Origin: Candidatus Poribacteria bacterium
GTDB lineage: Bacteria; Poribacteria; WGA-4E; PCPOR2b
NCBI GenBank assembly: GCA_965208325.1
Contig: OZ242326.1
Span: forward strand, 1,344,001 to 1,408,000
Reading direction: 5' to 3'
DNA length: 64,000 nucleotides
Part shown: in pieces, positions 1 to 64,000 of the stretch
How positions within the stretch are numbered: the first letter of the stretch is position 1
Layout of the letters: each line of letters starts with the position of its first letter
Notes under the pieces: generated by a model
What the model saw: the letters and a program-made list of their open reading frames with translations, nothing else
What the model was told of the DNA's origin: nothing
Databases searched by the model: none
Program-made: the position numbers and the translations under genes

Positions 1-398
1 GCGTTGGAAAATGTCGGTTTCAGTTCTCCGCTGCTATCCTTGAAACAGTTCCCGCCGGAGTGGTCGAAATGCATGTGTGTGAGAATGACTTTGGTGACAT
101 CCGCCGCTTTTACATCCACGCCTTCAAGGCATTTTACCAGATCGGTCTGTGACCTGTCCAAGTCGTAAAGAGAGGCGAATTTATCGTCGTAAATCGACCC
201 CATGCCCGTGTCGACCAAGATGGTGTCCGCCGCATATCGGATTAGCAGGCAATTTAGCCCAAGTAGAATTCGATTTCGATCGTCTGACGGATTGTCTTTT
301 TCCCATATTACTTTCGGGATGATGCCGAACATGGCGCCGCCATCCAAACGAAATGTGCCGGCGTTAATAACAGACAACTCAAATTCACCAAACTTCAT
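1..398 (-). CDS. MBL-fold metallo-hydrolase (YtnP-like), runs off the window edge
   Basis: Manual translation from ATG at 398 gives MKFGEFELSVINAGTFRLDGGAMFGIIPK...LVDTG...ILTHMHFDHSGG, with an HxHxDH motif. Not in the ORF track. Confidence 0.9.
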   Translation of the reverse strand, partial: MKFGEFELSVINAGTFRLDGGAMFGIIPKVIWEKDNPSDDRNRILLGLNCLLIRYAADTILVDTGMGSIYDDKFASLYDLDRSQTDLVKCLEGVDVKAADVTKVILTHMHFDHSGGNCFKDSSGELKPTFSN

Positions 399-482
399 AA
401 CAAATTCTCAGAGGACAATTTCCAGTACCAAATACGCCGGATACTTATCCATTTCCGGCTGGTAACTCACGTATGTCTCGAC

Positions 483-1682
483 CTAAATCTGATGGATATC
501 CAATTCCGTCAAGGGTACATAATATGGTTTCGGAAGATCGCCGAAAATTGGGCGGAAATATCCGATGCCAGCGCGTGAAATCTGGAGGTTTTCCGTATCG
601 TAAAACCGGAGATCAATATTACGGGGGATGACCTTGCCGGCATCGTCAAATTTTATGATCTCATCTAAAGGGAATAACTTTGGTTGAAGCCCGACTTCGG
701 TGCGGGTAATGGCTGCGACATGGTTGGCTTGCCCTTTGGCAAATGCATCTACCGCTAACCATCCCGCTCTGACGGCGGAATCCCGATCTATCTGTATCGG
801 CGCCCCGCACCGCTGCAGATGTGCGAGAATGAGATGACGAAAGCTTGAAACCGGAATTGCGGGTGAAAGGCGCCTTTTCATGGCGGCGGCGATAAGTTCT
901 GAACAGCCGCCAGGTGTGGTATGGCCGAATGCGTCAATTTCTTCCTGAGAACTAATCATCAATTCGCCCTTCCGGTTTCTAATCCCTTCGGCAATTACTA
1001 CGACAACGTTGCCTTTCTCCGCATACTTTTTTTCGATTGCCGCGGCAAGCCGATCAGCGTCGTAACGCACCTCTGGAACGACAATCAGATCTGCGTTTCC
1101 ATAAGCGGCTGAAAGCGTTAGCCAACCCGCATCGCGCCCCATGGTTTCAACAAAGAAAATTCTGTCATGCGAATATGCAGTTGTGCGTAGATCGCGTACA
1201 CAATTTATTAGGCGGCTGGCGGCTGTCGGGAATCCGAGGCAGAAGTAGTTGACAATCTGCGAATAATCGATAGAGTCCCCGTTGGGTGCATTAAGGCCGA
1301 CATCGTTATCTATGGTTTTTGCGACGAATGTCGTCGTGAAAATCTCCGACAGCGCAGCACCAATGCTTAACGTATCATCGCCGCCGATTGGGATAAGTCC
1401 ATCAATGCGAAATTTTCGGAGATTGTCGATAGCCTCATCCATTTTGTTTTCGGCGATGAGATTGGTACGCGAACTTTTGAGCAGCGTGCCGCCTTGGTTT
1501 TCGTCAATTAAATCGGGAGTGAGCGTAAAATAAGATCCGCCATTGAGAACACCGCGCCATCCCTTCATAAACCCGATTAATTCAAAACCGAGTTCTTCTG
1601 CCTTGAGCGCCACGCCTTCAAGTGTAGCGTTCAGCGCACTCGTATCTCCACCGCCAGTTAAAACACCAATGCGCTTAGCCAT
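483..1682 (-). CDS. 6-phosphofructokinase family, probably PPi-dependent
   Basis: GGGD, GGDDT, KTIDND and ETMGRDAGW motifs. Confidence 0.9.
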   Translation of the reverse strand: MAKRIGVLTGGGDTSALNATLEGVALKAEELGFELIGFMKGWRGVLNGGSYFTLTPDLIDENQGGTLLKSSRTNLIAENKMDEAIDNLRKFRIDGLIPIGGDDTLSIGAALSEIFTTTFVAKTIDNDVGLNAPNGDSIDYSQIVNYFCLGFPTAASRLINCVRDLRTTAYSHDRIFFVETMGRDAGWLTLSAAYGNADLIVVPEVRYDADRLAAAIEKKYAEKGNVVVVIAEGIRNRKGELMISSQEEIDAFGHTTPGGCSELIAAAMKRRLSPAIPVSSFRHLILAHLQRCGAPIQIDRDSAVRAGWLAVDAFAKGQANHVAAITRTEVGLQPKLFPLDEIIKFDDAGKVIPRNIDLRFYDTENLQISRAGIGYFRPIFGDLPKPYYVPLTELDIHQI

Positions 1683-1726
1683 TTTAACTCCTTTACATGG
1701 TATATCCCAAACACACGATATCCCGC

Positions 1727-2221
1727 TTACCAGAAATACTGCTCTGTTTTCTCTCGTTTTACGTGGTAAACGCGGCTAATCTCAGCAATGCCGCCGAGAC
1801 AGTACTTTTCGGGAGCGCTCGGATGGTTTGCCGGGATACAAACTTTGTAGGAATCGGCGCGTAGTTGATAAACGCCGCCCCAAGGCGTCTCGGGGAGGGA
1901 TTCAAGCAAACTCGCGCGCCAACCCTCAATCCCCGGATCAGCGATAAGGTCGTCCAATGCCTTGGGGTATTCATTGGTATGTCTGTGGTACTTTTGGATG
2001 GCGATCGAAATCTCTTCGACATGCCCGTCCGCTTGGCTGACTTTGCGGTATTGCAGCCACGGGGGCAGGGCGAGCGCCGCGATGAGCAATGTTAACCCGA
2101 TTAAGATGAGCAACTGAACGCGCGTCATTCCCGTTGCGTCAATATCATGAAATGATTTAAAGGTATCGGAGTTGGCATCATTGGCCGAATTCGGTATTTT
2201 AAAGAAGGTTTTGTAAGGCAT
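1727..2221 (-). CDS. GspG-like pseudopilin
   Basis: Prepilin-like G|MTRVQLLILIG hydrophobic helix, YHRHTNEYP...LDDL...PGIEGW and TPWGG, resembling GspG DPWG. Confidence 0.7.
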   Translation of the reverse strand: MPYKTFFKIPNSANDANSDTFKSFHDIDATGMTRVQLLILIGLTLLIAALALPPWLQYRKVSQADGHVEEISIAIQKYHRHTNEYPKALDDLIADPGIEGWRASLLESLPETPWGGVYQLRADSYKVCIPANHPSAPEKYCLGGIAEISRVYHVKREKTEQYFW

Positions 2222-2304
2222 ATGAACTTCTAGTGATTTTCAACGGTATTTATTGTACATGGCAAATTGAAATTCTGCTTCAACGCAATCTATTCAGTTA
2301 ACGC

Positions 2305-2730
2305 CTATCTTGTGACAATCAGATAAACGCCGCACCAGACGAGAAACATGCCAACGACGTATCGGACGGTGAGCGGTTCGCCAAGCAGCACTAAACCAGC
2401 TAAACTCGCTAACACCAACCCTCCAAGCCGAATAACCGGCGCGCCCACAGAAATTGGCGCCCCTGCGCTGAACGTGGCGTATAGCCCCAAGGTAACGGCG
2501 CTAAATGCGACGCCCACGCCCAAAGCCGCCAAGACACCTGATGTTTGAGCGTGTTGCGGTACGCCGCGAGCCCACTGCCACGCAACCCAGACTATCCCCG
2601 TGAGGAAAGTACAACTCCCGTACAGCAACAATCCTAAGCTATTCGAAAGTCTGCCTGCCGCGAGTTTTACGAAAAAGTCAGCGCTTGCCAGCGCCAAAGC
2701 GGTAATGAGTGCATAGTGGATCCAGCCCAT
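2305..2730 (-). CDS. EamA/DMT family small transporter
   Basis: Hydrophobic helices and C-terminal LLGEPLT...GMFLVWCGV. Start set at MGWIHY. Confidence 0.8.
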   Translation of the reverse strand: MGWIHYALITALALASADFFVKLAAGRLSNSLGLLLYGSCTFLTGIVWVAWQWARGVPQHAQTSGVLAALGVGVAFSAVTLGLYATFSAGAPISVGAPVIRLGGLVLASLAGLVLLGEPLTVRYVVGMFLVWCGVYLIVTR

Positions 2731-2814
2731 GATTTGAGCGCATCTCCAAATTTCTCGGTCTGCTCTAGTTTGGGTGCCGGAGAGGTTGACAATCATGTAC
2801 TATAGCACCCAAAT

Positions 2815-3579
2815 TTACCATGCTCCAATACCGCCGAGCAGCAGCTTGCGTACTGACGAACCTTCTTCACGCAATCGCGCCACACGAGGACCGCCAAAGG
2901 GTTCGCGTGACTTCATCCAAGCGTTTTGATAGCACATTAGACAGACGCGGCGCCTTTCCGATGATTTGTTCTCCGCACCCCGGTGCCAAGTCCATCCGTC
3001 AAACATCACCGCTTGACCGGGTTTTGCGAGCACAAATTTCTCGTCAGGCAACTGCACACTTCCACCTGGCGGCCGAAATGGCGCCCTGTTGCTCCCGGGC
3101 ACAATAACGATTGGACCGTTATCCATGGTGATTTCGTCGAGATAGTATCCGCAGTTGATATGGCCCGGCGGCTGGCTACCGTACGGTGCTAAAGCGGGCT
3201 CCATGGGCCATGGATTGTCACGATGCCAATTCTGGTCGGGGGCACCGGGATCGGTCACTCTTCCGGTTGCACTGTGAAGTTGAACGCAACTCCCCAATAG
3301 TGCGCGCATGCGGTTGAAAACGGGCGGGTTATCAAGCAGAAAACTAAAACGATCGTCCTCTTCCAGAAGCTCGCCAATGAACTGATCTTGGCGGCGTTCA
3401 AAACTTTCGTCTAGGGCTAGGCGCAACGACTCGACCTGTTCCATGGAGATTGCGTTTTCCACGATGAGGTAGCCCCAATTCAGGAAAAAAGCAACATCGC
3501 GTTCCAGACTCGGATCCGCGTCACGGTGGCTCTCGTGAATTTCCCACTGATCCGGGATAATTGAGCGATTATCGGCCAA
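2815..3579 (-). CDS. Phytanoyl-CoA dioxygenase (PhyH) family Fe/2OG oxygenase
   Basis: GYLIVENA, WHRD, NGPIVIVPGS and WHRG motifs. TTG start follows GGAGG. Confidence 0.9.
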   Translation of the reverse strand: MADNRSIIPDQWEIHESHRDADPSLERDVAFFLNWGYLIVENAISMEQVESLRLALDESFERRQDQFIGELLEEDDRFSFLLDNPPVFNRMRALLGSCVQLHSATGRVTDPGAPDQNWHRDNPWPMEPALAPYGSQPPGHINCGYYLDEITMDNGPIVIVPGSNRAPFRPPGGSVQLPDEKFVLAKPGQAVMFDGWTWHRGAENKSSERRRVCLMCYQNAWMKSREPFGGPRVARLREEGSSVRKLLLGGIGAW

Positions 3580-3707
3580 AACACCACCCTCCAAATATTC
3601 TGATTGAAGCGCTGAACCGCCGCTTCAAATGGCAACAGGGACTACTGGTTTCCGGCGGGGCAACTGGGAAACTATTAGCGGATAGCCGTTCGATAAAATC
3701 GAACACC

Positions 3708-4661
3708 TCAACTCTGCCTGACCAGTTTCTGGAGCGAACGCAATTCTCTCGGAGGATCCATGCGGCTGCCGTAGTCGCTCCAAGACACCTCAGCGACGTA
3801 GATGTCTCCTTTAGAGTCGGCGGCAATGCCGTGAGGCGAATAAAACCTGCCCGGCTCATCGCCGTAGGAAAGGTCGCCCACCCTTGCCAGAACGTTCCCT
3901 TTGAGGTCTAGCACAGAGACTCGAGGTCCAAGGCGCTTTCCGGCGACGTTTGTTTGGATACCCCCATAGTATTCGCCGACGTAGACTAACTGGTCGCTCC
4001 GATGGTCTACATGAATGCAGGCTGCCCTCGACAAGTTGACCCACTGCGCCTCATACTTCCCGTTGGAATCAAACACTTGGATTCGGTGGTTTTCGCGATC
4101 AGCAACGTAGACCCAGCCCTCTTTGTCCGTCACGATGTTATGCACAATATTGAACTGGCCCGGATCGGTACCGGACTCACCCCAGGAAAACAGCAGGCGT
4201 CCGTCGGGCGAAAATTTGTGAACGCGGGCATTTGCATACCCATCGGCAACATACAGGTCGCCGGTTTGGGAATCTACAGCGAGGTGCGTCGGTTCGTTGA
4301 AGGGGATGCCGCTCATCGCCGGGGAGTGCTGGTTTTCAGCACCGAGGGTCATCAGGAGTTTTCCGTCGGGTGTAAATTTTCGAACGGTATGATCGAAGTT
4401 GTCCACGCAATAAACCGAATCGTCGGGCCCTATGGTGACACCGTGCGGATTAGTGAAAATTCCGTCTCCCCAAGTTCGCACCACATTTCCACCTGGATCG
4501 AAGACAATCATCGGGTGCGTCCCCCGGTTAAACACATAGACGTTGTCCTTCGAGTCCACAGCGACAGCCGTGGCTTCTTTGTACGTCCAATCCTCCGGCA
4601 TATTGCCCCAGTTTTTGCCTGAGACTTCGTACGTAAAACTCCCGCTACCCAAACTGACCAT
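3708..4661 (-). CDS. NHL-repeat beta-propeller (PAL-like lyase family)
   Basis: Repeated NHL units (PHGVTIGPDDSVY, YVADGYANARVHKF, YVADRENHRIQVFD). GGAGG RBS. Confidence 0.9.
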   Translation of the reverse strand: MVSLGSGSFTYEVSGKNWGNMPEDWTYKEATAVAVDSKDNVYVFNRGTHPMIVFDPGGNVVRTWGDGIFTNPHGVTIGPDDSVYCVDNFDHTVRKFTPDGKLLMTLGAENQHSPAMSGIPFNEPTHLAVDSQTGDLYVADGYANARVHKFSPDGRLLFSWGESGTDPGQFNIVHNIVTDKEGWVYVADRENHRIQVFDSNGKYEAQWVNLSRAACIHVDHRSDQLVYVGEYYGGIQTNVAGKRLGPRVSVLDLKGNVLARVGDLSYGDEPGRFYSPHGIAADSKGDIYVAEVSWSDYGSRMDPPRELRSLQKLVRQS

Positions 4662-4747
4662 ATGTTACCTCCGCGATGAAGAATGCTTCGATTATTTTAC
4701 AGCGTGCCACCGCTTGTGAGTCCTAAATTTGTGCTATTTTTCCGACC

Positions 4748-6076
4748 TTAGCCGACGAGCCATATATACCGCGCTACAAAAAGCACTGCGAACAGATAAA
4801 TCAGCCAGTGCACCTGCCGACCACGGCCGCTGACGAGTTTTAACAACGCATGCGAGATAAACCCGAATGCAATGCCTTCCGTGATGCTTATGGTTAGGGG
4901 CATCATCAACAGTGTCAGAAAGGCGGGGATGGATTCGGTGAAATCGTCCCAATCTATAGACACCACATTCTTCAGCATCAGACATCCGATGATAATTAGC
5001 GCCGGCGCGACCACCGGATACAGAATTGTATTTTCTCCAATTGCGTGTCCAGCCCCTACCATCTTTATTAGCGGGTTGAAAAACAGCGCGAACAGCATTA
5101 GAATTGCAGTAACGACGTTGGTTAAGCCGGTTCGTCCGCCGGCTGAAATCCCTGACGCACTCTCAATATAACTGGTGACGGTAGATGTACCGAGAAGCGC
5201 ACCGGTGCTGGTGGCGACCGCATCGGAAAACAGGGCGCGCCGCGCCCTCGGCAGCTTTCCATCAACCATTAAACCGGCTTGCTCGCCGACGCCGACCAGC
5301 GTTCCGACGGTATCGAAGAGATCCAAGAAGATAAAGATGAAGATTATAGCTATAAGCTCAGGATTCACGAAAATGTTGGGAATCTGGAGCTTGAAGAAGG
5401 TCGGCGCAATTGAAGGCGGTGCCGAAACAACGCCCTCGAACTTCACCTGCCCCGCAATGAGCCCGACAACAGACGTAGCCAGAATACCTATCAAGATAGC
5501 GCCGCCGACATTGCGAGCGAATAGAATCGCAACCACGACTAGTCCGAACAGCGACAACATCACGGGCGCCGATTTCAGGTTTCCGAGCGTGACATAGGTC
5601 GCCGGGTGGTCGACGATAAGCCCTGCCCACTCCAAACCCACAAGTGCAATCAATAACCCAATCCCAGCGGGAATGGCGTTCCTTAACGAAACCGGCAGAA
5701 CCCCCATCACCTTTTCGCGCAACCCGACAAAGGAGAGCAGGACAAACAACGCTCCCGCAATGAAAACTGCGCCGAGCGCTTGTTGCCACGCCACACCGAG
5801 CGTAAGACAAACCGTGTAGGTGAAATAGAAGTTATGTCCCATGCCCGGTGCGAGCGCAATGGGATAGTTGGCGAGGAATGCCATCAATAGCATCGCCAGC
5901 GCGCTGGTAATGCACGTCGCCGCCATCACGGCGCCGGAATCCATTCCCGCGGCTGAAAGCACTGCGGGTTGGACGAAAATAATGTACGAAAGTGTCATGA
6001 ACGTCGTACAGCCCGCAACAATTTCGCGTTTGACAGTCGTCCCGGATTCTTGTAACCGAAACAATCTTTCAAGCAT
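4748..6076 (-). CDS. NCS2/AzgA family purine permease
   Basis: REIVAGCTTFMTLSYI, APGMG, DTVGT and YIESASGI...GGRTG motifs. Confidence 0.93.
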   Translation of the reverse strand: MLERLFRLQESGTTVKREIVAGCTTFMTLSYIIFVQPAVLSAAGMDSGAVMAATCITSALAMLLMAFLANYPIALAPGMGHNFYFTYTVCLTLGVAWQQALGAVFIAGALFVLLSFVGLREKVMGVLPVSLRNAIPAGIGLLIALVGLEWAGLIVDHPATYVTLGNLKSAPVMLSLFGLVVVAILFARNVGGAILIGILATSVVGLIAGQVKFEGVVSAPPSIAPTFFKLQIPNIFVNPELIAIIFIFIFLDLFDTVGTLVGVGEQAGLMVDGKLPRARRALFSDAVATSTGALLGTSTVTSYIESASGISAGGRTGLTNVVTAILMLFALFFNPLIKMVGAGHAIGENTILYPVVAPALIIIGCLMLKNVVSIDWDDFTESIPAFLTLLMMPLTISITEGIAFGFISHALLKLVSGRGRQVHWLIYLFAVLFVARYIWLVG

Positions 6077-6751
6077 GCATCACCTTTTTAAATAGAATTC
6101 ATCTGACAGTGTAGAAATCTCCAAAATAGATTCGTTTTGAATTCCCTAAATTGTATTCGATTAAAATTTAGATTGCAAGCGTTAATTTACAGGTGTAAAT
6201 CCGGTAAAAAAACACGGTGACTGTAGGTCGGGTACATAGGTGTTTCTAAGCGGAGAAAACCACGGCACAAAAGCTACGGGATGTCTATGATTTCATTTGA
6301 TGATTGAGGATGGCAACGAAACGGAAATTGGCGATTTACCGGTGATCCGGTGTTGGTGGTTACCTTTTATGGAATTGCACCGGCCCGCTTGTGGTGCGGG
6401 TTCATTGAAATCGTAAGGTAACCAAAAGGTAACCAAGAAAAAAGATCTTTACGTCTTTCGATCGGATTGTTATGCTAATCATTTAGCAGTCATTATAGTA
6501 GAGATTTACGACTTTCACAGGCGGTGAATCGAATACAATGTTAAGGCAATCGAGAGGCGAACAGGTGAAGCATTTCACGGAAAAAGCTGGAGTTCAGGGA
6601 TTTTCAATTTATTGGTTTTTGGGTATGATTAAGCGTGCGAGTAGGGAACGATCAACCTAACGAATGGTGAGGGCGAAATCGTTCGCTCGCGATAGTTTTG
6701 GTGTCCGTGAAGACCAATTACAAATAATTTGTGCCAAGCAGACTTTTTTGT

Positions 6752-6780
6752 TTGACATTCGGCATTAGGTTGCGTATAAT
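6752..6780 (+). promoter_or_regulatory. Perfect-consensus sigma70 promoter
   Basis: TTGACA (6752-6757), 17 bp spacer, TATAAT (6775-6780). Confidence 0.8.
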
Positions 6781-6820
6781 AATTGAACAATTCAAATATG
6801 CGAGGGAGCGGCATCCGCGG

Positions 6821-6858
6821 GGGAGCGACATCCGCGAGGTGTCTCTCCCTTTTTTTTT
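6821..6858 (+). terminator. Intrinsic terminator in the leader of ORF 6885
   Basis: GGGAGCGACATC-CGCGA-GGTGTCTCTCCC stem followed by T9. Confidence 0.75.
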
Positions 6859-6884
6859 GCTGTTAAAATTAGGAGGGTAAAGCA

Positions 6885-7319
6885 ATGGAAAATGGACGAT
6901 TGCCGGGGGAGACGGTGCTGGCGTACACCTATTTTGAGATGTATCGTGATGCGGGGGATGAGCGCTCGTTAGATGCGCTGAGCGGCCAAGAGGTAACCGG
7001 GAAAAGAAGGTCGGTTTCGATGATTAAGAAGTGGTCGGTGCAATATGATTGGGGCGATCGCGTTGCGGCATTCGATGCATCGGTAGCACGGCGCGCTGCA
7101 GACGCATTATTAAGGCGCCGGGCGTCTGAAATCGAAGCGTTTATTGAAACGGATATGAAAATTGCGTCGCGGGTTCAGGCGTTGTGCCTCAATCAACTTC
7201 AAGCGCTGGAAACCGAAACGGATATTGGCGAACTACGCCAACTGGTATTAACTTACAGAGAGGCGCGGCTATGGATGATGGAGCTCACGGGCGCGCTAGA
7301 GGAGGACATACAGCAATGA
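6885..7319 (+). CDS. Phage-type HTH protein, terminase small subunit-like
   Basis: GETxxAYxxFxxYRDxGxxRSL...KKWSxxYDWxxRVAAFD pattern typical of phage TerS-like proteins. AGGAGG RBS. Confidence 0.55.
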   Translation: MENGRLPGETVLAYTYFEMYRDAGDERSLDALSGQEVTGKRRSVSMIKKWSVQYDWGDRVAAFDASVARRAADALLRRRASEIEAFIETDMKIASRVQALCLNQLQALETETDIGELRQLVLTYREARLWMMELTGALEEDIQQ

Positions 7320-8311
7320 GAAAGCGAAAGAAGTTTCATGAGGTGCGCTACCCGCAAAAAAGGGTATCGAATGGCCGAAATGCGGATACAGCGCCGTCCG
7401 GAACACCAACAGCGGAAACAAAAGACATCGAAGCCGGGTCAATGCCGCCGTGGGAGGATGCGGACACAACAGCATCCGACGCGGAAGAGTTCCGGACTTT
7501 GAGGATTAATGGTATCAATGCTCCGGACCGCGCCGATGTGATAGAAGTTGAAAACGGAAGGAAGTATTTTGACGGAAGTTGGATTGGACGCAAGATTGAC
7601 GATAATATAATCATCCTGACGGATATTGAGACGGGCTTTTTCAGGGAGTGTGTGGAGGCTGACAAAGGCGGCGGTTGGTATGGTAATTCTAACAGCCTTG
7701 ATTTAGAGAAATATGGGTTGGGGCCGCATGATAGAATTAGAACAGAGCACATTCCGCAGGTCGAGGAGGCGGAACGGGAAGACCTCCTTGTGAGGTTGAT
7801 ATATCGGAAAGCGTATCACCGCGCGACAGCTCACATCGCGGAATTCGGTAAATCCACCGAGATTTTAGTTCAGGAGTGTTGGTTTAAGTGTTATCTCCCC
7901 TGGCCTTGCCTTGAGAGGGACATTCCGCGTTCGGTTGAAGTTGCCAATAATATACTGCAAGAATTAGAACCGGAGGTTAACGAGCAGGTTAAAATAGTGC
8001 AACCTAAAATCAAAGCAGAGATGAAACTCAGGAAGGCGTCCGGGGAATATGACCTCACCGATTTGTTACTTGTACCGGATGGGGTCCCACAATGGACGAT
8101 GCTACCGAAGCCTTCCAACCGCGACGAGTTAAACGAGTTAGAGGCGTTTTATGAAGAAGATCGGGCGGCGGACCGCCGCGTCAAGGAGAAACAGGATGCG
8201 CGTGATCAGGGAAAGATAGGACCGATGGGGTCGTATAGCTTTCATGACGTGTGGGATAGAGAGACTACCTTGGAAGACTTACAGAAACGGGTGGCAGCAA
8301 GAGGATGGTAG
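7316..8311 (+). CDS. Hypothetical protein (331 aa), translationally coupled to 6885-7319
   Basis: ATGA start/stop overlap at 7316-7319, GAGGAGG RBS, long open frame. No family recognised. Confidence 0.7.
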   Translation: MRKRKKFHEVRYPQKRVSNGRNADTAPSGTPTAETKDIEAGSMPPWEDADTTASDAEEFRTLRINGINAPDRADVIEVENGRKYFDGSWIGRKIDDNIIILTDIETGFFRECVEADKGGGWYGNSNSLDLEKYGLGPHDRIRTEHIPQVEEAEREDLLVRLIYRKAYHRATAHIAEFGKSTEILVQECWFKCYLPWPCLERDIPRSVEVANNILQELEPEVNEQVKIVQPKIKAEMKLRKASGEYDLTDLLLVPDGVPQWTMLPKPSNRDELNELEAFYEEDRAADRRVKEKQDARDQGKIGPMGSYSFHDVWDRETTLEDLQKRVAARGW

Positions 8312-8361
8312 GTTTTTGGAGGATGGGCAAAACGGAGAAAATAGTAGATTCGACAAGTGCC

Positions 8362-10079
8362 GAGATTCGGAGATCGCTCCTACGGGAGGTTGGATTCCAG
8401 AATGCCAGCGGTAGGATTTGATGTCTGAACCGGGATTCGTGTGATTAAATGATGGGTTATGATTAAGGGCGCGCATAATTCTTCCGTGTTGGTACGGAAG
8501 GCGATTGGCTGTCGCTGAAGCTGCTGTGGGTTGGGTAGAGCAGATTTATACTAGAATTGCCCAGTCAAAAAATTTCAATGCCAACCTAACCGCATTCAAC
8601 AGTCAACGAGTGTAACGAAACCCGATGCTTTTTAAATATCTAGAGGTTTCAAAAGCGTTGGGTTTCGCTACACCAATATTGTGAAGGTCATCATAGGGAA
8701 TTTGGACAACGATCGGGTAAAGTAACGGTGTTGGCGTTATCCGCTCTACCCAACCTACAAAAACTGAATGCATCGTCGGGAATCGGAATTCCCTCCTCCC
8801 AGACTTCACCTTCCCATTGGAGCGATCTCCGAATCGCAACTCATAACTACGGTAAACCACACCCCTCAATTCCCCTTTATAAATGGCGGTTCATGCCAGA
8901 GTGATTTTACCTGTCGCCCCGCTGGGGCTTGTGAAATTTTTTTTACTCGTGTGCTATACACCTGTCGCGCCGCTGGCGCTTTTGCAACTGGGGTTGGGTT
9001 CACCATGACACGGCAGCTCTCCGGTTGATTTGCGCTGCGAAATCAGCCAAATACCTCAAAAGCGTTGGGTTTCGCTACGCCAATATTGTGAAGGTCATCG
9101 TAGGGAATTTGGACAACGATTGGGCAAAGTGACGGTGTTGGCGTTATCCGCTCTACCCAACCTACAAAAACTACAAGAACTGAATGAATCGTCGGGAATC
9201 GGAATTCCCTCCTACCAGAACTCATCTCCTCGTTGGGACGATCTCCATACCGCTACTCACAACTACGGTATACCACACCCCTCAAATCCCCCTTATAGCG
9301 ATGGATTCATTCCAGAGTGATTTACCTGTCGCCCCGCTGGCGCTTTTGCAACTGGGGTTGGGTTCACCATGACACGGCAGCTCTCCGGTTGATTTGCGCT
9401 GCGAAATCAGCCAAATACCTTAAAAACGTTGGGTTTCGCCATGCCAATATTGTGAAGGTCATCGTAGGGAAATTGGACAACGATTGGGCAAAGTGACGGT
9501 GTTGGCGTTATCCGCTCTACCCAACCTACAAGAGTGGAAGCGGTCGCGATTCGGAGATCGCTCCTACAAGGGATTGAATTCTAGAATGCCGGCGATAGGA
9601 TTTGATGTCTGAACTGTGATTGGTGTGATTAAATGATGGGCTATGATTAAGGGAGCATAAAAGCAGTCGGTGCGAGCGGGGAAGGCGATTGGCTGTCGCT
9701 TAAGCTGCTGTAGGTTGGGTAGAGCGGATTCATACTTGAATTGACCAGTCAAAAAACCTCAATGCCAACCAACCGCATCCAACAGCCAACGAGTGTAACG
9801 AAACCCGACGCTTTTCTAAAATCTAGAGGTTTCAAAAGCGTTGGGTTTCGCTATGCCAATATTGTGAAGATCATCGTAAGGGAATTGGACAACGATTGGG
9901 TGAAGCGACGGTGTTGGCGTTATCCGCTCTACCCAACCTACAAGAGTGGAAGCGGTCGCGATTCGGAGATCGCTCCTACAAGGGATTGAATTCTAGAATG
10001 CCGGCGGTAGGATTGATGTCTGAATTGTGATTCGTGTGATTTAATGATGGGCTATGATTACCTGCTCTACCCAACCTAA
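8362..10079. repeat. Mosaic array of REP/REPIN-like modules
   Basis: A ~104 bp module GTTGGGTTTCG...CCGCTCTACCCAACCTAC at 8655, 9062, 9427 and 9838. Inverted partner at 8526 and 9710. Also GATTCGGAGATCGCTCCTAC, GTCGGGAATCGGAATTCCCTCCT and CCTGTCGCCCCGCTGG repeats. Confidence 0.9.
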
Positions 10080-10130
10080 AAAGACTGCACTCTCGTGAAT
10101 CTAACGCCTGGCTACACGTCCTCTCATCAA

Positions 10131-11324
10131 TCACGCCGATCTTTTTGCCCGTGTGGATTCAATAAGAAAGTAAAGGCTATAGAGAAAATTCGGGAATTTG
10201 TATTCTCCCCGATTCTGGGTAGTAGTAAGCGCACCGAGCTGTCTCATGCGTTTAAGAAAAGAGTCAAGGACATTTAATTCGCCGTTCGACAATCCTAAGT
10301 TATCGATTATCTCTTTTCGTGTAAAAAGTAGCCTGCGTTTGTCCGCCAGTTTTCGCAGAATAGAGCGGTATGTGTCATTTTGAATGCCGCGAAAAATTTG
10401 CGGTTCTATCCATTTTGTCCCAACAACATCGGCGGCATCGAATATGCCATCACTTACCGCTTCTTCGTCAAGTTCCAAAGTCGGCGCAGCGCGCCATATA
10501 GCATGACCAATTTCATGCGCCAATACGGGATGCCCGCCCGTAAAAGATACAAGCCTATTTAATTGCTCGGTTTCAATTCTGGCTTTAGTGGAATCGAATG
10601 CGCGTTCGTAAAACTCTCTAGCCTCTGCATCCGACCAGCGAGAAATATCAACAATGTCAAAAATGCGGGCTATGGAAGGATTATTCGCAATCATCTCTTG
10701 GCGTCTCTCCTCTAATCCGACTATAAAAATACAAAGAGGAATGGGGCTTTTCGCGAGCGCAAATTTGTCCACTGTGCTCTTTAACCAATGCGCGAATTGT
10801 GTGGACGAGGCGAGACCGTTAATGTCGTCCAAAATAAGCAGCAGCCCTTTCGCGTGCCGATTTAGCGCTTCCAACAAACCCGTCATGTTTGTTACAAAAT
10901 GCTCGGTAATTGATGATATTTCATCATCCCCTAAATTTAACTCCAGCGAGAGACCGAAAGCGCCTACCTTCTTGATTTTATTGTCAACGAAATTACGGAT
11001 TGTCTGATGCCAGGGGGTTTTTATGCTTTCGTTAACCAACTCATTGAGTATCTTTTTCATCATCTCATCTAACGCATTAACGCCACCAAGTAAAGTATGG
11101 CACCCAACGATATTGTGTTCGCGGTCCGATAGTATTCGCACTACATCAGCAATTGAACTTTTACCGATACCGCGTTCACCGCTAATAAATGCAATTTTTA
11201 ACCGCGCTTGACCCGCACTTGCTTGCGCCAGCCCGCGCAAATGTTCAATTTCCCCGTTGCGGCCAACAAAAAACTCGAACGGTACTGGCACTCCCGGACT
11301 GAATGGGCTTGACTCAATATCCAC
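10131..11324 (-). CDS. P-loop AAA/STAND-like ATPase with C-terminal winged-helix-like region
   Basis: SPFSPG..FVGR, Walker A GERGIGKS, Walker B LLILDD and TGGHP. GTG start follows GGAGG. Confidence 0.85.
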   Translation of the reverse strand: MDIESSPFSPGVPVPFEFFVGRNGEIEHLRGLAQASAGQARLKIAFISGERGIGKSSIADVVRILSDREHNIVGCHTLLGGVNALDEMMKKILNELVNESIKTPWHQTIRNFVDNKIKKVGAFGLSLELNLGDDEISSITEHFVTNMTGLLEALNRHAKGLLLILDDINGLASSTQFAHWLKSTVDKFALAKSPIPLCIFIVGLEERRQEMIANNPSIARIFDIVDISRWSDAEAREFYERAFDSTKARIETEQLNRLVSFTGGHPVLAHEIGHAIWRAAPTLELDEEAVSDGIFDAADVVGTKWIEPQIFRGIQNDTYRSILRKLADKRRLLFTRKEIIDNLGLSNGELNVLDSFLKRMRQLGALTTTQNRGEYKFPNFLYSLYFLIESTRAKRSA

Positions 11325-11560
11325 GTGAAATACCTCCGTTAAATCCCGATCCTGCAGATGCCAAACTCTCACCATTTTCTACATGCAATTGCCACCCGGC
11401 AATCGTAAATTCTATCATAGACGTTGCTAGTCTACAAGGTTGAATGTACTCCCAATGTTGAAACATTCATGATTGTCCATTAGAGTGTAAGGGCGGGGTG
11501 AATTTGGTTCACAGAGAGGGCTATAGGAAAACTACCGCCCTCCCTATTCGGTCGGTTGAT

Positions 11561-11790
11561 CGTTGGGTTTGGCTATGCCAACACTGTGAAGGTCATCGTA
11601 GGGAAATTGGACAACGATTGGGTGAAGTGACGGTGTTGGTGTTATCCGCTCTACCCAACCTACAAGAGTGGAAGCGGCCGCGATTCGGAGATCGCTCTTA
11701 CAGGGGGTTGTGTGGTTATATTAGATAGGAGGGAATTTCGATTCCCGACGACGGGTTCAGTTCTGGTAAGTTGGGTAGCGCGGATTCATC
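11561..11790. repeat. REP cluster made of the same modules as 8362-10079
   Basis: Fifth copy of the ~104 bp module, GATTCGGAGATCGCTCTTAC and TAGGAGGGAATTTCGATTCCCGAC. Confidence 0.85.
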
Positions 11791-11821
11791 CAAAAATCGC
11801 AGGTTACAAAGAAACACCGTG

Positions 11822-12118
11822 TTAATCTTCGGTAAAGGATGTCGTTCGAGGCCGAACAACTTTATAGACAGTTTCACCGGGTTTGATAAAACCGAATCGC
11901 CGTACGAGGCGCTCTTGGTCGAGTTCGTCGGTCTGGAGTTTTTCGACTCTCGTTCTCAGGCGATCCCTTTTCAATTCAAGCGCGCTCAACTCGTCTAAAT
12001 ACTCCTGTTTAATCTGACGCGCTTTCTGCCAATTCTGATATTCACCGACGAACCGATAAGCACTGATGATTAAGACGGGAAATGTGATGATTAACAGCCA
12101 AGATTGAAGAAATCGCAT
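11822..12118 (-). CDS. Septum formation initiator, FtsB/DivIC family
   Basis: N-terminal TM helix, coiled coil and ERLVRRFGFIKPGETVY. Confidence 0.8.
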   Translation of the reverse strand: MRFLQSWLLIITFPVLIISAYRFVGEYQNWQKARQIKQEYLDELSALELKRDRLRTRVEKLQTDELDQERLVRRFGFIKPGETVYKVVRPRTTSFTED

Positions 12119-12133
12119 GAGGATGGTTTAGAA

Positions 12134-12259
12134 TAATGAGTAATGCGTAATGCGTAATGAGTAATGCGTAATGAGTAAGGGGTAATAAGTAAGGGGTAAT
12201 AAGTAAGGGGTAATAAGTAAGGGGTAATGAGTAAGGGGTAATGAGTAAGGGGTAATGAT
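12134..12259. repeat. Heptamer tandem repeat, 18 x TAAnnnG
   Basis: TAATGAG/TAATGCG/TAAGGGG/TAATAAG units, the last being TAATGAT. Confidence 0.95.
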
Positions 12260-12264
12260 CGTGG

Positions 12265-13062
12265 TTAGTGAGAATTTGATCCCCAGAGGTCATGATTATC
12301 TGTAAGAATTTCCGGGCCTTCGGGGAGAATTGCGACGGTATGTTCGAATAGCGCAGAAATGCGCCGATCGGCCGTGACTGCTGTCCAGCCATCTTCGAGC
12401 GTTTCAGATTCGTGTGTACCTGCATTGGTCATGGCTTCGATGGCGAGGACTGTACCGGGCCTTAATCGAACGCCTCTGCCGGGTTCTCCGTAATTGGGAA
12501 CCTGAGGCTCCTCGTGTAAATTTCGCCCAATCCCGTGACCAACAAAATCTCGAACTACTGAGAATCCGTGACTTTCCACATGGGTTTGCAATGCGGAACA
12601 GGCGTCGCCGAGCCGACTTCCCGGCTTTGCGGCGTCAATTGCTTTATAGAGTGCGTTTTTGGAGACTTCCAGTAGACTTTGCGCTTCCGGTTCAATGTCT
12701 CCGACAGGAAACGTGTACGCATTATCCCCATGAAATCCATTGAGATAGACTGCGGTGTCAATTCCAATAATGTCGCCCTCTTTTAGAATACAGTCCTTCC
12801 TTGGAATGCCATGAACAATTTCCTCGTTAATTGAAACGCAAATGGTCGCTGGATATGGCGGGTGATGCGGAAGTTGATACCCCAAAAACGATGAAATACC
12901 GCCAAGTTTCTTAATGGCTTCCCGGGAGATTTGATCCAATTCGTAAGTTGAAATACCGGGACTTACAGCTTCTCCGATTGTTTGAAGCACAATCGACGCG
13001 GCTTTTCCGCTGCGCCGCATTGTCTCGATTTCAGACCGGGACTTAATTCTGACTTTATTCAT
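12265..13062 (-). CDS. map: Type I methionine aminopeptidase
   Basis: CVSINEEIVHGIP, FHGDNA, GHGIG..LHEEP and FEHT motifs. Confidence 0.96.
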   Translation of the reverse strand: MNKVRIKSRSEIETMRRSGKAASIVLQTIGEAVSPGISTYELDQISREAIKKLGGISSFLGYQLPHHPPYPATICVSINEEIVHGIPRKDCILKEGDIIGIDTAVYLNGFHGDNAYTFPVGDIEPEAQSLLEVSKNALYKAIDAAKPGSRLGDACSALQTHVESHGFSVVRDFVGHGIGRNLHEEPQVPNYGEPGRGVRLRPGTVLAIEAMTNAGTHESETLEDGWTAVTADRRISALFEHTVAILPEGPEILTDNHDLWGSNSH

Positions 13063-13173
13063 TTGACGCTATTCCCAAATAAATCTCAAAAATAGTAATC
13101 CTTCACGCCGAGCACATGGCGCCAAATCTACGGTATGATATAACGATTGATTCCGCAAAAGGGATTCAGTAAG

Positions 13174-14562
13174 CTAAGCAACAATCTCACCACGCAAAGT
13201 GTGCGCAGTCGCGGAATTGATATTCACCTGCACAATATCGCCAATTTTTGAATTTTCTTTCGGAAACACAACTGTTTTGAAGCTGTCAGATCTACCGTGG
13301 TATTCATCTGCGTTGCGGCGAGACTGTCCTTCGACCAACACATTCGTGTTGCAGCCAACCAACTCCTGATTTATCTCAAGCGAAATTTTCTCTTGCAACG
13401 AAATAATCTCCCGCAATCGCCTTCCCTTTACCGTGCCGCTCACATCGTCATCTAACGACTTGTAGGCAAGCGTACCTTCACGAGGCGAGTATTTGAACAT
13501 GAATGCGGAATCGAATCGGATTTCATCCATGAGGCGGTAGGTTTCCATGAAATCGTGCTCGGTCTCGCCGCAAAAGCCGACGATAATATCAGTTGAAATC
13601 GCGAGATTCGGAATGCGGCGGCGCATATTCGCCACAAGCTCGCGGTAGGCTTCGGCCGTGTATGTCCGCCGCATGGCTTTAAGCGTTTTCGTTGAACCGG
13701 ATTGCAGTGGAAGATGTATTTGTTTACAGACTTTATCGCCGCCTGCAATGGCTTCAATCATGCCGTCTGTTGCGTCACTTGGATGCGGCGATGTAAATCG
13801 TATGCGTTCGATGCCTTCTATATCGTTAATTGCAAAGAGCAAATCTCCAAAATCGTGCGCTCCATCGTGGTAGGAGTTCACCGTCTGGCCGAGGAGGACA
13901 ACCTCTTTAAACCCGTCATCAACTAACCGCTTAACCTCACTGACTAACAGCTTTGCAGGAACACTGCGTTCGCGGCCGCGCACGAACGGCACAATGCAAA
14001 AGGTGCACATCTTGTCACAGCCTCGTTGCACGGTCAACCACGCCCGTATTCCGTCCTTACGAATTGGCGCGATGTCGGCGTAGTCTTCGTCTTGGTCGAG
14101 TTTCAAATTTACAAACGCATCACCTGCCGCCACTGAGCGGAGCGCCGCGGGAAGGCTGCGATAGGCGTCGGGACCTAGGACCAGATCCAAGTATGGCGCG
14201 GCGTCAAGTATTTTTGAGCGGGTATGCTGCGCCATGCAACCGCAGACACCCAGAATAAGGTTGGGTTGCAGCCGCTTCCGATGATTGAGTTGTTTGAGGC
14301 GATTGAGTACCTTGGTTTCGGCATTTTCGCGTATGGCACAGGTGTTGAGGAGTACTACATCAGCGTCCTCTAACCCATCGGCAGTTTCGTAACCGTTTTG
14401 CACCAAGATACCAGCCAGCAACTCGCTGTCGCTCACATTCATCTGACACCCATACGTCTCTATGTAGACACGTCTTGAGGCGTGTAGTTGAATCCCCGAT
14501 TCGACTGCCGGCGCAGCTTTGTATATTGGAAGTTGGGATTGAATTGGGATTTTGGAATTCAC
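13174..14562 (-). CDS. miaB: tRNA-i6A37 methylthiotransferase
   Basis: TYGCQMNxxDSE, NTCAIRENAE, GCDKMCTFC and a C-terminal TRAM domain. Confidence 0.95.
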   Translation of the reverse strand: MNSKIPIQSQLPIYKAAPAVESGIQLHASRRVYIETYGCQMNVSDSELLAGILVQNGYETADGLEDADVVLLNTCAIRENAETKVLNRLKQLNHRKRLQPNLILGVCGCMAQHTRSKILDAAPYLDLVLGPDAYRSLPAALRSVAAGDAFVNLKLDQDEDYADIAPIRKDGIRAWLTVQRGCDKMCTFCIVPFVRGRERSVPAKLLVSEVKRLVDDGFKEVVLLGQTVNSYHDGAHDFGDLLFAINDIEGIERIRFTSPHPSDATDGMIEAIAGGDKVCKQIHLPLQSGSTKTLKAMRRTYTAEAYRELVANMRRRIPNLAISTDIIVGFCGETEHDFMETYRLMDEIRFDSAFMFKYSPREGTLAYKSLDDDVSGTVKGRRLREIISLQEKISLEINQELVGCNTNVLVEGQSRRNADEYHGRSDSFKTVVFPKENSKIGDIVQVNINSATAHTLRGEIVA

Positions 14563-14943
14563 GGTTTAATCCTGTTCGACACGACCTAAACCACAGTAGG
14601 CGGTGCGCTATCTGGATGCATCTCACCGAGTGATATTATACTCATGACAGCAGGCTTTATGCAAGCGAAATTACGAGTTTCCTGTTATGATTCAATCTAC
14701 CCCGCAGCATGGAATTTGAAGCGCAGGCAGATGCGGTTAATGGAATTTGCAGAAGTCAGATTTTGGTGTATAATATCTCTTCAAAGACCCATTTTGCCGT
14801 AACATAAGCATTTCGTCATTGCGGAGCAGACGGTGTAGCATCTGCAGCTTTCCTAAAAAGATGGTCGAGCAAAGGTTTGCCTGAAATCAATTTGCCGCCG
14901 CCCGTTGATACGAAAAACTACGGATTTATTTAAGGAGCAATTA

Positions 14944-15996
14944 ATGCCAATATTTACGCAAGAACAGTTGAATCGGATTTCTACCGAGATTTTTGAAGCA
15001 GCGTCGGTGCCGCCGGAAGAAGCGCAAATTATCAGTGAACTGCTTGTTGACGCGAACCTAGTGGGACATGACTCGCACGGCGTAATTCGTATTCCGCAGT
15101 ATATCAAGCGGCTCAGGAATGGTGATATCCAGCCGGGCGCGCCGATGGAGATTGAACGCGAGTCTCCATCACATGCCGTAATTAACGGCAACTGGGGGTT
15201 TGGACAAGTTATCGCCACAAAGGCGATGTCGCTCGCAATCCGCAAAGCGCAATCCAGTGTCATAAGCGCCGTAAGCATTTACGACTGTAACCACATCGGA
15301 CGACTTGCCAGCTATACCATGATGGCGGCGGACCAGGGACTGATTGGTATAACAATGTTGAATGCCGGCGGCGCGGCGTTATCGGTGGCTGCGTACGGCG
15401 GCATCGATAGACGACTTGGCACAAACCCAATTTCTGTCGCGGTGCCGGCTGGAGATGCGGATTCGATTGTTTTAGATATCACTAGCAGCGTTGTGGCACA
15501 GGGGAAGATTGATGTTGCTGTTAACCGCGGCGATTCTGTTCCGCTTGGTTGGCTGATTGACGGCACAGGCGAGCCAACAACAGATCCTCGCGATTTCGAC
15601 AGTCCGTCTCCCGGTTCGATACTGCCGCTCGGCGGCTTGGCGGGACACAAGGGATTCGGGCTAGGTTTGATCATTGACGTGTTAGCAGGTACACTGTCCG
15701 GCAGCGGCTGCAGCGGTTCAAATAATACCCGGGTCTGCAACGCCACGTTGATGATTGTCATTGACATCGCTAAGTTTATTCCACTCGAAGATTACGACCG
15801 CCATATAGATAAACTTGTGACGTTCATGAAATGTTCACAATTAGCCCCAGGTTTTGATGAAGTGTTGATGCCCGGTGAAATCGAGTCGCGCCAGAAGCAG
15901 CAGCGTTTGAGTGAAGGGATACCGGTCGATGACGAAACATGGCGCCAGATTCAGGAAACGGCGGCAAATGTCGGCATATCGCAACTCAATTATTGA
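14944..15996 (+). CDS. Ldh_2 family oxidoreductase
   Basis: GHDSHGV, NHIGRL, GTNPIS and GHKGFGL. AAGGAG RBS before ATG 14944. Confidence 0.92.
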   Translation: MPIFTQEQLNRISTEIFEAASVPPEEAQIISELLVDANLVGHDSHGVIRIPQYIKRLRNGDIQPGAPMEIERESPSHAVINGNWGFGQVIATKAMSLAIRKAQSSVISAVSIYDCNHIGRLASYTMMAADQGLIGITMLNAGGAALSVAAYGGIDRRLGTNPISVAVPAGDADSIVLDITSSVVAQGKIDVAVNRGDSVPLGWLIDGTGEPTTDPRDFDSPSPGSILPLGGLAGHKGFGLGLIIDVLAGTLSGSGCSGSNNTRVCNATLMIVIDIAKFIPLEDYDRHIDKLVTFMKCSQLAPGFDEVLMPGEIESRQKQQRLSEGIPVDDETWRQIQETAANVGISQLNY

Positions 15997-16131
15997 TTTG
16001 GAATAAAGGCGGACGAATTACTTATATGAGGACTATTATCAAGCCCTTATTGACGCGGCTCCACTCACGGTAATGCGGATTCGGCCAAATACCAAGAATT
16101 TGACGTAGAATCGTTCCAAAGGAATACGAAC

Positions 16132-17028
16132 ATGGAAAAGCATGGCGACTTCAAATCTGGTTACGTCTCCATTATAGGCGAACCGAATGTCGGGAAATCA
16201 ACCCTGTTGAACGCGGTGATGGGAGAAAAATTAGCCATCGTCACGCCCAAGCCGCAGACGACCCGCAATCGAATCACGGGCATTGTCACCACAGATGAAT
16301 ATCAGATTGTATTTCTGGATACGCCCGGTATACTCAAGCCAAAATACCGCCTTCATAACCGTATGTTGGACGCAGCATACAGTGCACTCAAAGACGCCGA
16401 TCTTACGCTGTATTTGGTTGACGTACACCATATATCCACGCCCGCCGCGGAACAAATTCTCGCCGCGATAAGGAAAAATGGGCAGAAATCGATTTTAGTG
16501 ATAAACAAGATAGATTTGGCGCCAAAGCAGGCGCTGTTGCCAATTATCGAAACGTATAAAAAAGAGCCTCTGTTCGCGGAGATTGTCCCGATTTCCGCGA
16601 AGACTAGGGACGGCGTTGGACAACTTCTGCGGCTTATCGTTAAATTCCTTCCTGAAGGGCAACTCTATTTCCCCGCCGACCAAATAAGCGATTTGCCGGA
16701 GCGATTCTTTGCGGCGGAAACGATACGAGAAAAGATACTCCTTAAAACCCAGCAAGAAATTCCTTACGCTTCAAGCGTCGCCATCACAGAATTCAATCAA
16801 CGGGCAAATGGGACAATTTTCATTAGTGCTACGATTTATTCCGAACGGCCATCCCAAAAGCGAATATTGATTGGGAAAGGAGGGGAAATGATTAAAATCA
16901 TTGGGCAACTAGCGCGAATTGAAATACAAAAATTCTTGAATGCTTCGGTATTTCTGGACTTGCATGTTTCGGTCAAGAAAAACTGGCGGCAAGATGAAAA
17001 GAAACTCAGAGATATGGGATATTCGTAA
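16132..17028 (+). CDS. era: GTPase Era
   Basis: GEPNVGKS, PQTTR, DTPG, NKID and KH domain ILIGKGG. Confidence 0.96.
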   Translation: MEKHGDFKSGYVSIIGEPNVGKSTLLNAVMGEKLAIVTPKPQTTRNRITGIVTTDEYQIVFLDTPGILKPKYRLHNRMLDAAYSALKDADLTLYLVDVHHISTPAAEQILAAIRKNGQKSILVINKIDLAPKQALLPIIETYKKEPLFAEIVPISAKTRDGVGQLLRLIVKFLPEGQLYFPADQISDLPERFFAAETIREKILLKTQQEIPYASSVAITEFNQRANGTIFISATIYSERPSQKRILIGKGGEMIKIIGQLARIEIQKFLNASVFLDLHVSVKKNWRQDEKKLRDMGYS

Positions 17029-17263
17029 TAAATTTTACCCCAAATTATTTAAACGAGTTTGAGGAATAGCGCGGTTTCCCGTTGCCAATCATTCAAAATC
17101 TTGAAATCAGCGGTGAAAAATAAGCACAAAAAATGCTTGATCCGATTTTGATTTTTTGCTAGACTATCATCCATATCTGGGTACGTGTCCGTTTTGAAAT
17201 ATCATAATTATAGCCTTAGACATCACCAGCATTACTTTAGCAATATCCATCCCTTGATACCAA

Positions 17264-18418
17264 ATGAAGACAGTAATGACTTCGGATAGAGTTAGCGGCG
17301 ATTCACCCGACTCATCCGACCCATCCGCACCGCACCAGCCGCCCGAATATCCATCGGCCGCCCCAACTTCAGCCGTACGCACACCTCACAATACAGGATT
17401 GAATCAGGCATTAACTTTCGATCGATTTGTGGTAGGTGAAAGCAACCAGAAGGCTTACGAAGCTGCGCTCGCTTTGACCGACCAAACCGCCCAGGTAGAC
17501 AAGTTAATTGTCCACGGCGGCGTTGGACTTGGCAAAACCCATTTGCTGCACGCCATCGGGAACCACTTTCGACAAAAAAATCTGAATCATACCATGTACT
17601 GCCCATCCGCTGAAAAATACGTGGGCGAATGGATTCAGTCGATAGCAAGTCCGCAGAAATCAAATATGTTACGACAGCGGTACCACACCATTGATTTGTT
17701 ATTGATTGACGACATTCACTTTTTATCCAAGCACTCGAAAATTCAGGCGGAGTTTTTTCATTTACTCAACCACTTGAGCCAGCAAAACCAGCGAATTGTC
17801 TGTACGTGCGATCGACTGCCCCGGTTTCTCAAAGACCACTTAGCGTCTTCAAATGTCCTCAATAACGGCTTAATCGTTGAAATTTCTCCTCCCGAGTTCG
17901 ACTTGCGGGTGTCGATTCTAAAGCGGAAGTTACGGGAACGGAATTGGGGACCTGTTCCTTCAAGGGTGCTAGATTATTTAGCCAAGCATCTGACACAACA
18001 CGTTCGCCAGCTCGAAGGCGCGTTGAATCGCCTCATGGCGGAAGCCGGTTTGGGATCGAAATTGGATCTTGAGATAGCACGCCGCGTCTTGGAGAAGCGG
18101 TCCAACTTGAGTGTTTCGGGCGCAATCACGCTTGAAACGATTCAAGAAGCAGTGGCTCGATACTTTAATCTTACGCTATCCGATTTATGTTCCCGAAAGC
18201 GTGCACGACGATTCGTGCTTCCGCGTCAAGTCGGGATGTACCTTGCCCGCGAGCTAACCGAGCTTTCCCATTCGCAAATCAGCCTAGGTTTTGGCCAAAG
18301 CCATCATACTACTGTTATCCGGAGTTGCCAGCGAATCAATTCACTTCTCCAGGGAGATTTAGTTCTCAGCCAGTCCATTGAATCGTTGAAAACAGAACTA
18401 ACGCAACCCCAAAATTGA
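17264..18418 (+). CDS. DnaA-like protein (divergent paralog lacking domain I)
   Basis: TFDRFVVGESN, GGVGLGKTHL, LLIDDIHFL, VRQLEGAL and RQVGMYL...HHTTV. Confidence 0.85.
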   Translation: MKTVMTSDRVSGDSPDSSDPSAPHQPPEYPSAAPTSAVRTPHNTGLNQALTFDRFVVGESNQKAYEAALALTDQTAQVDKLIVHGGVGLGKTHLLHAIGNHFRQKNLNHTMYCPSAEKYVGEWIQSIASPQKSNMLRQRYHTIDLLLIDDIHFLSKHSKIQAEFFHLLNHLSQQNQRIVCTCDRLPRFLKDHLASSNVLNNGLIVEISPPEFDLRVSILKRKLRERNWGPVPSRVLDYLAKHLTQHVRQLEGALNRLMAEAGLGSKLDLEIARRVLEKRSNLSVSGAITLETIQEAVARYFNLTLSDLCSRKRARRFVLPRQVGMYLARELTELSHSQISLGFGQSHHTTVIRSCQRINSLLQGDLVLSQSIESLKTELTQPQN

Positions 18419-18482
18419 ACAGATTCTTACCGTTTACGATGCTCCGGAGAATCGTGGAAAGATTCAACCTCCACACTTACCA

Positions 18483-18762
18483 AGGCGTGTTGACATTTGT
18501 GTAAAGCTGCCTGTAATCGTAGGGGATGAACCGATTGAATAGCGAGGGCGATAGTGTTTATCAGGCCACCTCGCCCATTGACCAACGCGGGCAGGGAACT
18601 TCCAACCATACAGGTTGAGTCGATTTTGGTCGAACAACCTACAGCAGTCCGAAATCGTATCTGATTGTGAAAAAAGGGTTGGGGAACCCAACCCGTACGA
18701 AGGGTCATGTGTCTGCGCACCGTTCTTGATTGTCCGGTTGCGATGAAATGTCAACAGAACCT
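18483..18762. mobile_element. Putative MITE-like element
   Basis: Imperfect terminal inverted repeats AGGCGTGTTGACATTT and AAATGTCAACAGAACCT. The same end sequence recurs at ~23606-23622. Confidence 0.5.
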
Positions 18763-18824
18763 AACGTTTGCCGATAAATCAGCTGGATGTATCTTGCTTA
18801 TCTCCAATCCTCCTCTCAAACCAA

Positions 18825-18857
18825 AGGGGCAGGCTAAAAACCTGCCCCTACTTTTTT
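18825..18857 (+). terminator. Intrinsic terminator or REP-derived hairpin
   Basis: AGGGGCAGG-N7-CCTGCCCCT followed by AC and T6. Confidence 0.6.
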
Positions 18858-18970
18858 GATTATCACTGATTGACATCTTCAGGCGAAATGGTGTATCATT
18901 TGCCCGTCACCAAGCCGTATTCGATTATGATCACATCATTGAACTTTTTCTTACGGAATGGAATTGAACA

Positions 18971-19531
18971 ATGGGCACGGGCGTTCACGCATCTGATGAG
19001 ACGGACGGCATTAAGTCAAAGGCAAAGTATTGCCTGAAATGCGCAGGTCGGCTTGAGGACAGAATCATAGAAGACAAAGCGCGCCGAGCATGTACGGCAT
19101 GTGATTTTGTATTCTACCAAGACCCGAAGCCTGTCGCGGGCGTCCTTGCGGTGCGAGACGGAAATTTGTTACTGGTACAACGCGGCAATGAACCGAAGCG
19201 CGGCCGGTGGAGTTTTCCGACAGGTTACATTGATGTTGGTGACTCTCCCGAAGAAACGGCAATCCGGGAGGCAAAGGAAGAGGCAAATGTTGACGTACAA
19301 CTCAATAGCTTACTCGGGGTTTATTCCGACAAGCGGCGCACTGTCGTTCTTGTCATCTATACCGGTACGATTGGTGCCGGCAACCCAGCGGCTGGTGCAG
19401 AGGCATTAGACGCGCGGTTATTTGATCTTCAAGATTTGCCGATACTAGCATTCGACCACGACTACGACATATTGACGGATTTGTTTTCAAAAACTCAAGA
19501 GCATAATAGAACAGAAATGGTGACGCGTTAA
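18971..19531 (+). CDS. NUDIX hydrolase with N-terminal zinc ribbon
   Basis: CxxC...CxxC and Nudix box GYIDVGDSPEETAIREAKEEA. Confidence 0.92.
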   Translation: MGTGVHASDETDGIKSKAKYCLKCAGRLEDRIIEDKARRACTACDFVFYQDPKPVAGVLAVRDGNLLLVQRGNEPKRGRWSFPTGYIDVGDSPEETAIREAKEEANVDVQLNSLLGVYSDKRRTVVLVIYTGTIGAGNPAAGAEALDARLFDLQDLPILAFDHDYDILTDLFSKTQEHNRTEMVTR

Positions 19532-19628
19532 ATAAACTCTTCGAGAGGCAACAAGAATACGGCGCCATCGCCATTGAATTGAAACACGAGGCGTCCCAAA
19601 TCCCTAATTTCGCGCATAGGGAGGATAC

Positions 19629-20990
19629 ATGGCACATTCAATTCTGGAACGGTATCAGAAGGAATTTTCAAAAGACAGAGAATTAGCGCAACGTGCAAAC
19701 CACACTTTTCCGGACGGTGTTACGCATGACAGCCGGTTTGTAGATCCGTTCCCGGTCTACATCGACCACGCGCAAGGGTCGAAGAAATGGGGAGTTGACG
19801 GAAAGGAATTTATCGATTATTGGGCGGGACACGGCGCGCTATTGTGGGGACACAATCATCCCGACATTGTCGCGGCAGTCACCCAACAGATGCAACGGGG
19901 TACGCATTATGGGGCTAGCCATCTGCTCGAACTGGAGTGGGCGAGTTTAGTGATGGAGTTGATTCCCTCTGCAGAACGTGTTCGATTCGTCAGTTCCGGA
20001 ACAGAGGCGACCCTGATGGCGATTCGACTTGCGCGCACTTTTACCGGCAAGAGCAAGCTGTTGAAATTTGCGGGACATTTCCACGGCTGGCACGATGCCG
20101 TTATATTGGCGGCAAATCCGCCTTTTGAGGCGCGAGTTGCAGGAATTCCGCAAGGCGTCCTTGATACAACGGTGATTTGTCCACCGAATGATATTGACGC
20201 AGTCGAGGACTGTTTGCGAAGTGATTCAGATATCGCTTGTGTCATTCTGGAGCCGACCGGCGGCTCCTTCGGCGCAATTCCAACAGGCGCAGAATTTCTT
20301 CAACAGTTACGCGCGCTGACCCGTGATTACGGTGTGCTGTTAATCTTTGACGAAGTGATTACCGGTTTTCGGGTTGCTCCTGGCGGTGCTCAACAGTGTT
20401 ATAATATCACACCGGATTTGACAACGCTCGCGAAGATTTTAGCTGGCGGTCTGCCCGGCGGTGCGGTTGTTGGAAAGCGGGAGATTATTAATCTTATCTC
20501 AATTAAAGAAGAAAGGATTACAAAGCGCGGCAAGAAAATGCCCCATCCGGGCACCTTTAACGCCAATCCGCTTTCTGCGTCGGCAGGCACCGCCATGCTG
20601 AAAGCCGCTCGGACGGGCGTCCCGCAAAAACAGGTTAACCGCACCGCGGCGACGTTAAGGAGTGGCTTGAACGATGTTATCGACCAGCACCGCCTTGATT
20701 GGGCAGTTTACGGCGAGTTTTCAGAAATCAGGTTTCTCGCCGGACACGGCGTTCGTGAAATGCGTACTGCAGATTTCAAACCTAGCGAGTGGGATTACCG
20801 CACTCTTAAAGAGGGCGGCAATCAAGTATTACTCATGAACCTGCGATGCGGTCTGCTGCTCAACGGGGTTGACATTGCCGAATCGGGAGGCATGACAATG
20901 GTATCCCACACAGAATCAGACATACAAAAAACGTGCACAGCGTTCAATCAGACCGTTGAATGGATGAAGGCAGACGGGCTTTTGGATTAA
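19629..20990 (+). CDS. Class III PLP aminotransferase (GSA-aminomutase-like)
   Basis: SSGTEAT, FHGWHD, LIFDEVITGFR, AKILAGG and GTFNANP. Confidence 0.9.
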   Translation: MAHSILERYQKEFSKDRELAQRANHTFPDGVTHDSRFVDPFPVYIDHAQGSKKWGVDGKEFIDYWAGHGALLWGHNHPDIVAAVTQQMQRGTHYGASHLLELEWASLVMELIPSAERVRFVSSGTEATLMAIRLARTFTGKSKLLKFAGHFHGWHDAVILAANPPFEARVAGIPQGVLDTTVICPPNDIDAVEDCLRSDSDIACVILEPTGGSFGAIPTGAEFLQQLRALTRDYGVLLIFDEVITGFRVAPGGAQQCYNITPDLTTLAKILAGGLPGGAVVGKREIINLISIKEERITKRGKKMPHPGTFNANPLSASAGTAMLKAARTGVPQKQVNRTAATLRSGLNDVIDQHRLDWAVYGEFSEIRFLAGHGVREMRTADFKPSEWDYRTLKEGGNQVLLMNLRCGLLLNGVDIAESGGMTMVSHTESDIQKTCTAFNQTVEWMKADGLLD

Positions 20991-21067
20991 GATTGCAGAT
21001 ATTGAGGCCTGGCTGCTTATGGAGGTCTCCAATTGCAATTGACCAGTGCAAAAATTAGGAGATTTAG

Positions 21068-22708
21068 ATGAAAGGAATTGATGCAGTTGCAAAAGTATTG
21101 AAAATTGAAGGCGTTGAATATCTGTTCTGTTTTCCGGCGAACACGCTCATCGACGCTTCGGCTAAGATTGGGATTCGACCGATTATGGCGCGTACGGAGC
21201 GAACCCTAATCAACATGGCGGACGGATTTAGCCGCATATCCAACGGCGAACGCATCGGCGTTGCCGTGGTACAGCGAGGGCCGGGAAGCGAAAACGCTTT
21301 CGGCGGGGTAGCGCAAGCGTACTCTGATTCCGTTCCCATTTTGGTGCTTCCCGGCGGACTCAGCCGACGGAGTCTCGGCATTCCCACCAATTTTGAGGCG
21401 GTAAGGAATTATACGGGCGTGACCAAGTGGGTCGCCCAAGTAAATGTTGCGGACCGCATACCGGAAATGATGCGGCGGGCGTTCAGTTTGCTACGAATGG
21501 GACACCCGGGACCTGTGATGCTTGAAACGCTTCAAGATGTAGAGGATGAGGAAATTGACGATGATTTCGCCTACACACCCCCGAAGCCCGTCAAACCCGC
21601 CGGAGATTTACAGGATATTGAAGGAGCGGTCAAAGCGCTACTGGCTGCGGAGCACCCTATGCTGCATGTAGGGCAGGGCGCCCTCTACGCAGACGCGTCG
21701 GAAGAGTTGATGAAATTCGCTGAAATGTTACAGGTGCCGGTGATGACAACGATGGCAGGGAAGAGTGTGTTTCCGGAAAATCATCCCTTGTCAATCGGCG
21801 CGAGCGGCTACAGCGGCACGGGTATGGTCAAGCACTTTTTGAATAAAGCCGATCTCGTATTTGGGATTGGGTGCAGCTTTTCAAAGTCCATTATGGCAAC
21901 ACCGATTCCTAGCGGCAAGGTGCTGGTTCAGAATTCAATCGATGAACTCGACATTAACAAGGATTACGCTGTCGACCACGCCATTCTCGGCGACTCCAGG
22001 ATTGTGTTGAATCAACTTATCGAAGAAGCAAAAAAACAACTGGGAGACGAGGCGCCGCGGGATAGAAAAGAGGTCGTAGATGAGATTAAAACGGTGAAGG
22101 CAAATTGGTTGTCAGAGTGGATGCCGAAGCTAACGTCGGACGAAATTCCAATCAATCCGTATCGCGTCATCTGGGACTTAATGCACGCTGTGGATAGAAC
22201 ACAGTCGATCGCCACGCATGATTCCGGAAATCCACGGGATCAGATGCTCCCCTTTTACGAGACGATTGCCCCGCGCAGCTACATTGGTTGGGGGAAATCC
22301 ACACAGTTGGGATACGGGTTGGGGTTAACAATGGGCGCAAAACTAGCGGCACCAGAAAAACTTGCCCTCAATGTCATGGGCGATGCGGCGTTTGGCATGG
22401 CCGGGCTGGATTTTGAAACTGCGGCACGAGAACGCATTCCTGTCCTTACAATTCTCCTCAACAACTCTGCACTCGGCGGCTATGAGAAACACATGCCGGT
22501 GGCGACAGAACGCTACGGCACGAAATTCCTCACCGGGGACTATGCGAAGGTGGCGGAAGGCTTAGGCGGCTATAGTGAAAAGGTAGAAAGCCCAGCCGAA
22601 ATAATCCCGGCTATCCATCGCTGCCAGAAAGCGCTGGAAGATGGCAAACCCGCCCTACTCGAAATAATTACGTGTGAAGAAGGCATCGTGTTTTCGAGAG
22701 GTTTTTGA
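21068..22708 (+). CDS. Thiamine-diphosphate-dependent enzyme (ALS-like family)
   Basis: RTER..MADG, GPG, GPV and GDAAFGM...NN ThDP motif. Confidence 0.9.
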   Translation: MKGIDAVAKVLKIEGVEYLFCFPANTLIDASAKIGIRPIMARTERTLINMADGFSRISNGERIGVAVVQRGPGSENAFGGVAQAYSDSVPILVLPGGLSRRSLGIPTNFEAVRNYTGVTKWVAQVNVADRIPEMMRRAFSLLRMGHPGPVMLETLQDVEDEEIDDDFAYTPPKPVKPAGDLQDIEGAVKALLAAEHPMLHVGQGALYADASEELMKFAEMLQVPVMTTMAGKSVFPENHPLSIGASGYSGTGMVKHFLNKADLVFGIGCSFSKSIMATPIPSGKVLVQNSIDELDINKDYAVDHAILGDSRIVLNQLIEEAKKQLGDEAPRDRKEVVDEIKTVKANWLSEWMPKLTSDEIPINPYRVIWDLMHAVDRTQSIATHDSGNPRDQMLPFYETIAPRSYIGWGKSTQLGYGLGLTMGAKLAAPEKLALNVMGDAAFGMAGLDFETAARERIPVLTILLNNSALGGYEKHMPVATERYGTKFLTGDYAKVAEGLGGYSEKVESPAEIIPAIHRCQKALEDGKPALLEIITCEEGIVFSRGF

Positions 22709-22774
22709 AGCCCAGTGGCGGAAACAGGTCTTGCGCTCAAACCCCAAAAAAAACCGGATTAGGGTTATTAGTCT

Positions 22775-23527
22775 TTGGTTGACTCACAGCCTGAACCGAC
22801 TATGTTGACATCCCAAACCCCTCCCGAGGCGAGTCCGCCATCAGCACTCGTGCGCCTAGATTGCTTGAGCAAAGTTTACAAAGAAGGCAACCTGCGCCGA
22901 ACAGTTATAGATGAGTTGAGCGGCGCATTATACGAAGGCGAGTTTGTCTGCCTTTTGGGGAAATCAGGCAGTGGGAAAAGCACGTTACTAAACCTTATCT
23001 CCGGAATTGATACCCCCAGCAGCGGACATGTATTCATACGGCATGGCAATCGTGAAATCGCCATCACCGGACTGACCGAATACCAGCGAACCCGCTTCCG
23101 ACGTTGCCACATCGGCATTGTTTTCCAGTTTTTTAACCTCATTCCAACGCTCACCACGTTTGAAAATGTAAAATTACCGCTAGAACTTGCCGGCCTAACC
23201 GCACGCAACGCACTCGCCCGTGCGCGCGCTCTGCTTAAGCAAGTTGGGTTAGGGGACCGCCTCAATACCTATCCAGACAAGCTGAGCGGCGGGGAACAAC
23301 AGCGGGTAGCGATTGCGCGTGCTCTCATTCATAATCCTCTGCTGCTGCTAGCCGATGAACCGACGGGGAATCTAGACGCAGAATCCAGCGAAACCGTTCT
23401 ATCTCTATTGCTTGAGATGAGTGTCAAAGCAAATAAGATGTTGTTGATTGCCACGCATGCGCCTGAAATAGCGCAGCGCGCAGACCGGGTTTTACATATT
23501 CAAAACGGAAAGCTCGTGGGCGATTAA
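22775..23527 (+). CDS. ABC transporter ATP-binding protein (LolD/MacB-like)
   Basis: [16 protein letters not shown] and [10 protein letters not shown]. Start uncertain. Confidence 0.93.
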
Positions 23528-23605
23528 AATTGGAGAACACCCCACCCAAATCTTTGAAGCACGAACTCTTCCTCGGCGTAAGGCGGAATAGATAAGAAAC
23601 TTGGT

Positions 23606-23716
23606 AGGTTCTGTTGACATTTGGAAAATTGAATCAATCTTTGCGCCGCGTGTTTTTGGGCAGACACAGGACCTGCCCCTACATAATCCTTGTAGGGACA
23701 ACCCTTGTGGTTGCTC
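23606..23716. repeat. MITE-like end plus two GTAG REPs between the ABC genes
   Basis: AGGTTCTGTTGACATTT, GGGCAGACACAGGACCTGCCCCTAC (23658-23682) and GTAGGGACAACCCTTGTGGTTGCTC (23692-23716). Confidence 0.65.
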
Positions 23717-23861
23717 TTTTAAGTCAGACACATCCTCCGATTTGGGTTTTTGGCGAATCAAACGGTCGTATGTTGCATTAGCGACACCAATATGATAATA
23801 CGCCCTAATTACTGCAAAAGGGAAAGGGACAGCATACATCGCAATTTCCACAAGTTGACTG

Positions 23862-26594
23862 ATGGAAATCGACAGAAAAAGACGCCGTATTGGAATCGTT
23901 GACACGTTGTTCCACTTGGCACTGGGACACGCTTGGCGGCGCCCTCTCCAGAGTGCTTTTCTCATCATCGGAGTTGCATTGGGGGTAGGGATAATTGTTG
24001 CAATGGATCTCGCCAACAATGCGGCGAATCGCGCTTTCACCCTGAGCACGGAAGCTGTAGCCGGTAAAGCCACTCATCGGATAGTCGGCGGGCCTAACGG
24101 TCTGAACGAGGAGGTTTATGTTGGGCTGCGGCGCCAGTTGGGCTATCGGCTTAGTGCACCGGCCGTAACAGCATACGTCACAGTCGACGAATTGGATGCG
24201 CAACCGATGCAACTGTTTGGGGTGGACAGTTTTGCCGAATCTCCATTTCGAAGTTATCTGGTCGATGAGCATATCGGTTTTGGAGACACTGAAACGCTCA
24301 AGGCTTTTGTGACTCAACCGCGAACGGTTTTGATGAGCGCGGAAACCGCTCTCCGATACAATTTGGTAAAAGGGGACAAACTCCATGTGCAAGTTGGCAG
24401 CCGGAATGCTGCGGTGGAGATTATCGGTCTGCTACGTCCAGCGGAGGAACGAAGTCGGCGTGCCCTGGACGGCCTGCTAATTGCGGACATTGCGACTGCG
24501 CAAGAAGTTTTGGGCAAGATTGGCATGCTGGATCGAATTGACCTAATTGTCCCTGACGGCGATGCAGGCGCAGCAATTCTCAAAAAAATCGCCGCAATCC
24601 TCCCGCCCGGCGCCCGTATTGAGAGACCCGATGCACGCAGCGAGTCGGTCTCGGAAATGACCTCCGCATTCCAACTAAATCTCACCGCTCTCAGTCTACT
24701 GGCGTTGCTGGTTGGCGTATTCCTGATTTATAATACCGTCGCCATCAGTGTCGTCCAGCGCCGCCCTGTTTTGGGCAGTCTGCGTGCTTTGGGCATGACT
24801 CGAGGCGAGATTTTCACGATTGTTCTGATTGAGGCGGGTGTGCTTAGCATTATTGGAACTTTAATAGGCATCGGATTAGGGATACTCTTGAGCCGCGGCG
24901 CCGTGCAACTGGTTACACAGACGCTCAACGACATCTTTTTTGTAGTCACTGTACGTCAGATTGATGTCCCGCTGCACACGCTGGTCAAAGGTGTTGTGAG
25001 CGGTATTGGCGCGGCATTAACAGCGGCGATGCTGCCAGCTTACGAGGCGTCCCGTGTACCCCCCGCTGGAGCTATACGCCGCAGCAACATTGAAGAACGG
25101 ACTTCCGCCGTTTTGCCTTGGGTCTGCGGGGCAGGGGTAGGCGTGCTACTGTTGGGCGTGTTTCTGCTCATTCCAGAATGGGATTTGAGTGTTACGCTTG
25201 CCGGCGTATTTGCCGTAATTATCGGCATCGCACTACTTGCACCGATAATGACCTTAGGGCTGATGCGTGTCATCGAATTCGTTAACCGTGCGATAGTTTC
25301 AATTCGACTTCCCGACACAACGAAAACCACAACGCCTCGCATTGCCTTACCGGATACCAATTGCGGTGAAGGCGATTTACCCAAGCCGAACCCCAATACA
25401 CAACCCATCAATTTCGAGTCCTTGAAGGAATCGCGTTTTGCGTTTCATGCCCTGGTGCGTATGGCGACCCGAAACATTAAACGTTCGCTAAGCCGCACCT
25501 CAGTCGCCATTGGCGCGTTGATGGTCGCGGTCAGCACGATAATTGGCGTAAGCGTGATGATTAGCAGTTTCCGCTTGACAGTAGATCGGTGGCTGACAGA
25601 TTTGCTGCAGGCAGATATTTTTGTTTCTCCGCCGGCGTTAGGCCGTACGGCAGCGCCGCTTGATCCCGCGGCGGCAAAGAAGTTGGCATCGTTCCCCGGT
25701 GTGGCTCAATTTGCAACGAGCCGCGTTGTGGACGTACACACGAGTGAATATGGCGTAATCCAACTGGTTGCAGTTAATATGGACATTGCCGGCGCCAAAC
25801 GACACTACAAAACCGCTATGGGGAATCATGAGGCTACATGGCATGCGCTGGAAGGCGGAGGACTTATTGTGAACGAGCCGATGGCGAATCGGTTTGATTT
25901 GGGTGTGGGCGATAAAATTACATTGTTCACGGATTACGGCGAACAGCGATTCCCAATTGTGGCTGTAGACTTTGATTTTGATGTTCAACACCGGGTGTTA
26001 ATGTACGATTCCATCTACCGCAAATTTTGGACGGATACCCACCTATCCTCTGTAGCGCTCTTTGTTGAACCCGATGTCGAAATTGATGCCAAGATTGATG
26101 CTTTGAGAAAGACGTTTTCCGGCAGCCTTAACTTGACGATTCAATCTAACCGCCGGCTTCGAGAAAACAGCCTTGCAATTTTCGATCGAGCATTCAGCAC
26201 AACGGCAGCATTGCAAATGCTTGCCACGGTGGTGGCATTTATTGGTGTTCTCAGCACGTTGATGAGTCTGCAACTTGAGCGCAGCCGAGAAATCGGCACA
26301 TTGCGAGCCATCGGCATGACACGGCAACAACTGTGGAAATTGACCTTTTTCGAAACAGGACTGATCGGAGGCAGTGCGGGGCTGATTGCTATACCGACGG
26401 GGATTCTTTTGAGCGTGATTCTTATCTATGTTATCAACCTCCGTTCGTTTGGCTGGACGCTTCAGATGCAACTTCAGGCGGTACAATTCATACAGGCGTT
26501 CGCGGTTGCGGTAGCTGCCGCGCTGTTGGCAGGCATTTACCCGGCGTGGCGATTAGGAAGAACGCCGCCTGCTGATGCGTTACGTATGGAGTAA
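23862..26594 (+). CDS. ABC transporter permease with two FtsX-like domains
   Basis: Duplicated TM/periplasmic architecture with SLRALGMT and [11 protein letters not shown] motifs. Confidence 0.92.
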
Positions 26595-26720
26595 TAACGC
26601 CAAATGCCCGTGTCCGAACCGCATGATGTCTAGCAAAAGTTAAGGCGCCATAAACGAACCGAAGGCAGCAACAGTCTAATCTTTGCAGAACACCGCTATT
26701 TATGCAACTTCGATGATTGC

Positions 26721-26750
26721 TTGACACCGTTAGAAAAAACGTGATAAAAT
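26721..26750 (+). promoter_or_regulatory. Putative sigma70 promoter of the TPR gene
   Basis: TTGACA, 18 bp spacer, TAAAAT with a TG extension. Confidence 0.5.
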
Positions 26751-26817
26751 TCGTTGATTTTCATGCACATAATTTTATAGACAATAACAATCTCGCTTCA
26801 GTGTAGGAGTGAATACC

Positions 26818-28059
26818 ATGAAAAAATTCGTTATTCTCGAAATCGTCGTCATCATCACTTTTGTGATTGGAGTTTTCGTCGGGTATCTGTGGTTCAAACC
26901 GGACGAAAGTTATCAAAATTACTATAAACGAGCCGACGCGGCATGGACAGAAGCTGAGAAATTGAATACGCCGCCCGTTACACTGGACGACCCTGATGTG
27001 GACCGTATCCGGCAGGTCAGAGCCGCATATCGGACCGTTTTTGATGATTACCCTGATAGCCGTTGGGCGGATGATGCGATGTACCACATGGCAGCGGAGA
27101 TTGCACGAACTGATGAAGAGGCATTTGTTCTCTACCGGCGTCTCATTAACGACTATTCGCACAGCGAATGGGCAGATGACTCGTTATACCTAATCGCCAT
27201 GGGCTCGTATCGAACTGCGGAGAGCATTCGAACGGGAGGTAAGTCAGGTTCTGCAGACCTGCATTATGAACGCGCTTACGCGCTATTCTCTCAACTGATT
27301 CGAGATTATCCCGGCAGCACGCTTGTCGATGAATCCCGTCTGAATTTAGAATTGTGCCATTACGGAAAAGGCAACTTAGAGCTTGCACTCGAAGGGCTCC
27401 AAAGAATAATAGAGGACTTTAGAGATAATTACGATCTCTACATCAGGATTGAATATCGGATTGGGCACATATACACTGAAAAGCAAGATTACGACAAAGC
27501 CCGAAAATATTTCGAAAGAGTCGTGCTGTCCGCGCATACGGAATTGGCGCCGCTTGCGAAGTTTGGCATCGCTCAGACACAGTTTGCGGAAAAGAGGTTT
27601 GAGGACGCAATCAAGACATATCAGGATGTCATTGACTCCTACCCCGAATCAGATTCTGCGGAAGACGCCCATTTTTACATTGGTTGGGCTTTTGACAAGT
27701 TGGAAAAGTATGACGAAGCCATTATCCAGCTTGAGACCGCGATCGAGAAATATCCGCACAACGAGGCTACCCAGAACAACCAATTTTATGTGGCTCAGAT
27801 TTATTTCAAGAAGAATGATGCGGATGGGGCAATTCAGGCTTACCGGAAGGTTGCGGACAACTCTACTTTTGATTACGATGCGAGACGATCTGCACAATAT
27901 TGGATTGGTTGGATTTATGAAGAGACGGACGATGTGAATCAAGCTGTGGCGGAATATAAAAAACTGTTAAAGAACTTCTTAGAACCCCACCGCGTTGCAC
28001 GTCACCCATCGAATAACATCAGTGAGAACTACATTAAAGACCTGGAATCACGCGAGTAG
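26818..28059 (+). CDS. Membrane-anchored TPR protein (BamD/CpoB-like repeats)
   Basis: N-terminal TM helix and repeated YPxSxxAxxAxY TPR units. Confidence 0.85.
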   Translation: MKKFVILEIVVIITFVIGVFVGYLWFKPDESYQNYYKRADAAWTEAEKLNTPPVTLDDPDVDRIRQVRAAYRTVFDDYPDSRWADDAMYHMAAEIARTDEEAFVLYRRLINDYSHSEWADDSLYLIAMGSYRTAESIRTGGKSGSADLHYERAYALFSQLIRDYPGSTLVDESRLNLELCHYGKGNLELALEGLQRIIEDFRDNYDLYIRIEYRIGHIYTEKQDYDKARKYFERVVLSAHTELAPLAKFGIAQTQFAEKRFEDAIKTYQDVIDSYPESDSAEDAHFYIGWAFDKLEKYDEAIIQLETAIEKYPHNEATQNNQFYVAQIYFKKNDADGAIQAYRKVADNSTFDYDARRSAQYWIGWIYEETDDVNQAVAEYKKLLKNFLEPHRVARHPSNNISENYIKDLESRE

Positions 28060-28218
28060 TTGAATTCAAATACCTAGATACATCTTGACCTAGAATTGGA
28101 AAACTGATAAGATTGAAAACCGGTAGCGGATATAGTCAATGGAGACCACCTGAATTCATTGATTACCGACCGTGATGTCACTAGAAGCGAGCATACGAAA
28201 ACAGCTAAAGGGGGCGCT

Positions 28219-29805
28219 ATGCGAAAACTCCGAATCGGGATTATCGACCTTGTGACTAAAGGTCCGACGAAAGCATTGTGGGGGCGCGTAATGCACGCCA
28301 ATTTTGCCAGCATTATGCCGCAAGTCATCGGCGCATGGTGCGAAGAGGAAGGGCACGATGTCACACTTGTGTGCTATACCGGTTTTGAGAACTTAACGGA
28401 GGAGTTGCCGCAGGACGTTGATTTAGTCTTTATCGGCGCGTTCTCACAGGCTGGACAATTGGCGTATGCGTTAAGCAACCTGTTTCGGTCAAAAGGCGCT
28501 GTCACTGTACTCGGAGGGCCGCATGCTCGTTGCTACCCACAGGATGCACAAAAGTACTTCGACTACGTCCTCGGTTTCACGGATAAAGCACTGATACATG
28601 ATGTCCTGCGGGACTGTTCGCAACACCGACCTGTCGGCGTGCACATCGCAGCCAAGCAGCAGCCTAGAACGCTGCCGGGCGTCCGCGAACGATGGAAGTT
28701 TATCGAACAGACGCTGCACAAAGCCCCGCTCATCAAGATTGTACCTATGATTGGCAGCCTCGGTTGTCCCTACACCTGTAGTTTCTGCATTGATTCGGTC
28801 GTACCGTATCAGCAATTGAGTTTTGATGTCATCAAGGATGATTTGCGGTTCCTGATGCGGAAGTTTAGGCGGCCGCGCGTCGGTTGGCACGATCCTAACT
28901 TTGGCGTGCGGTTCAACGATTATATGGATGCCATAGAGGAAGCGGTGCCGCCCGACAGCATTGATTTCATCGCGGAGAGCAGTCTCGCTCTCTTGTCAGA
29001 GCCGCATTTGAAGCGGCTCAAATACAATGGATTCAAAGCTATCTTGCCCGGAATTGAGTCGTGGTACGATATGGGAAATAAGTCGAAGACCGGCAAAACG
29101 AAAGGCATTGACAAAGTCCGGCAGGTCTCGGATCATATAAATACCATGTTACGGTATATCCCTTACGTGCAAACGAACTTCGTGTTTGGCCTTGACGTTG
29201 ACGAAGGCGCGGAACCCTTTGAACTCACAAAGCGATTTTTAGATATGACGCCGGGCGCATTTCCCGCCTATTCGCTGATTTCGTCGTTTGGACAAGCTGC
29301 TCCGCTCAATCTCGAATACCAGCGCTCCGATCGTGTACTCCCGTTCCCATTTCACTTCTTGAACAATAACCACGCGATGAACGTCAAGCCGAAGCACTAT
29401 GTTTGGCCGGAATTTTATGATCAGGTGGTCAATGTGAGCAAGCATTCGTTTTCACGCCATGCAATAATCAACCGATATCGTGTGATTAAGGATACTATCC
29501 CGCGATGGCTGAACGTTGTCAGGGCTGTGTCTTCAGAAGGATTTGGCCGAATTAAGTATTTTACCGAGGTGCGCCAACGGCTAGACACAGATAAGCAGTT
29601 TCGATCCTATTTCGAAGGCGAGACTACCGAACTTCCACAATTCTATGTCGATCGCGTGCGCAGAGACCTTGGATCACTGTGGGAATGGCTTCCGGACGGA
29701 GGACTGCATCATGACCCCAACGCTTATCTCAAATCGGAGGATATTGCGGTTCAAACACCTTCTAAGGTCAGAGATGCAATTCAAGCACGCGCAACCGCTT
29801 CCTAG
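28219..29805 (+). CDS. Radical SAM protein with B12-binding-like N-terminal domain
   Basis: VLGGPHA and GCPYTCSFC (CxxxCxxC). Confidence 0.88.
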   Translation: MRKLRIGIIDLVTKGPTKALWGRVMHANFASIMPQVIGAWCEEEGHDVTLVCYTGFENLTEELPQDVDLVFIGAFSQAGQLAYALSNLFRSKGAVTVLGGPHARCYPQDAQKYFDYVLGFTDKALIHDVLRDCSQHRPVGVHIAAKQQPRTLPGVRERWKFIEQTLHKAPLIKIVPMIGSLGCPYTCSFCIDSVVPYQQLSFDVIKDDLRFLMRKFRRPRVGWHDPNFGVRFNDYMDAIEEAVPPDSIDFIAESSLALLSEPHLKRLKYNGFKAILPGIESWYDMGNKSKTGKTKGIDKVRQVSDHINTMLRYIPYVQTNFVFGLDVDEGAEPFELTKRFLDMTPGAFPAYSLISSFGQAAPLNLEYQRSDRVLPFPFHFLNNNHAMNVKPKHYVWPEFYDQVVNVSKHSFSRHAIINRYRVIKDTIPRWLNVVRAVSSEGFGRIKYFTEVRQRLDTDKQFRSYFEGETTELPQFYVDRVRRDLGSLWEWLPDGGLHHDPNAYLKSEDIAVQTPSKVRDAIQARATAS

Positions 29806-29931
29806 GGTATTAGCAGTGATGCCGCGGACCTTGAGCCAGCGTGAGTTAACACGCTAACCACGAAGCGGAGTTGTATGTTGTGAAGGCACGCCAATTACCG
29901 TACTGATGCAAGCATATGTGAATGCATCATA

Positions 29932-30999
29932 TCATCCCACCCATGCAGTCCGCGGGTTCATGATATTTGGGTCATCATCCAGGGTGAACTTTTCAGATTC
30001 GTTTGATGTCCAATCGTCATCACCGGCACCTTCAAGTTCAAACCCCGCGTCCTTTACCATCTGGTAAACTTTGTTTTTCTGATCCCCCCGCGTTACGAGA
30101 TAACCATCGACAAAAAGTGAGTTGGCTGGATACAGCGCGATCGACTGGAGTCCACGTAGATGCCCCTCACGACCGCCGCCGATGCGAATCTCGGCAGTTG
30201 GATTGACGAATCGGAACATACAGAGAATCCTCAAGCAGCGTTCCGGTGTCAATTGGTTGAAATCGTAGATTGGATTTCCGCCGATGGGGACTAGGAAATT
30301 GATTGGGATGGATGGGACCTTCATACGGCGAAGGGCATGAGCAACGTCCAGAATGTCTTCATCCGATTCGCCCATTCCAACTATCATACCGCTACAGGTT
30401 TGCAAACCCGCCTCTTTTGCCGCATTAAGCGTATCGACCCGATCTTGGTAGGTATGTGAACTGACAATGTTCGGCGTGTGTGATTCGCTCGTATTCAGGT
30501 TGTGATTGAGACGGTCCAACCCAGCCGCTTTGAGTATCTTCGCTTTCTCTAAATCAACAATTCCGGCAGAAAGACAGGTCTTAATTCCAACTTCATGACT
30601 GATGCGCTTGATAATATGAGCAAGTTGTTTGGTTCTTTTTTGGGTTGGCCCTCGTCCACTGGACACCATGCAGTAGCGGTAGACGCCGTTCTCTTTAGCA
30701 TCATGCGCCTCTTGAAGGATGTCATCTTCGTTTTTCATTGCGTACTGCTTTATTGGGGCTTTAGACACCTTAGATTGGCCGCAATACCCGCAATCTTCGG
30801 GACACAGACCATTTTGGATATTGTTGATTTTGTGAATTTTGACCTTTTTCCCGAATGCCGCCATACGCACATCGCCCGCGGCGGCGGCCATGCGTAAAAC
30901 ATCGACACGCGGATCCGCCAGCATCATTTCCGTGTCCATCCGTGGAAATTCAGCGCCGCGAAGTGCAGTTTGCGTCCATGCTTCATAGTCAATGCCCAT
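29932..30999 (-). CDS. bioB: Biotin synthase
   Basis: CPEDCGYCGQS, NHNLNT, CSGMIVGMGE, IPINFL and RIGGGRE. Confidence 0.95.
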   Translation of the reverse strand: MGIDYEAWTQTALRGAEFPRMDTEMMLADPRVDVLRMAAAAGDVRMAAFGKKVKIHKINNIQNGLCPEDCGYCGQSKVSKAPIKQYAMKNEDDILQEAHDAKENGVYRYCMVSSGRGPTQKRTKQLAHIIKRISHEVGIKTCLSAGIVDLEKAKILKAAGLDRLNHNLNTSESHTPNIVSSHTYQDRVDTLNAAKEAGLQTCSGMIVGMGESDEDILDVAHALRRMKVPSIPINFLVPIGGNPIYDFNQLTPERCLRILCMFRFVNPTAEIRIGGGREGHLRGLQSIALYPANSLFVDGYLVTRGDQKNKVYQMVKDAGFELEGAGDDDWTSNESEKFTLDDDPNIMNPRTAWVG

Positions 31000-31279
31000 A
31001 ACATAAGCCTCCTAACGCCGTCTGAAGTCAATGCGATTGGTAATTTTATCATGTATCTGAGAAGTGAGCAAGCGATAAAGGGAGTAATTCCTCAATCAAG
31101 CAGTTAGCCGAGTCAATTACGTATTGCGGATATGGAGTGGAACCGAACAGAAAATGGACAGCGACATCGGGCATTGCAGATTGACACCGAGAAAAAAATT
31201 GCCTGTCATTCAGTGTCATGCTAAAATATAATTTGCAAAAATGAATGTGACTTTAAAAGCACAACCGTTAATTTCTACC

Positions 31280-31747
31280 AACCTGTTTGAACAATACGTG
31301 TCAAAGCTAATTTAGGGCGTTTCAGGTGCTAATAACCGTTGGAACTTCTATCGCACGGCATTTTACTATCGCCTTCGCTATTCGCTCAATTGATTATATT
31401 CAGTCGCTTAATCCCGCCAAATACCTTACTCCAGCATGGGGCGGGGCAAGATGCCCCGCCTACAGGGTGGGGTGGCTAACGCGGGGCAAGATGCCCCGCC
31501 TACAGCGTGTGGCGGCTAACGCGGGGCAAGATGCCACGACTACAAGGTGTGGCGGCTAACGCGGGGCAAGATGCCACGACTACAAGGTGTGGCGGCTAAC
31601 GCGGGGCAAGATGCCACGACTACAAGGTGTGGTGGCGAACGCGGGGCAAAATGACCCGCCTACAGCGTGTGGCGGCGAACGTGAGGCAAGATGCCCCGCC
31701 TACATGGTGTGGCGTCGAACTGTATAAATGGAATTTTCAAACAGGTT
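31280..31747. mobile_element. Putative MITE-like element enclosing the 40 bp array
   Basis: 12 bp inverted ends AACCTGTTTGAA (31280-31291) and TTCAAACAGGTT (31736-31747). Confidence 0.45.
31441..31720. repeat. 7 x 40 bp tandem REP array
   Basis: Unit GCGGGGCAAGATGCCCCGCCTACA plus a near-identical 16 bp linker. Hairpin with GTAG on the minus strand. Confidence 0.95.
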
Positions 31748-31811
31748 CTAAACGACACTGAAGCAGCACCACCGTATAGAAACCGCTCAACATTATCATC
31801 GGAGGAACTCA

Positions 31812-32870
31812 ATGTATAAAATTGGCTTAATTCCCGGCGACGGAATTGGTCCCGAAATTACGAGAGAAGCCATGAAGGTCGTCGGGGCAGCAGCCGAAAA
31901 AACAAACTTCCAGTACGAAACAGTCGAATACGATTTTGGCGGCGACCGCTATCTTGAGACGGGCGAAATCTTACCGGACTCTGCGCTAAATGAATTTCGA
32001 CAGATGGACGCAATTTTTTTAGGAGCAATTGGACACCCAGATGTTCAGCCGGGGATATTGGAGAAAGGAATCTTATTAAGAACCCGTTTTGAATTGGACC
32101 TGTACATCAACCTGCGCCCGGTAAAGCTGTACCCAGGCGTGTGGACACCCATAAAGGACAAAGGGCCGGAAGATATCGATTTCGTCATCGTTCGTGAGAA
32201 TACCGAGGGATTATACGTTGGAGGAGGCGGCTTCTTGAAACAGGGAACGCCAGATGAAGTGGCGATTCAAGAACTCATCGCCACACGCAAGGGAACAGAA
32301 CGCTGTATCCGCTACGCATTTGAGTTGGCAAGGAAGAGGGACAAAGCGAAGAAGTTGACTTCATGCGATAAAGCAAACGTACTTACCTATGCACACGATC
32401 TCTGGCGCCGCGTGTTTGAGGAAGTAGCGGTTGAATATCCCGACATTGAGACAGAATTCGCGTTCGTTGATGCGACAACGATGTGGATGGTGAAAAACCC
32501 CGAGTGGTTCGATGTTATTGTGACATGCAACATGTTCGGAGACATTATTACGGACCTTGGCGCGATGATTCAAGGCGGAATGGGCGTCGCCGCATCCGGG
32601 AATCTCCACCCCGGGAGCATGGCGATGTTTGAGCCCATCCACGGGTCCGCTCCGCGTTACACCAACAAGAACCAAATCAACCCCATCGCAGCGATATTTG
32701 CGGCCGGTATGATGCTTGAATACCTAGGGGAAACCGAGGCGGCTGGATTAGTAGATGGAGCAGCGAGCGACCTTCTTGGGAGCAAAAAGCTACGAGATCT
32801 GGCCGCGGGAAAAATGGGATATACAACCACCCAAGTCGGGGACATGATTGCCGACTCCGTGTCGACATGA
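31812..32870 (+). CDS. leuB: 3-isopropylmalate dehydrogenase
   Basis: [31 protein letters not shown] and FEPIHGSAP. Confidence 0.88.
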
Positions 32871-32941
32871 AACATGGCGCAGGTTACGGGGGAAGATAGG
32901 ATTTTTTCCAATTACTCTTAAATTCGGCAAGAGATTCCCTC

Positions 32942-33904
32942 ATGAGACAACTTTTCTACATCTGCTTTGTCTGCTTTTTCATATTCATACCGCTTAGTGT
33001 TCCCGTAACACCGGGGAATACCGGCACATCATCGAACACGCTAGATACGACACATTTCCGAATCCATTTCCAATCTCATGCCAAATCAGCGCAAGAAGTT
33101 GCCGACATCGCTGAAATTTTTTATTCGCAACTAGATCGCTTGATTAACAGGATGGCGATAGGTAAGATAGAGATTTGGATTTGCGATACGGAAGCGCAGT
33201 TCCAATCGGCCGTCCACGCACCAATTCATGACTGGGCAATCGGTTGCGCCTTCCCGTTGAGCCGGCGTATTGTCATACAGAACCCTCGTGTAATCATTGA
33301 ACGAAAGTTCCAATTGTCGCAAATTGTCCGCCATGAAATTGTGCACGTTATTTTTGGACAACGCACGCAAAAGGCAATGAAATCCATTCCTTTGTGGTTT
33401 GTGGAAGGAATTGCGATGTATCTATCGGAGGAATGGACGCCTAATCACCACAAACTCTTGCTCAAAAATATATTCTCAAACTCGATTATACCACTATCGG
33501 ACCTCGCCTCGGCATTTCCTCGGTCCGAAATTCAGGCTCAACTCGCGTACGCGGAAAGCTTGAACGCCGTTGCGTGGCTCGTGGAACTCAGAGGAATCAA
33601 TACGCTGTGGGAGATTATCGCACGACTTGAAAACGGCGATGATTTAAACAGCGCTTACGAACAAACGCTCGGTTGGAATCTCAGCACATTTGATTCAGAA
33701 TGGCGCGCCTCGCTTCCGCGGCGTTATCACCGAGCGGCGATATTTGCCAACCCTTATATCCTTTGGGGGGTTATTACGACAGTATTCGTTCTGATTTTTC
33801 TCTACCGCCGGAAGCGATTGCGGCAACGACTTGCTGAACTTAATCGCGAGGAGTCCGAGATAGATCCGTTTTTTGAGCCGGACAGAGATTCCACAAATGA
33901 CTAA
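32942..33904 (+). CDS. Peptidase MA-like zinc metalloprotein, membrane anchored
   Basis: HEIVH and PLWFVEGIA, signal peptide, C-terminal TM helix. Confidence 0.8.
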   Translation: MRQLFYICFVCFFIFIPLSVPVTPGNTGTSSNTLDTTHFRIHFQSHAKSAQEVADIAEIFYSQLDRLINRMAIGKIEIWICDTEAQFQSAVHAPIHDWAIGCAFPLSRRIVIQNPRVIIERKFQLSQIVRHEIVHVIFGQRTQKAMKSIPLWFVEGIAMYLSEEWTPNHHKLLLKNIFSNSIIPLSDLASAFPRSEIQAQLAYAESLNAVAWLVELRGINTLWEIIARLENGDDLNSAYEQTLGWNLSTFDSEWRASLPRRYHRAAIFANPYILWGVITTVFVLIFLYRRKRLRQRLAELNREESEIDPFFEPDRDSTND

Positions 33905-34164
33905 ACGTCAGTCCTGCGAGTAAGATTGTCCAACCTCACCTTGAATCCTAGAGATTGCGGCCGTTGTCAAGGAGAAGTCAGCGCCGGTAATTTTTGCTTT
34001 TCCTGCGCAGTATTCAGTCATTCTCAACAGAAAATCAATAACGGGAATTTCGGGGGCCGGTAGGCTAACTGACGTTTGGCACACATAACAGTGTGCGAAT
34101 TCGTATTGATAGGTACTGCCGCCCGATGGCGCACAAATGTTGGGTGTTCGACCGCGTCTTCAGT

Positions 34165-34626
34165 TTACATTGCGTCGAAAAAGTCGATTAAATCCTTGCC
34201 GTGCACAGCCGCGTTTACCTGCTTGTCAATTTTTACAATGGTTCCAGCTTTATCAATTACAACCGTCGTGCGGCTACTCATGCCGTCCGGTTGGTCAGTG
34301 GCACCGAATAGCAAACTTAGGGTGCGGTCCGTGTCCACAAGAAGCGGAAAGTTCAAGCCGTAGCGTTCGGCAAACCTTCGGTGAGTCTCAGCGTCCTGCA
34401 CACTGACACCGAAAACTTGTACATCGCGTGCTGAAAATTGGCTCGACTCATCCCGGAGCGAGCAAACCTCCGCCGTTCACCCGCTGGTAAAGTCTTTCGG
34501 ATAAAAAGCCAGAACGACGTTTTTACTCCCAACGTAACCGCGCAGGCGATGCACAACGCCGTCCGCATCTTCCATTTCAATATCTGGCGCATCCATACCA
34601 ACTTCCAGCGATTTTAAGTCTGTCAT
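34165..34626 (-). CDS. Selenocysteine-containing peroxiredoxin (BCP/PrxQ family)
   Basis: One frame reads FYPKDFTSG-UGA-TAEVCSLRD. UGA at 34477-34479 occupies the peroxidatic Cys position. AGGAG RBS. Confidence 0.88.
34441..34463 (-). promoter_or_regulatory. Putative bacterial SECIS hairpin
   Basis: GCUCG-CUC-CGGGAU-GAG-U-CGAGC starting 13 nt after the UGA, with a G-containing apical loop and a bulged U. Confidence 0.7.
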
Positions 34627-34666
34627 CCGATTCTCCTGTGTATTTGCGAGTTTATTTTTAGCCAGC

Positions 34667-34695
34667 ATTATATCAATCCGCACCGCAGCCGTCAA
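34667..34695 (-). promoter_or_regulatory. Sigma70 promoter of the peroxiredoxin
   Basis: TTGACG, 17 bp spacer, TATAAT with a TG extension. Confidence 0.65.
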
Positions 34696-34952
34696 GACCG
34701 AATCAAAACACACATCAGTAATACCGTGTTACCTAATGGCGGAGAATCCCCGGTTTATCCGGTTGTGCCCGCTGCACCGCGAAGCCGCAAGTTTGCGTTG
34801 AGATCGAAGCCGTAAATTAATAGACACAATCCACGAAAAAGTGTAGAATAATCGGCACGGTTAGAAGCGAATCCGTTGGGTTAATCCCTAATTGTGCAGA
34901 AATCCTGCACACTAATTCGAAAATGCTTCAGTTGGACTATTTCGTTTAATGT

Positions 34953-35180
34953 TTGATAAAACATCAAACAGAGGTTAGCGTGCAAACCAAAATATTTGCA
35001 ATATTGGGTGGTTATTTTCGCAGCATATCTAAAACGGCATTGTGCTTGCAAGAGGAAATTAATGCTTGGCTTGCGGTAAATCCAGGAATCGAAATTTTAG
35101 ATATTAAGCATTCTTCATCCGGTGGAGGTGCAGAGCCAACCAAAATAATTTTCTCTATATGGTATAAACTAGATGTCTAA
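34953..35180 (+). CDS. Small hypothetical protein
   Basis: LQEEINAWLAVNPGIEILDIK...ISIWY-like composition typical of small conserved proteins. Start may be GTG 34980. Confidence 0.5.
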   Translation: MIKHQTEVSVQTKIFAILGGYFRSISKTALCLQEEINAWLAVNPGIEILDIKHSSSGGGAEPTKIIFSIWYKLDV

Positions 35181-35249
35181 TGAGGGTATGCGCGCAAATA
35201 TCTCAATTCGTCGTTATTGCTTACTATCTGCGTGTTAGGTGGAGTTTGA

Positions 35250-36542
35250 ATGATGGAACATAAGCATACCTTTACTAACCGTTCTTCACGCATTCGTTAT
35301 ACGCGGCGGCGGTTCCTTGCAGTTTTGGGTAAAGGGGCCGCGCTGGCGGGCGTGGGCGTTTTTGGCGCAGGTTCGGAAGTTGCCGTGCCAGGACTGTTTG
35401 GCGGAGGACTCATCCCCAACGCTTGGGGGGAGATTGCACCGAATTTACTCCCGAAACCGGATATGATTGTTCACTCGCAGAATCCATTTAACGGTGAGTT
35501 TCCGCCGCACCTGCTTGACGCGGACGTAACGCCCACTATTAGGCATTTCGTGCGAAACAACAGCAGCATACCGAAACGCGCCAAGTTCGGCGATTTACAT
35601 GGTTGGAAATTGACGATTGACGGGGAGGTTCATAGAAAACTCACGCTTTCGATGGACGACCTAATGCGTTTCCCAAACGTGACAGCGCATGCGGTGGTGG
35701 AATGTGCAGGAAATGGCAGGAGTCTATTCACACCGAGAGTTGACGGAACGCAGTGGATTCGTGGTGCGGTCGGCTGCAGCAAATGGACCGGGGTGCGCTT
35801 GCGCGATGTCTTGAAAGCCGCGGGCTTAAAAAATACCGCCGTTTACACCGGTAACCACGGCGAAGACCTACCGGTTGATTCGGGGGAAGCGTTTTCTCGG
35901 GGGATTCCGATTGAGAAGGCAATGGATGAGCATACGTTGATTGCTTTCAAGATGAACGGGGAGGATTTGCCGGCGGCACACGGATTTCCTGCGAGACTGA
36001 TTGTGCCGGGTTGGATTGGCAGTGCGATGCAGAAGTGGTTGAACCGCATATTGATTAGAGATCGAGTTCATGACTCGAAGAAAATGAGCGGGTACTCATA
36101 CCGCATACCGGCACATCCTCCGGTGCCGGGAATCACATCGCCCGAAAACGAGATGGAAATTGCCACGTCAGCGTTAATCAAGTCGCTCATCACCAGACCT
36201 AAATCGAACGTCGCCACGGACTCTGATAGACTGGAAATCACTGCAGGGTCGCCTGTTCAGGTTGGGGGCCACGCATGGTCGGGAGAAAACAAAGTCGATA
36301 AAGTTCATATTTCAACTGATTACGGCATCAAGTGGCAAGAGACCAGGCTGATCAAACCGTCGAATCGGTACGCTTGGTATCATTGGGAGACCGAAACCGC
36401 CTTTGAGAAAAGAGGATACTATGAAATATGGGCGCGTGCGTTTGACAATAAGGGCAACGCACAACCTTTCAGGCAACCTTGGAACCCCAAAGGATACCTC
36501 GGAAATGTAATTCATAGGGTTCCGGTCATCGTTGATTCGTAA
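35250..36542 (+). CDS. Tat-exported sulfite oxidase family molybdoenzyme (SorA/SoxC-like)
   Basis: TRRRFL Tat motif, FVRNN, ECAGNGR, HGFPARLIVPGW and a dimerisation domain. Confidence 0.92.
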   Translation: MMEHKHTFTNRSSRIRYTRRRFLAVLGKGAALAGVGVFGAGSEVAVPGLFGGGLIPNAWGEIAPNLLPKPDMIVHSQNPFNGEFPPHLLDADVTPTIRHFVRNNSSIPKRAKFGDLHGWKLTIDGEVHRKLTLSMDDLMRFPNVTAHAVVECAGNGRSLFTPRVDGTQWIRGAVGCSKWTGVRLRDVLKAAGLKNTAVYTGNHGEDLPVDSGEAFSRGIPIEKAMDEHTLIAFKMNGEDLPAAHGFPARLIVPGWIGSAMQKWLNRILIRDRVHDSKKMSGYSYRIPAHPPVPGITSPENEMEIATSALIKSLITRPKSNVATDSDRLEITAGSPVQVGGHAWSGENKVDKVHISTDYGIKWQETRLIKPSNRYAWYHWETETAFEKRGYYEIWARAFDNKGNAQPFRQPWNPKGYLGNVIHRVPVIVDS

Positions 36543-36589
36543 GCACGGAATTACTGCCGACATGCCGGATTCGCTACAAATTTTTGTTG

Positions 36590-36931
36590 CTATGAAAAGC
36601 ATTCCCCGATTTCGAAACTCCCGACCAACTTAACCCAAGTTGCAAATTAAAGTCAACATACGGGGCCAATGACGCTGTGAACAATAATCCCGTTTTAATA
36701 GGTTTTCGTGCGAAGACTTTACCCGACGTGAGCAATAACCCCGACGTAAAGCAAGAGAATAATTGACACACGTTTCCAAACGTTGACATTGACCATACAC
36801 CCGCCGAATTGAATCACCTTCTCAAGCCATATCCCGCCAATGAAATGGCAGCCTACGCTGTTTCGCGTATTGCCGCCGAAAAACGATACAATGCCGATCT
36901 GAATAGGTCAATTCGGAGATTATCACGTTGA
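36590..36931 (+). pseudogene. Remnant of an SOS response-associated peptidase (SRAP) gene
   Basis: Fragment HTPAELNHLLKPYPANEMAAYAVSR (36794-36868) resembles the SRAP C-terminus. No intact ORF. Confidence 0.5.
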
Positions 36932-37827
36932 AGAAGAGAATCCATCCGACATCCGCTGAAGTAGTTGAGCCCGCCAAAACATCGGTGCGCCCGCCCGCTG
37001 TCGCCGGCAGTTTTTATCCAAAGTCTCCAGAGATTCTGTCAATACAGGTACAAGGTCTCATTGACAGTGCGAAACCAAGATTTATGGATGGTGAACTCAT
37101 CGGACTTATCTCGCCCCATGCGGGCTACCATTATTCTGGCCGCGTTGCGGGACACGCCTACAGGCAGTTGGCGGGAAAGTCTTTAGATTCCGTAATTCTT
37201 ATCGGTTTGAGCCACCGCCATCCCGTGCAGCGTGCAGCAATCTACGGCCGCGGCCGGTTCCGAACGCCGCTTGGGGAGATTGAGATTGACGGCGAATTAG
37301 CGGGTGAAATCTTGCGGCGAAACCGGAGGGTTGTCCATCTACCCGAAGCACATGTTTACGAGCACAGTTTGGAGGTACAGTTGCCGTTTTTGCAAGGGGC
37401 GATTACCGACTTCCGCATCGTCCCTATCTTGGTGCAAGACGACTCGCCTGAAAACGTCATCCCGTTGGGCAAGGCAATCGCCGAGGCGATGCGCGGACGC
37501 TCTGCGCTCTTGATTTGTAGTACGGATATCTGCCACTATCCATCGTATGATGAGGCAGTGCAATCGGATCAGGTGGTCATTGAAGCAATACAGCGCTTCG
37601 ACGCTGATGAGTTACGCAAGCAGATAGCGGACTATCTGCGAACTCATGCCGTATCCAGACTCCACTGCATGATGTGCAGCACTGGCGCGGTTTATGCGAC
37701 TCTGGAAGCGGGGAGGCGACTCGGTGGAACACGGATAGAAGTGCTTGAAGCTGCGAATTCGGGAGATGTTCGCGACGGACGGCGAGATCAGGTGGTCAGT
37801 TATATGGCGGCTGCTATCTATTGTTGA
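36928..37827 (+). CDS. amrB: MEMO1 family / AmmeMemoRadiSam protein B
   Basis: VRPPAVAGSFYP, PHAGYHYSG, EHSLEVQLPFLQ, STDICHY and NSGD..VVSY. Confidence 0.9.
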   Translation: MKKRIHPTSAEVVEPAKTSVRPPAVAGSFYPKSPEILSIQVQGLIDSAKPRFMDGELIGLISPHAGYHYSGRVAGHAYRQLAGKSLDSVILIGLSHRHPVQRAAIYGRGRFRTPLGEIEIDGELAGEILRRNRRVVHLPEAHVYEHSLEVQLPFLQGAITDFRIVPILVQDDSPENVIPLGKAIAEAMRGRSALLICSTDICHYPSYDEAVQSDQVVIEAIQRFDADELRKQIADYLRTHAVSRLHCMMCSTGAVYATLEAGRRLGGTRIEVLEAANSGDVRDGRRDQVVSYMAAAIYC

Positions 37828-38045
37828 TTGAAAGCTGTCGTCCTGATAGTTGCGAGCCTTCACTCCAGATTCTATGCCCTTTTTTTTGGTACCCCTGTGT
37901 GTGTAACAACGCCCGCAATTGTGAATCATTGGCAGGAAAAGCCCGGAAACAGCCGCCAGCGGGCATTTCGATTTTGATTTGGATAATACCGTGAACGTGT
38001 GATAGAATGCGCGGAGAGCGGTTTTTAGGTGAAATTTCGATGTGT

Positions 38046-38060
38046 TGGCATGAAATATGC
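38046..38060 (+). promoter_or_regulatory. Putative sigma54 (-24/-12) promoter
   Basis: TGGCAT-GAAAT-ATGC (GG-N10-GC), 75 bp before ATG 38136. Confidence 0.6.
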
Positions 38061-38135
38061 GTGTTACTTTTAGACATGTTAAAGAATATAGTGACTACAT
38101 CTTACGTTTCGATCTATCAAAATTCGGACTAAGTT

Positions 38136-40523
38136 ATGAAACGCTTAATTTTACTGTTTCCATTTTTTGTTTCACTGATTATTTGCATAGATGGCCGTTC
38201 CGAATTGCCTCACCAGTTTCTGTTTGGGCATACACATCGCGTGCTTGCGATTGATTTCAGCCCAGATGGGCAGTGGCTTGCCTCCGGCGGCGATGGTGAA
38301 AATAACAAATATGAAATTTACATTTGGGATGCCGCGACAGGCGACCACATCTATACGCTTAACGGGCACACCGGCCAAATAATGGACCTTGCTTTCCGGA
38401 ATAATGGCAATCTTGCATCGGCTTCTGTAGACGGAAGTCTGCGGTTATGGGACGTTGGCGCGCAAGAAGAGATTCGCCAGTTTTATGGACAACAGGACGG
38501 GTTGACATCAGTAGCTTTTTGCTCTGAGGGAAAATGGCTGGCTGCGGGTTCGATTGATAAGGTGCTCAGATTATGGGAAGTTGATACTGGCCGGCTAATT
38601 TCGACTTTAGAAGGACATGGCGCTACCATCTGGGCCGTAGCATTCAGTCCCGATGGCGAAAGGATAGCATCCGCGTCAGAAGACCGAACTGTTCGTCTTT
38701 GGAATGCTCCGGACAGCGATGGAAACCTGATAAATCAAACACCGACCAATATCTTTACCGGACATACAAACCGCGTTTGGTCTCTGGCATTTCACCCTAA
38801 TAAAAATCTGGTTGCTTCAGGGTCATGGGACCACACAGTGCGCGTTTGGGATGCTAATGCAAGCAGCGAGGAAGCTGTCTTTCAGTCCCCCTTCGCAATG
38901 TACAATCGCGAAGTACTTTCGCTTGGCTTTAGTCCGGAAGGGAGATTGCTAGCGGTAGGGTTGCGCCACGTCGAGAACGACAACCCGCTAAAACTGTTGG
39001 ACTTCACATCGGGCAGCACACTCAGATCGTTCGACTCGAAATCGCGGCATGCATTGGACTTTAGTTTCGATGGATTTCGATTGGCCACCGCGGGAGCAGT
39101 TGATGGCACAATAATCATATGGAACTCCAGCCATTTGACCCCTACGCTTAACCATCCCGATGACGGCGATCTCATTGAAACGGCGCAAATTACCCTAAGT
39201 TGGGAGGCAGTCGAAGACTCGGTTTATTACGATGTTGAAATCTCCGACAATCCAGACTTTATGGAGGAGACTAAACTAAAAACGGTTACAGAAAGCCAGT
39301 TTGACTTTGAAGTCAACGGAGAAACACCAGCCTATTGGTGGCGTGTCCGTGCGGGCAGCCTCGGACAGGTCGGCGAATGGTCTGAACCTAGGTCGTTTAG
39401 CATACCGTTTGAACCACCCCTTACCTGCGACGTTTTAATCCTGCCGCCGCGCCGCCAAGTAAATTTGGGGGAGGAGTTTCATATAGAAGTTAAAATTCAT
39501 TCTGCAATAGATCTCGCAGGATTTCAGTTTGATCTTCAATGGACGAATCCCAATGTTCTCAATCTAGTCACGGTTACCGAATTCAGGAATATTTTTGGTG
39601 AATTTGGGCGTGGCAAAGCCGTTGATATTAATCGGGATCTGGGCGTGTTCAGAGATGTTGTTGCAACCAAACTTGGCGCAGGTGGTGTGAGCGGAAGCGG
39701 CACGCTGTTAAAAATGTTGTTCAGTGGCAAAGGCATCGGCACAAGTACCATTCGATTAAATAATCTCAAACTTGTCAACTCGGCAGGGGAACAGATTCAC
39801 TGTAATATTTACAACTCACAGATTGAGGTCGCAGATCCAGCAAGACCGTGGGATGTAAATGGAGACGGAATTGTTGACGTTTTCGATCTCAGCACGGTTG
39901 CGAAATACTTTGGAAAAGAAATTACTGTGGATTTGGGGCTGAATCCTGACGTCAACAGTGACGGAGTTGTCGATCTCAAGGACATAGTTCTTGTTGGAAA
40001 CTACATTGGTGAATCCTATCTGATGGACGGACAAGGAACCTCTGCTGCACCGCATTTCCACCAGACGAAGGAAGTGTACATAGCATCCCGCCATCGACCG
40101 ATTTTATTACCAAAAACACGCAATGCGCTAGAACGTATCTACACAATTTTGCAGCACAGTCCTGATAATTCTTTACCATTTGTTCGTACAAGACAGGTTT
40201 TACGTCATCTGTTGTCATCGGTTTCGCCTAGCCAAGATATATTATTTCAAAACTATCCGAATCCGTTCAATCCGGAAACATGGATTCCTTTCCAGCTTGC
40301 CGCAGACGGGGATGTGACAATCATAATTCACGATGTTAATGGAACACTAGTCCGTAAACTTGCGTTGGGCCATGTCGAAGCTAGTTCGTACATCAGGCGA
40401 ACTGATGCGGCCTATTGGGATGGGAGGGATCGATGGGGTGAACCTGCCGCCAGCGGTGTATATTTCTACACCATCTCAACGCGGTCATTCAAGGCTACTC
40501 GGGCTATGACGATTGTGAAATAA
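38136..40523 (+). CDS. Secreted WD40 + Fn3-like + cohesin + dockerin protein with FlgD-Ig/T9SS-like CTD
   Basis: GH...WD repeats, DLAGFQFDL...SGSGTLL cohesin, DVNGDGIVDVFDL/DVNSDGVVDLKDI dockerin and QNYPNPFNPETWIP...WDGRD...SGVYFY. Confidence 0.88.
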   Translation: MKRLILLFPFFVSLIICIDGRSELPHQFLFGHTHRVLAIDFSPDGQWLASGGDGENNKYEIYIWDAATGDHIYTLNGHTGQIMDLAFRNNGNLASASVDGSLRLWDVGAQEEIRQFYGQQDGLTSVAFCSEGKWLAAGSIDKVLRLWEVDTGRLISTLEGHGATIWAVAFSPDGERIASASEDRTVRLWNAPDSDGNLINQTPTNIFTGHTNRVWSLAFHPNKNLVASGSWDHTVRVWDANASSEEAVFQSPFAMYNREVLSLGFSPEGRLLAVGLRHVENDNPLKLLDFTSGSTLRSFDSKSRHALDFSFDGFRLATAGAVDGTIIIWNSSHLTPTLNHPDDGDLIETAQITLSWEAVEDSVYYDVEISDNPDFMEETKLKTVTESQFDFEVNGETPAYWWRVRAGSLGQVGEWSEPRSFSIPFEPPLTCDVLILPPRRQVNLGEEFHIEVKIHSAIDLAGFQFDLQWTNPNVLNLVTVTEFRNIFGEFGRGKAVDINRDLGVFRDVVATKLGAGGVSGSGTLLKMLFSGKGIGTSTIRLNNLKLVNSAGEQIHCNIYNSQIEVADPARPWDVNGDGIVDVFDLSTVAKYFGKEITVDLGLNPDVNSDGVVDLKDIVLVGNYIGESYLMDGQGTSAAPHFHQTKEVYIASRHRPILLPKTRNALERIYTILQHSPDNSLPFVRTRQVLRHLLSSVSPSQDILFQNYPNPFNPETWIPFQLAADGDVTIIIHDVNGTLVRKLALGHVEASSYIRRTDAAYWDGRDRWGEPAASGVYFYTISTRSFKATRAMTIVK

Positions 40524-40626
40524 CTCTGCTCGCGAACTTCCGATTCGCAGGTTTTCACATAGAAATTCAGTACTTCCTCTCCATTTTAGCGGGGTCCGGT
40601 GGATTAGCGCAGTAACACATGCCAGT

Positions 40627-43600
40627 ATGACGGGACGATGCTCCATGTATTATAGGTTACGGCGACAATCTATCAAATATACCTTATTCGCAGTTTGGCT
40701 TTTGAACTTCTTCGAGTTTTGCCTTTTGCCCGCGCCCGCCCAACAGACCTTCCAATGGCGCAGCTTCACACGAATCCACGATGGACTCAGCAGCAACAAT
40801 GTTCGGTCGATCGCAGAAGACAGCTTCGGACAGATTTGGCTTGCGACGAGCAGCGGTTTGAGTTGTTTCAATGGTTTCTGGCATGTAATTGAAGTTTCAA
40901 TCGGCGATTCGAGCAGTAGTGATATTAATCATATTTTTAGCGATATAGATGGGTTCATCTGGGTGATGACTAGTGGGGGCGTCTTTCAAGGGATGCCGCG
41001 CAATGGCGGGATGGATTGGGTGCATCACTACACTACGGCTGATGGGTTAATCGACAATTCGATTACGGCAGCCGTGCGGCGCCAGAATGGCGAGATTTGG
41101 GTTGGAACGCCTTCTGGCGCCAACTGGTTCGATGGGAACAGGTGGCGTGCTGCGCCAAATGCTGAAGAAGGCAGTGTTAACAAAGGCGTACGTGTCGTTT
41201 ATGAAGATAAAATGGGTAATTTGTGGTTTGGGCTTTCACGGCCAAACCGCCCTTACTTAGTTAGCCGTTTTGACGGCGCCGAGTGGGAGGTTTTCCGTAT
41301 TGAGGACGGATTGCCGAACGGCGATGTAGAAGCGATTACATCCGATCCCTTGAACAACATTTGGGTCGGAACGACTGAGGGGGCAGCGATTTACGACGGT
41401 ACAACTTGGCAGATTATAACTTCGCCGGAACTAATCGGCAACAACGTCCAGTCCATAAAAATTGACGTTGAAGAAACAGTGTGGATTGGCACCAGCGTGG
41501 GAATCAGCTTGTTCAGCCGCGGAAGATGGAGGCATTTGACAAAGGGACACGGGTTGGCGAGCAACAATATCCAGACGCTGTTTGAATCACGGGACGGTGG
41601 AATTTGGGTGGGCACACGAGATAACGGTGTCAGTTTCACCGATAGATTGTGGAGATCGATTACGACAAATGACGGATTGAGTGATAACCAAGTGACATCA
41701 ATGTTGACGGATGGCGGCGGGACAACGTGGGTAGGCACTCGCAACGGATTGGTTCGGTATAGCGGCAGGAAAATCGAATCGGTAGAAGAGCTACTGGGGC
41801 GCGACATACGCGTGCTCGCCGAAGACGCCGAGGAGCGCCTTTGGGTCGGTACAGACTCGGGCATTGTGGTATTTAGTCCAATAATTGCGGATGAGCCTTC
41901 CATATGGCGGCATTTTCGGAGAGCGGATGGGCTAAAAAATGACAGCGTTCAATCTTTGGCCGTTGACGCAGCGGGTGATGTTTGGGTGGGTACAGGAATT
42001 TTGCTTGCCGATGAACCGGGCTTCTTCCCCGGTCTAGATCGATTTGATGGTGACCAATGGCATGCTGAAGAAGACATTTTTCAGGAATTCGGCGAAATAG
42101 TCGCCGTGATGTATTCAGATTCACGAGGGCGTCTGTTTTTTGGCACTGTTGGCGACGCTGCAAGCGATGGCGAGTTGTGGGTTTACCATGGAGGAATTTT
42201 GAACCGGATCAGCCCTAATATTAGCGGATCCATCAATGCTATTATGGAATCTTCCGACGGCAGCATATGGATTGGGACAAGTGATGGCATCCTAATTTTA
42301 GATGGAGAAGCGCTGCAGCAGACGAATCGACTGACGACTGATGATGGATTGGTAGATAACCGTGTACAAGCGCTATTCCGGGATGAACCCGATAGAATGT
42401 GGATTGGCACGGTTGATGGGGTCAGTCTGTTTCAGACCAATCGATTTGCGCGCTCAATCACGGCAAGCGACGGTTTAAACAGCAATAACATCTCCGTCAT
42501 CATCAAACCGGCTGATGGCGTGCTCTGGTTTGGGAGTAAGGATAACGGCGGCGTCAGCCATTTTAATCAGGAGATGATACCGCCAACCACGCGCATAATC
42601 GAAGGTCCCACAAACGGTGAAATTGTTGGAGATACGAGCGTTATCTTTAAGTTTGAAGGAGGAGATCTTAGCACGCCAACCCGAGAACTACGCTATCGAT
42701 ACAAACTTGATGGCAACCTACCAATGCCTACCGATGACGACGGTTTTTCGAATCGTGTTTCGCTGACAGGCCTGGCGGAAGGCGGCCATCGATTCATCGT
42801 TCAAGCGATAGATCGAGAGGAAAACCTGGATCGGCTTGGTGCGCAGGCAGAATTTATTATCGATTCGAAACCGCCAACTGTTCTAATAACCAATCCGAAG
42901 CGCGGCGCGGTCATCAAGGGAGTTTATGGAATCGAGGGTAGCGCGACCGATATGGATTTTCACGATTACGAGATTCAGATTTCGGGTCAATCTGTGTTCA
43001 CCTCAAACCAACCTGTGGACAGAAATACGCTCTATCGGTGGGATACGCAAACCGTACCTGACGGCACATACAATATTCGGCTCACAGCGAGAGATACACC
43101 AAACGGCGACTATGACCGCGAACATCGCGCCGAGGAGATGATATCCGTCGAAGTAGACAACACCTTACCCGGTGCAAAAATTAAGCAGCCGTTACCTGAA
43201 GCTACAGTTACCGGAGAAACCGAGGTTGAAATTGAACTGACCGACCTTCATCTGATGAGCTATCGGTTAGAATTCACACGTGCGGCATCGAAAACTGACA
43301 CGCCGGAAGAGATTACATCGGGTTCAATCTCCGACAGCCCATTATCTATTGTGAAACAGGTACCGTGGAATTCATCAACCGTGTATGGCCATGTAATGCT
43401 TCGGGCAGCAGTTGCAGATGCAGCCGGAAACGAAGGGGTGTCAGAAGTTGTTCCCATTTTCCTCGACAATGAAGGCGCTAAGCCAGTTGTTGAGATTCAT
43501 CGGCCGAATGGAATTAATCCGATCTCGAAGGAAACAGCCGTTACCGCAACAGTCGGCGTTGGCACAGCGCCCGACACCTTTATTGAAAACATAAGCCTCG

Positions 43601-46050
43601 AATACCGACGTGTAGATGACCTCCAGGGTTGGAAGCCGCTGCGCGGCGGCCGTCTAACTTTGAATAACGAAGAGATTACACGATGGGACACTACTGCGCT
43701 CCCTGACGGCGAATATCTGTTACGACTATCCGCAAAGGACAGCAATGGATATTCGTCAAATTTCGAACGGAAGGTGTTTTTGGATAATACGCCGCCGACG
43801 GGCATCATCAGATTCCCGCAAGATGGGGATGTTCGAAAAGCCGAACGTATAGACGTAATTGGTACGGCGACGGATGAAAATTTCGAAGGCTTCGAGCTAG
43901 AATATTCTGTAAATGGCGAAACATGGATACTGATTCCAGGATTGAACACCTCGGTTGAATCGGAACGACTGGGAAGCTGGAACGCGGCAGCCTTACCCGG
44001 CGGCGCTTATCTGCTGCGTCTCACAGTCGTCGACAAGGCGGGTCTAGAAACAACGACAGAGGTAAGCGTGGTACTTGATGACTCGGATGTTATTTCGTTA
44101 ATTACCTCACCTAAGCAAGATGCATACGTCAGCGGTCAAGTAAGAATTACGGGCACAGCTAACGATCCAAATTTTAATCGATTTCATTTGGAATATCGGC
44201 TTGCAGGCGTAAATGGTGCATGGCGGCCAATTCCAGACCTATTCAGTCCCGATAAACCGAAAGAAAACGAACCTCTCGCAGATTGGAATACGCCTCAGCT
44301 CGATGAGAAATACGAAGTCCGATTGACGGCTTTCGACGATTCGGGAAAGAGTGAAACCCACATCGTTCCGGTGCATGTTGATAATCTTAAGCCAAGCGCA
44401 CATATTATCAAGGTTCAATCGCGGCATGCGGAATCTCAAGCTTCGGGGATACTATCGGGTGAAATCGAAATTTTCGGTGAAGCAACCGATGTCCACTTCA
44501 AAGACTTTCGCCTAGATTTTCGCCCTACCGATTACAGCGGCGATTGGCAACCGATTCCCGTGCTGAATTCCACAAGACCTCGACGGAACACGACACTCGC
44601 TATTTGGAGGAATACGCCCCAAATTGACGGCGAGTACGAAATTCGCTTGGAAGTTGAGGATAAATCGGGCAAGTCAAATCCGGCTTTTATGCGCGTTGAA
44701 ATTGACAACCAATCTCCGATTGTTGAAATCTCTCAGCCTAGTCATCGCCAGTTGGTGTTCACCACCATTGAAATTATCGGTACGGCGAGCGATAAATATC
44801 TCGAAGCCTATCAACTAGATTTCAGAGCAGAGGGGACCGCCGAGTGGCAGCAGATAATTCGCGCTACCCATCCCAAGGAAGCAGCGGTATTGGGAGAATG
44901 GGAACCCCCGATGGTAGACGGCGGGTATGAAATCCGCTTGCGCGCTTTCGATTTTGATGGGTCAAGGCAGCCGAGTGAGTCAATCGTACAGGTCCTCGTC
45001 GATAGGTTGCCGCCGCAAGCCGAAATACACTCTCCTACGGCGAATCAACAGCTACCCCGAAAGGTTGACATTCTGGGAACAGCGGACGATCTGAATTTCA
45101 ATGGGTACGTTATCGAATACAGCGGCGGGCAATCACCCGATATCTGGCGGCCGATATCCAAAACGGGGTTTTTGAAGCCGGTGAACGAAGGGCTCCTGGC
45201 AGAATGGAGTGTCCCGGAATTATCGTCTGGCGAGTATTCTTTGCGGTTGCGTGTAGAGGATGGCGCCGGCCATGAGAGCGCCACGTCTGTCAAGGTGTTT
45301 TTCCGCGAGCGCGTGGAGCGCCAAAATAATAGTGTTGTGCAGAGTGAAGATGGAATCGCCAGAATTGTTTTCCCGCCAAACAGCTTGCCAGAATCGACGT
45401 ACGTGACTATAAATCCAGTTCAATCTGCGAATGGGCCGTCCTCAGCCTCCAGCGATGAGATGTTGAACGGCGGCGGATCGCCGAATGTCATTCCGCGCTT
45501 CGATACAATCTACAATTTTGAACCGGCAAATTTGCAACTTCACCGCCTTAAACCTGCAACGATAGAGTTTGCCGTGCAAGAACTTACACCGGCCATGCGA
45601 AATGAAGCATTAACAATTTCTCACTGGGATGGCGCGCGGTGGAAACCCATCGGCGGCACAATCAATGAGCGGCAGGGCACGATTTCGACTGTTGTATCAG
45701 GTTTAGGGCAGTACGCCGTAACAACAGCACCTCCTGTGGAAATTGACGGCGACGTAATCATCGCTGACTTAACCTGCCAACCGCGCCTCTTTTCGCCAAA
45801 CAAAAACGAATCAACATCAATCTCGTTTCGATTAAATCAACCTAGCAATGTCACGGTGCGAATCTACAATGAGGCAGGACGGCTGCGGCGGAATCTAAGA
45901 GAATCAGAACAGCTTTCAACGGGGCGGCATGTCTTTTGGTGGGATGGGCGCGACGACGATATGCGGCGGGTTGTCAGCAACTTTTACATTGTTACGGTTG
46001 AAGCTGAAGGAGCGTTAGCGCGAAAAGCCGTTATCGTACAGAACAATTAG
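40627..46050 (+). CDS. Large secreted protein with two-component-regulator-type propellers, tandem Ig-like repeats and FlgD-Ig/CTD
   Basis: DGLxxNxV...IWVGT repeats, repeated GTAxD...W...DGxYxIRL...DN..P units and C-terminal FSPN...WDGRD. Confidence 0.85.
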   Translation: MTGRCSMYYRLRRQSIKYTLFAVWLLNFFEFCLLPAPAQQTFQWRSFTRIHDGLSSNNVRSIAEDSFGQIWLATSSGLSCFNGFWHVIEVSIGDSSSSDINHIFSDIDGFIWVMTSGGVFQGMPRNGGMDWVHHYTTADGLIDNSITAAVRRQNGEIWVGTPSGANWFDGNRWRAAPNAEEGSVNKGVRVVYEDKMGNLWFGLSRPNRPYLVSRFDGAEWEVFRIEDGLPNGDVEAITSDPLNNIWVGTTEGAAIYDGTTWQIITSPELIGNNVQSIKIDVEETVWIGTSVGISLFSRGRWRHLTKGHGLASNNIQTLFESRDGGIWVGTRDNGVSFTDRLWRSITTNDGLSDNQVTSMLTDGGGTTWVGTRNGLVRYSGRKIESVEELLGRDIRVLAEDAEERLWVGTDSGIVVFSPIIADEPSIWRHFRRADGLKNDSVQSLAVDAAGDVWVGTGILLADEPGFFPGLDRFDGDQWHAEEDIFQEFGEIVAVMYSDSRGRLFFGTVGDAASDGELWVYHGGILNRISPNISGSINAIMESSDGSIWIGTSDGILILDGEALQQTNRLTTDDGLVDNRVQALFRDEPDRMWIGTVDGVSLFQTNRFARSITASDGLNSNNISVIIKPADGVLWFGSKDNGGVSHFNQEMIPPTTRIIEGPTNGEIVGDTSVIFKFEGGDLSTPTRELRYRYKLDGNLPMPTDDDGFSNRVSLTGLAEGGHRFIVQAIDREENLDRLGAQAEFIIDSKPPTVLITNPKRGAVIKGVYGIEGSATDMDFHDYEIQISGQSVFTSNQPVDRNTLYRWDTQTVPDGTYNIRLTARDTPNGDYDREHRAEEMISVEVDNTLPGAKIKQPLPEATVTGETEVEIELTDLHLMSYRLEFTRAASKTDTPEEITSGSISDSPLSIVKQVPWNSSTVYGHVMLRAAVADAAGNEGVSEVVPIFLDNEGAKPVVEIHRPNGINPISKETAVTATVGVGTAPDTFIENISLEYRRVDDLQGWKPLRGGRLTLNNEEITRWDTTALPDGEYLLRLSAKDSNGYSSNFERKVFLDNTPPTGIIRFPQDGDVRKAERIDVIGTATDENFEGFELEYSVNGETWILIPGLNTSVESERLGSWNAAALPGGAYLLRLTVVDKAGLETTTEVSVVLDDSDVISLITSPKQDAYVSGQVRITGTANDPNFNRFHLEYRLAGVNGAWRPIPDLFSPDKPKENEPLADWNTPQLDEKYEVRLTAFDDSGKSETHIVPVHVDNLKPSAHIIKVQSRHAESQASGILSGEIEIFGEATDVHFKDFRLDFRPTDYSGDWQPIPVLNSTRPRRNTTLAIWRNTPQIDGEYEIRLEVEDKSGKSNPAFMRVEIDNQSPIVEISQPSHRQLVFTTIEIIGTASDKYLEAYQLDFRAEGTAEWQQIIRATHPKEAAVLGEWEPPMVDGGYEIRLRAFDFDGSRQPSESIVQVLVDRLPPQAEIHSPTANQQLPRKVDILGTADDLNFNGYVIEYSGGQSPDIWRPISKTGFLKPVNEGLLAEWSVPELSSGEYSLRLRVEDGAGHESATSVKVFFRERVERQNNSVVQSEDGIARIVFPPNSLPESTYVTINPVQSANGPSSASSDEMLNGGGSPNVIPRFDTIYNFEPANLQLHRLKPATIEFAVQELTPAMRNEALTISHWDGARWKPIGGTINERQGTISTVVSGLGQYAVTTAPPVEIDGDVIIADLTCQPRLFSPNKNESTSISFRLNQPSNVTVRIYNEAGRLRRNLRESEQLSTGRHVFWWDGRDDDMRRVVSNFYIVTVEAEGALARKAVIVQNN

Positions 46051-46092
46051 CGAGTGACATCCGTTTCAATGATATGGACTTCCAAAACTGTC

Positions 46093-46121
46093 TTGACAAA
46101 ACCGGGGACACTTCGCATAAT
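46093..46121 (+). promoter_or_regulatory. Putative sigma70 promoter giving a leaderless mRNA
   Basis: TTGACA, 17 bp spacer, CATAAT. The in-frame ATG at 46129 lies at the expected TSS. Confidence 0.55.
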
Positions 46122-46128
46122 ATCCACG

Positions 46129-48210
46129 ATGCGATGCTGTTTTTTTATAATCTTCATGTTCACGTCGGCGAGTGCAATTTACGCCCTCGAAGAAAGAGCG
46201 TCTACCGGCGTGCGTGCCATCGGCATGGGAGAAGCGTTTATCGGTGTCGCCGACGATGAGAACAGTGTTCGCAGAAATCCCGCGGGACTTGTCCGATTGG
46301 ACAGATACGCCCTCGGATTTGAACAGACGCCATCGAAGTTGTTCGGTGTGTTGGAAACCAACTGTCTCAGCGCAGTCTTGCCAGCGTCGGAAAAAATTGC
46401 GTTGGGTATGGATTGGACCCAAGTCGGGATTGTGGATGAAGAACTCGATTCAAGGCGCAGCAGTTTTAACTTCTCCTACAGCTACTATCCATTGTCCCTA
46501 CTGTCGATTGGGGCAAACCTGAAATACCTGACATGGGGCATTACGCTCGATAAGCAATCTGAAGGCAACGCCACCGGATGGGGAACGGACGTTGGCGTAC
46601 TTCTTCAACCAAACCGCAGTTGGACATTTGGATTCTTGGTGCAGGATTTTATCGGTTTTGGAGCTGGACATGGCTTTAGCCGCGACACATGGATGCGCCA
46701 CGACACCGGGGTAAGCGAAAGAGTATTCCCGACAAGGTATAAACTGGGAGCGGCTTATCGGCCCATACCCAATTGGCTCATTGCCGCGGATGTCACGGAC
46801 CGCATCCATGTGGGTGCAGAGTTTCTGCCATACGCCAATTTTGCTATTCGCGCCGGAATCCAAAAAGATTTGGCATCGCTTGAATGGCCGAGTTATTCGT
46901 TGGGTGGACGCGTAACATATCGATGGTTGGATTTCAACGCCGCGTATCTCATTCCCCCAACCCTGCCGCCAACAGTTTATGTTGGTCTTTCGCTCAACAT
47001 AGATTTTCGGCGGTTGCCGGTGCGGATTGAGCAGGTTCGTATAAAAGACCTCTATCCGGTCCATTATAATTACTACGCTTCGCCAAATAGGGAGGTGGAA
47101 ATCATTTTTTTGGAGGAGCCTATCACGCCGCCGGTTTTCACTGACGCCGACCGGGATCGGTACTATCCACTAATGCCGCTAGATTCAATCGGCAGGATCT
47201 GGCTAAAAAATGAGAGTAACAAACCGGTGACTGTCAGGATTGAACTGTTTATTGAACAGTTTGTCGGCCAAGACGGCACGGTAGTTGCATCTGATATTGA
47301 ATTGGAACCCTTAAAGCGGGTTTCTGTGCCAATGCGCCAGCTCGTTTTATCACGCGACGCCCTAGCGTTAACCCAAGCACAGCCTGTCGAAGCGAGAGTC
47401 AAAGTCATCGAGAGCGGTGGAAGTGCATACCGGACTGACACTGTCACTTTAACGTTACACGGCAACCATACAACACGGCTGGATGATGTCGCCAAACTCG
47501 GATCATTCATCTCCTCTGAAGATGCGGCAATTCAAGCCTTTATAAATTCCATTCGTACTGTATTTAACGACAGGATTGCATCAAACACGGTTCCGCGCAA
47601 TTTGTATACGGCTATGCTATTGTTTAACGCCTTGCATGGGGTGTCTTATGCGATTGATCCGAATATACCGGGTGCAAGCGGCACCATAGACGAGATCAAA
47701 TACCCCTTCGAGATGCTCGAACGCCTCAAGGGGCAATTCAGCGGGGATGGCGGAGTTCATGCTTTCGGAGATTGCGACGACAGTACGGCGCTATATTGTT
47801 CGCTGCTAGAATCGGCCGGGATACAGACAGCACTCATCCAGCTTCCTAACCATGTGATGATGGCGTTCGATTTGGGGCAAATTTCTCTCGATTGGGCGGA
47901 AGCGGTAGATTTGCCTGATAGTCACTATCAGCCCATTAACGGGCAGGTTTGGATTCCCATTGAGACAACGCTTATCAAAGACGGATTCATCGCGGCGTGG
48001 CAAACGGCAATTGAAGAAATTCGAGCAAAAGGGGTTATTGACTCGTCTACGGTTGAAGACGCCTGGGCGAAATACGGAGCGAGTTCCTTGCGCGGAGCGG
48101 AAAGACACTTTTCTGTTCCTGAAACTCGAATTAGATCGCGGATAGACGGCGATTTAGCACATCCGTGGTTTCAGGGTTTTTTGGAATTTTTCTCTCAGGC
48201 GCCACCATAG
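46129..48210 (+). CDS. PorV/FadL-like beta-barrel fused to a transglutaminase-like domain
   Basis: Signal peptide, GVRAIGMGEAFIGVADD...NPAGL, amphipathic strands and GDCDD...NHV...WIPIETT. Alternative start 46054. Confidence 0.8.
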   Translation: MRCCFFIIFMFTSASAIYALEERASTGVRAIGMGEAFIGVADDENSVRRNPAGLVRLDRYALGFEQTPSKLFGVLETNCLSAVLPASEKIALGMDWTQVGIVDEELDSRRSSFNFSYSYYPLSLLSIGANLKYLTWGITLDKQSEGNATGWGTDVGVLLQPNRSWTFGFLVQDFIGFGAGHGFSRDTWMRHDTGVSERVFPTRYKLGAAYRPIPNWLIAADVTDRIHVGAEFLPYANFAIRAGIQKDLASLEWPSYSLGGRVTYRWLDFNAAYLIPPTLPPTVYVGLSLNIDFRRLPVRIEQVRIKDLYPVHYNYYASPNREVEIIFLEEPITPPVFTDADRDRYYPLMPLDSIGRIWLKNESNKPVTVRIELFIEQFVGQDGTVVASDIELEPLKRVSVPMRQLVLSRDALALTQAQPVEARVKVIESGGSAYRTDTVTLTLHGNHTTRLDDVAKLGSFISSEDAAIQAFINSIRTVFNDRIASNTVPRNLYTAMLLFNALHGVSYAIDPNIPGASGTIDEIKYPFEMLERLKGQFSGDGGVHAFGDCDDSTALYCSLLESAGIQTALIQLPNHVMMAFDLGQISLDWAEAVDLPDSHYQPINGQVWIPIETTLIKDGFIAAWQTAIEEIRAKGVIDSSTVEDAWAKYGASSLRGAERHFSVPETRIRSRIDGDLAHPWFQGFLEFFSQAPP

Positions 48211-48436
48211 AACACAATCGGGTGCAATTGGTTTGTAGGTTGATTTTTGGCCAAGTTGATGTGCGGCGCCCGGAACGGTTAACACCGTACGAACAGTTTT
48301 TGAATTACCCGCTCTAGCCAACTCACAAAGACTACCATAAATTGTCTATCCCCCAGCAGAACTGCGGGTGATTGTTGATTTCCATGTGGCGTTACGTTAG
48401 CCACACATTTTTTTACACCAAAGGAGGACAACTACC

Positions 48437-49336
48437 ATGAAGCGAAAATACCCTATTCTTCTCACAATTTGCTGCTTGTTCGTGATTGCGGCTAATCCCG
48501 ATTCGCAGGCAGAAGATACGGTAACCGCCACATTCACCTTTGGAAAGATTGAGGTGCTTAAATCCGGTGAACGGGAATGGGCTTTTTTGGAAAAAGGTGC
48601 GGTCTTGAACAACAGTGATCTCGTGCGTATGCCGCCGTACTCGTTAATTCGGCTAAAGGATGCGGACGAGATGCTTTTACCGACGCTTCCGGGCGGGCGT
48701 GAACTGCCTATCAGCGTTTTAATCGAGGAGGGGCGCCTACGTAGGAATGAATTCAAAGGCAAGCGTGTTAGTGCGCCATTTGACAGCCGCCCTACAATTG
48801 ATGTGCTGCCGCTTGGCAACAGACCAAAAGGGGAAAACCGCTTCAAGGCACCTGCCGCAGCTCAACCAACGCCACTAATGCGGGGTGAACTGGAAGCGCT
48901 TCGCCGCGAACTCGACTCGCTTCCTGAAGAATTTGTGCCTTTCATCTCTCGAAGTCTCCTGCCGGATAATCATGCGACGACAGATGCGTATCCCAGCACC
49001 AATCTATCTGGCGCGCTTACCCTTTATCGCGACACGCTCAGAGAAATTGAGGCGAAAACGGAAGCGACTTCAAATCGTTCGCTCTTGTACGCCCAACTGC
49101 TTGGCCGGATTGAGATTGGTGCAGATCTTGTCGTGAACGGCAAGGGGGACCTTTTCGTTGTGTTTGATAGCGGTGTTCCCGTCAATGGGAGTAAACAGAT
49201 TACCGCCAATCATCAGCTCATTCATCATAAATCGGGGACAGATACCGTTTGGATTCCTCTTCAGATTACGCCTCGTCGACATAATTTCACAACCGCATGG
49301 TATACAGCCGGACGGAACCTGGAGGCCGGACTATAG
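48437..49336 (+). CDS. Exported protein with FecR-like N-terminus and degenerate transglutaminase-like C-terminus
   Basis: Signal peptide, GKIEV...W..LEKG.VL...DLVR...SLIRL and a C-terminus that aligns by eye with the upstream protein. AAGGAGG RBS. Confidence 0.7.
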   Translation: MKRKYPILLTICCLFVIAANPDSQAEDTVTATFTFGKIEVLKSGEREWAFLEKGAVLNNSDLVRMPPYSLIRLKDADEMLLPTLPGGRELPISVLIEEGRLRRNEFKGKRVSAPFDSRPTIDVLPLGNRPKGENRFKAPAAAQPTPLMRGELEALRRELDSLPEEFVPFISRSLLPDNHATTDAYPSTNLSGALTLYRDTLREIEAKTEATSNRSLLYAQLLGRIEIGADLVVNGKGDLFVVFDSGVPVNGSKQITANHQLIHHKSGTDTVWIPLQITPRRHNFTTAWYTAGRNLEAGL

Positions 49337-49408
49337 TAGTGGAAAATAATCGGTTGATATGGACATGCTAGGAAAAACAGATACACTAGGTCTGTTTGGA
49401 GGTTCGTT

Positions 49409-51427
49409 TTGTTCCGCGTTTTCCCCGATACGCATCAATTTATGTCCTTCAAATGGGTTCGTGTACAGAAAACATATCTGCTCATCGCGTCCGTGAGCCT
49501 CTTGCCGTTTATGGTAATGGGGCTGTTGCGCGAGTTTGAACTATTTGAGTTTATAGAACTACAAACACTAGATGGACGGTTACGCTTGCCGTCTATACAA
49601 CGACCGCAAATTTCTCGCCAAATTTCGCTCATTACGATTGATGCTGAAAGCGAAGAAATTATTCAGCCGCTCCCGTGGCCGCCTCCCATTTATGCTTCGC
49701 TGCTAAACTACCTTCAAGAAGCGAATCCCAAGGCAATTGGCTTAATCGCTTGGTTCAACCGCGAATGGCCGGGGGATCAACACATCCCCCGTGATAAATT
49801 GTTCGCCATCCGACCTTATACATCAGTAAGCAACACCGGAAATCGACGTGCTTTTCCGGAGGTCACGAATTGGAACCAGTTGCCTCCCAGCTTGCAAAAC
49901 GCGCAAGACTCAAGTTTCAGCGAGTTTGCCTTGAACCGTTCCGATGGTATCTACCGTTCAGCCCAACTCGTCGTCAAACAGGCCGCGGAAGAGGAATACC
50001 GCTACTCTCTCGAAATGTTAATTCTGTGTCAAATCCATGGCGTTCCAGTAACATCAATAAAGGTCAAAGAAGATTTTTGGAGCGGTAAATTTCTACAATT
50101 GTCACGTCCGTCCGGCGCACCAATTCGGATTCCTATTGATTTGCAAGGCAGGCTGTTCCTGAGATTTGCCGGAGACATTTCCGATTTTCAACCCACCTCG
50201 TTCATTAAAGCATTAACCCAGTCTGAATCAGACATGCCGGGATTCCGGCAGAAATTTGAGGGGAAATCAGTCCTAATCGGCATTACAACGGTTAGCGCCC
50301 CGCAGGCTTCGACGCCATTCGGAAAAATGTCTGCACTCGCACTCCGCGCGAACTTGCTTAACGCCCTGCTGAATCAAGATTTTATCCGGCGGTTGAGCGG
50401 CAAGGCAAACCTTCTCTATCTAGCATGTTTTGGTATCGCTGCCGCTATGGCAACCGTTCTCATCAGCAGAACCGGACAGAGCTACAGATTGATGTTACTC
50501 ATCGCATGTGGATTGCTGTTCCTGCATTTCCTTATTGCTTTTGCAATGATTGTGCTATACAACATTTGGATTGAGTTAACTGGAACCAGCCTCGCCCTTA
50601 TCCTGTGCGGTGTAGGGAGCAGCTTTTTCCTAGCGCATTTTCGACTGCGTCAGCTTTTCTCGCAGTTACAGACGACGCGGGAAGAACTTGTCAGAGCCGA
50701 AAAAGAAGCAGTTTTTGGAGTGATGTCCGCGCGGGTACGGCACGAACTGCGAAATGCCCTGAACCTAGTTCGTGCACCTGCAGAGATGATTCGAAACAAT
50801 TTCCAGAAACAAGATCCCTTGAAATTACGGGACCGCCCTGAAGAAATCATCGGCGAAATGGATGGAATCATTGACCGGGTTACAAAACTGGATGAAATGA
50901 TTGAAAATGAACTCAGCTTCTTTCAAAACACACAGTACAATCTTCAACAGCAAGAACTAGGGCCGATTCTGAAATCTGCGTCGGAGATGGTGGAACCGTT
51001 GATTACCGACAAACAAATTAATGTACAGTGGAATTATCCAAGTGACACGCGGAAACTCTCCGTTGACGCTGACAAAATGCGAATCGTCTTCGCGAACCTA
51101 ATAAAAAACGCTTGCCAAGCTATGACGAAGGGCGGCGAATTAGAAATCGCCATTGAAACACCGTACGAATCTTCCTCAAAATCCGTAACCTCCGTCCTAA
51201 TCAGGGATACCGGGGCTGGCATCCCCCCCGATGAACTAGAGCGGATTTTTGAGCCTTTTTACACGACAAAACCGCGTGGATTGGGGCTCGGATTGGTTAA
51301 TGTCAAGAATATTGTCGAGGGACATGGGGGAGAGGTACGTGTGGAAAGCGTAGTCGGCACCGGAACGACATTCTTGATCCAACTACCTGCAGTTCAAGAA
51401 AAGGAGAAAACGTCAATGGGGACATGA
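49409..51427 (+). CDS. CHASE2-domain sensor histidine kinase
   Basis: ELQTLD, ITID, LPWP, DGIYR, GKSVLIG, TPFG and three TM helices. H-box HELRN, N-box NLIKNA, DTGAG, FYTTK and GLGL. Confidence 0.9.
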   Translation: MFRVFPDTHQFMSFKWVRVQKTYLLIASVSLLPFMVMGLLREFELFEFIELQTLDGRLRLPSIQRPQISRQISLITIDAESEEIIQPLPWPPPIYASLLNYLQEANPKAIGLIAWFNREWPGDQHIPRDKLFAIRPYTSVSNTGNRRAFPEVTNWNQLPPSLQNAQDSSFSEFALNRSDGIYRSAQLVVKQAAEEEYRYSLEMLILCQIHGVPVTSIKVKEDFWSGKFLQLSRPSGAPIRIPIDLQGRLFLRFAGDISDFQPTSFIKALTQSESDMPGFRQKFEGKSVLIGITTVSAPQASTPFGKMSALALRANLLNALLNQDFIRRLSGKANLLYLACFGIAAAMATVLISRTGQSYRLMLLIACGLLFLHFLIAFAMIVLYNIWIELTGTSLALILCGVGSSFFLAHFRLRQLFSQLQTTREELVRAEKEAVFGVMSARVRHELRNALNLVRAPAEMIRNNFQKQDPLKLRDRPEEIIGEMDGIIDRVTKLDEMIENELSFFQNTQYNLQQQELGPILKSASEMVEPLITDKQINVQWNYPSDTRKLSVDADKMRIVFANLIKNACQAMTKGGELEIAIETPYESSSKSVTSVLIRDTGAGIPPDELERIFEPFYTTKPRGLGLGLVNVKNIVEGHGGEVRVESVVGTGTTFLIQLPAVQEKEKTSMGT

Positions 51428-51504
51428 GTGCATCGGTTCATAGCATTCAAAATGTACCGTTTGAGCTATGGATCCTTGGACTTGCGCTTCGCGTTTAACG
51501 ATAC

Positions 51505-52950
51505 ATGAATCCATCACGCATTTTAATTGCAGACGACGAACACGCAACCTGCAGCTACATCGACAAACAGATCAAAATGGAATCGTCGATTGATGTTACG
51601 GTGGACTTTGCCTACGACCGGGACGAGGCAATGGCGCTATTGACAGGCAATTCCAACTATAATCTAATTATAGTCGATCTCTGGATGCCGGATGCAGGAG
51701 GCATTTTAGATAGAGAAGCGGGGTTGAAAATCCTTAAACACAGTAAATCTCGGCACCCGGCACCGCAGGCAATCGTCATCACCGCGAACATTTCGTCGAA
51801 GACTGCGCTTGAAGCGAGCGGTTTAGGCATCTACGACTACATCAGCAAGCCAATTGACTACACCCACCTAATTAACATCATCAAGGGGGCGTTAAATCAA
51901 AGCAACAGCGATGCGCTTGATTGGGAGCCTTCCTCTACCGCGCATTTAGAAGAAACCGATGCCCACGAAATCGTCGGCAGCAGTAACGCGATGATTGAGG
52001 TGATGAAAAAGGTTGGGAAAGTTGCGCTTTCGGACGTTGATGTCTTAATCTATGGAGAGAGCGGTACCGGTAAGGAATCCGTAGCGCACGCCATTCATGC
52101 GCTCAGCCCTCGCGCGAAAGGGCCATTCATAGTTATGAACTGCAGCGCCATTCCGGCGGAATTAATCGAAGCGGAATTATTCGGGATAGGGAAACGGGTT
52201 GCAACAGCCGTTGACCAACGTCCGGGGAAATTTCAGCAGGCGGATGGCGGCACAATTTTGCTCGATGAGATTGGTGATTTGGACCTTGCCATGCAACCCA
52301 AGCTGTTGCGCGTACTAGATTCGAAGGAACTTCAGGGAATCGGGATGGATGTTCACCGTGTCAATGTGCGCGTTATCGCCGCTACCAATCGAGATCTCCG
52401 CGCGGCAGTGGAAGCAGGTAGCTTTCGAAGCGATCTCTATTATCGCCTGAAATTCATGATTACTTTACCTCCGCTGCGTGAGCGCGAGGGCGACATTCGG
52501 ATGCTTGCATCGTATTTCCTGAATAAGTTTCTGCGCCTGCCGGAATCGGGGCAAATCCGCGGATTTGACGAGACTGTCTTGTCGGCGTTTGAGCGGTATC
52601 AATGGCCAGGCAATGTCCGTGAATTGGAGAAAGCCGTTCAATATGCGGTTGTCACTTGTACAGGAAATCAGATATTGCAAGAAGATTTACCCCCTGAAAT
52701 CTTCAGTGCGCCAGAAGTAGAAACGCTCGGGTTGCTCCCAGACCGGGACACTACTCCTATACGCAGCTTACTCAACGTCCCAACAATTAAGGATGCCACC
52801 CAAGGCTTCGAGAAAATCTTTCTGGAACACAAACTCAAACAGAATAACTGGAACGTCCGGGCAACTGCCCTACAAATTGGAATCAAGCGCCAGTCATTGC
52901 ACCGCAAAATTAAGGAGCTCGGTCTGAAGCGAAACGAAAATCAGACGTAA
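51505..52950 (+). CDS. NtrC-family response regulator (receiver-AAA+-Fis HTH)
   Basis: DDE, DLWMP, KP, GESGTGKE, LDEIGD, FRSDLYYRL, WPGNVREL and a C-terminal HTH. Confidence 0.95.
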   Translation: MNPSRILIADDEHATCSYIDKQIKMESSIDVTVDFAYDRDEAMALLTGNSNYNLIIVDLWMPDAGGILDREAGLKILKHSKSRHPAPQAIVITANISSKTALEASGLGIYDYISKPIDYTHLINIIKGALNQSNSDALDWEPSSTAHLEETDAHEIVGSSNAMIEVMKKVGKVALSDVDVLIYGESGTGKESVAHAIHALSPRAKGPFIVMNCSAIPAELIEAELFGIGKRVATAVDQRPGKFQQADGGTILLDEIGDLDLAMQPKLLRVLDSKELQGIGMDVHRVNVRVIAATNRDLRAAVEAGSFRSDLYYRLKFMITLPPLREREGDIRMLASYFLNKFLRLPESGQIRGFDETVLSAFERYQWPGNVRELEKAVQYAVVTCTGNQILQEDLPPEIFSAPEVETLGLLPDRDTTPIRSLLNVPTIKDATQGFEKIFLEHKLKQNNWNVRATALQIGIKRQSLHRKIKELGLKRNENQT

Positions 52951-53046
52951 GCCCAGGCGATGCATTATTGACCACCATCTAGGACGCTACGACAATAGAC
53001 ATCATTCCTAATTTACTCAATGTGGTTGACAAAACCGAAGCGTTAC

Positions 53047-53180
53047 GGGCAACCACAAGGGTTGCCCCTACAGCGTATTAGCCCAACGTGAGGGTAGTCG
53101 TTTTACACCTGCCGCCCCGCTGGGGTTAGATGTTGATGTGTAACAGTGACTTCTATATACCTGTCGCCCCTTTGGAGCTA
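53047..53180. repeat. REP cluster
   Basis: GGGCAACCACAAGGGTTGCCCCTAC and two CCTG(T/C)CGCCCC...GG motifs shared with 8910-8980. Confidence 0.7.
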
Positions 53181-53347
53181 TCGGGCGGTGGAATAATTTT
53201 GGGAAGATGTCTAATACAAAAAATTCCAATTCGTTGGCTTACAAAACCGTTCATGTGATTTTTTTAGAGTGCTCTATTGCATTTAAAACGAAGATAGGGC
53301 GGTGTTAAAGGAAGCAGTCTGCATGACGACCCAATCCTGCATCCCAA

Positions 53348-53384
53348 TGTCGCTTCAGGGCGACAGTGTAGTTTATGGGTGACA
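53348..53384. promoter_or_regulatory. Tandem putative enhancer (UAS) sites
   Basis: TGTCGC-N6-GCGACA (53348-53365) and TGTAGT-N6-GTGACA (53367-53384), both TGT-N12-ACA. Confidence 0.6.
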
Positions 53385-53525
53385 GAAATTCGAAATCAAA
53401 TGCGATTACAGCCGGCTGATGATGGCAGGTTGAAAATGGTATAGAATCGCTGTTTTGCGCCTAATGTAGAACATCCAACCTAATTTCACTTTTTTTTATT
53501 CATTTTCGAAGCCGCCGTCTATCGC

Positions 53526-53540
53526 TGGCACACATCTTGC
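53526..53540 (+). promoter_or_regulatory. Sigma54 (-24/-12) promoter
   Basis: TGGCAC-ACATC-TTGC, an exact TGGCAC-N5-TTGC match 78 bp before ATG 53619. Confidence 0.78.
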
Positions 53541-53618
53541 CTATGTAATTCAATGAAATCCTTCTCCTACCAGAACTTATGACCGAATATCATCATTGAT
53601 ACAGGAGCGGCTCGATAG

Positions 53619-54827
53619 ATGAATCAATCATCTCAAATCTCCGCTGAAGCGTCCGTTAAAAATTGGTCACCACAATTTGAATCTGTGCCCGCAGATTTGG
53701 GTATACAACCGGAATCTTTTGCACAAGCATCAAATATAAGTCCGGAGCAAGACGCCGTTGCAACGGAGGATGCGGATGGGGCCATTAGACCACCCTTGGA
53801 TTCCGACTGCGAGAAAGACGCGCGCGGCGGCGTTCTGCACACGTATCTTTCCCAGATGGGAGATTACGCGCGTTTGACGCAAGACGAAGAATTAGGTATC
53901 TTTTTCAAGATAGAGAAGTATCGCAAGCGCATCAATGAATGCTATGAAGAATTGATGACATTTCCGCTCGAGATAGATGCGGAAGATTTGCCAAGCCCGC
54001 GCTCGTTGAAAAAATTGATTGCCGCTAAATCTTTTGTTCCGCCCACACAAGAGTTCCTTTTGGAACTTGTGGGACATATCCAATTTCTGCAAGCGGAAAT
54101 CCACACTGCCAAAAACCGTGTTGTTGAGGCTAACCTGAGATTGGCGGTCTGTATTGCCAAGAAATACCAAGAGCGCGGACTAGATTTGCCTGATCTCATT
54201 CAGGAGGCAAATATCGGGTTGATTAACGCTGTCGATCACTTTGATTGGCGGCGCGGTGTGAAGTTTAGCGCGTGCGCTTCTTGGTGGATTCAGCAAGCCA
54301 TCGGGCGCAGCATTGCAAATCATGGGCGGACGATTCGCATCCCGTCGCACCTACTCAGCGACATTAGTAAAGTGAATCGTGCGAAAGCACGTTTTTTTCA
54401 AAACACCAACCGTGAACCCAATCCAAAAGAAATCTCTGAAGCAACCGGGCTTTCAGCCAAAAAGATAACGGAATTGAATCGGATTTCGGCGGATTCCATG
54501 TCCCTGGAAGACTGCATTAGTCCAGACACGGGCGGTGAAGTTGAAGTGCTAGTTCCATGCGAACAAGCATCGGATCCCCTAACGGGCGTGATTACGAAAA
54601 GCCTAATTGAAGAGGTTAATCTGGCAATCGGCGCATTGCCGCCCCGTGAGAAACAGATTGTCTTTTTGAGATACGGTCTAGAAAACAGCGAAGAACACAG
54701 TTTACAGGAAATAGGGATGATGTTGAACCTGTCACGAGAACGGGTTCGGCAATTGGAAGCCAGGGCGTTGAGTCGGCTGCGCCATCCCTCTCGGAGCGAT
54801 AGACTGAACGATTTCCTCTTTTCGTAA
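53619..54827 (+). CDS. Alternative sigma70 factor, RpoD/RpoS-like (group 2-like)
   Basis: Region 1.2, region 2 ANLRL..IAKKY..DLIQE..WWI..RTIRIP and region 4.2 SRERVRQLE. No region 1.1. Confidence 0.92.
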   Translation: MNQSSQISAEASVKNWSPQFESVPADLGIQPESFAQASNISPEQDAVATEDADGAIRPPLDSDCEKDARGGVLHTYLSQMGDYARLTQDEELGIFFKIEKYRKRINECYEELMTFPLEIDAEDLPSPRSLKKLIAAKSFVPPTQEFLLELVGHIQFLQAEIHTAKNRVVEANLRLAVCIAKKYQERGLDLPDLIQEANIGLINAVDHFDWRRGVKFSACASWWIQQAIGRSIANHGRTIRIPSHLLSDISKVNRAKARFFQNTNREPNPKEISEATGLSAKKITELNRISADSMSLEDCISPDTGGEVEVLVPCEQASDPLTGVITKSLIEEVNLAIGALPPREKQIVFLRYGLENSEEHSLQEIGMMLNLSRERVRQLEARALSRLRHPSRSDRLNDFLFS

Positions 54828-55335
54828 TGCGGTGACTTCGGCGTCCCATTGTGACTTTACTCGTTTGACAGCGCCGCTGCACAGCCGAAGTCGTGCCATC
54901 CGCACCCTCCTAAATCGGCTTTTGCCACCTAGCAAAACTAACTTATACCAATCGCTCTGCCTACCCCGGTTATGTTGCGGCATAAAACCTTGCCCCGAAA
55001 CCAATTTTATCTGAAGATAGTTTTTCCCGGTTACCCTTTCTCTCCTCACCGGCCTTCAGGGAATTCCGACGTTTCCACAAGTTATTTTGCTGGGACAAAC
55101 CGCTCAATATGACATGCGTATCAATCTGGTTTATTCTCTCACCGCGAAATTAACGGCCACCATCGGAAAAATAATCTATCTCACTCCATTTTGTGATATA
55201 CTTGAGGCAGGGTCTAGGCGAACTTTAGAGCATGTTGACAAATCGGTTGGTTTACACGGATAGATTGGGCATCGCACGGTCAACTAACGCCATTCCTGTT
55301 TCGGTTTGAAGAACAAAAGACGAGGAGCGATTAAA

Positions 55336-56442
55336 ATGCGGACGAGAACTGCAGTTGTCTACGAACACAACAAACCGGTTATTGTCGACGATTTAGAATT
55401 AGATGAACCGAAAGCGAACGAAGTGCTCATTCGTATGGCCGCGACTGGTGTATGCCATTCGGATTTGTCCATTGTGAACGGCACCATCTATTACGATCCG
55501 CCGATCGCGATAGGGCATGAAGGGGCAGGGGTAATTGAGCAGGTCGGCGAAGGAGTTAGCTACGTAAACCCCGGCGATAACGTTGTGCTCTCATTCGTCA
55601 CCTTCTGCGGGAAATGCCGGATGTGCCAGAATAATCTCGTTAGGCTATGTGAGGGTTTCCGCGCACCGCGCGCCCATTTGCTGGACGGCACTTGCCGATT
55701 ACACAATAAATCCGGACAACCTATCCTTCAAATGGCGCGGATCGCTACCATGTCGGAGTATACCGTTGTTCCAGAGCAGAGCTTGGTCAAAATTGATGCA
55801 CATTATCCGCTTGAAAAAGCAGTCTTGGTCGGATGCGGCGTAACAACCGGCGTTGGCGCGGTGTTAAACACCGCAAAGGTCGAAGCGGGAAGTTCGGTTG
55901 CGGTAATCGGCACCGGCGGCGTCGGATTGAATGTGATTCAAGGGGCTGTGCTCGCCTCGGCAGAACGCATCATCGCGATAGACCTTATTGAGAACAAGCT
56001 CGACTTCGCAAAAAGTTTCGGCGCAACGGATTTGGTGAATGCGTCGACGTGCGATCCGGTCGAAGCGGTTCGCGAATTGACGGAGGGCAAGCACGTCGAT
56101 TACGCATTTGAAGTCATCGGTTACCCGAAGACGATTGAGCAGGCTTATGCGATGATTCGCCCCGGCGGAACGGCTGTCGTCATCGGCGCTTGCAATCAGG
56201 ATGTACATATAAGCATACCGGCTCAGAGTATCGTTATGAAAGAAAAACGGCTAATTGGGTCGTTTTACGGTTCATCCAGCCCACGCGCCGCTATGCCTAA
56301 ACTGCTAAAACTTTACGAAAACGGCAAGCTCAAACTCGATGAACTGATTACGCAGACCTACCGCCTTGAACAGATTAACGACGCCTTCGCCGACATGGAA
56401 TCTGGCAAGAATGCTAGGGGCGTCATTCTGTACGATAACTAA
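55336..56442 (+). CDS. Zn-dependent alcohol dehydrogenase (class III-like)
   Basis: GVCHSD, GHEGAG, CGKCRMC, GCGVTTG and GTGGVG. Confidence 0.93.
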   Translation: MRTRTAVVYEHNKPVIVDDLELDEPKANEVLIRMAATGVCHSDLSIVNGTIYYDPPIAIGHEGAGVIEQVGEGVSYVNPGDNVVLSFVTFCGKCRMCQNNLVRLCEGFRAPRAHLLDGTCRLHNKSGQPILQMARIATMSEYTVVPEQSLVKIDAHYPLEKAVLVGCGVTTGVGAVLNTAKVEAGSSVAVIGTGGVGLNVIQGAVLASAERIIAIDLIENKLDFAKSFGATDLVNASTCDPVEAVRELTEGKHVDYAFEVIGYPKTIEQAYAMIRPGGTAVVIGACNQDVHISIPAQSIVMKEKRLIGSFYGSSSPRAAMPKLLKLYENGKLKLDELITQTYRLEQINDAFADMESGKNARGVILYDN

Positions 56443-56595
56443 CACGGCAAACACGTTAATTCTTACCCCAATCCCTCCGATTCTGAAAAAAATCGCCATC
56501 CGATCTAATCATTTGCTCCGCTAGTGCATCATAATATAATAGGATGCAATGACGCTGGCGTCATTGCATCCTAAAGCCGTACAACTTCGGGAGCG

Positions 56596-59541
56596 ATGAA
56601 AATGGCTAACAGCGATGCCGAACTCATCCAACGCACCTTGGATGGCGATGAAACCGCGTTCGGGTTCCTGGTCGACAAATACAAAGGCGCAGTCCACGCC
56701 CTCGCCTACCGTAAAACCGGGAACTTCCACACGGCAGAAGACATTACGCAAGACACCTTTCTCAAAGCCTACCAAAAACTCCACACGCTCAAGGATTGGC
56801 GGCATTTTCCCGGTTGGCTTTACAGAATAGCGTCACGGCTCTGCTTGATGTGGCATCGCAATCGGAGATTAGTGCCGCAACCGATCGAAACGGTTGAAAG
56901 CGGTTACATGGATGCCCTGGCGTGGGCAAAGCACACCGACCAGCAAACCCGACAATCGGTGCGCGACGGGCTGGAAGCGCTGCCGGAGAGCCAACGTACG
57001 GTCTTGACACTGCACTATCTCGGCGGGATGACGTGCGAGGAGATCGCGCGGTTCATCGGCACGTCGCGCGGTGCAGTGCTTAACCGGCTTTATCATGCCC
57101 GACGCCAATTGAAAAAGGAGATGATACCGATGATGGAGAATACATTGGGCGCATTCCAGTTGCCGCCGACCTTTACCCAACAGATGATGAATCAAATTCA
57201 CCGAACACCCCCAACAACCACGCCCCAAGGCAAACCAATCTTGCCGTGGATTGCTGTGACGGCAACGCTTGGCCTTGCACTATTTTTCGGACTGGGGCAA
57301 CAGTCAATGACGCGGTTTCAGCAACCGTACAGTCTCGACGCAACCGAACCAGCGAACCGGGTTGAACTCATTGACGCAGCGATGTTTCCCATACCAGAGA
57401 CAAAACCCGATCTGATCAATCGTCCGGGGCAATTGAACCCTCGAGACGACAAGAATGGTATCGGACCGAACGGAACATCTTTCTCTGCGGCTGCAAGGGC
57501 CGAAATGGGAAAAGAACGCAACGGCAGCGAATGGACGCAGACAAACGGACCTTTCGGTGGAAGAACTAACACACTATACCGGGCGTCAGATGGATCGTTT
57601 TACGCATTAACAGACACGCAAGTGTTCCGTTCTAGCGACGACGGCGATTCGTGGGTTCAAGTCTACAACGGATTAACTGCAAATCCCGAGAATCCGTGGC
57701 TTTCCGGTACAATTGTGGACGCTAACGGAATACTGTACATAAATACAGCCGTGACGATTTTATATTCGGATAACCACGGCGAATCGTGGCAACAGATAAA
57801 CTACCTTTACGGGGCAGACAGAGAAATCAGGACGTTCAGCGTCACCGGATCTCGAATCTACATCAGCCGCGCTAAAGACGGAGTGGTTTACTCAGATGAT
57901 AATGGTGGATCGTGGTCCCCCATCCAAGACGGTTTACCGGCTCAACCGCCCGACAAATTTGTGACAGTTGGAACAACGCTATTCGCTAAGGTGGACAATG
58001 TCATATTTCGGTTAAGAGAAGGCGAAACGTCGTGGACGAAAATCACGAACCTTCCCGACCTCCGATTTCTCATCTCGGAAGAAAGCGCATTAATTATTGG
58101 AAGTCAGACCGATTTGCGCCGTTCATTGGACGAAGGTGAAACTTGGCGGGCTATGACTGACACAATGAAAGTTGGTATACGCTTTCCGGCAAAATCCGGA
58201 GACGATACTTTAAACTATAAGGACATTCCCATTCTTGCGACTGCAGAACCAAAGCTGTTGCAGCTTGGAAACCGTGATTCGATCAGTTTTATCAACGTTG
58301 GCGAGGTTTCGATGCCGGAGACTGTGGAAATGAAGAATCAAACGCTCAATATTCAGCACGTTTCGGCGGTCGGGGATACAATTTACCTCCTTTTAAACGA
58401 CGGCAGGTTGTTACGCTCAACAGCAAATGGTTCCTGGAACATTACGGAAGCGTCAGGATTGAGCGAATACGACATTTCGGCTGACAGCATGGCCACGCTA
58501 TCGGATCGGATGGTTTGTGTCGGCGACGCCGCCGGGATATTTCGGTGGGCGGACAGCGACACGTCATGGAAACGAATTAACAATGGATTCATCGGTACAA
58601 TGGTTCAGAGTCTTGTATATTTCAAGAACGAGTTGTATGCCTCGACGTACAATCGCAACGGTGTTTACAAGTCTGTTGACGGCGGAGACCGATGGACTCC
58701 GATTCATGGCGGCTTGCCGACGACAGATGTAGGGGCGCTCGCCGTATCGGGCGGGGCGCTCTATCTCGGCGTGAATGAGGAAAACTTCACCGGAACAGAC
58801 GACCCAACCACCGGCGGCATATTTCGTTTGGCAGATGATCGAAATTCATGGATTCCGGTGCAGACTGAGATGCGCACGGCTTACATAGAGAATGAACGGC
58901 GGAGAGGGTATCACCAAATGTACAGCGTTGAGGAGCTTGTGATTTCCCGAGATACCTTCTACATCATTGCCCAAATGGGAAGCGGTTCCCGGCTGTATCG
59001 ATGGCGGAACGGCGAGCGGTATTGGACGTATATCAGTCCCCATCCAGAGGATTGGATACACATGGGAGAGGATGAGGTAACGAGTCTTGCTGTCGAAGGA
59101 GAAACCGTTTACATTGTGGCTGATATGGACCTCTTTCGCTCGCGTAACAGCGGAGACACATGGTCGAAACTTGAGATTCGCGTGTCACCTTCTTCGCGCT
59201 ACCTTACCCAAATTACGGGGGCTGCAGTTTTGGGGAGGACTGTCTTCGTATCGACTCGCGGATCGGGCGTGTTTCGCTCAACGGACGGGGGCAAGAGTTG
59301 GGGATCGGTCAACGACGGGTTGCCGCAAGGGTATTCTTCGGAAACTCACGCGATTGGGAATACGCTCTATGCAACGGATAGCGCTCGAGGCATCTATCGA
59401 CTCAGGGATGACCGCAAAACTTGGGAATTTGTTAAACCATCAGTTTCAAATATGTTGTCGGGTGCACTGACGATTGCGGACGGGATTTTATACGCCGGCA
59501 TGGGAGAGAGCGGAGTGTATCGGATTGCGCTGGAGGATTGA
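56596..59541 (+). CDS. ECF sigma factor fused via a TM helix to an Asp-box (BNR) beta-propeller
   Basis: Sigma2 AEDITQDTFLKAY, sigma4 EEIARFIG..RL..AR, TM ILPWIAVTATLGLALFFG and seven SxxxGxxW boxes. Confidence 0.9.
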   Translation: MKMANSDAELIQRTLDGDETAFGFLVDKYKGAVHALAYRKTGNFHTAEDITQDTFLKAYQKLHTLKDWRHFPGWLYRIASRLCLMWHRNRRLVPQPIETVESGYMDALAWAKHTDQQTRQSVRDGLEALPESQRTVLTLHYLGGMTCEEIARFIGTSRGAVLNRLYHARRQLKKEMIPMMENTLGAFQLPPTFTQQMMNQIHRTPPTTTPQGKPILPWIAVTATLGLALFFGLGQQSMTRFQQPYSLDATEPANRVELIDAAMFPIPETKPDLINRPGQLNPRDDKNGIGPNGTSFSAAARAEMGKERNGSEWTQTNGPFGGRTNTLYRASDGSFYALTDTQVFRSSDDGDSWVQVYNGLTANPENPWLSGTIVDANGILYINTAVTILYSDNHGESWQQINYLYGADREIRTFSVTGSRIYISRAKDGVVYSDDNGGSWSPIQDGLPAQPPDKFVTVGTTLFAKVDNVIFRLREGETSWTKITNLPDLRFLISEESALIIGSQTDLRRSLDEGETWRAMTDTMKVGIRFPAKSGDDTLNYKDIPILATAEPKLLQLGNRDSISFINVGEVSMPETVEMKNQTLNIQHVSAVGDTIYLLLNDGRLLRSTANGSWNITEASGLSEYDISADSMATLSDRMVCVGDAAGIFRWADSDTSWKRINNGFIGTMVQSLVYFKNELYASTYNRNGVYKSVDGGDRWTPIHGGLPTTDVGALAVSGGALYLGVNEENFTGTDDPTTGGIFRLADDRNSWIPVQTEMRTAYIENERRRGYHQMYSVEELVISRDTFYIIAQMGSGSRLYRWRNGERYWTYISPHPEDWIHMGEDEVTSLAVEGETVYIVADMDLFRSRNSGDTWSKLEIRVSPSSRYLTQITGAAVLGRTVFVSTRGSGVFRSTDGGKSWGSVNDGLPQGYSSETHAIGNTLYATDSARGIYRLRDDRKTWEFVKPSVSNMLSGALTIADGILYAGMGESGVYRIALED

Positions 59542-59559
59542 TTTGACATGACCAGCCGT

Positions 59560-61023
59560 TTACTCACCGGCAATTGCAAAAAGTACATTGCGGCTGGCGA
59601 TGTATAGCACGCTGTCCTTGGCGACTGGGGTGGTGTAGACCGCGCTGCCCATGTTGACCTCAAAAATCAGCTCCATCTTTTTGCCGGCTTTTAGGACGGC
59701 AACATCTCCGTCTTCATCGCCGATATAGACCTTACCGTCGGCGACAAACGGCGAACCCCAAATTGCGGCATACGTGTCATACGTCCAGTAGTGTTCACCG
59801 GTGTGGGCATTCAAGCAGTAAACAAATCCGCTCAAATCCGCCGTATAGAGCAAATCGTCATGGATGGCTACTGTGGACATCGTACGGTTATAATCTTGAT
59901 CCCCAAAATGCCAGACAGCGTTGCTCTCGGTGACATCGCCTTCATCTGTGGCGTCAATCGCCCATAGATGTCCAACCCCCTCGCCGTGTTCCGGGTCTTG
60001 ACCCACACCGACGTAAATCCGGTCAGCATAAATGACAGGGGTCGAGATAATGCTGTTGCGTGTGCCTCTCCCGCCGAGTTCCCAAACAGAATCCTTCGGA
60101 TTGCAGTCGAATTTCCAAATCAGTTCCCCAGTTTCAGGTTGAAGGGAGTAGATCCAACCGTCACCGCCCGGCATGATTACCTGCGGTTTTCCGGCGATTA
60201 CCCCGTAGGCGGGATTGGACCACTGGCCGTGAAGAATGTCCTCTCCGGGCGATGCGTCTTCCCAGACAAGTTCGCCTGTTTTTTTGTTTAGGGCGATGAA
60301 GCTAGGTGCAAACGGCGAAGGGATATGGATGTGCCCTTCATCAACACCGTTGCTGGTAATTACAAAAAGCAGGCCTCCGGCGCCAACTGGGGAACAGGTG
60401 GCGAGGTTGTGAGGGAACACGTCGAGTTCATCCATCATGTCGTATATCCAGATTATATCGCCGTCAATTTTGCTCGCATCGGTTTCTTCCACGTAAGGGC
60501 CATCATTTTCGCCATCCAAGAACCCTTCCGTGTCGATGCAGACTACCTCGCAGCGGTTTGAGACGTAGTACAGCTTATCTCCTTCAATGTAAGGCGCTGA
60601 GCAGACGCCCTGCTGCGGCCAGTCGTTAACTCTACCTGATGGGAGTTTAGTATGTGTAGATTGCCAGAGAAACTCGCCGTCCGATTCTCGGAACGCCATG
60701 ATTACGCCGCGGTCGCCGGTGAGTTTTGGATTGCGCAATCCTTGGTTGTTCGTTCCGACGAACACCTTGCCGCCGATGAGAATAGGTCCCGCATAGGTTT
60801 GTGAGCCGAGAGACGCCCGCCACTTGATGTTTAACCCGGTCTCGGGATCCCACTTTTCCGGCAAATTCGTCTCGTCCGATACCAGATTTCGAGACGGTGT
60901 GAACCCCCACATACTTGTCTCTTCAGCGCGAGCATCAAATGTAGCAAAAAGGATTATTCCAATAATAATGCGGCAAATGCTGTTGTTCATCGATCTTAAA
61001 ATTCTCCTGGTGTTCATATTCAT
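59560..61023 (-). CDS. Exported PQQ-like (BamB-type) beta-propeller protein
   Basis: Signal peptide and repeated ALNxxTGELVW / SP..ADGKVY blades. Confidence 0.88.
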   Translation of the reverse strand: MNMNTRRILRSMNNSICRIIIGIILFATFDARAEETSMWGFTPSRNLVSDETNLPEKWDPETGLNIKWRASLGSQTYAGPILIGGKVFVGTNNQGLRNPKLTGDRGVIMAFRESDGEFLWQSTHTKLPSGRVNDWPQQGVCSAPYIEGDKLYYVSNRCEVVCIDTEGFLDGENDGPYVEETDASKIDGDIIWIYDMMDELDVFPHNLATCSPVGAGGLLFVITSNGVDEGHIHIPSPFAPSFIALNKKTGELVWEDASPGEDILHGQWSNPAYGVIAGKPQVIMPGGDGWIYSLQPETGELIWKFDCNPKDSVWELGGRGTRNSIISTPVIYADRIYVGVGQDPEHGEGVGHLWAIDATDEGDVTESNAVWHFGDQDYNRTMSTVAIHDDLLYTADLSGFVYCLNAHTGEHYWTYDTYAAIWGSPFVADGKVYIGDEDGDVAVLKAGKKMELIFEVNMGSAVYTTPVAKDSVLYIASRNVLFAIAGE

Positions 61024-61127
61024 ACAACTTCGCTCAGTTGAACGTTCAAAGGTTTACAGCAGGGCAATATATTTACGGTTTCTACATAAACCAAAATTTT
61101 AGGTCACGGAGGTGAACCACCCGCCGC

Positions 61128-61151
61128 ACGCGCAACAAATTGCGCTACTAC
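61128..61151. repeat. Single GTAG-type REP
   Basis: ACGCGCAACAAATTGCGCTACTAC hairpin. Confidence 0.5.
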
Positions 61152-61189
61152 AAACGGAACCGGCTAAGTCCTAGATTTTAAAAGTGCTT

Positions 61190-63355
61190 TCAATCACTCC
61201 AAACTTTTAGATTATCGTAATAAATTTCGGCTGCGGAATACCCGTAGATTCCCGGACTTCCTTCACGATTTGGCAACGGATCTTCTACCGTAATCGTCCA
61301 AGATGCCGGTTCTGGTTCGCCGGTTCGCCACACCTTTCCTTTTGCCATCGCTTTATCGTCGGCAATGTCTACCGTCAACTTTATGGTATACCAGACGTAC
61401 GGTTCCCACGTGTAATCAATATGCTTCGCCATTCTGAGGTCTGAAGCCCAAGAGCGGATTTGCAACCGCTGGTGGTTACCCATGAGATCCAAGGTATACC
61501 GGTTGGCGATTAGCCCCATGTCCGGCAGGTTGCGTTTAGGCTTGGTGCCCATCGCGTCAATTTGAACGGTGTAGCCTGCCATGGCGGGCAGACCAATATA
61601 GACATTGGACCGGTTCAACCCGCGTCTGACAGGCGATTTTACTAGGACTTTGTTCCCATCTTTGGAGCGGACGACATATTTAGAGCCTGCCCCAACCCAG
61701 TGCGGCGGGTTTTTCCCATCCTCAATCGACTCAAAATTTTCCGCCCAGGGTAATTCGGGAACGACACGGACACGTGCAGCGTCTTGTAAATTTCCGACAC
61801 GCGCCGACACGGTTCCCGCTTGGCCGCCCCCGTTTTCATTGAGAGTTAGTACACCGTTGGAACCAATTGTGCCTAACAAGCCGTTGAGTGACCATTCCGC
61901 CGCCTCTGCAGCGTAAGATATTCCACTATCGTCGAATGCGTGAACCGTGAACTGAAGTGTTTTTCCGGGCTGGGTTAATACGTCTGCAGGGACGATTTTG
62001 ATTGAATTGACCGCTTTCGCACCGAGACAGTAGAGCCCTTCCTCCGTTGTGAAATAGATGCGGCCGTCGGCAATCGCTGGGGATCCATAGATTTCTGCGT
62101 AATGCCCCGGCTCTCTTTCAATCTGCTTTGTGTCGAGGGATTGGCAAGCATCTCCGCTTGGACGTAGAATATGAAAGTGTCCGTTCACCTCGGTAACAAA
62201 TATCTTTCCGTCCGCACAAACGGGCGAACCTTTACCAACGGTGCCGAGGCTGTGTTGCCAGTGGACCACACCTGTTTCGGCATCAAGGCTATGCAGATTC
62301 GCCGAATTGTCCACGACGTAAAGACTTCCCCCGTGTATTGCTGGAGAGGCATAACCGACCTGACACTCGTCATACCGCCAGATTTCATGCGTTGATGTAA
62401 CATCCCCCGTGCCAGTGGCGTCAATGCAAACGACACGCCCCATCGCCGTGCTGTCGACATTCTCTTCGCCCTGACATGCGTAGACTTTTGTGCCGTCTAC
62501 CACAACTGAACTCTGGATGCCGCGTTTGCTCAATTTAAAGCCCCACACGGTCTCGCCAGTGCGGACATCCATTGCATAGACAGATCCATCCGCGTTGCCC
62601 GCTATCAAGAGGAATTGTCCTTTAATCGCCGCAACAACAGGCGTGGAGTAGGTAGTATCCAGCGGCCGGCCGCCCGGCGCCGCCACCCACACGACATCGC
62701 CAGTGTTCTTATCAAGAGCGAAATAGCGGTGTCTCGGTACAACATGACTGCCCCAGCTTGTGTTGAGGAAGCTGATGATTACGAGATTGCCGGTCACAAT
62801 CGGTGTATGAATACGCCCGCCATAACCTGAAATCCGTCCGAATTCTTCGGTCAACGAACGTGACCAGACAATCTCACCCTTTCCAGTAAAACAGAGGAAT
62901 ATACCACTTATGGTATGGGCATAAATATTACCGGTATTCGTGTCGCCAGCCAAACTCGCCCAACCGAGGCGGTTGAATGGGATAGTGCTGTGAAAAACGT
63001 TGATTCGATGTTGCCAAAGCAGTTTCCCGGTTTCGGCGTCAAAGCAGGCGACCTGCTCTTGTTCGGTGATGTCCTGTCCGACTCGCCCGATAACATACAC
63101 TCTACCATTGAGGACAATCGGTGTGGAACGACCGATAAAATCGGCTTTCCACATCAGGTTTTCACCGTCCTGAGACCAATTTGAGATGAGTCCCGTTTCG
63201 TGAGACACACCGTTCTGGTTGGGGCCGCGCCAACCCGGCCAGTTCCATTCAGCAGCCCAGGCATCAGTAGGAAATTGAGCTAAAATACCCCCATGCAAAA
63301 TCAGCAGCATATGCAGAAGAAAATATACGGTTTTACGAATCATCTTATAACACAT
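61190..63355 (-). CDS. Exported PQQ-like beta-propeller with C-terminal Ig-like and lectin-like domains
   Basis: WPGWRGP, STP..GRVY blades and a C-terminal beta-sandwich ending YYDNLKV. Confidence 0.88.
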   Translation of the reverse strand: MCYKMIRKTVYFLLHMLLILHGGILAQFPTDAWAAEWNWPGWRGPNQNGVSHETGLISNWSQDGENLMWKADFIGRSTPIVLNGRVYVIGRVGQDITEQEQVACFDAETGKLLWQHRINVFHSTIPFNRLGWASLAGDTNTGNIYAHTISGIFLCFTGKGEIVWSRSLTEEFGRISGYGGRIHTPIVTGNLVIISFLNTSWGSHVVPRHRYFALDKNTGDVVWVAAPGGRPLDTTYSTPVVAAIKGQFLLIAGNADGSVYAMDVRTGETVWGFKLSKRGIQSSVVVDGTKVYACQGEENVDSTAMGRVVCIDATGTGDVTSTHEIWRYDECQVGYASPAIHGGSLYVVDNSANLHSLDAETGVVHWQHSLGTVGKGSPVCADGKIFVTEVNGHFHILRPSGDACQSLDTKQIEREPGHYAEIYGSPAIADGRIYFTTEEGLYCLGAKAVNSIKIVPADVLTQPGKTLQFTVHAFDDSGISYAAEAAEWSLNGLLGTIGSNGVLTLNENGGGQAGTVSARVGNLQDAARVRVVPELPWAENFESIEDGKNPPHWVGAGSKYVVRSKDGNKVLVKSPVRRGLNRSNVYIGLPAMAGYTVQIDAMGTKPKRNLPDMGLIANRYTLDLMGNHQRLQIRSWASDLRMAKHIDYTWEPYVWYTIKLTVDIADDKAMAKGKVWRTGEPEPASWTITVEDPLPNREGSPGIYGYSAAEIYYDNLKVWSD

Positions 63356-63366
63356 TTACAACCCCG

Positions 63367-64000
63367 TTACGATTTATCAATCGTCACAATTTCTCCGGTC
63401 TTGATGGATTCTGTTTCTTTATGGCAGAGTAGGAGGGCGTCTCTAGCGCTAACGCCTGAAAGTATTGCGGATTCACGGCCTTCGACGATTGCGTCAACTG
63501 CAGACTGTATCTCTAGGGTAAAAGCATCAACGGGATCTGTTTCACCGAGATCGACGCGGTGAACGTTTCCATCGTCGGTCAACAGCGTCAACGGCGTTGA
63601 GGTGACCGGGTCACCGCCAAGCGTGGCAAACTCATACAGCAGAGTCGCATTTTCCAGATAAAGCTCAAAACCGTGTGAGAAGGCGCGGCCTTCCTGAGAT
63701 ACTGCGCCCGATGAGCAACTGATCGCAAGCGCTCTGTCGTCGTATATGTATTGGGTTGTGAGGTATTGGGCAAAGCCGCCCCCGGCAAGCGTGCCTTGTG
63801 AGAACACTGCGTCGGGCGTCCCGCAAAGCAGTTGAATATAATGCGTGTCGTGAATGTGAAGGTCTATACCGGGGCCGCCGCTCTTTTCTAAATCTACAAA
63901 ATCATCAGACCAGCTCGGCTCGGAAATGACGCGTTTGAAATGTCCGCCAATCAGATTCCCGTGTTCGCCGCTTTCAACGATGTCTTTCGCGTATGCGAAC
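63367..64000 (-). CDS. Gfo/Idh/MocA oxidoreductase, 5' part outside the window
   Basis: Open frame to the edge with KDIVESGEHGNL...SGGPGIDLHIHD. Confidence 0.88.
   Translation of the reverse strand, partial: FAYAKDIVESGEHGNLIGGHFKRVISEPSWSDDFVDLEKSGGPGIDLHIHDTHYIQLLCGTPDAVFSQGTLAGGGFAQYLTTQYIYDDRALAISCSSGAVSQEGRAFSHGFELYLENATLLYEFATLGGDPVTSTPLTLLTDDGNVHRVDLGETDPVDAFTLEIQSAVDAIVEGRESAILSGVSARDALLLCHKETESIKTGEIVTIDKS

What the first reader, a model, noticed from the sequence alone, without database searches (positions are those of the whole stretch)
38046..54827. Candidate novel trans-envelope signalling system ending in a sigma54-to-sigma70 cascade
Seen in sequence: seven co-oriented genes (two secreted CTD proteins, an OM barrel + transglutaminase-like domain, a FecR-like + dead transglutaminase-like domain, a CHASE2 kinase, a bEBP and an alternative sigma70). 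There are -24/-12 promoters before the first and last genes and a sigma70 promoter before the barrel. Established: CHASE2 sensors often co-occur with FecR-domain and OM-barrel genes, PorV-type barrels bind CTD cargo in T9SS, and Borrelia uses an Rrp2-sigma54-RpoS cascade. Inference: a surface-docked propeller protein signals through the barrel and the enzyme/pseudoenzyme pair to the kinase, which induces the cargo and a new sigma regulon. I know of no described system with this combination.
Basis: partly seen in the sequence, partly recalled or inferred. Interest (0 to 1): 0.86.

Follow-up and report, generated by a model that had tools for sequence, protein, structure and literature searches.

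The report
Poribacterial outer-membrane-to-sigma-factor signalling gene cluster
A gene cluster kept across most families of the sponge-associated phylum Poribacteria appears to wire an outer-membrane barrel carrying an enzyme arm, through a periplasmic adaptor and a CHASE2 sensor kinase, to an unusual sigma-54 activator that switches on a further sigma factor.

Summary
All seven genes, both -24/-12 promoters and the sigma70-type promoter are at the stated coordinates, and all are conserved in related Poribacteria.

- **g3:** a PorV/FadL-type barrel, then an Ig-like domain, then a Cys-His-Glu transglutaminase-like domain.
- **g4:** a secreted protein whose C-terminal half is a catalytically dead paralogue of that domain (hhalign 98.2%). 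Its N-terminal domain is not detectably FecR. It is predicted to dock on the CHASE2 domain of kinase g5 (ipSAE 0.76, best control 0.00).
- **Distribution:** g4 and CHASE2 share almost the same distribution, each in 57 of 176 Poribacteria genomes.
- **g6:** this activator carries xVATxV instead of GAFTGA in 30 of 30 orthologues.
- **g7:** g6 is followed by a tandem TGTCAC-N6-GTGACA enhancer and a sigma-54 promoter in front of sigma gene g7 in 29 of 29 loci that have g7.

Not supported: the g1 promoter has no matching enhancer, cargo docking on the barrel was not tested, and there are no expression data.

Partial precedents exist: FecR/CHASE2 operons, PorA-PorXY-SigP, Rrp2-RpoN-RpoS, and the GVATGV activator DVUA0100. 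The assembled system is undescribed in the searched literature. Verdict: a real, new variant of envelope signalling. Interest 0.7.

The parts
38046..38061 (+). sigma-54 type -24/-12 promoter before g1 (TGGCATGAAATATGCG)
   Evidence: Read directly. GTTGGCAT-N5-[AG]TGC is kept 61-93 nt before the g1 start in 17 of 17 loci, although the surrounding spacer differs between clades. It is also present in 2 of 4 distant loci that have g1. No g6-type enhancer lies upstream.
38136..40523 (+). g1: secreted WD40 propeller + dockerin + T9SS type-A C-terminal sorting domain (795 aa)
   Evidence: Pfam WD40 (206 bits) and Dockerin_1; TIGR04183 24.9 bits against a cut-off of 23. Its CTD is 52-58% identical to many other CTDs of the genome.
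40627..46050 (+). g2: 1807-aa Reg_prop double-propeller / Y_Y_Y / Ig-repeat protein with a divergent CTD (PorZ-like layout)
   Evidence: Reg_prop 161 bits, Y_Y_Y, Big_7, FlgD_ig. NF052228 PorZ gives a partial match of 74.6 bits (cut-off 260). TIGR04183 gives 23.6 bits against 23. Its CTD is at most 37.5% identical (best full-length matches about 30-33%) to the other 46 CTDs compared.
46093..46121 (+). sigma70-type promoter TTGACA-17-CATAAT directly before the likely true g3 start (ATG 46129)
   Evidence: 11 of 12 matches, the best + strand site in 37700-55400. The block is conserved at the DNA level with non-synonymous-type changes, and TTGACA is kept in 17 of 20 other loci.
46054..48210 (+). 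g3: outer-membrane PorV/FadL-type 14-strand barrel (about 44-319) + Ig-like domain (321-470) + transglutaminase-like Cys-His-Glu domain (about 478-718)
   Evidence: AlphaFold model with pLDDT 79.8. PorV 6h3i_F Z 26.6, FadL Z 25.3 and 23.9. NF033709 60 bits (cut-off 90). GDCDD, H600 and E637 are invariant in 27 sequences.
48437..49336 (+). g4: secreted adaptor; N-terminal beta domain (26-104), conserved disordered linker (DVLPxG), dead transglutaminase-like domain (146-299)
   Evidence: Model pLDDT 85. The C-domain matches transglutaminase-fold proteins at Z 5-7. 6 of 32 family members hit PF01841. hhalign against the g3 C-domain gives 98.2%, E 4.7e-14. The N-domain is predicted to bind CHASE2.
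49409..51427 (+). g5: CHASE2 sensor histidine kinase, the only CHASE2 protein in the genome
   Evidence: PF05226 96.8 bits, HATPase_c, invariant H-box His445. Only one CHASE2 match in the genome. Nearest NCBIfam models are AtoS and ZraS.
51505..52950 (+). g6: NtrC-type response regulator / enhancer-binding protein with L1 loop RVATAV instead of GAFTGA
   Evidence: REC, Sigma54_activat (193.9 bits), AAA_lid_14 and HTH_8. The xVATxV loop is present in 30 of 30 orthologues. 15 of the genome's 17 bEBPs keep [FY]T in this loop.
53348..53384 (+). tandem enhancer: TGTCGCTTCAGGGCGACA, G, TGTAGTTTATGGGTGACA (two TGTCAC-N6-GTGACA-type palindromes)
   Evidence: Lies 178 nt upstream of the g7 promoter. 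It is present in the g6-g7 spacer of 10 of 10 loci scanned and aligned across 20 loci. In distant loci, 4 of 9 are found by script and the rest by eye. It is the only one of 29 genome-wide matches that lies 50-400 nt upstream of a sigma-54-like site.
53526..53541 (+). sigma-54 promoter before g7 (TGGCACACATCTTGCC)
   Evidence: Perfect TGGCAC-N5-TTGC. There are 23 such sites in the genome against about 8.8 expected. Present in 20 of 20 close loci and 9 of 9 distant loci that have g7. The background rate is 0.36 per kb per strand.
53619..54827 (+). g7: alternative RpoD-like sigma70-family factor (regions 1.2-like, 2, 3, 4)
   Evidence: Sigma70_r2, r3 and r4. The RpoD model gives 297.5 bits, below its cut-off of 555. 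It is one of 5 region-3 sigma factors in the genome; the primary one is a 615-aa frame elsewhere.

Best explanation
This is a Poribacteria-wide envelope signalling module whose core is g3 to g7.

**Sensing half.** It is expressed from its own sigma70-type promoter and has four parts:
- g3, an outer-membrane PorV/PorQ-like barrel. Its C-terminal Ig-like and transglutaminase-like cysteine-enzyme domains hang into the periplasm. That topology is inferred from the even-stranded barrel.
- g4, a soluble periplasmic adaptor. Its N-terminal domain binds the CHASE2 domain of the kinase (predicted). Its C-terminal domain is a dead copy of the g3 enzyme domain.
- g5, the CHASE2 histidine kinase.
- g6, its NtrC-type response regulator.

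**Output half.** Phosphorylated g6 binds the tandem TGTCAC-N6-GTGACA enhancer just downstream of its own gene. Together with sigma-54 RNA polymerase it opens the conserved -24/-12 promoter of g7, an alternative sigma70-family factor. The result is a sigma-54-to-sigma70 cascade.

**Surface proteins.** g1 and g2 carry CTDs and are read from a second sigma-54 promoter. g2 has a PorZ-like propeller layout and an atypical CTD, so it is the likelier partner of the barrel on the cell surface.

**Shown by sequence and comparison:** gene content, synteny, the promoters and enhancer, g3/g4 paralogy, and the co-distribution of g4 with CHASE2.

**Predicted:** the g4-CHASE2 interface.

**Inferred:**
- the direction of signal flow;
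- that the state of the barrel or its enzyme arm (cargo occupancy or an external ligand) is passed on through g4, perhaps by cleavage or capture of its conserved linker;
- that the Phe-less xVATxV loop still works with sigma-54.
For: **Synteny.**
- All seven genes are in order in 16 of 21 Poribacteria loci. Four of the remaining five are cut by contig ends, and one lacks a full g1. The flanking genes are shared only by the 3 nearest relatives.
- In 10 more distant loci (23-65% identity), g3-g6 are in order in 10 of 10, g7 follows in 9 of 10, and g2 lies upstream in 7 of 10.

**Co-distribution.**
- The g4 family and CHASE2 each occur in 57 of 176 species genomes. Family tallies are nearly identical (f4 is 0/112 for both). 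By my comparison of the two genome lists, only 4 genomes differ between them. The two genes are usually adjacent.

**g3 and g4.**
- g3 barrel: PorV Z 26.6. The Cys-His-Glu residues are invariant.
- The g3 C-domain and g4 are homologous: hhalign 98.2%, E 4.7e-14.
- The g4 C-domain has a transglutaminase fold, with Z 5-7 to 3kd4, TglA, Rad4, PNGase and factor XIII. 6 of 32 relatives hit PF01841.

**g4 with CHASE2.**
- ipSAE is 0.76 (median of three runs) against a best control of 0.00.
- That mark was reached by 116 of 157 solved complexes and 2 of 215 mismatched pairs.
- The runs agree in at least 45% of contacts, and the partner pLDDT is at least 75.
- The interface uses invariant g4 residues (F33, F35, G36, P66-P67, R72, G86) and conserved CHASE2 residues.
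- No CHASE2 structure is in the PDB by sequence, so the pass is not recalled from a solved complex.

**Output.**
- The enhancer and sigma-54 promoter sit before g7 in 29 of 29 loci that have g7. The one locus without g7 also lacks the promoter.
- The enhancer is unique in the genome in this configuration.
- rpoN is present.

**Precedent for the loop.** DVUA0100 of D. vulgaris carries GVATGV and is predicted to drive sigma-54 promoters (PMC4641369, passages read).

**Precedent for partner proteins of CHASE2.**
- FecR-domain protein + CHASE2 kinase operons in Burkholderia (PMC5192318, passages).
- CHASE2 cyclase clusters in Campylobacterota (PMC9239204, passages).
Against: - **Missing Phe.** The activator lacks the loop Phe. 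A review states that GAFTGA mutants mostly cannot activate transcription (PMC7175178, passages).
- **No enhancer at g1.** No g6-type enhancer lies before the g1 sigma-54 promoter; the best match has at least 4 mismatches in 18 of 18 loci. Control of g1-g2 by this kinase is unsupported.
- **g1-g2 not always linked.** They are not next to g3 in 2 of 10 distant loci. The g1 CTD is generic.
- **PorV membership weak.** g3 scores below the PorV family cut-off, at 60 against 90 bits.
- **g4 is not FecR by HMM.** 0 of 32 family members match, and there is no PF04773 match in the genome.
- **Untested links.** No contact between g3 and g4, or between a CTD and the barrel, was tested. The periplasmic location of the g3 enzyme arm is inferred from barrel topology only.
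- **Fold matches are middling.** The Z 5-7 matches for g4 are consistent with one another but not strong.
- **Distribution limit.** The module is absent from the largest Poribacteria family (0 of 112), so it is not essential to the phylum.
Confidence: 0.5

Rival explanations
1. Secretion-load feedback, as in PorA-PorXY-SigP. The module does not sense an outside ligand. It monitors periplasmic or barrel-bound CTD cargo, or the occupancy of the dedicated PorQ-like barrel by g2, and adjusts a sigma regulon for surface-protein export. The gene wiring is the same as in the best explanation; only the signal differs.
For: - P. gingivalis PorA, a CTD cargo protein, activates the PorY-PorX-SigP cascade through its CTD in the periplasm (PMC12152298, abstract read).
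- The genome carries roughly 47 CTD proteins, at least 8 PorV-family barrels, two PorU-like giant proteins and a weak SprA-like 2196-aa frame.
- g2 has a PorZ-like propeller layout and an outlier CTD.
Against: - PorY has no CHASE2 domain, PorX is not a bEBP and SigP is an ECF sigma factor, so the resemblance is one of logic only.
- No g4-like or g3-like part is known in the PorXY system.
- No test here tells an inside signal from an outside one.
Confidence: 0.22
2. g3 and g4 are a surface-protein processing or attachment machine. The barrel-tethered cysteine enzyme would cleave or cross-link g1/g2 or the cell envelope. The two-component system and sigma factor would merely be co-regulated neighbours, not fed by the barrel.
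For: - The enzyme triad is invariant.
- Transglutaminase-like periplasmic proteases such as LapG act on surface adhesins (recalled; LapG 4fgo is among the fold matches at Z 3.9).
- The g4 N-domain resembles the anchoring domain of an ice-binding adhesin, 5ix9 (Z 8.4, rmsd 3.1, 73 residues aligned).
Against: - The g4 N-domain is predicted with high confidence to dock on CHASE2 (0.76 against 0.00).
- g4 and CHASE2 share one phyletic pattern and sit next to each other.
- g3-g6 stay together even where g1-g2 are missing.
Confidence: 0.12
3. g6 has left sigma-54. The xVATxV loop cannot engage sigma-54, so g6 would act as a repressor, an anti-activator or a sigma70-dependent activator at its palindromes. 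Another canonical bEBP would fire the two sigma-54 promoters.
For: - The loop Phe is missing, and GAFTGA mutants are mostly inactive (PMC7175178).
- Natural EBP-like regulators without the loop work with sigma70 (VpsR, PMC6158489; Caulobacter NtrC, 10.1101/2023.06.06.543975; abstract starts only).
- The g1 promoter has no g6-type enhancer, so another of the genome's 15 canonical bEBPs must act on at least that promoter.
Against: - The loop is the same length as GAFTGA and is strictly conserved (30 of 30), which argues for function rather than decay.
- The order activator gene, tandem enhancer, sigma-54 promoter is kept in 29 of 29 loci across deep divergence. In the one locus where g7 is missing, the promoter is missing too.
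- The GVATGV activator DVUA0100 is predicted to serve sigma-54 promoters.
Confidence: 0.13

Closest known systems
FecR-domain protein + CHASE2 sensor clusters (Burkholderia 'BiofilmReg' operon with PA4035/PA4036-type pairs, PMC5192318; Campylobacterota CHASE2 adenylate-cyclase clusters, PMC9239204)
   Same: A secreted accessory protein is encoded directly beside a CHASE2 sensor, together with its response regulator or output enzyme. [quoted passage not shown]
   Different: Here the accessory protein is not a detectable FecR domain and carries a dead transglutaminase domain. An outer-membrane barrel fused to the live enzyme is part of the set. The output is a bEBP and a sigma factor, not an OmpR-type regulator or a cyclase. 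Neither paper gives a mechanism.
PorA-PorY-PorX-SigP cascade of Porphyromonas gingivalis (PMC12152298; PMC7712824, listing only)
   Same: A CTD-bearing secreted protein, a sensor kinase, a response regulator and a sigma factor form one signalling chain tied to type IX secretion.
   Different: PorY has no CHASE2 domain, PorX is not an enhancer-binding protein, SigP is an ECF sigma factor, and sigma-54 is not involved. That system has no barrel-enzyme fusion and no pseudoenzyme adaptor.
PorV shuttle and PorQ-PorZ / PorV-PorU attachment complexes of the type IX secretion system (PorV structure 6h3i_F)
   Same: g3's barrel is structurally closest to PorV (Z 26.6). g2 has PorZ-like twin propellers and a divergent CTD, as PorZ does (the PorZ-PorQ pairing is recalled).
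   Different: g3 scores below the PorV/PorQ family cut-off and carries about 400 extra residues (Ig-like plus transglutaminase-like domains) that no described PorV or PorQ has. CTD binding was not tested.
Rrp2-RpoN-RpoS cascade of Borrelia burgdorferi (PMC2940757, PMC3037356; abstract starts seen)
   Same: An NtrC-type activator and sigma-54 transcribe the gene of an alternative sigma70-family factor.
   Different: Rrp2 is described as an NtrC-like activator; that it keeps a canonical GAFTGA loop and acts without an enhancer, and that its kinase is cytoplasmic, are recalled and were not read in the text seen. Here the activator has a Phe-less loop, a conserved tandem enhancer and an envelope CHASE2 kinase with outer-membrane partners.
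DVUA0100 of Desulfovibrio vulgaris Hildenborough, a bEBP with GVATGV (PMC4641369)
   Same: Same loop class (xVATxV) replacing GAFTGA. It is predicted from comparative regulon analysis still to activate sigma-54 promoters.
   Different: DVUA0100 is a single-component regulator of type III secretion genes in another phylum. Neither protein has been tested biochemically, as far as the text read shows.
Rcs envelope stress system (RcsF lodged in outer-membrane barrels, signalling to an inner-membrane phosphorelay); recalled, not searched
   Same: The logic is the same: an outer-membrane barrel-associated element reports across the periplasm to a histidine-kinase system.
   Different: No homologous parts are shared. 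Rcs uses a lipoprotein and IgaA, with no enzyme/pseudoenzyme pair, no CHASE2 domain and no sigma-54.

Membership tests
T9SS type-A C-terminal sorting domain (TIGR04183) | HMM score at or above the curated cut-off (23 bits) at the extreme C terminus | tested here: met
   g1 scores 24.9 bits (residues 707-789). g2 scores 23.6 bits (1724-1805), which is marginal.
T9SS type-A C-terminal sorting domain (TIGR04183) | A type IX secretion machine is present to use it (SprA translocon, GldL/M motor, PorU, PorV) | tested here: inconclusive
   The SprA model matches only weakly, collinear within one 2196-aa frame (65, 57, 27 and 20 bits; cut-off 200). At least 8 PorV-family barrels are over the cut-off. 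Two PorU-like frames score 282 and 257 bits, below the cut-off of 420. GldM and GldL gave no match, but the control genomes were silent too.
PorV/PorQ family (NF033709) | HMM score at or above the curated cut-off (90 bits) | tested here: not met
   g3 scores 60 bits, E 2.8e-16, over residues 50-238 only.
PorV/PorQ family (NF033709) | FadL-like 14-strand barrel fold close to solved PorV | tested here: met
   6h3i_F: Z 26.6, rmsd 2.6, 260 residues aligned. FadL homologues: Z 25.3 and 23.9. Foldseek TM 0.63 to 6h3i_F.
PorV/PorQ family (NF033709) | Binds the CTD of cargo | not tested
Transglutaminase-like cysteine enzymes (PF01841 clan) | Pfam HMM match | tested here: not met
   The g3 C-terminal half has no such match at E<=10. 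g4 itself has none. 6 of 32 g4-family members match PF01841 (best E 4.6e-6).
Transglutaminase-like cysteine enzymes (PF01841 clan) | Cys at a helix N terminus, plus His and Asp/Glu on following strands, all conserved | tested here: met
   In g3, C574 (helix 574-587), H600 (strand 600-611) and E637 are invariant or near-invariant in 27 and in 18 sequences. In g4 the equivalent positions lack Cys and His.
Transglutaminase-like cysteine enzymes (PF01841 clan) | Transglutaminase / papain-like fold | tested here: inconclusive
   g4 residues 146-299 match 3kd4 (Z 7.0), TglA (6.3), Rad4 (6.0), PNGase (5.9), factor XIII (5.6) and TG2 (5.4). The matches agree with one another but the Z values are middling. 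The g3 domain was not folded alone; it is linked to g4 by hhalign at 98.2%.
FecR domain (PF04773) | Pfam HMM match in g4 or its relatives | tested here: not met
   0 of 32 family members match at E<=1. The whole genome has no PF04773 match.
CHASE2 sensors (PF05226) | HMM over the cut-off, flanked by transmembrane segments | tested here: met
   96.8 bits against a cut-off of 26.3, over residues 36-344. Hydrophobic segments before and after were read from the sequence.
Bacterial enhancer-binding proteins (PF00158) | Sigma-54 interaction AAA+ domain with Walker A/B, a receiver domain and an HTH_8 domain | tested here: met
   193.9 bits. GESGTGKE and LLDEIGD were read directly. Response_reg scores 61 bits and HTH_8 28.6 bits.
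Bacterial enhancer-binding proteins (PF00158) | GAFTGA (or an [FY]T variant) in loop L1 | tested here: not met
   The loop reads RVATAV, with xVATxV in 30 of 30 orthologues. The alignment to NtrC1 puts Ala at the Phe position.
Bacterial enhancer-binding proteins (PF00158) | ATP-dependent activation of sigma-54 holoenzyme | not testable with these tools
   Only context is available: an enhancer and a -24/-12 promoter lie downstream in 29 of 29 loci that have g7.
Sigma-54 promoters | GG and GC ten bases apart within TGGCAC-N5-TTGC, in an intergenic position, conserved in orthologous loci | tested here: met
   53526 is a perfect match, kept in 20 of 20 and 9 of 9 loci. 38046 matches 8 of 11 specified positions, kept in 17 of 17 loci. 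The background rate is 0.36 per kb per strand.
Group 1 RpoD (NF004208) | Equivalog cut-off of 555 bits | tested here: not met
   g7 scores 297.5 bits, so it is an alternative RpoD-like factor. The primary sigma factor is a 615-aa frame elsewhere.

The most novel reading that the evidence does not exclude
The barrel-tethered transglutaminase-like cysteine enzyme and its dead paralogue form a new kind of trans-envelope relay. The state of a surface protein docked on the PorQ-like barrel would control the enzyme arm in the periplasm. The arm would then capture or cut the conserved linker of g4 and so release or load the CHASE2 domain. That would give CHASE2 its first defined protein ligand. The signal would then pass through an enhancer-binding protein that activates sigma-54 without the supposedly essential loop phenylalanine.
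Probability: 0.25. Interest if true: 0.88.

Novelty: new variant of a known kind. Interest (0 to 1): 0.7.

Why it matters
- **CHASE2.** CHASE2 is a widespread sensor domain whose inputs are largely unknown. Here it has a specific, co-inherited protein partner with a confident predicted interface, which can be tested directly.
- **A wider module.** PorV-like barrels fused to a periplasmic cysteine enzyme also turn up with TPR arrays outside this gene type, and in earlier notes from other phyla. This suggests a broader, unstudied class of outer-membrane-to-inner-membrane relays in bacteria that use CTD surface proteins.
- **The loop phenylalanine.** The xVATxV activator has a perfectly conserved enhancer-promoter cassette. 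It is a clean natural test of whether the GAFTGA phenylalanine is really indispensable for sigma-54 activation.
- **Sponge symbiosis.** For Poribacteria, which are uncultured sponge symbionts, the module points to a dedicated surface-sensing circuit that controls a whole sigma regulon.

Tried and rejected
- **Expression.** The look-up of sequencing runs listed no RNA holder, so expression could not be examined and read laying was not used.
- **Loci outside the phylum.** Two single-protein scans of metagenome contigs then found nothing. Of 10 divergent g4 relatives looked up, the source names gave Poribacteria for 2, 'transglutaminase superfamily protein' for 1, and nothing for 7.
- **g4 structure and sequence.** Foldseek of g4 against the PDB gave no match at E<=0.001. 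A profile search of the g3 enzyme domain against PDB sequences gave nothing below E 0.26.
- **Rfam.** No family matched in 37000-56000.
- **Enhancer before g1.** No g6-type enhancer was found before g1.
- **Palindrome inside g3.** A palindrome of the enhancer type inside g3 (47442) looked enriched. It is absent from 4 of the 10 other loci where the site could be located (11 further loci could not be anchored) and lies in coding sequence, so I treated it as chance or clade-specific.
- **Palindrome between g1 and g2.** In other genera this lies inside a small inserted gene and was rejected as an enhancer.
- **GldM and GldL.** Both searches were blank, but the control genomes were blank too, so nothing can be concluded.
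- **Literature.** 'CHASE2' with 'type IX secretion' gave 0 papers. 'CHASE2' with 'transglutaminase' gave 1 unrelated paper. RVATAV and RVATSV never occur in the library; RVATGV occurs once, in an unrelated cattle-genetics paper; VATGV occurs in the D. vulgaris paper.

Full report
**Where and what**

The window is G000:C1:1344001-1408000 of a single-contig, 4.7-Mb genome that is 95.6% complete. Homologues carry the name Candidatus Poribacteria. DNA runs that hold the stretch are labelled sponge metagenomes.

Seven co-oriented ORFs fill 38136-54827. Upstream lie a Mo-oxidoreductase gene and a Memo-like gene. Downstream lie an alcohol dehydrogenase gene and an ECF-sigma/BNR fusion gene.

**The proteins**

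- **g1 (795 aa).** Signal peptide, WD40 propeller, dockerin, and a T9SS type-A sorting domain (TIGR04183 24.9 bits against a cut-off of 23).
- **g2 (1807 aa).** Reg_prop propellers, Y_Y_Y, many Ig domains and a marginal CTD (23.6 bits against 23). Part of it resembles PorZ (74.6 bits, well below that model's cut-off).
- **g3 (718 aa as the long ORF).**
  - Homologues and a conserved upstream DNA block indicate a true start at ATG 46129.
  - It was folded with 27 sequences (pLDDT 79.8).
  - Residues 44-319 are a FadL/PorV-type barrel. The best match is PorV 6h3i_F (Z 26.6, rmsd 2.6, 260 aligned), followed by FadL homologues at Z 25.3 and 23.9 (Foldseek).
  - By HMM it is below the PorV/PorQ cut-off (60 against 90 bits).
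  - Residues 321-470 are an Ig-like sandwich.
  - The last 240 residues carry an invariant GDCDD, H600 and E637. The Cys sits at a helix start and the His and Glu on the following strands.
  - Both ends of an even-stranded barrel face the periplasm, which is established for outer-membrane barrels. The enzyme arm should therefore be periplasmic; this is inference.
- **g4 (299 aa).**
  - It has a signal peptide and no Pfam match.
  - HMMER against 1.84 billion representatives found only 49 relatives.
  - Its model (pLDDT 85) has a small beta domain (26-104), a disordered linker with an invariant L124-P125-x-G127, and a C-terminal domain.
  - That C-terminal domain matches transglutaminase-fold proteins consistently but at middling scores (Z 7.0 to 5.1; 3kd4, TglA, Rad4, PNGase, factor XIII, TG2, PeiP).
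  - 6 of 32 relatives hit Pfam Transglut_core and none hits FecR.
  - Profile-profile comparison shows the g4 C-domain to be homologous to the g3 enzyme domain (98.2%, E 4.7e-14, 150 columns), with the Cys and His positions lost.
'FecR-like' does not; the genome has no PF04773 match at all.
- **g5.** This is the only CHASE2 protein in the genome. Its kinase core is AtoS/ZraS-like.
- **g6.** REC + sigma-54 AAA+ + HTH_8.
- **g7.** An RpoD-like factor that is not the primary sigma factor. It is one of five region-3 sigma factors in the genome.

**The unexpected loop**

Of the genome's 17 bEBP-type AAA+ domains:
- 11 read GAFTGA;
- 4 read GAFTDA, GSFTGA or GAYTGA;
- one lacks the loop altogether;
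- g6 reads RVATAV.

This is not decay. The loop has the same length as GAFTGA, and xVATxV is kept in 20 of 20 close orthologues and 10 of 10 distant ones.

A review states that GAFTGA mutants mostly fail to activate (PMC7175178, passages). However, the comparative study of D. vulgaris reports DVUA0100 with GVATGV and concludes from regulon prediction that it still serves sigma-54 promoters (PMC4641369, passages).

Two earlier notes of this scan describe Phe-less loops beside sigma-54 promoters in other phyla: e1-1884717 (RVATGV, Acidobacteria) and e1-2403791. They are leads, not evidence.

**Promoters and enhancer**

*Sigma-54 promoter before g7.*
- TGGCACACATCTTGCC at 53526 is one of 23 strict consensus sites in the genome, against about 8.8 expected.
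- A -24/-12 element stands between g6 and g7 in 20 of 20 close loci and 9 of 9 distant loci that have g7. The background rate is 0.36 such sites per kb per strand.
- The one distant locus without g7 (L067) also lacks the promoter.

*Enhancer.*
- About 100-300 nt upstream lies a tandem pair of TGTCAC-N6-GTGACA palindromes (53348-53384 in the window).
- It is seen in 10 of 10 loci scanned and is aligned across 20 loci.
- In the distant loci a strict script finds it in 4 of 9. By eye the GTGACAGTGTCAC-type junction is present in the others.
- Genome-wide there are 29 matches. Only this one lies 50-400 nt upstream of any of the 69 sigma-54-like sites.

*Sigma-54 promoter before g1.*
- GTTGGCAT-N5-[AG]TGC is kept in 17 of 17 loci across two clades whose spacers are otherwise unalignable.
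- No g6-type enhancer lies upstream of it in 18 of 18 loci. Its activator is unknown.

*Sigma70-type promoter before g3.*
- TTGACA-17-CATAAT at 46093-46121 is the best + strand sigma70-type site in the region.
- It sits in a DNA block conserved with non-synonymous-type changes. TTGACA is kept in 17 of 20 other loci.

The likely layout is therefore a constitutively expressed sensing unit (g3-g6) and sigma-54-dependent outputs.

**Co-conservation**

- In 21 Poribacteria loci fetched through g3, all seven genes are in order in 16.
  - Four are cut by contig ends.
  - One lacks a full g1.
  - The flanking genes are shared only by the three nearest relatives.
- In ten loci from more distant families, g3-g6 are in order in 10 of 10, g7 follows in 9 of 10, and g2 lies upstream in 7. 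Two loci of family f3 have unrelated genes there, and one locus is cut.
- Across 176 species genomes of the phylum, the g4 family is found in 57 and CHASE2 in 57.
  - The per-family tallies are nearly the same: f1 27/28 against 26/28, f2 11/11 for both, f3 6/7 for both, and f4 0/112 for both.
  - By my comparison of the two genome lists, four genomes differ.
  - The two genes are normally adjacent.
  - Related genomes are not independent, so I count this as eight families with both genes and three with neither.

**Physical link**

The single complex job went to the open question: does g4 touch the kinase?
- CHASE2 residues 40-343 against mature g4, each with a 22-row alignment from the same loci, scored ipSAE 0.76 (0.75-0.77 in three runs). 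All three controls scored 0.00.
- That mark was reached by 116 of 157 solved complexes and 2 of 215 mismatched pairs.
- The runs agree in at least 45% of contacts, and the partner pLDDT is at least 75.
- The interface is made by the g4 N-domain and uses its invariant residues.
- No CHASE2 structure exists in the PDB by sequence.

This is a model's confidence, not a measurement.

**Type IX context**

- The genome has at least 8 PorV-family barrels over the cut-off.
- It has two PorU-like giant frames and a weak SprA-like 2196-aa frame.
- It has roughly 47 CTD-bearing frames.
- No GldL or GldM match was found, but the controls were silent.
- The g1 CTD is an ordinary member of the genome's set (52-58% identity to many).
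- The g2 CTD is an outlier (at most 37.5%, and about 30-33% over full-length matches), and the two are not each other's nearest.

If any cluster protein sits on the g3 barrel, g2 is the better candidate. This is inference, by analogy with PorZ-PorQ (recalled).

**Relation to what is known**

- Secreted FecR-domain proteins beside CHASE2 kinases or cyclases are in print without a mechanism (PMC5192318; PMC9239204).
- A CTD protein that signals to a kinase, a regulator and a sigma factor is known in P. gingivalis (PMC12152298, abstract).
- A sigma-54-to-RpoS cascade is known in Borrelia (abstract starts).
- The held library has no paper joining CHASE2 with type IX secretion (0). It has only one unrelated paper joining CHASE2 with transglutaminase.
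- The g3 enzyme domain also occurs at 37-38% identity in proteins with PorV and TPR Pfam domains (P0175-P0177). This fits the two earlier notes e1-3650537 and e1-3038395, which describe PorV-like barrel + transglutaminase + TPR proteins beside CHASE2 sensors in other phyla. I could not fetch those neighbourhoods.

**Verdict**

The feature is real and conserved. It is best read as a new variant of envelope-to-transcription signalling built from known part types.

Two points would surprise specialists if confirmed: a protein partner for CHASE2 delivered by an outer-membrane barrel/enzyme and its pseudoenzyme, and a Phe-less activator tied to a sigma-54 promoter.

Unproven are the signal, the direction of flow, cargo docking, control of g1-g2, and any expression.

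Noticed in passing
window 56596-59541 (+): A 981-aa protein fuses an N-terminal ECF-type sigma factor (Sigma70_r2 + r4_2) to a long BNR / Sortilin-Vps10 / DUF6242 propeller region. It lies two genes downstream of g7. A sigma factor with a large sensor-like C-terminal extension may be a one-protein signalling device.
   Followed up: no
G000:C1:258905-259393 (-), outside the window: A second atypical bEBP in the same genome has the L1 loop deleted altogether (…FGRERPTEEHRVG…).
   Followed up: no
window 47442-47459 (inside g3): An enhancer-type palindrome, TGTCACTTTAACGTTACA, lies in coding sequence. Together with the true enhancer, it is one of only 8 near-palindromic matches in the whole genome. 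A palindrome is also kept in 5 other loci (with differing half-sites in two), but it is absent in 4 loci, and the site could not be located in 11 more.
   Followed up: partly
window about 53040-53075: A G+C-rich hairpin (GGGCAACCACAAGGGTTGCCCC) without a T run lies about 100 nt after the g6 stop, inside the unusually long (670 nt) g6-g7 spacer of this genus. It may end the g3-g6 transcript.
   Followed up: no
L025 5418-5915 and the same spacer in L028, L032, L035, L038-L040: In another genus a roughly 130-codon gene lies between g1 and g2. By eye it looks pyrophosphatase-like. In L026, L030, L031, L033, L036 and L037 only remnants of it are left.
   Followed up: no
whole genome G000: Roughly 47 frames end in a T9SS-type CTD. 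There are at least 8 PorV-family barrels and two roughly 2100-aa PorU-like frames, but only a weak SprA-like frame (2196 aa at C1:3091331-3095149) and no detectable GldL or GldM. Poribacteria may run a divergent CTD export system.
   Followed up: partly
phylum survey: The largest Poribacteria family in the collection (f4, 112 genomes) lacks both the g4 family and any CHASE2 protein. Eight other families have both.
   Followed up: partly
L068 13786-15185: In one distant genome (64% complete) the g6 orthologue is split into two frames, with a stop just after the loop. This is either a pseudogene or an assembly error.
   Followed up: no
window 48437-49336, residues 26-104 of g4: The g4 N-domain is structurally closest to 5ix9, titled 'Cell surface anchoring domain' (Z 8.4, rmsd 3.1, 73 of 76 residues). 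From recall it is the anchoring module of an ice-binding RTX adhesin, and such adhesins are released by a transglutaminase-like protease (LapG). The parallel may be chance for so small a fold.
   Followed up: no

Follow-up and report, generated by a model that had tools for sequence, protein, structure and literature searches.

The window analysed here, 64,000 nucleotides of a Candidatus Poribacteria contig (OZ242326.1), carries a conserved row of genes on its forward strand. The row begins with BIG (40627..46050), which encodes a giant surface protein of 1807 amino acids with propeller repeats (Pfam Reg_prop, E 5.7e-50), Y_Y_Y (E 1.8e-10) and Ig-like (FlgD_ig, E 2.7e-8) domains and a C-terminal type IX sorting domain (NCBIfam TIGR04183, 23.6 bits, cut-off 23). 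Three bases separate the end of BIG from the ORF of gene A (46054..48210, 718 amino acids), whose true start is probably Met26 at 46129. Gene B follows (48437..49336, 299 amino acids), with a ribosome-binding site, AAAGGAGG, directly 5' of its ATG. Further 3' lie genes for a CHASE2 histidine kinase (49409..51427, 672 amino acids; Pfam CHASE2 E 2e-27, HATPase_c E 1.1e-25) and a sigma-54-dependent response regulator (51505..52950; Sigma54_activat E 2.2e-57, Response_reg E 1.2e-16), and a sigma-70 family factor (53619..54827; Pfam Sigma70 regions 2, 3 and 4) closes the row.

A, B and the CHASE2 kinase were adjacent in 41/41 loci, the kinase always directly 3' of B. BIG preceded A in 36 of these 41 loci and in all three deep-branching ones. 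The response regulator was found in 39 loci, a contig end cutting the remaining two, and the sigma-70 factor also in 39/41. Among 121 Poribacteria genomes, A and B shared one set of 33, always as neighbours, while CHASE2 occurred in those 33 and two others, so that the three genes were present or missing together in 119 genomes. One Poribacteria family had none of them in any of its 82 genomes. The two exceptions (G008 and G013) retain the kinase without A or B, which indicates that it can work without them. In the window's own genome each of the three genes is single-copy, and the kinase is the only CHASE2 match.

The product of A, for which 115 homologues were found, combines a PorV-like barrel, an Ig-like domain, a transglutaminase-type Cys-His-Glu domain and a helical tail. 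Its PorV/FadL-type barrel (residues 50-318, 46201..47007) matched NCBIfam PorV_fam (NF033709) at E 2.8e-16 with 60 bits, under the curated cut-off of 90, and its profile matched the solved PorV 6h3i_F (E 1.2e-10). A is thus like the PorV/PorQ barrels of type IX secretion in its first 318 residues, and the gene before it encodes a product ending in a type IX sorting domain; unlike PorV, it carries a 400-residue arm of Ig-like and enzyme domains. The usual topology of PorV-type barrels would place such a C-terminal arm in the periplasm, where A's arm therefore most likely hangs. Elsewhere, too, the enzyme module is extracytoplasmic: some of its relatives have a signal-like segment at the N-terminus and no other, and in others a membrane segment separates the module from a cytoplasmic NTPase.

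In model m9ae648dd3ac1 the first part of the arm (residues 319-473, 47008..47472) is an Ig-like beta-sandwich, which VIA-align matched to 8u01_A (Z 9.3, rmsd 3.0, 100 residues aligned) and to HAP2 domain 3 (Z 8.5). The second part (residues 478-678, 47485..48087) has a transglutaminase/papain-type fold with an intact triad. VIA-align matched it to transglutaminase TG3 (8oxv_A, Z 8.4, 169 aligned, rmsd 4.2), to the bacterial protein 3kd4_B (Z 8.1), to TG2 (Z 7.9), to TglA (Z 7.8) and to LapG (4fgo_A, Z 7.2, rmsd 3.9, 140 of 181 residues aligned); Foldseek also recovered TG3 (E 4.2e-4), and 8 of 40 remote relatives of the domain matched Pfam Transglut_core or DUF553 at E<1e-3. Cys574 (TGC, 47773..47775) lies in an invariant GDCDD motif at the start of a helix (256-269 in model numbering), His600 (CAT, 47851..47853) at the start of a strand (282-293), and Glu637 (GAG, 47962..47964) at the end of the WIPIE strand, after strand 313-318 in the same numbering. 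G572, D573, C574, D575, D576, H600, W633, P635, E637 and T639 were invariant in 151/151 distinct A sequences, and the triad was kept in 143 of 144 remote relatives.

For B, 118 homologues were found, the named ones all from Candidatus Poribacteria, and it matched no family in Pfam, NCBIfam or PADLOC. Its ORF encodes a signal peptide, a small beta-sandwich, a disordered linker and a transglutaminase-type domain that lacks the triad. The N-terminal part (residues 27-107, 48515..48757, pLDDT about 90), predicted to be the docking part, consists of a sandwich (27-91) and a helix (92-106); its best VIA-align match was 5ix9, an adhesin retention domain (Z 8.8, rmsd 2.8, 72 of 76 residues aligned), the next reaching Z 4.2. 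Residues 109-145 are disordered and of low confidence (pLDDT 33-38), and within them lies a short conserved motif, IDVLPLGN (residues 121-128, 48797..48820), of which D122, L124 and P125 are invariant across 52 B sequences and which deep-branching orthologues keep as VDALPAG or VDVLPAG. The original prediction described a FecR-like module fused to the dead domain. This module was not recovered: the FecR profile PF04773 matched none of 52 B orthologues and had no match at E<=10 in the window's own genome, and the one sign of it was a weak language-model lead (score 0.84).

The C-terminal domain of B (residues 185-299, 48989..49333) is homologous to the enzyme domain of A. The two had previously been aligned by eye, and profile comparison bears out both the places aligned and their register. 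Using profiles of 58 A and 52 B sequences, hhalign aligned A 514-657 with B 187-296 over 106 columns (probability 93.5%, E 2.3e-7). A local repeat scored 57.0, against a mean of 16.9 (sd 3.2, maximum 29.7) for 60 column shuffles and 15.4 for a reversed-alignment control. In a search of the window's own genome (4.71 Mb) in all six reading frames, the B profile found nothing but B itself (E 4.8e-125) and residues 575-655 of A (E 0.0027); reciprocally, the A profile matched the B ORF of another genome, G018 (E 7.5e-6). The B HMM matched 151/151 A orthologues and 145/146 remote relatives of A's domain. Its top score in the A family was 31.3 bits, against 41.9 bits, the highest of all, for one remote relative; B's dead domain is thus no nearer to A than to remote members of the family, and a simple local duplication is not established.

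VIA-align matched the B domain to 3kd4_B (Z 6.4), which also matches A, to Rad4 (2qsh_A, Z 6.0) and XPC (8ebs_H, Z 6.0), and further to TglA (5.5), PNGase (5.4), TG3 (5.0) and protein 4.2 (7tvz_E, 4.1). These values (Z 4-6.4) are middling and persuade by their consistency rather than singly: the best 18 rows comprised 12 transglutaminase-fold proteins and 3 arylamine N-acetyltransferases, all placed on B's C-terminal part. That the resemblance is chance or convergence, B's C-terminus having an unrelated fold, has a negligible probability, even though pairwise BLASTP covered just the last 35 residues (A 624-658 with B 263-297, 34% identity, E 2e-4) and Foldseek against the PDB gave no B match at E<=0.001, because the profile score, the reciprocal searches, the 296/297 family members matched and a shared order of a helix followed by strands, with catalytic and ex-catalytic positions at matching places, all stand against it.

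All three catalytic positions are lost in B, as had been noted for the window, and this held in every B orthologue examined. The triad equivalents of the window's B are T211, D238 and Q276. Across 154 distinct B sequences, column 211 was a gap in 89 and never Cys; column 238 was Q in 74, E in 40, K in 22, D in 10, N in 4, R in 3 and T in 1, never His; and column 276 was Q in 93, D in 22, R in 15, E in 8, L in 7, H in 6 and W in 2, with one gap. A Cys does occur close by in seven sequences, four with it one column off (212) and three with it four columns off (215), and all seven lack the His; the deep-branching orthologues (L051-L053) also lack both. Both domains of B are under purifying selection, the dead one more loosely: dN/dS was 0.11-0.23 for the N-terminal domain and 0.31-0.39 for the dead domain, compared with 0.10-0.14 for the live domain of A. 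A and B are, then, a real and conserved enzyme/pseudoenzyme pair encoded by adjacent genes of Poribacteria. Rad4/XPC and erythrocyte protein 4.2 are catalytically dead transglutaminase-fold proteins, and B's C-terminal domain likewise keeps the fold without the triad, presumably serving binding. Unlike B, they are eukaryotic and cytoplasmic or membrane-skeletal, and are neither encoded beside an active paralogue nor predicted to bind one.

A complex of A and B was modelled with custom unpaired alignments. Three runs gave ipSAE values of 0.83, 0.79 and 0.84, the best of three controls giving 0.00, and shared at least 66% of contacts, with a partner pLDDT of at least 74. Of 157 solved complexes, 116 attain the ipSAE mark, as do 2 of 215 mismatched pairs; these counts apply only roughly here because of the custom alignments. 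In the model B's sandwich (32-38, 49-53 and 68-70) pairs with A strands 626-631 and 663-666, its first strand being predicted to lie along A's edge strand 626-631 (QPINGQ, 47929..47946); residues 79, 83, 103 and 106-107 of B also belong to the interface. The contacts of least error join residues 308-312 of A3 in model numbering, the same edge strand, to B 33-38. The dead domain contributes almost nothing, with only B 257-260 and 293 touching A. A heterodimer had been proposed between the live and dead copies; binding is indeed predicted, but through B's N-terminal beta-sandwich and not the dead domain.

Sequence conservation coincides with this predicted interface. It contains B's most conserved residues, F33 and G36 being invariant and T34, F35, F50, K53 and L70 nearly so. 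On the A side, S611, N629 and G630 were identical in 36/36 family members, Q631 in 34 and T666 in 33 of 36, and all five positions vary in relatives without B: among 142 remote relatives, N occurs at 629 in 31 and G at 630 in 90.

B is probably an adaptor in a relay from the outer membrane to CHASE2. The best explanation overall, to which we assign a probability of about 0.5, is that it acts as a non-catalytic adaptor or co-sensor between A and the kinase. A would sit in the outer membrane as a PorV-like barrel, its Ig-like domain and live Cys574-His600-Glu637 domain reaching into the periplasm. B, as a secreted periplasmic protein, would add a strand of its well-conserved sandwich to the sheet edge of the live domain (A 626-631) and so be tethered to A, which would leave its linker motif and dead domain available to the periplasmic CHASE2 domain. 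The sigma-54 response regulator might thereby receive information on the state of the barrel or of the neighbouring type IX-secreted protein. Gene order and co-inheritance are the basis for the inferred contact between B and CHASE2; which way the signal runs and what the enzyme of A has as its target are inferences too. The pair suggests a protein partner for the CHASE2 sensor.

A comparable arrangement is described in the available text on Sinorhizobium meliloti, where the outer-membrane beta-barrel NsrA acts upstream of the inner-membrane CHASE2 adenylate cyclases CyaD1, CyaD2 and CyaK (PMC13001267). Here, similarly, the gene for the sole CHASE2 protein lies two genes downstream of that for a barrel protein. 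The output there is cAMP, compared with a histidine kinase and sigma-54 regulator here, and that text describes neither an enzyme arm nor a dead-paralogue adaptor. In bridging an outer-membrane barrel and an inner-membrane signaller, B as an adaptor would also recall FecA-FecR signalling; B, however, is not a membrane anti-sigma factor as FecR is.

Instead of an adaptor, B could be a substrate of A, in a regulated proteolysis like that of LapA by LapG in the Lap systems of Pseudomonas fluorescens and Legionella. The outer-membrane-tethered cysteine protease would grip B's sandwich and cut the linker near IDVLPLGN, and the freed dead domain (or N-domain) would switch the kinase. According to the available text of PMC4359373, LapG is a calcium-dependent protease of the periplasm that has a transglutaminase fold, with calcium close to its active site. 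LapA has a retention module, modelled on the anchoring domain 5ix9 as template, and after it a flexible stretch in which the LapG site lies at residues 80-150 (available text of bioRxiv 10.1101/198937). A's domain resembles LapG in fold, in its Cys-His-acid triad and, if the arm is placed correctly, in being periplasmic, and its Cys lies in the acidic GDCDD motif. B shares the LapA layout of sandwich, helix and disordered stretch, the last with its invariant D122, L124 and P125; the complex model sets A's predicted catalytic domain on the sandwich and helix; and in both systems a signalling protein of the inner membrane would be linked to how available the enzyme is. We nevertheless consider this reading unlikely. 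The confident contacts include no linker and no active-site residue, and the 72-residue sandwich match speaks for fold, not function. B, at 299 amino acids, has no conserved dialanine site ([T/A/P]AA[G/V]), the window's PAAAQ lying in non-conserved columns, whereas LapA is a giant RTX adhesin. LapG is free in the periplasm and A is fused to a barrel; A's third triad residue is Glu, not Asp; Pfam Peptidase_C93/LapG is absent for A among the matches listed; and a CHASE2 kinase takes the place of the c-di-GMP receptor as membrane partner. The Lap system has no dead enzyme copy, and cleavage leaves unexplained why the released part should be one.

It is improbable that A and B do not touch and share an operon for co-regulation only. 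B would then be an accessory periplasmic protein of the kinase, and A would serve specifically the type IX-secreted giant encoded upstream, as its PorV-type shuttle or processing enzyme. This reading draws on the PorV-like barrel, the sorting domain encoded just before A, and a genome with 17 PorV-family matches, at least eight of those elsewhere than A exceeding the cut-off, and about 50 sorting-domain matches. In other bacteria, 12 of 40 relatives scanned fuse the enzyme module directly to Reg_prop/Y_Y_Y propellers, which ties A to the upstream protein. A precedent for B is the Burkholderia 'BiofilmReg' operon (COG4254), in which, according to the available text of PMC5192318, a secreted LysM-FecR protein is encoded beside a CHASE2 histidine kinase, so that in both cases the gene just before that of the kinase encodes a small exported protein. 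B differs in lacking LysM and a PF04773 match and in having a dead transglutaminase fold as its second domain. Against separate roles stand the complex model, far above its controls (0.83 vs 0.00), the lineage-specific conservation that coincides with the modelled interface, and the fact that A and B were never apart among the 121 genomes. Other transglutaminase-module paralogues of Poribacteria (L054 and L055) have no B-like neighbour, so B goes specifically with this A.

That B is an inhibitor or decoy, as the original prediction had offered beside the adaptor, its dead domain mimicking A's enzyme or substrate-binding face and silencing A until a signal arrives, is highly doubtful. In its favour, pseudoenzymes are known to regulate active paralogues, A and B carry homologous domains and their genes always occur side by side, and the proteins are predicted to bind. 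In the model, however, C574, H600 and E637 of A lie outside the confident contacts, and the dead domain's few touching residues are its sole contribution. Columns 238 and 276 of B each show seven residue types, and this free variation speaks against an inhibitor with a preserved substrate-like cleft there. The dead domain also evolves about three times faster than the live domain of A.

The stretch 47470-49336, for which the original prediction proposed an adjacent enzyme/pseudoenzyme pair, takes in the last 246 codons of A, a 718-codon ORF (46054-48210, + strand), and all of B, which encodes 299 aa (48437-49336, +) and has AAAGGAGG immediately 5' of its ATG. Both belong to a row of six same-strand genes. 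The row opens with a giant protein of 1807 aa (40627-46050, +) that combines propeller repeats and Ig domains with a type IX sorting domain, and continues after A and B with a CHASE2 histidine kinase recognized by Pfam domains (49409-51427, +) and, recognized by profile domains, a sigma-54-dependent response regulator (51505-52950, +) and a sigma-70 family factor (53619-54827, +). The kinase matches PF05226 (CHASE2) over residues 36-344 with 96.8 bits against a cut-off of 26.3, and its core matches HATPase_c (E 1.1e-25) and, weakly, HisKA (E 0.0011); having a CHASE2 domain between membrane segments and a kinase core, it is a CHASE2 sensor kinase.

Within 46093-46131, at the 5' end of A's ORF, falls the strongest sigma-70-like match of the region (TTGACA, 17 bases, CATAAT; 11/12), which stops 7 bases ahead of the codon for Met26 (46129), at which a typical signal peptide begins, MRCCFFIIFMFTSASAIYA. 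Translation of A therefore probably begins at 46129 rather than 46054. The closest homologue cluster of A has a length of 684 aa. A by-eye search of the 226-base A-B spacer for a sigma-54 promoter did not find a GG-N10-GC match. The gene before the giant protein (38136-40523) encodes 795 aa with, by eye, WD40 repeats and a C-terminal type IX sorting domain; this sorting-domain part matches the tail of a PorU model at 40245-40499 (E 5.4e-7). The 4.71-Mb genome to which the window belongs has 17 PorV family matches, at least eight of them over the cut-off, and about 50 ORFs with a terminal type IX sorting domain. Two of its ORFs, each about 2,100 aa long, match the PorU sortase in part, in both cases below the cut-off. 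Our literature searches on type IX secretion in Poribacteria returned passing mentions only and, judged by titles and abstracts, nothing about this locus.

No Pfam or NCBIfam model scored over its cut-off on the last 400 residues of A or anywhere in B, and both were therefore folded with our own alignments. A PDB sequence search with the A profile recovered PorV for the barrel and gave no match for the enzyme arm. The barrel (A 50-318) reached 60 bits against the PorV/PorQ model NF033709, below its cut-off of 90 (E 2.8e-16; 47.9 bits against the PorV model in the search of its own genome); by sequence it is related to PorV (6h3i_F, E 1.2e-10), yet we do not file it as PorV. In the model of A 319-718 (pLDDT 78, pTM 0.78), residues 1-155 form an Ig-like sandwich (GH2 domain 8u01_A, Z 9.3 by VIA-align), while residues 160-360 (A 478-678) have the transglutaminase-type fold, in which the helix that bears the nucleophile packs against an antiparallel sheet. 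VIA-align placed the latter with TG3 (8oxv_A, Z 8.4, rmsd 4.2, 169 aligned), the bacterial putative protease 3kd4_B (Z 8.1, rmsd 3.1, 128 aligned), TG2 (Z 7.9), TglA (7.8), LapG (7.2), 3isr (7.2) and PNGase (7.1), and Foldseek also matched the arm to TG3 (E 4.2e-4). Cys574 starts the helix at model residues 256-269, His600 starts the strand at 282-293 and Glu637 follows the strand at 313-318, which in the model is the papain/transglutaminase arrangement. PF01841 (Transglut_core) left A itself unmatched and matched one of 36 orthologues (E 0.21). A 570-657 matched the NCBIfam model 'anti-phage ProA' (E 3.8e-5; 21 bits, cut-off 1500), and no literature linking ProA, anti-phage and transglutaminase was found.

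For B, PADLOC, Pfam and NCBIfam gave no family, Pfam on 52 orthologues gave scattered chance matches only, and a PDB sequence search with the B profile gave only chance-level matches to snake lectins (E 0.02). The model of B (pLDDT 77, pTM 0.72) consists of an N-terminal signal helix, a sandwich with a helix (residues 27-107, pLDDT about 90), a disordered linker (109-145) and, after it, a C-terminal domain (185-299). Foldseek against the PDB found no match at E<=0.001. The best 18 VIA-align rows for B included 12 transglutaminase-fold proteins and three arylamine N-acetyltransferases, all of them aligned to its C-terminal part within 133-299; scores were 6.4 for 3kd4_B, 6.0 for Rad4, 6.0 for XPC, 5.5 for TglA, 5.4 for PNGase and 5.0 for TG3, with factor XIII, a TGase, TG2, PeiP, 3isr and LapG as further matches of this fold. 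Each Z is middling, and the case for the predicted fold is the consistency of the matches together with a best bacterial match, 3kd4_B, that B has in common with A.

Profile comparison confirmed the resemblance of the two C-termini. BLASTP aligned only the last 35 residues of A and B (34% identity, pairwise E 2e-4), but hhalign with 58 A and 52 B sequences placed B 187-296 on A 514-657 over 106 columns (probability 93.5%, E 2.3e-7), in the same register as the by-eye alignment from which the pair had been proposed, which was thus right. In a repeat run the score was 57.0, against a mean of 16.9, an sd of 3.2 and a maximum of 29.7 in 60 column shuffles of the B alignment, and 15.4 in a reversed-alignment control. 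Searched against six frames of the genome, the B profile matched B and A 575-655 (E 0.0027) and nothing else, and the A profile matched the B ORF of another genome (E 7.5e-6). A B HMM matched 151/151 A orthologues and 145/146 remote relatives of A's domain (296/297 overall). Because this HMM scores the remote relatives above A, a recent tandem duplication as the source of B's domain is not supported.

In A, the stretch G572-D573-C574-D575-D576 as well as H600, W633, P635, E637 and T639 were unvarying in 151 distinct sequences. Cys-His-Glu/Asp was also kept in 143 of the 144 remote relatives, among the best 146, that have all three columns; the exception, P0361, has Ser-His-Glu. The counterparts in B are T211, D238 and Q276, so that all three catalytic positions are changed, as predicted. 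The loss is conserved: the Cys column was a gap in 89 of 154 distinct B sequences and Cys in none, His was absent from its column (0/154), which held Q, E, K, D, N, R or T, and the Glu column was mostly Q, with Glu in 8/154 and Asp in 22/154. In seven B sequences a Cys stands one or four columns off, but all of them are without the His. Cys and His are likewise missing from three deep-branching orthologues that belong to other families of the phylum, which retain the two Asp that come after the Cys in A. Orthologues that keep the Cys, named in the original prediction as its refutation, did not occur. B 185-299 thus shares the fold and the ancestry of the transglutaminase-like superfamily and lacks its triad, and we therefore class it as a dead member.

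From the window and its three closest relatives, dN/dS was 0.31-0.39 for the dead domain of B (185-299), 0.21-0.39 for its linker (109-148), 0.11-0.23 for its N-domain (27-108) and 0.10-0.14 for the live domain of A (478-678). These ratios indicate purifying selection on the dead domain that is about three times looser than on the live one, and a constraint on the N-domain equal to that on A. The linker contains an invariant D122-x-L124-P125 within IDVLPLGN, which the deepest orthologues retain in the form VDALPAG or VDVLPAG.

The N-domain had been described as a FecR-like module, a label that its sequence does not bear out: PF04773 had no match in B or 52 orthologues (E<=1), none in the whole genome at E<=10, and matched in one of 81 Poribacteria genomes, at an unrelated place. 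A language-model search with B 24-110 offered no more than a lead, namely two clusters, 19% and 37% of whose members carry FecR, with a score of 0.84 that is below the mark of 0.9, and the 50 VIA-align rows shown for B, mostly taken by the C-domain, included no FecR or PupR chain. In structure, the model of B 25-100 best matches the fold of 5ix9 (Z 8.8, rmsd 2.8, 72/76 aligned, 12% identity; next-best match Z 4.2), the N-terminal anchoring domain of a Marinomonas ice-binding adhesin (PMC5550230). 5ix9 served as template for the retention module of LapA, which is cleaved off by the periplasmic protease LapG (bioRxiv 10.1101/198937). The setting of B is not that of a LapA-type adhesin, in which such a domain stands at the N-terminus of a giant RTX protein secreted by type I and cut by LapG at a dialanine site: it is 299 aa long with a signal peptide, and its consensus has no conserved [T/A/P]AA[G/V]. 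We regard the N-domain as a small beta-sandwich whose kinship with FecR is unproven.

A complex of A 319-718 and B 27-299, modelled with our own alignments, gave ipSAE values of 0.83, 0.79 and 0.84 in three runs, against 0.00 for the best of three controls. The runs shared at least 66% of contacts, with a partner pLDDT of at least 74. Among solved complexes, 116 of 157 come up to the ipSAE mark, and among mismatched pairs 2 of 215 do, a calibration that is only rough here since own alignments were used. The model supports binding of A and B but does not prove it and, to our surprise, predicts that the contact comes from B's extra domain and not from its dead copy. The contacts of least predicted error join the first strand of the sandwich (B 33-38, TFTFGKI) to A 626-630 (QPING), the strand directly preceding the WIPIE strand, and to A 663-666; further predicted contacts of B are at 49-53, 68-70 and helix residues 103 and 106-107, and the dead domain touches A at 257-260 and 293 only. 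A dimer of live and dead copies was not recovered, as the model did not set the homologous domains against each other. The proposed heterodimer thus stands as predicted A-B binding (ipSAE 0.83 vs 0.00), but its interface moves to the N-terminal sandwich.

The predicted contact residues of B are among its most conserved, F33 and G36 being invariant and T34, F35, F50, K53 and L70 nearly so. On the side of A, S611, N629 and G630 are kept in 36/36 family members, Q631 in 34/36 and T666 in 33/36; among 142 rows of remote relatives, which have no B, these positions vary (N 31, G 90, S 36, T 10). With a mean column identity of 69%, the A family is well conserved as a whole, so this conservation is support for the contact and not proof of it.

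We gathered 41 Poribacteria loci with the B profile. The order A-B-CHASE2 kinase was found in all 41, the response regulator and the sigma factor each in 39 (the remaining two are cut by a contig end), and the giant upstream protein in 36 at E<=1e-5, one of the five others being cut. In independent searches of 121 Poribacteria genomes, 33 carried A and exactly these also carried B, always adjacent; CHASE2 lay beside B in all of them and occurred in 2 more genomes, which are without A and B. By family, A, B and CHASE2 were all present in 18/18 and 9/9 genomes of two families, and each of the three was absent (0/82) from a third; these counts include kin and are not independent, and we attach no statistical claim to them. 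The cluster as a whole seems to be a trait of particular lineages, acquired or lost in one piece. Homologues with a name belong to Candidatus Poribacteria, and all 118 B relatives found look like Poribacteria orthologues. Among the longer proteins searched, none fused B to A or to the kinase, which is weak evidence.

Several B matches (in G050, G015, G047 and other Poribacteria genomes) were flagged as '1 TAG/TAA/TGA inside'. The matching B ORFs are intact, and the flags most likely reflect the first positions of the profile running upstream across the preceding stop. A second enzyme-module gene of 705-777 aa occurs in some Poribacteria genomes (G063:C21, locus L054 5670-7787; G045:C26, locus L055 5768-8101; G080:C39), with E 1e-30 and 4e-25 to the A profile and a neighbourhood that differs from A's; at L054 and L055 no B-like neighbour was found. 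Genomes G008 and G013 carry a CHASE2 kinase related to that of the window (E 7.9e-79; locus L057 3856-5688, minus strand), with no A- or B-like gene near it in G013. The kinase can therefore exist without the A-B pair.

A PorV-type barrel ends periplasmic, and the arm of A comes after the last barrel strand. By this general topology for A, by the signal peptide for B and by its place between membrane segments for CHASE2, all three parts would face the periplasm. We favour, at about even odds (roughly 0.5), the reading that B is a non-catalytic adaptor: its sandwich would dock onto the edge of A's live domain, its remaining part would address the CHASE2 kinase, and an outer-membrane event would thereby be passed to the sigma-54 regulator.

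The main rival of this adaptor reading, itself rather unlikely, takes B as a substrate: through the same contact, A would cut the linker after the retention-module-like domain, as LapG does. The Cys of A lies within the invariant acidic GDCDD, and that of LapG is presumably flanked by its calcium ligands in a similar manner. LapG acts in the periplasm as a calcium-dependent protease of the transglutaminase fold, with calcium near its active site (PMC4359373). The confident contacts, however, include neither the linker nor the active site, and B has no conserved dialanine site. A bolder version, which we consider improbable, would have the LapG principle anchored in the outer membrane and rewired to a two-component system. 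A's barrel would report on the type IX-secreted giant protein, its periplasmic Cys-His-Glu arm would grip the sandwich of B and cut the conserved linker, and the freed fragment would be a direct protein ligand of the CHASE2 domain. If true, this would provide CHASE2, which is widespread as a sensor but has hardly any known inputs, with a defined protein signal and a proteolytic switch, and would give a first function to an uncharacterized family of extracytoplasmic enzymes that comprises about 2,000 sequence clusters. That A and B make no contact and are only co-regulated is likewise doubtful, being hard to reconcile with the complex model and with their strict co-inheritance. An inhibitory role of the dead domain, which the original prediction had offered beside the adaptor role, is very unlikely, as it fits poorly with ex-catalytic positions that vary among the 154 B sequences.

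The pair resembles several known systems without being a member of any. Rad4/XPC and protein 4.2 use dead transglutaminase folds for binding, and the Lap system and FecA-FecR signalling are similar in part. CHASE2 is described as a common extracytoplasmic sensor domain with largely unknown inputs, and a secreted accessory protein beside a CHASE2 kinase is reported in the same source (PMC5192318); NsrA, an outer-membrane barrel upstream of CHASE2 receptors, is one protein-dependent case (PMC13001267). The A-B pair was not described in the papers that our literature searches listed, which covered PorV together with transglutaminase as well as type IX secretion in Poribacteria. A, B and CHASE2 each have one copy in the genome. 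The gene for its only CHASE2 protein invariably comes straight after that of a small secreted protein, which is predicted to dock on an outer-membrane fusion of enzyme and barrel. The three parts and point mutants of them would make a direct test system for the activation of CHASE2 by a partner protein. For bacteria, the pair is in addition a clean case of an active domain and a dead relative kept together for very long, across families and classes of the phylum and under purifying selection.

The enzyme module itself is widespread. Against 1.84 billion representatives, the A 319-718 profile matched 1,991 clusters at E<=0.001, of which 1,654 also passed E<=1e-10; by profile similarity, the Ig and GDCDD module (47008-48207 in the window; relatives P0243-P0379) is a large family without its own Pfam or NCBIfam model. 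A Pfam scan of 40 of the best 150 relatives matched Transglut_core in six at E<1e-3 and DUF553 in two, and two of the six exceeded the 23-bit cut-off of PF01841 (P0250, 24.5 bits; P0315, 24.2 bits). TPR repeats, usually after the module, were found in 31/40. Other partners were a PorV, PorP, UPF0164 or OMP barrel (5/40), a membrane-anchored nSTAND NTPase (3/40, one also with TIR), an NHL or six-bladed propeller (3/40) and Ankyrin (1/40). Proteins built as barrel, enzyme module and TPR repeats are thereby confirmed to exist. In a hydrophobicity scan of 24 relatives, 17 had either an N-terminal signal-like segment only or a membrane segment between the NTPase and the module, and seven had no such segment; the module is therefore probably extracytoplasmic throughout. 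Reg_prop propellers lie N-terminal to the module in 12/40 relatives (11 also with Y_Y_Y), a fusion that matters here because a propeller protein is encoded just upstream of A in Poribacteria.
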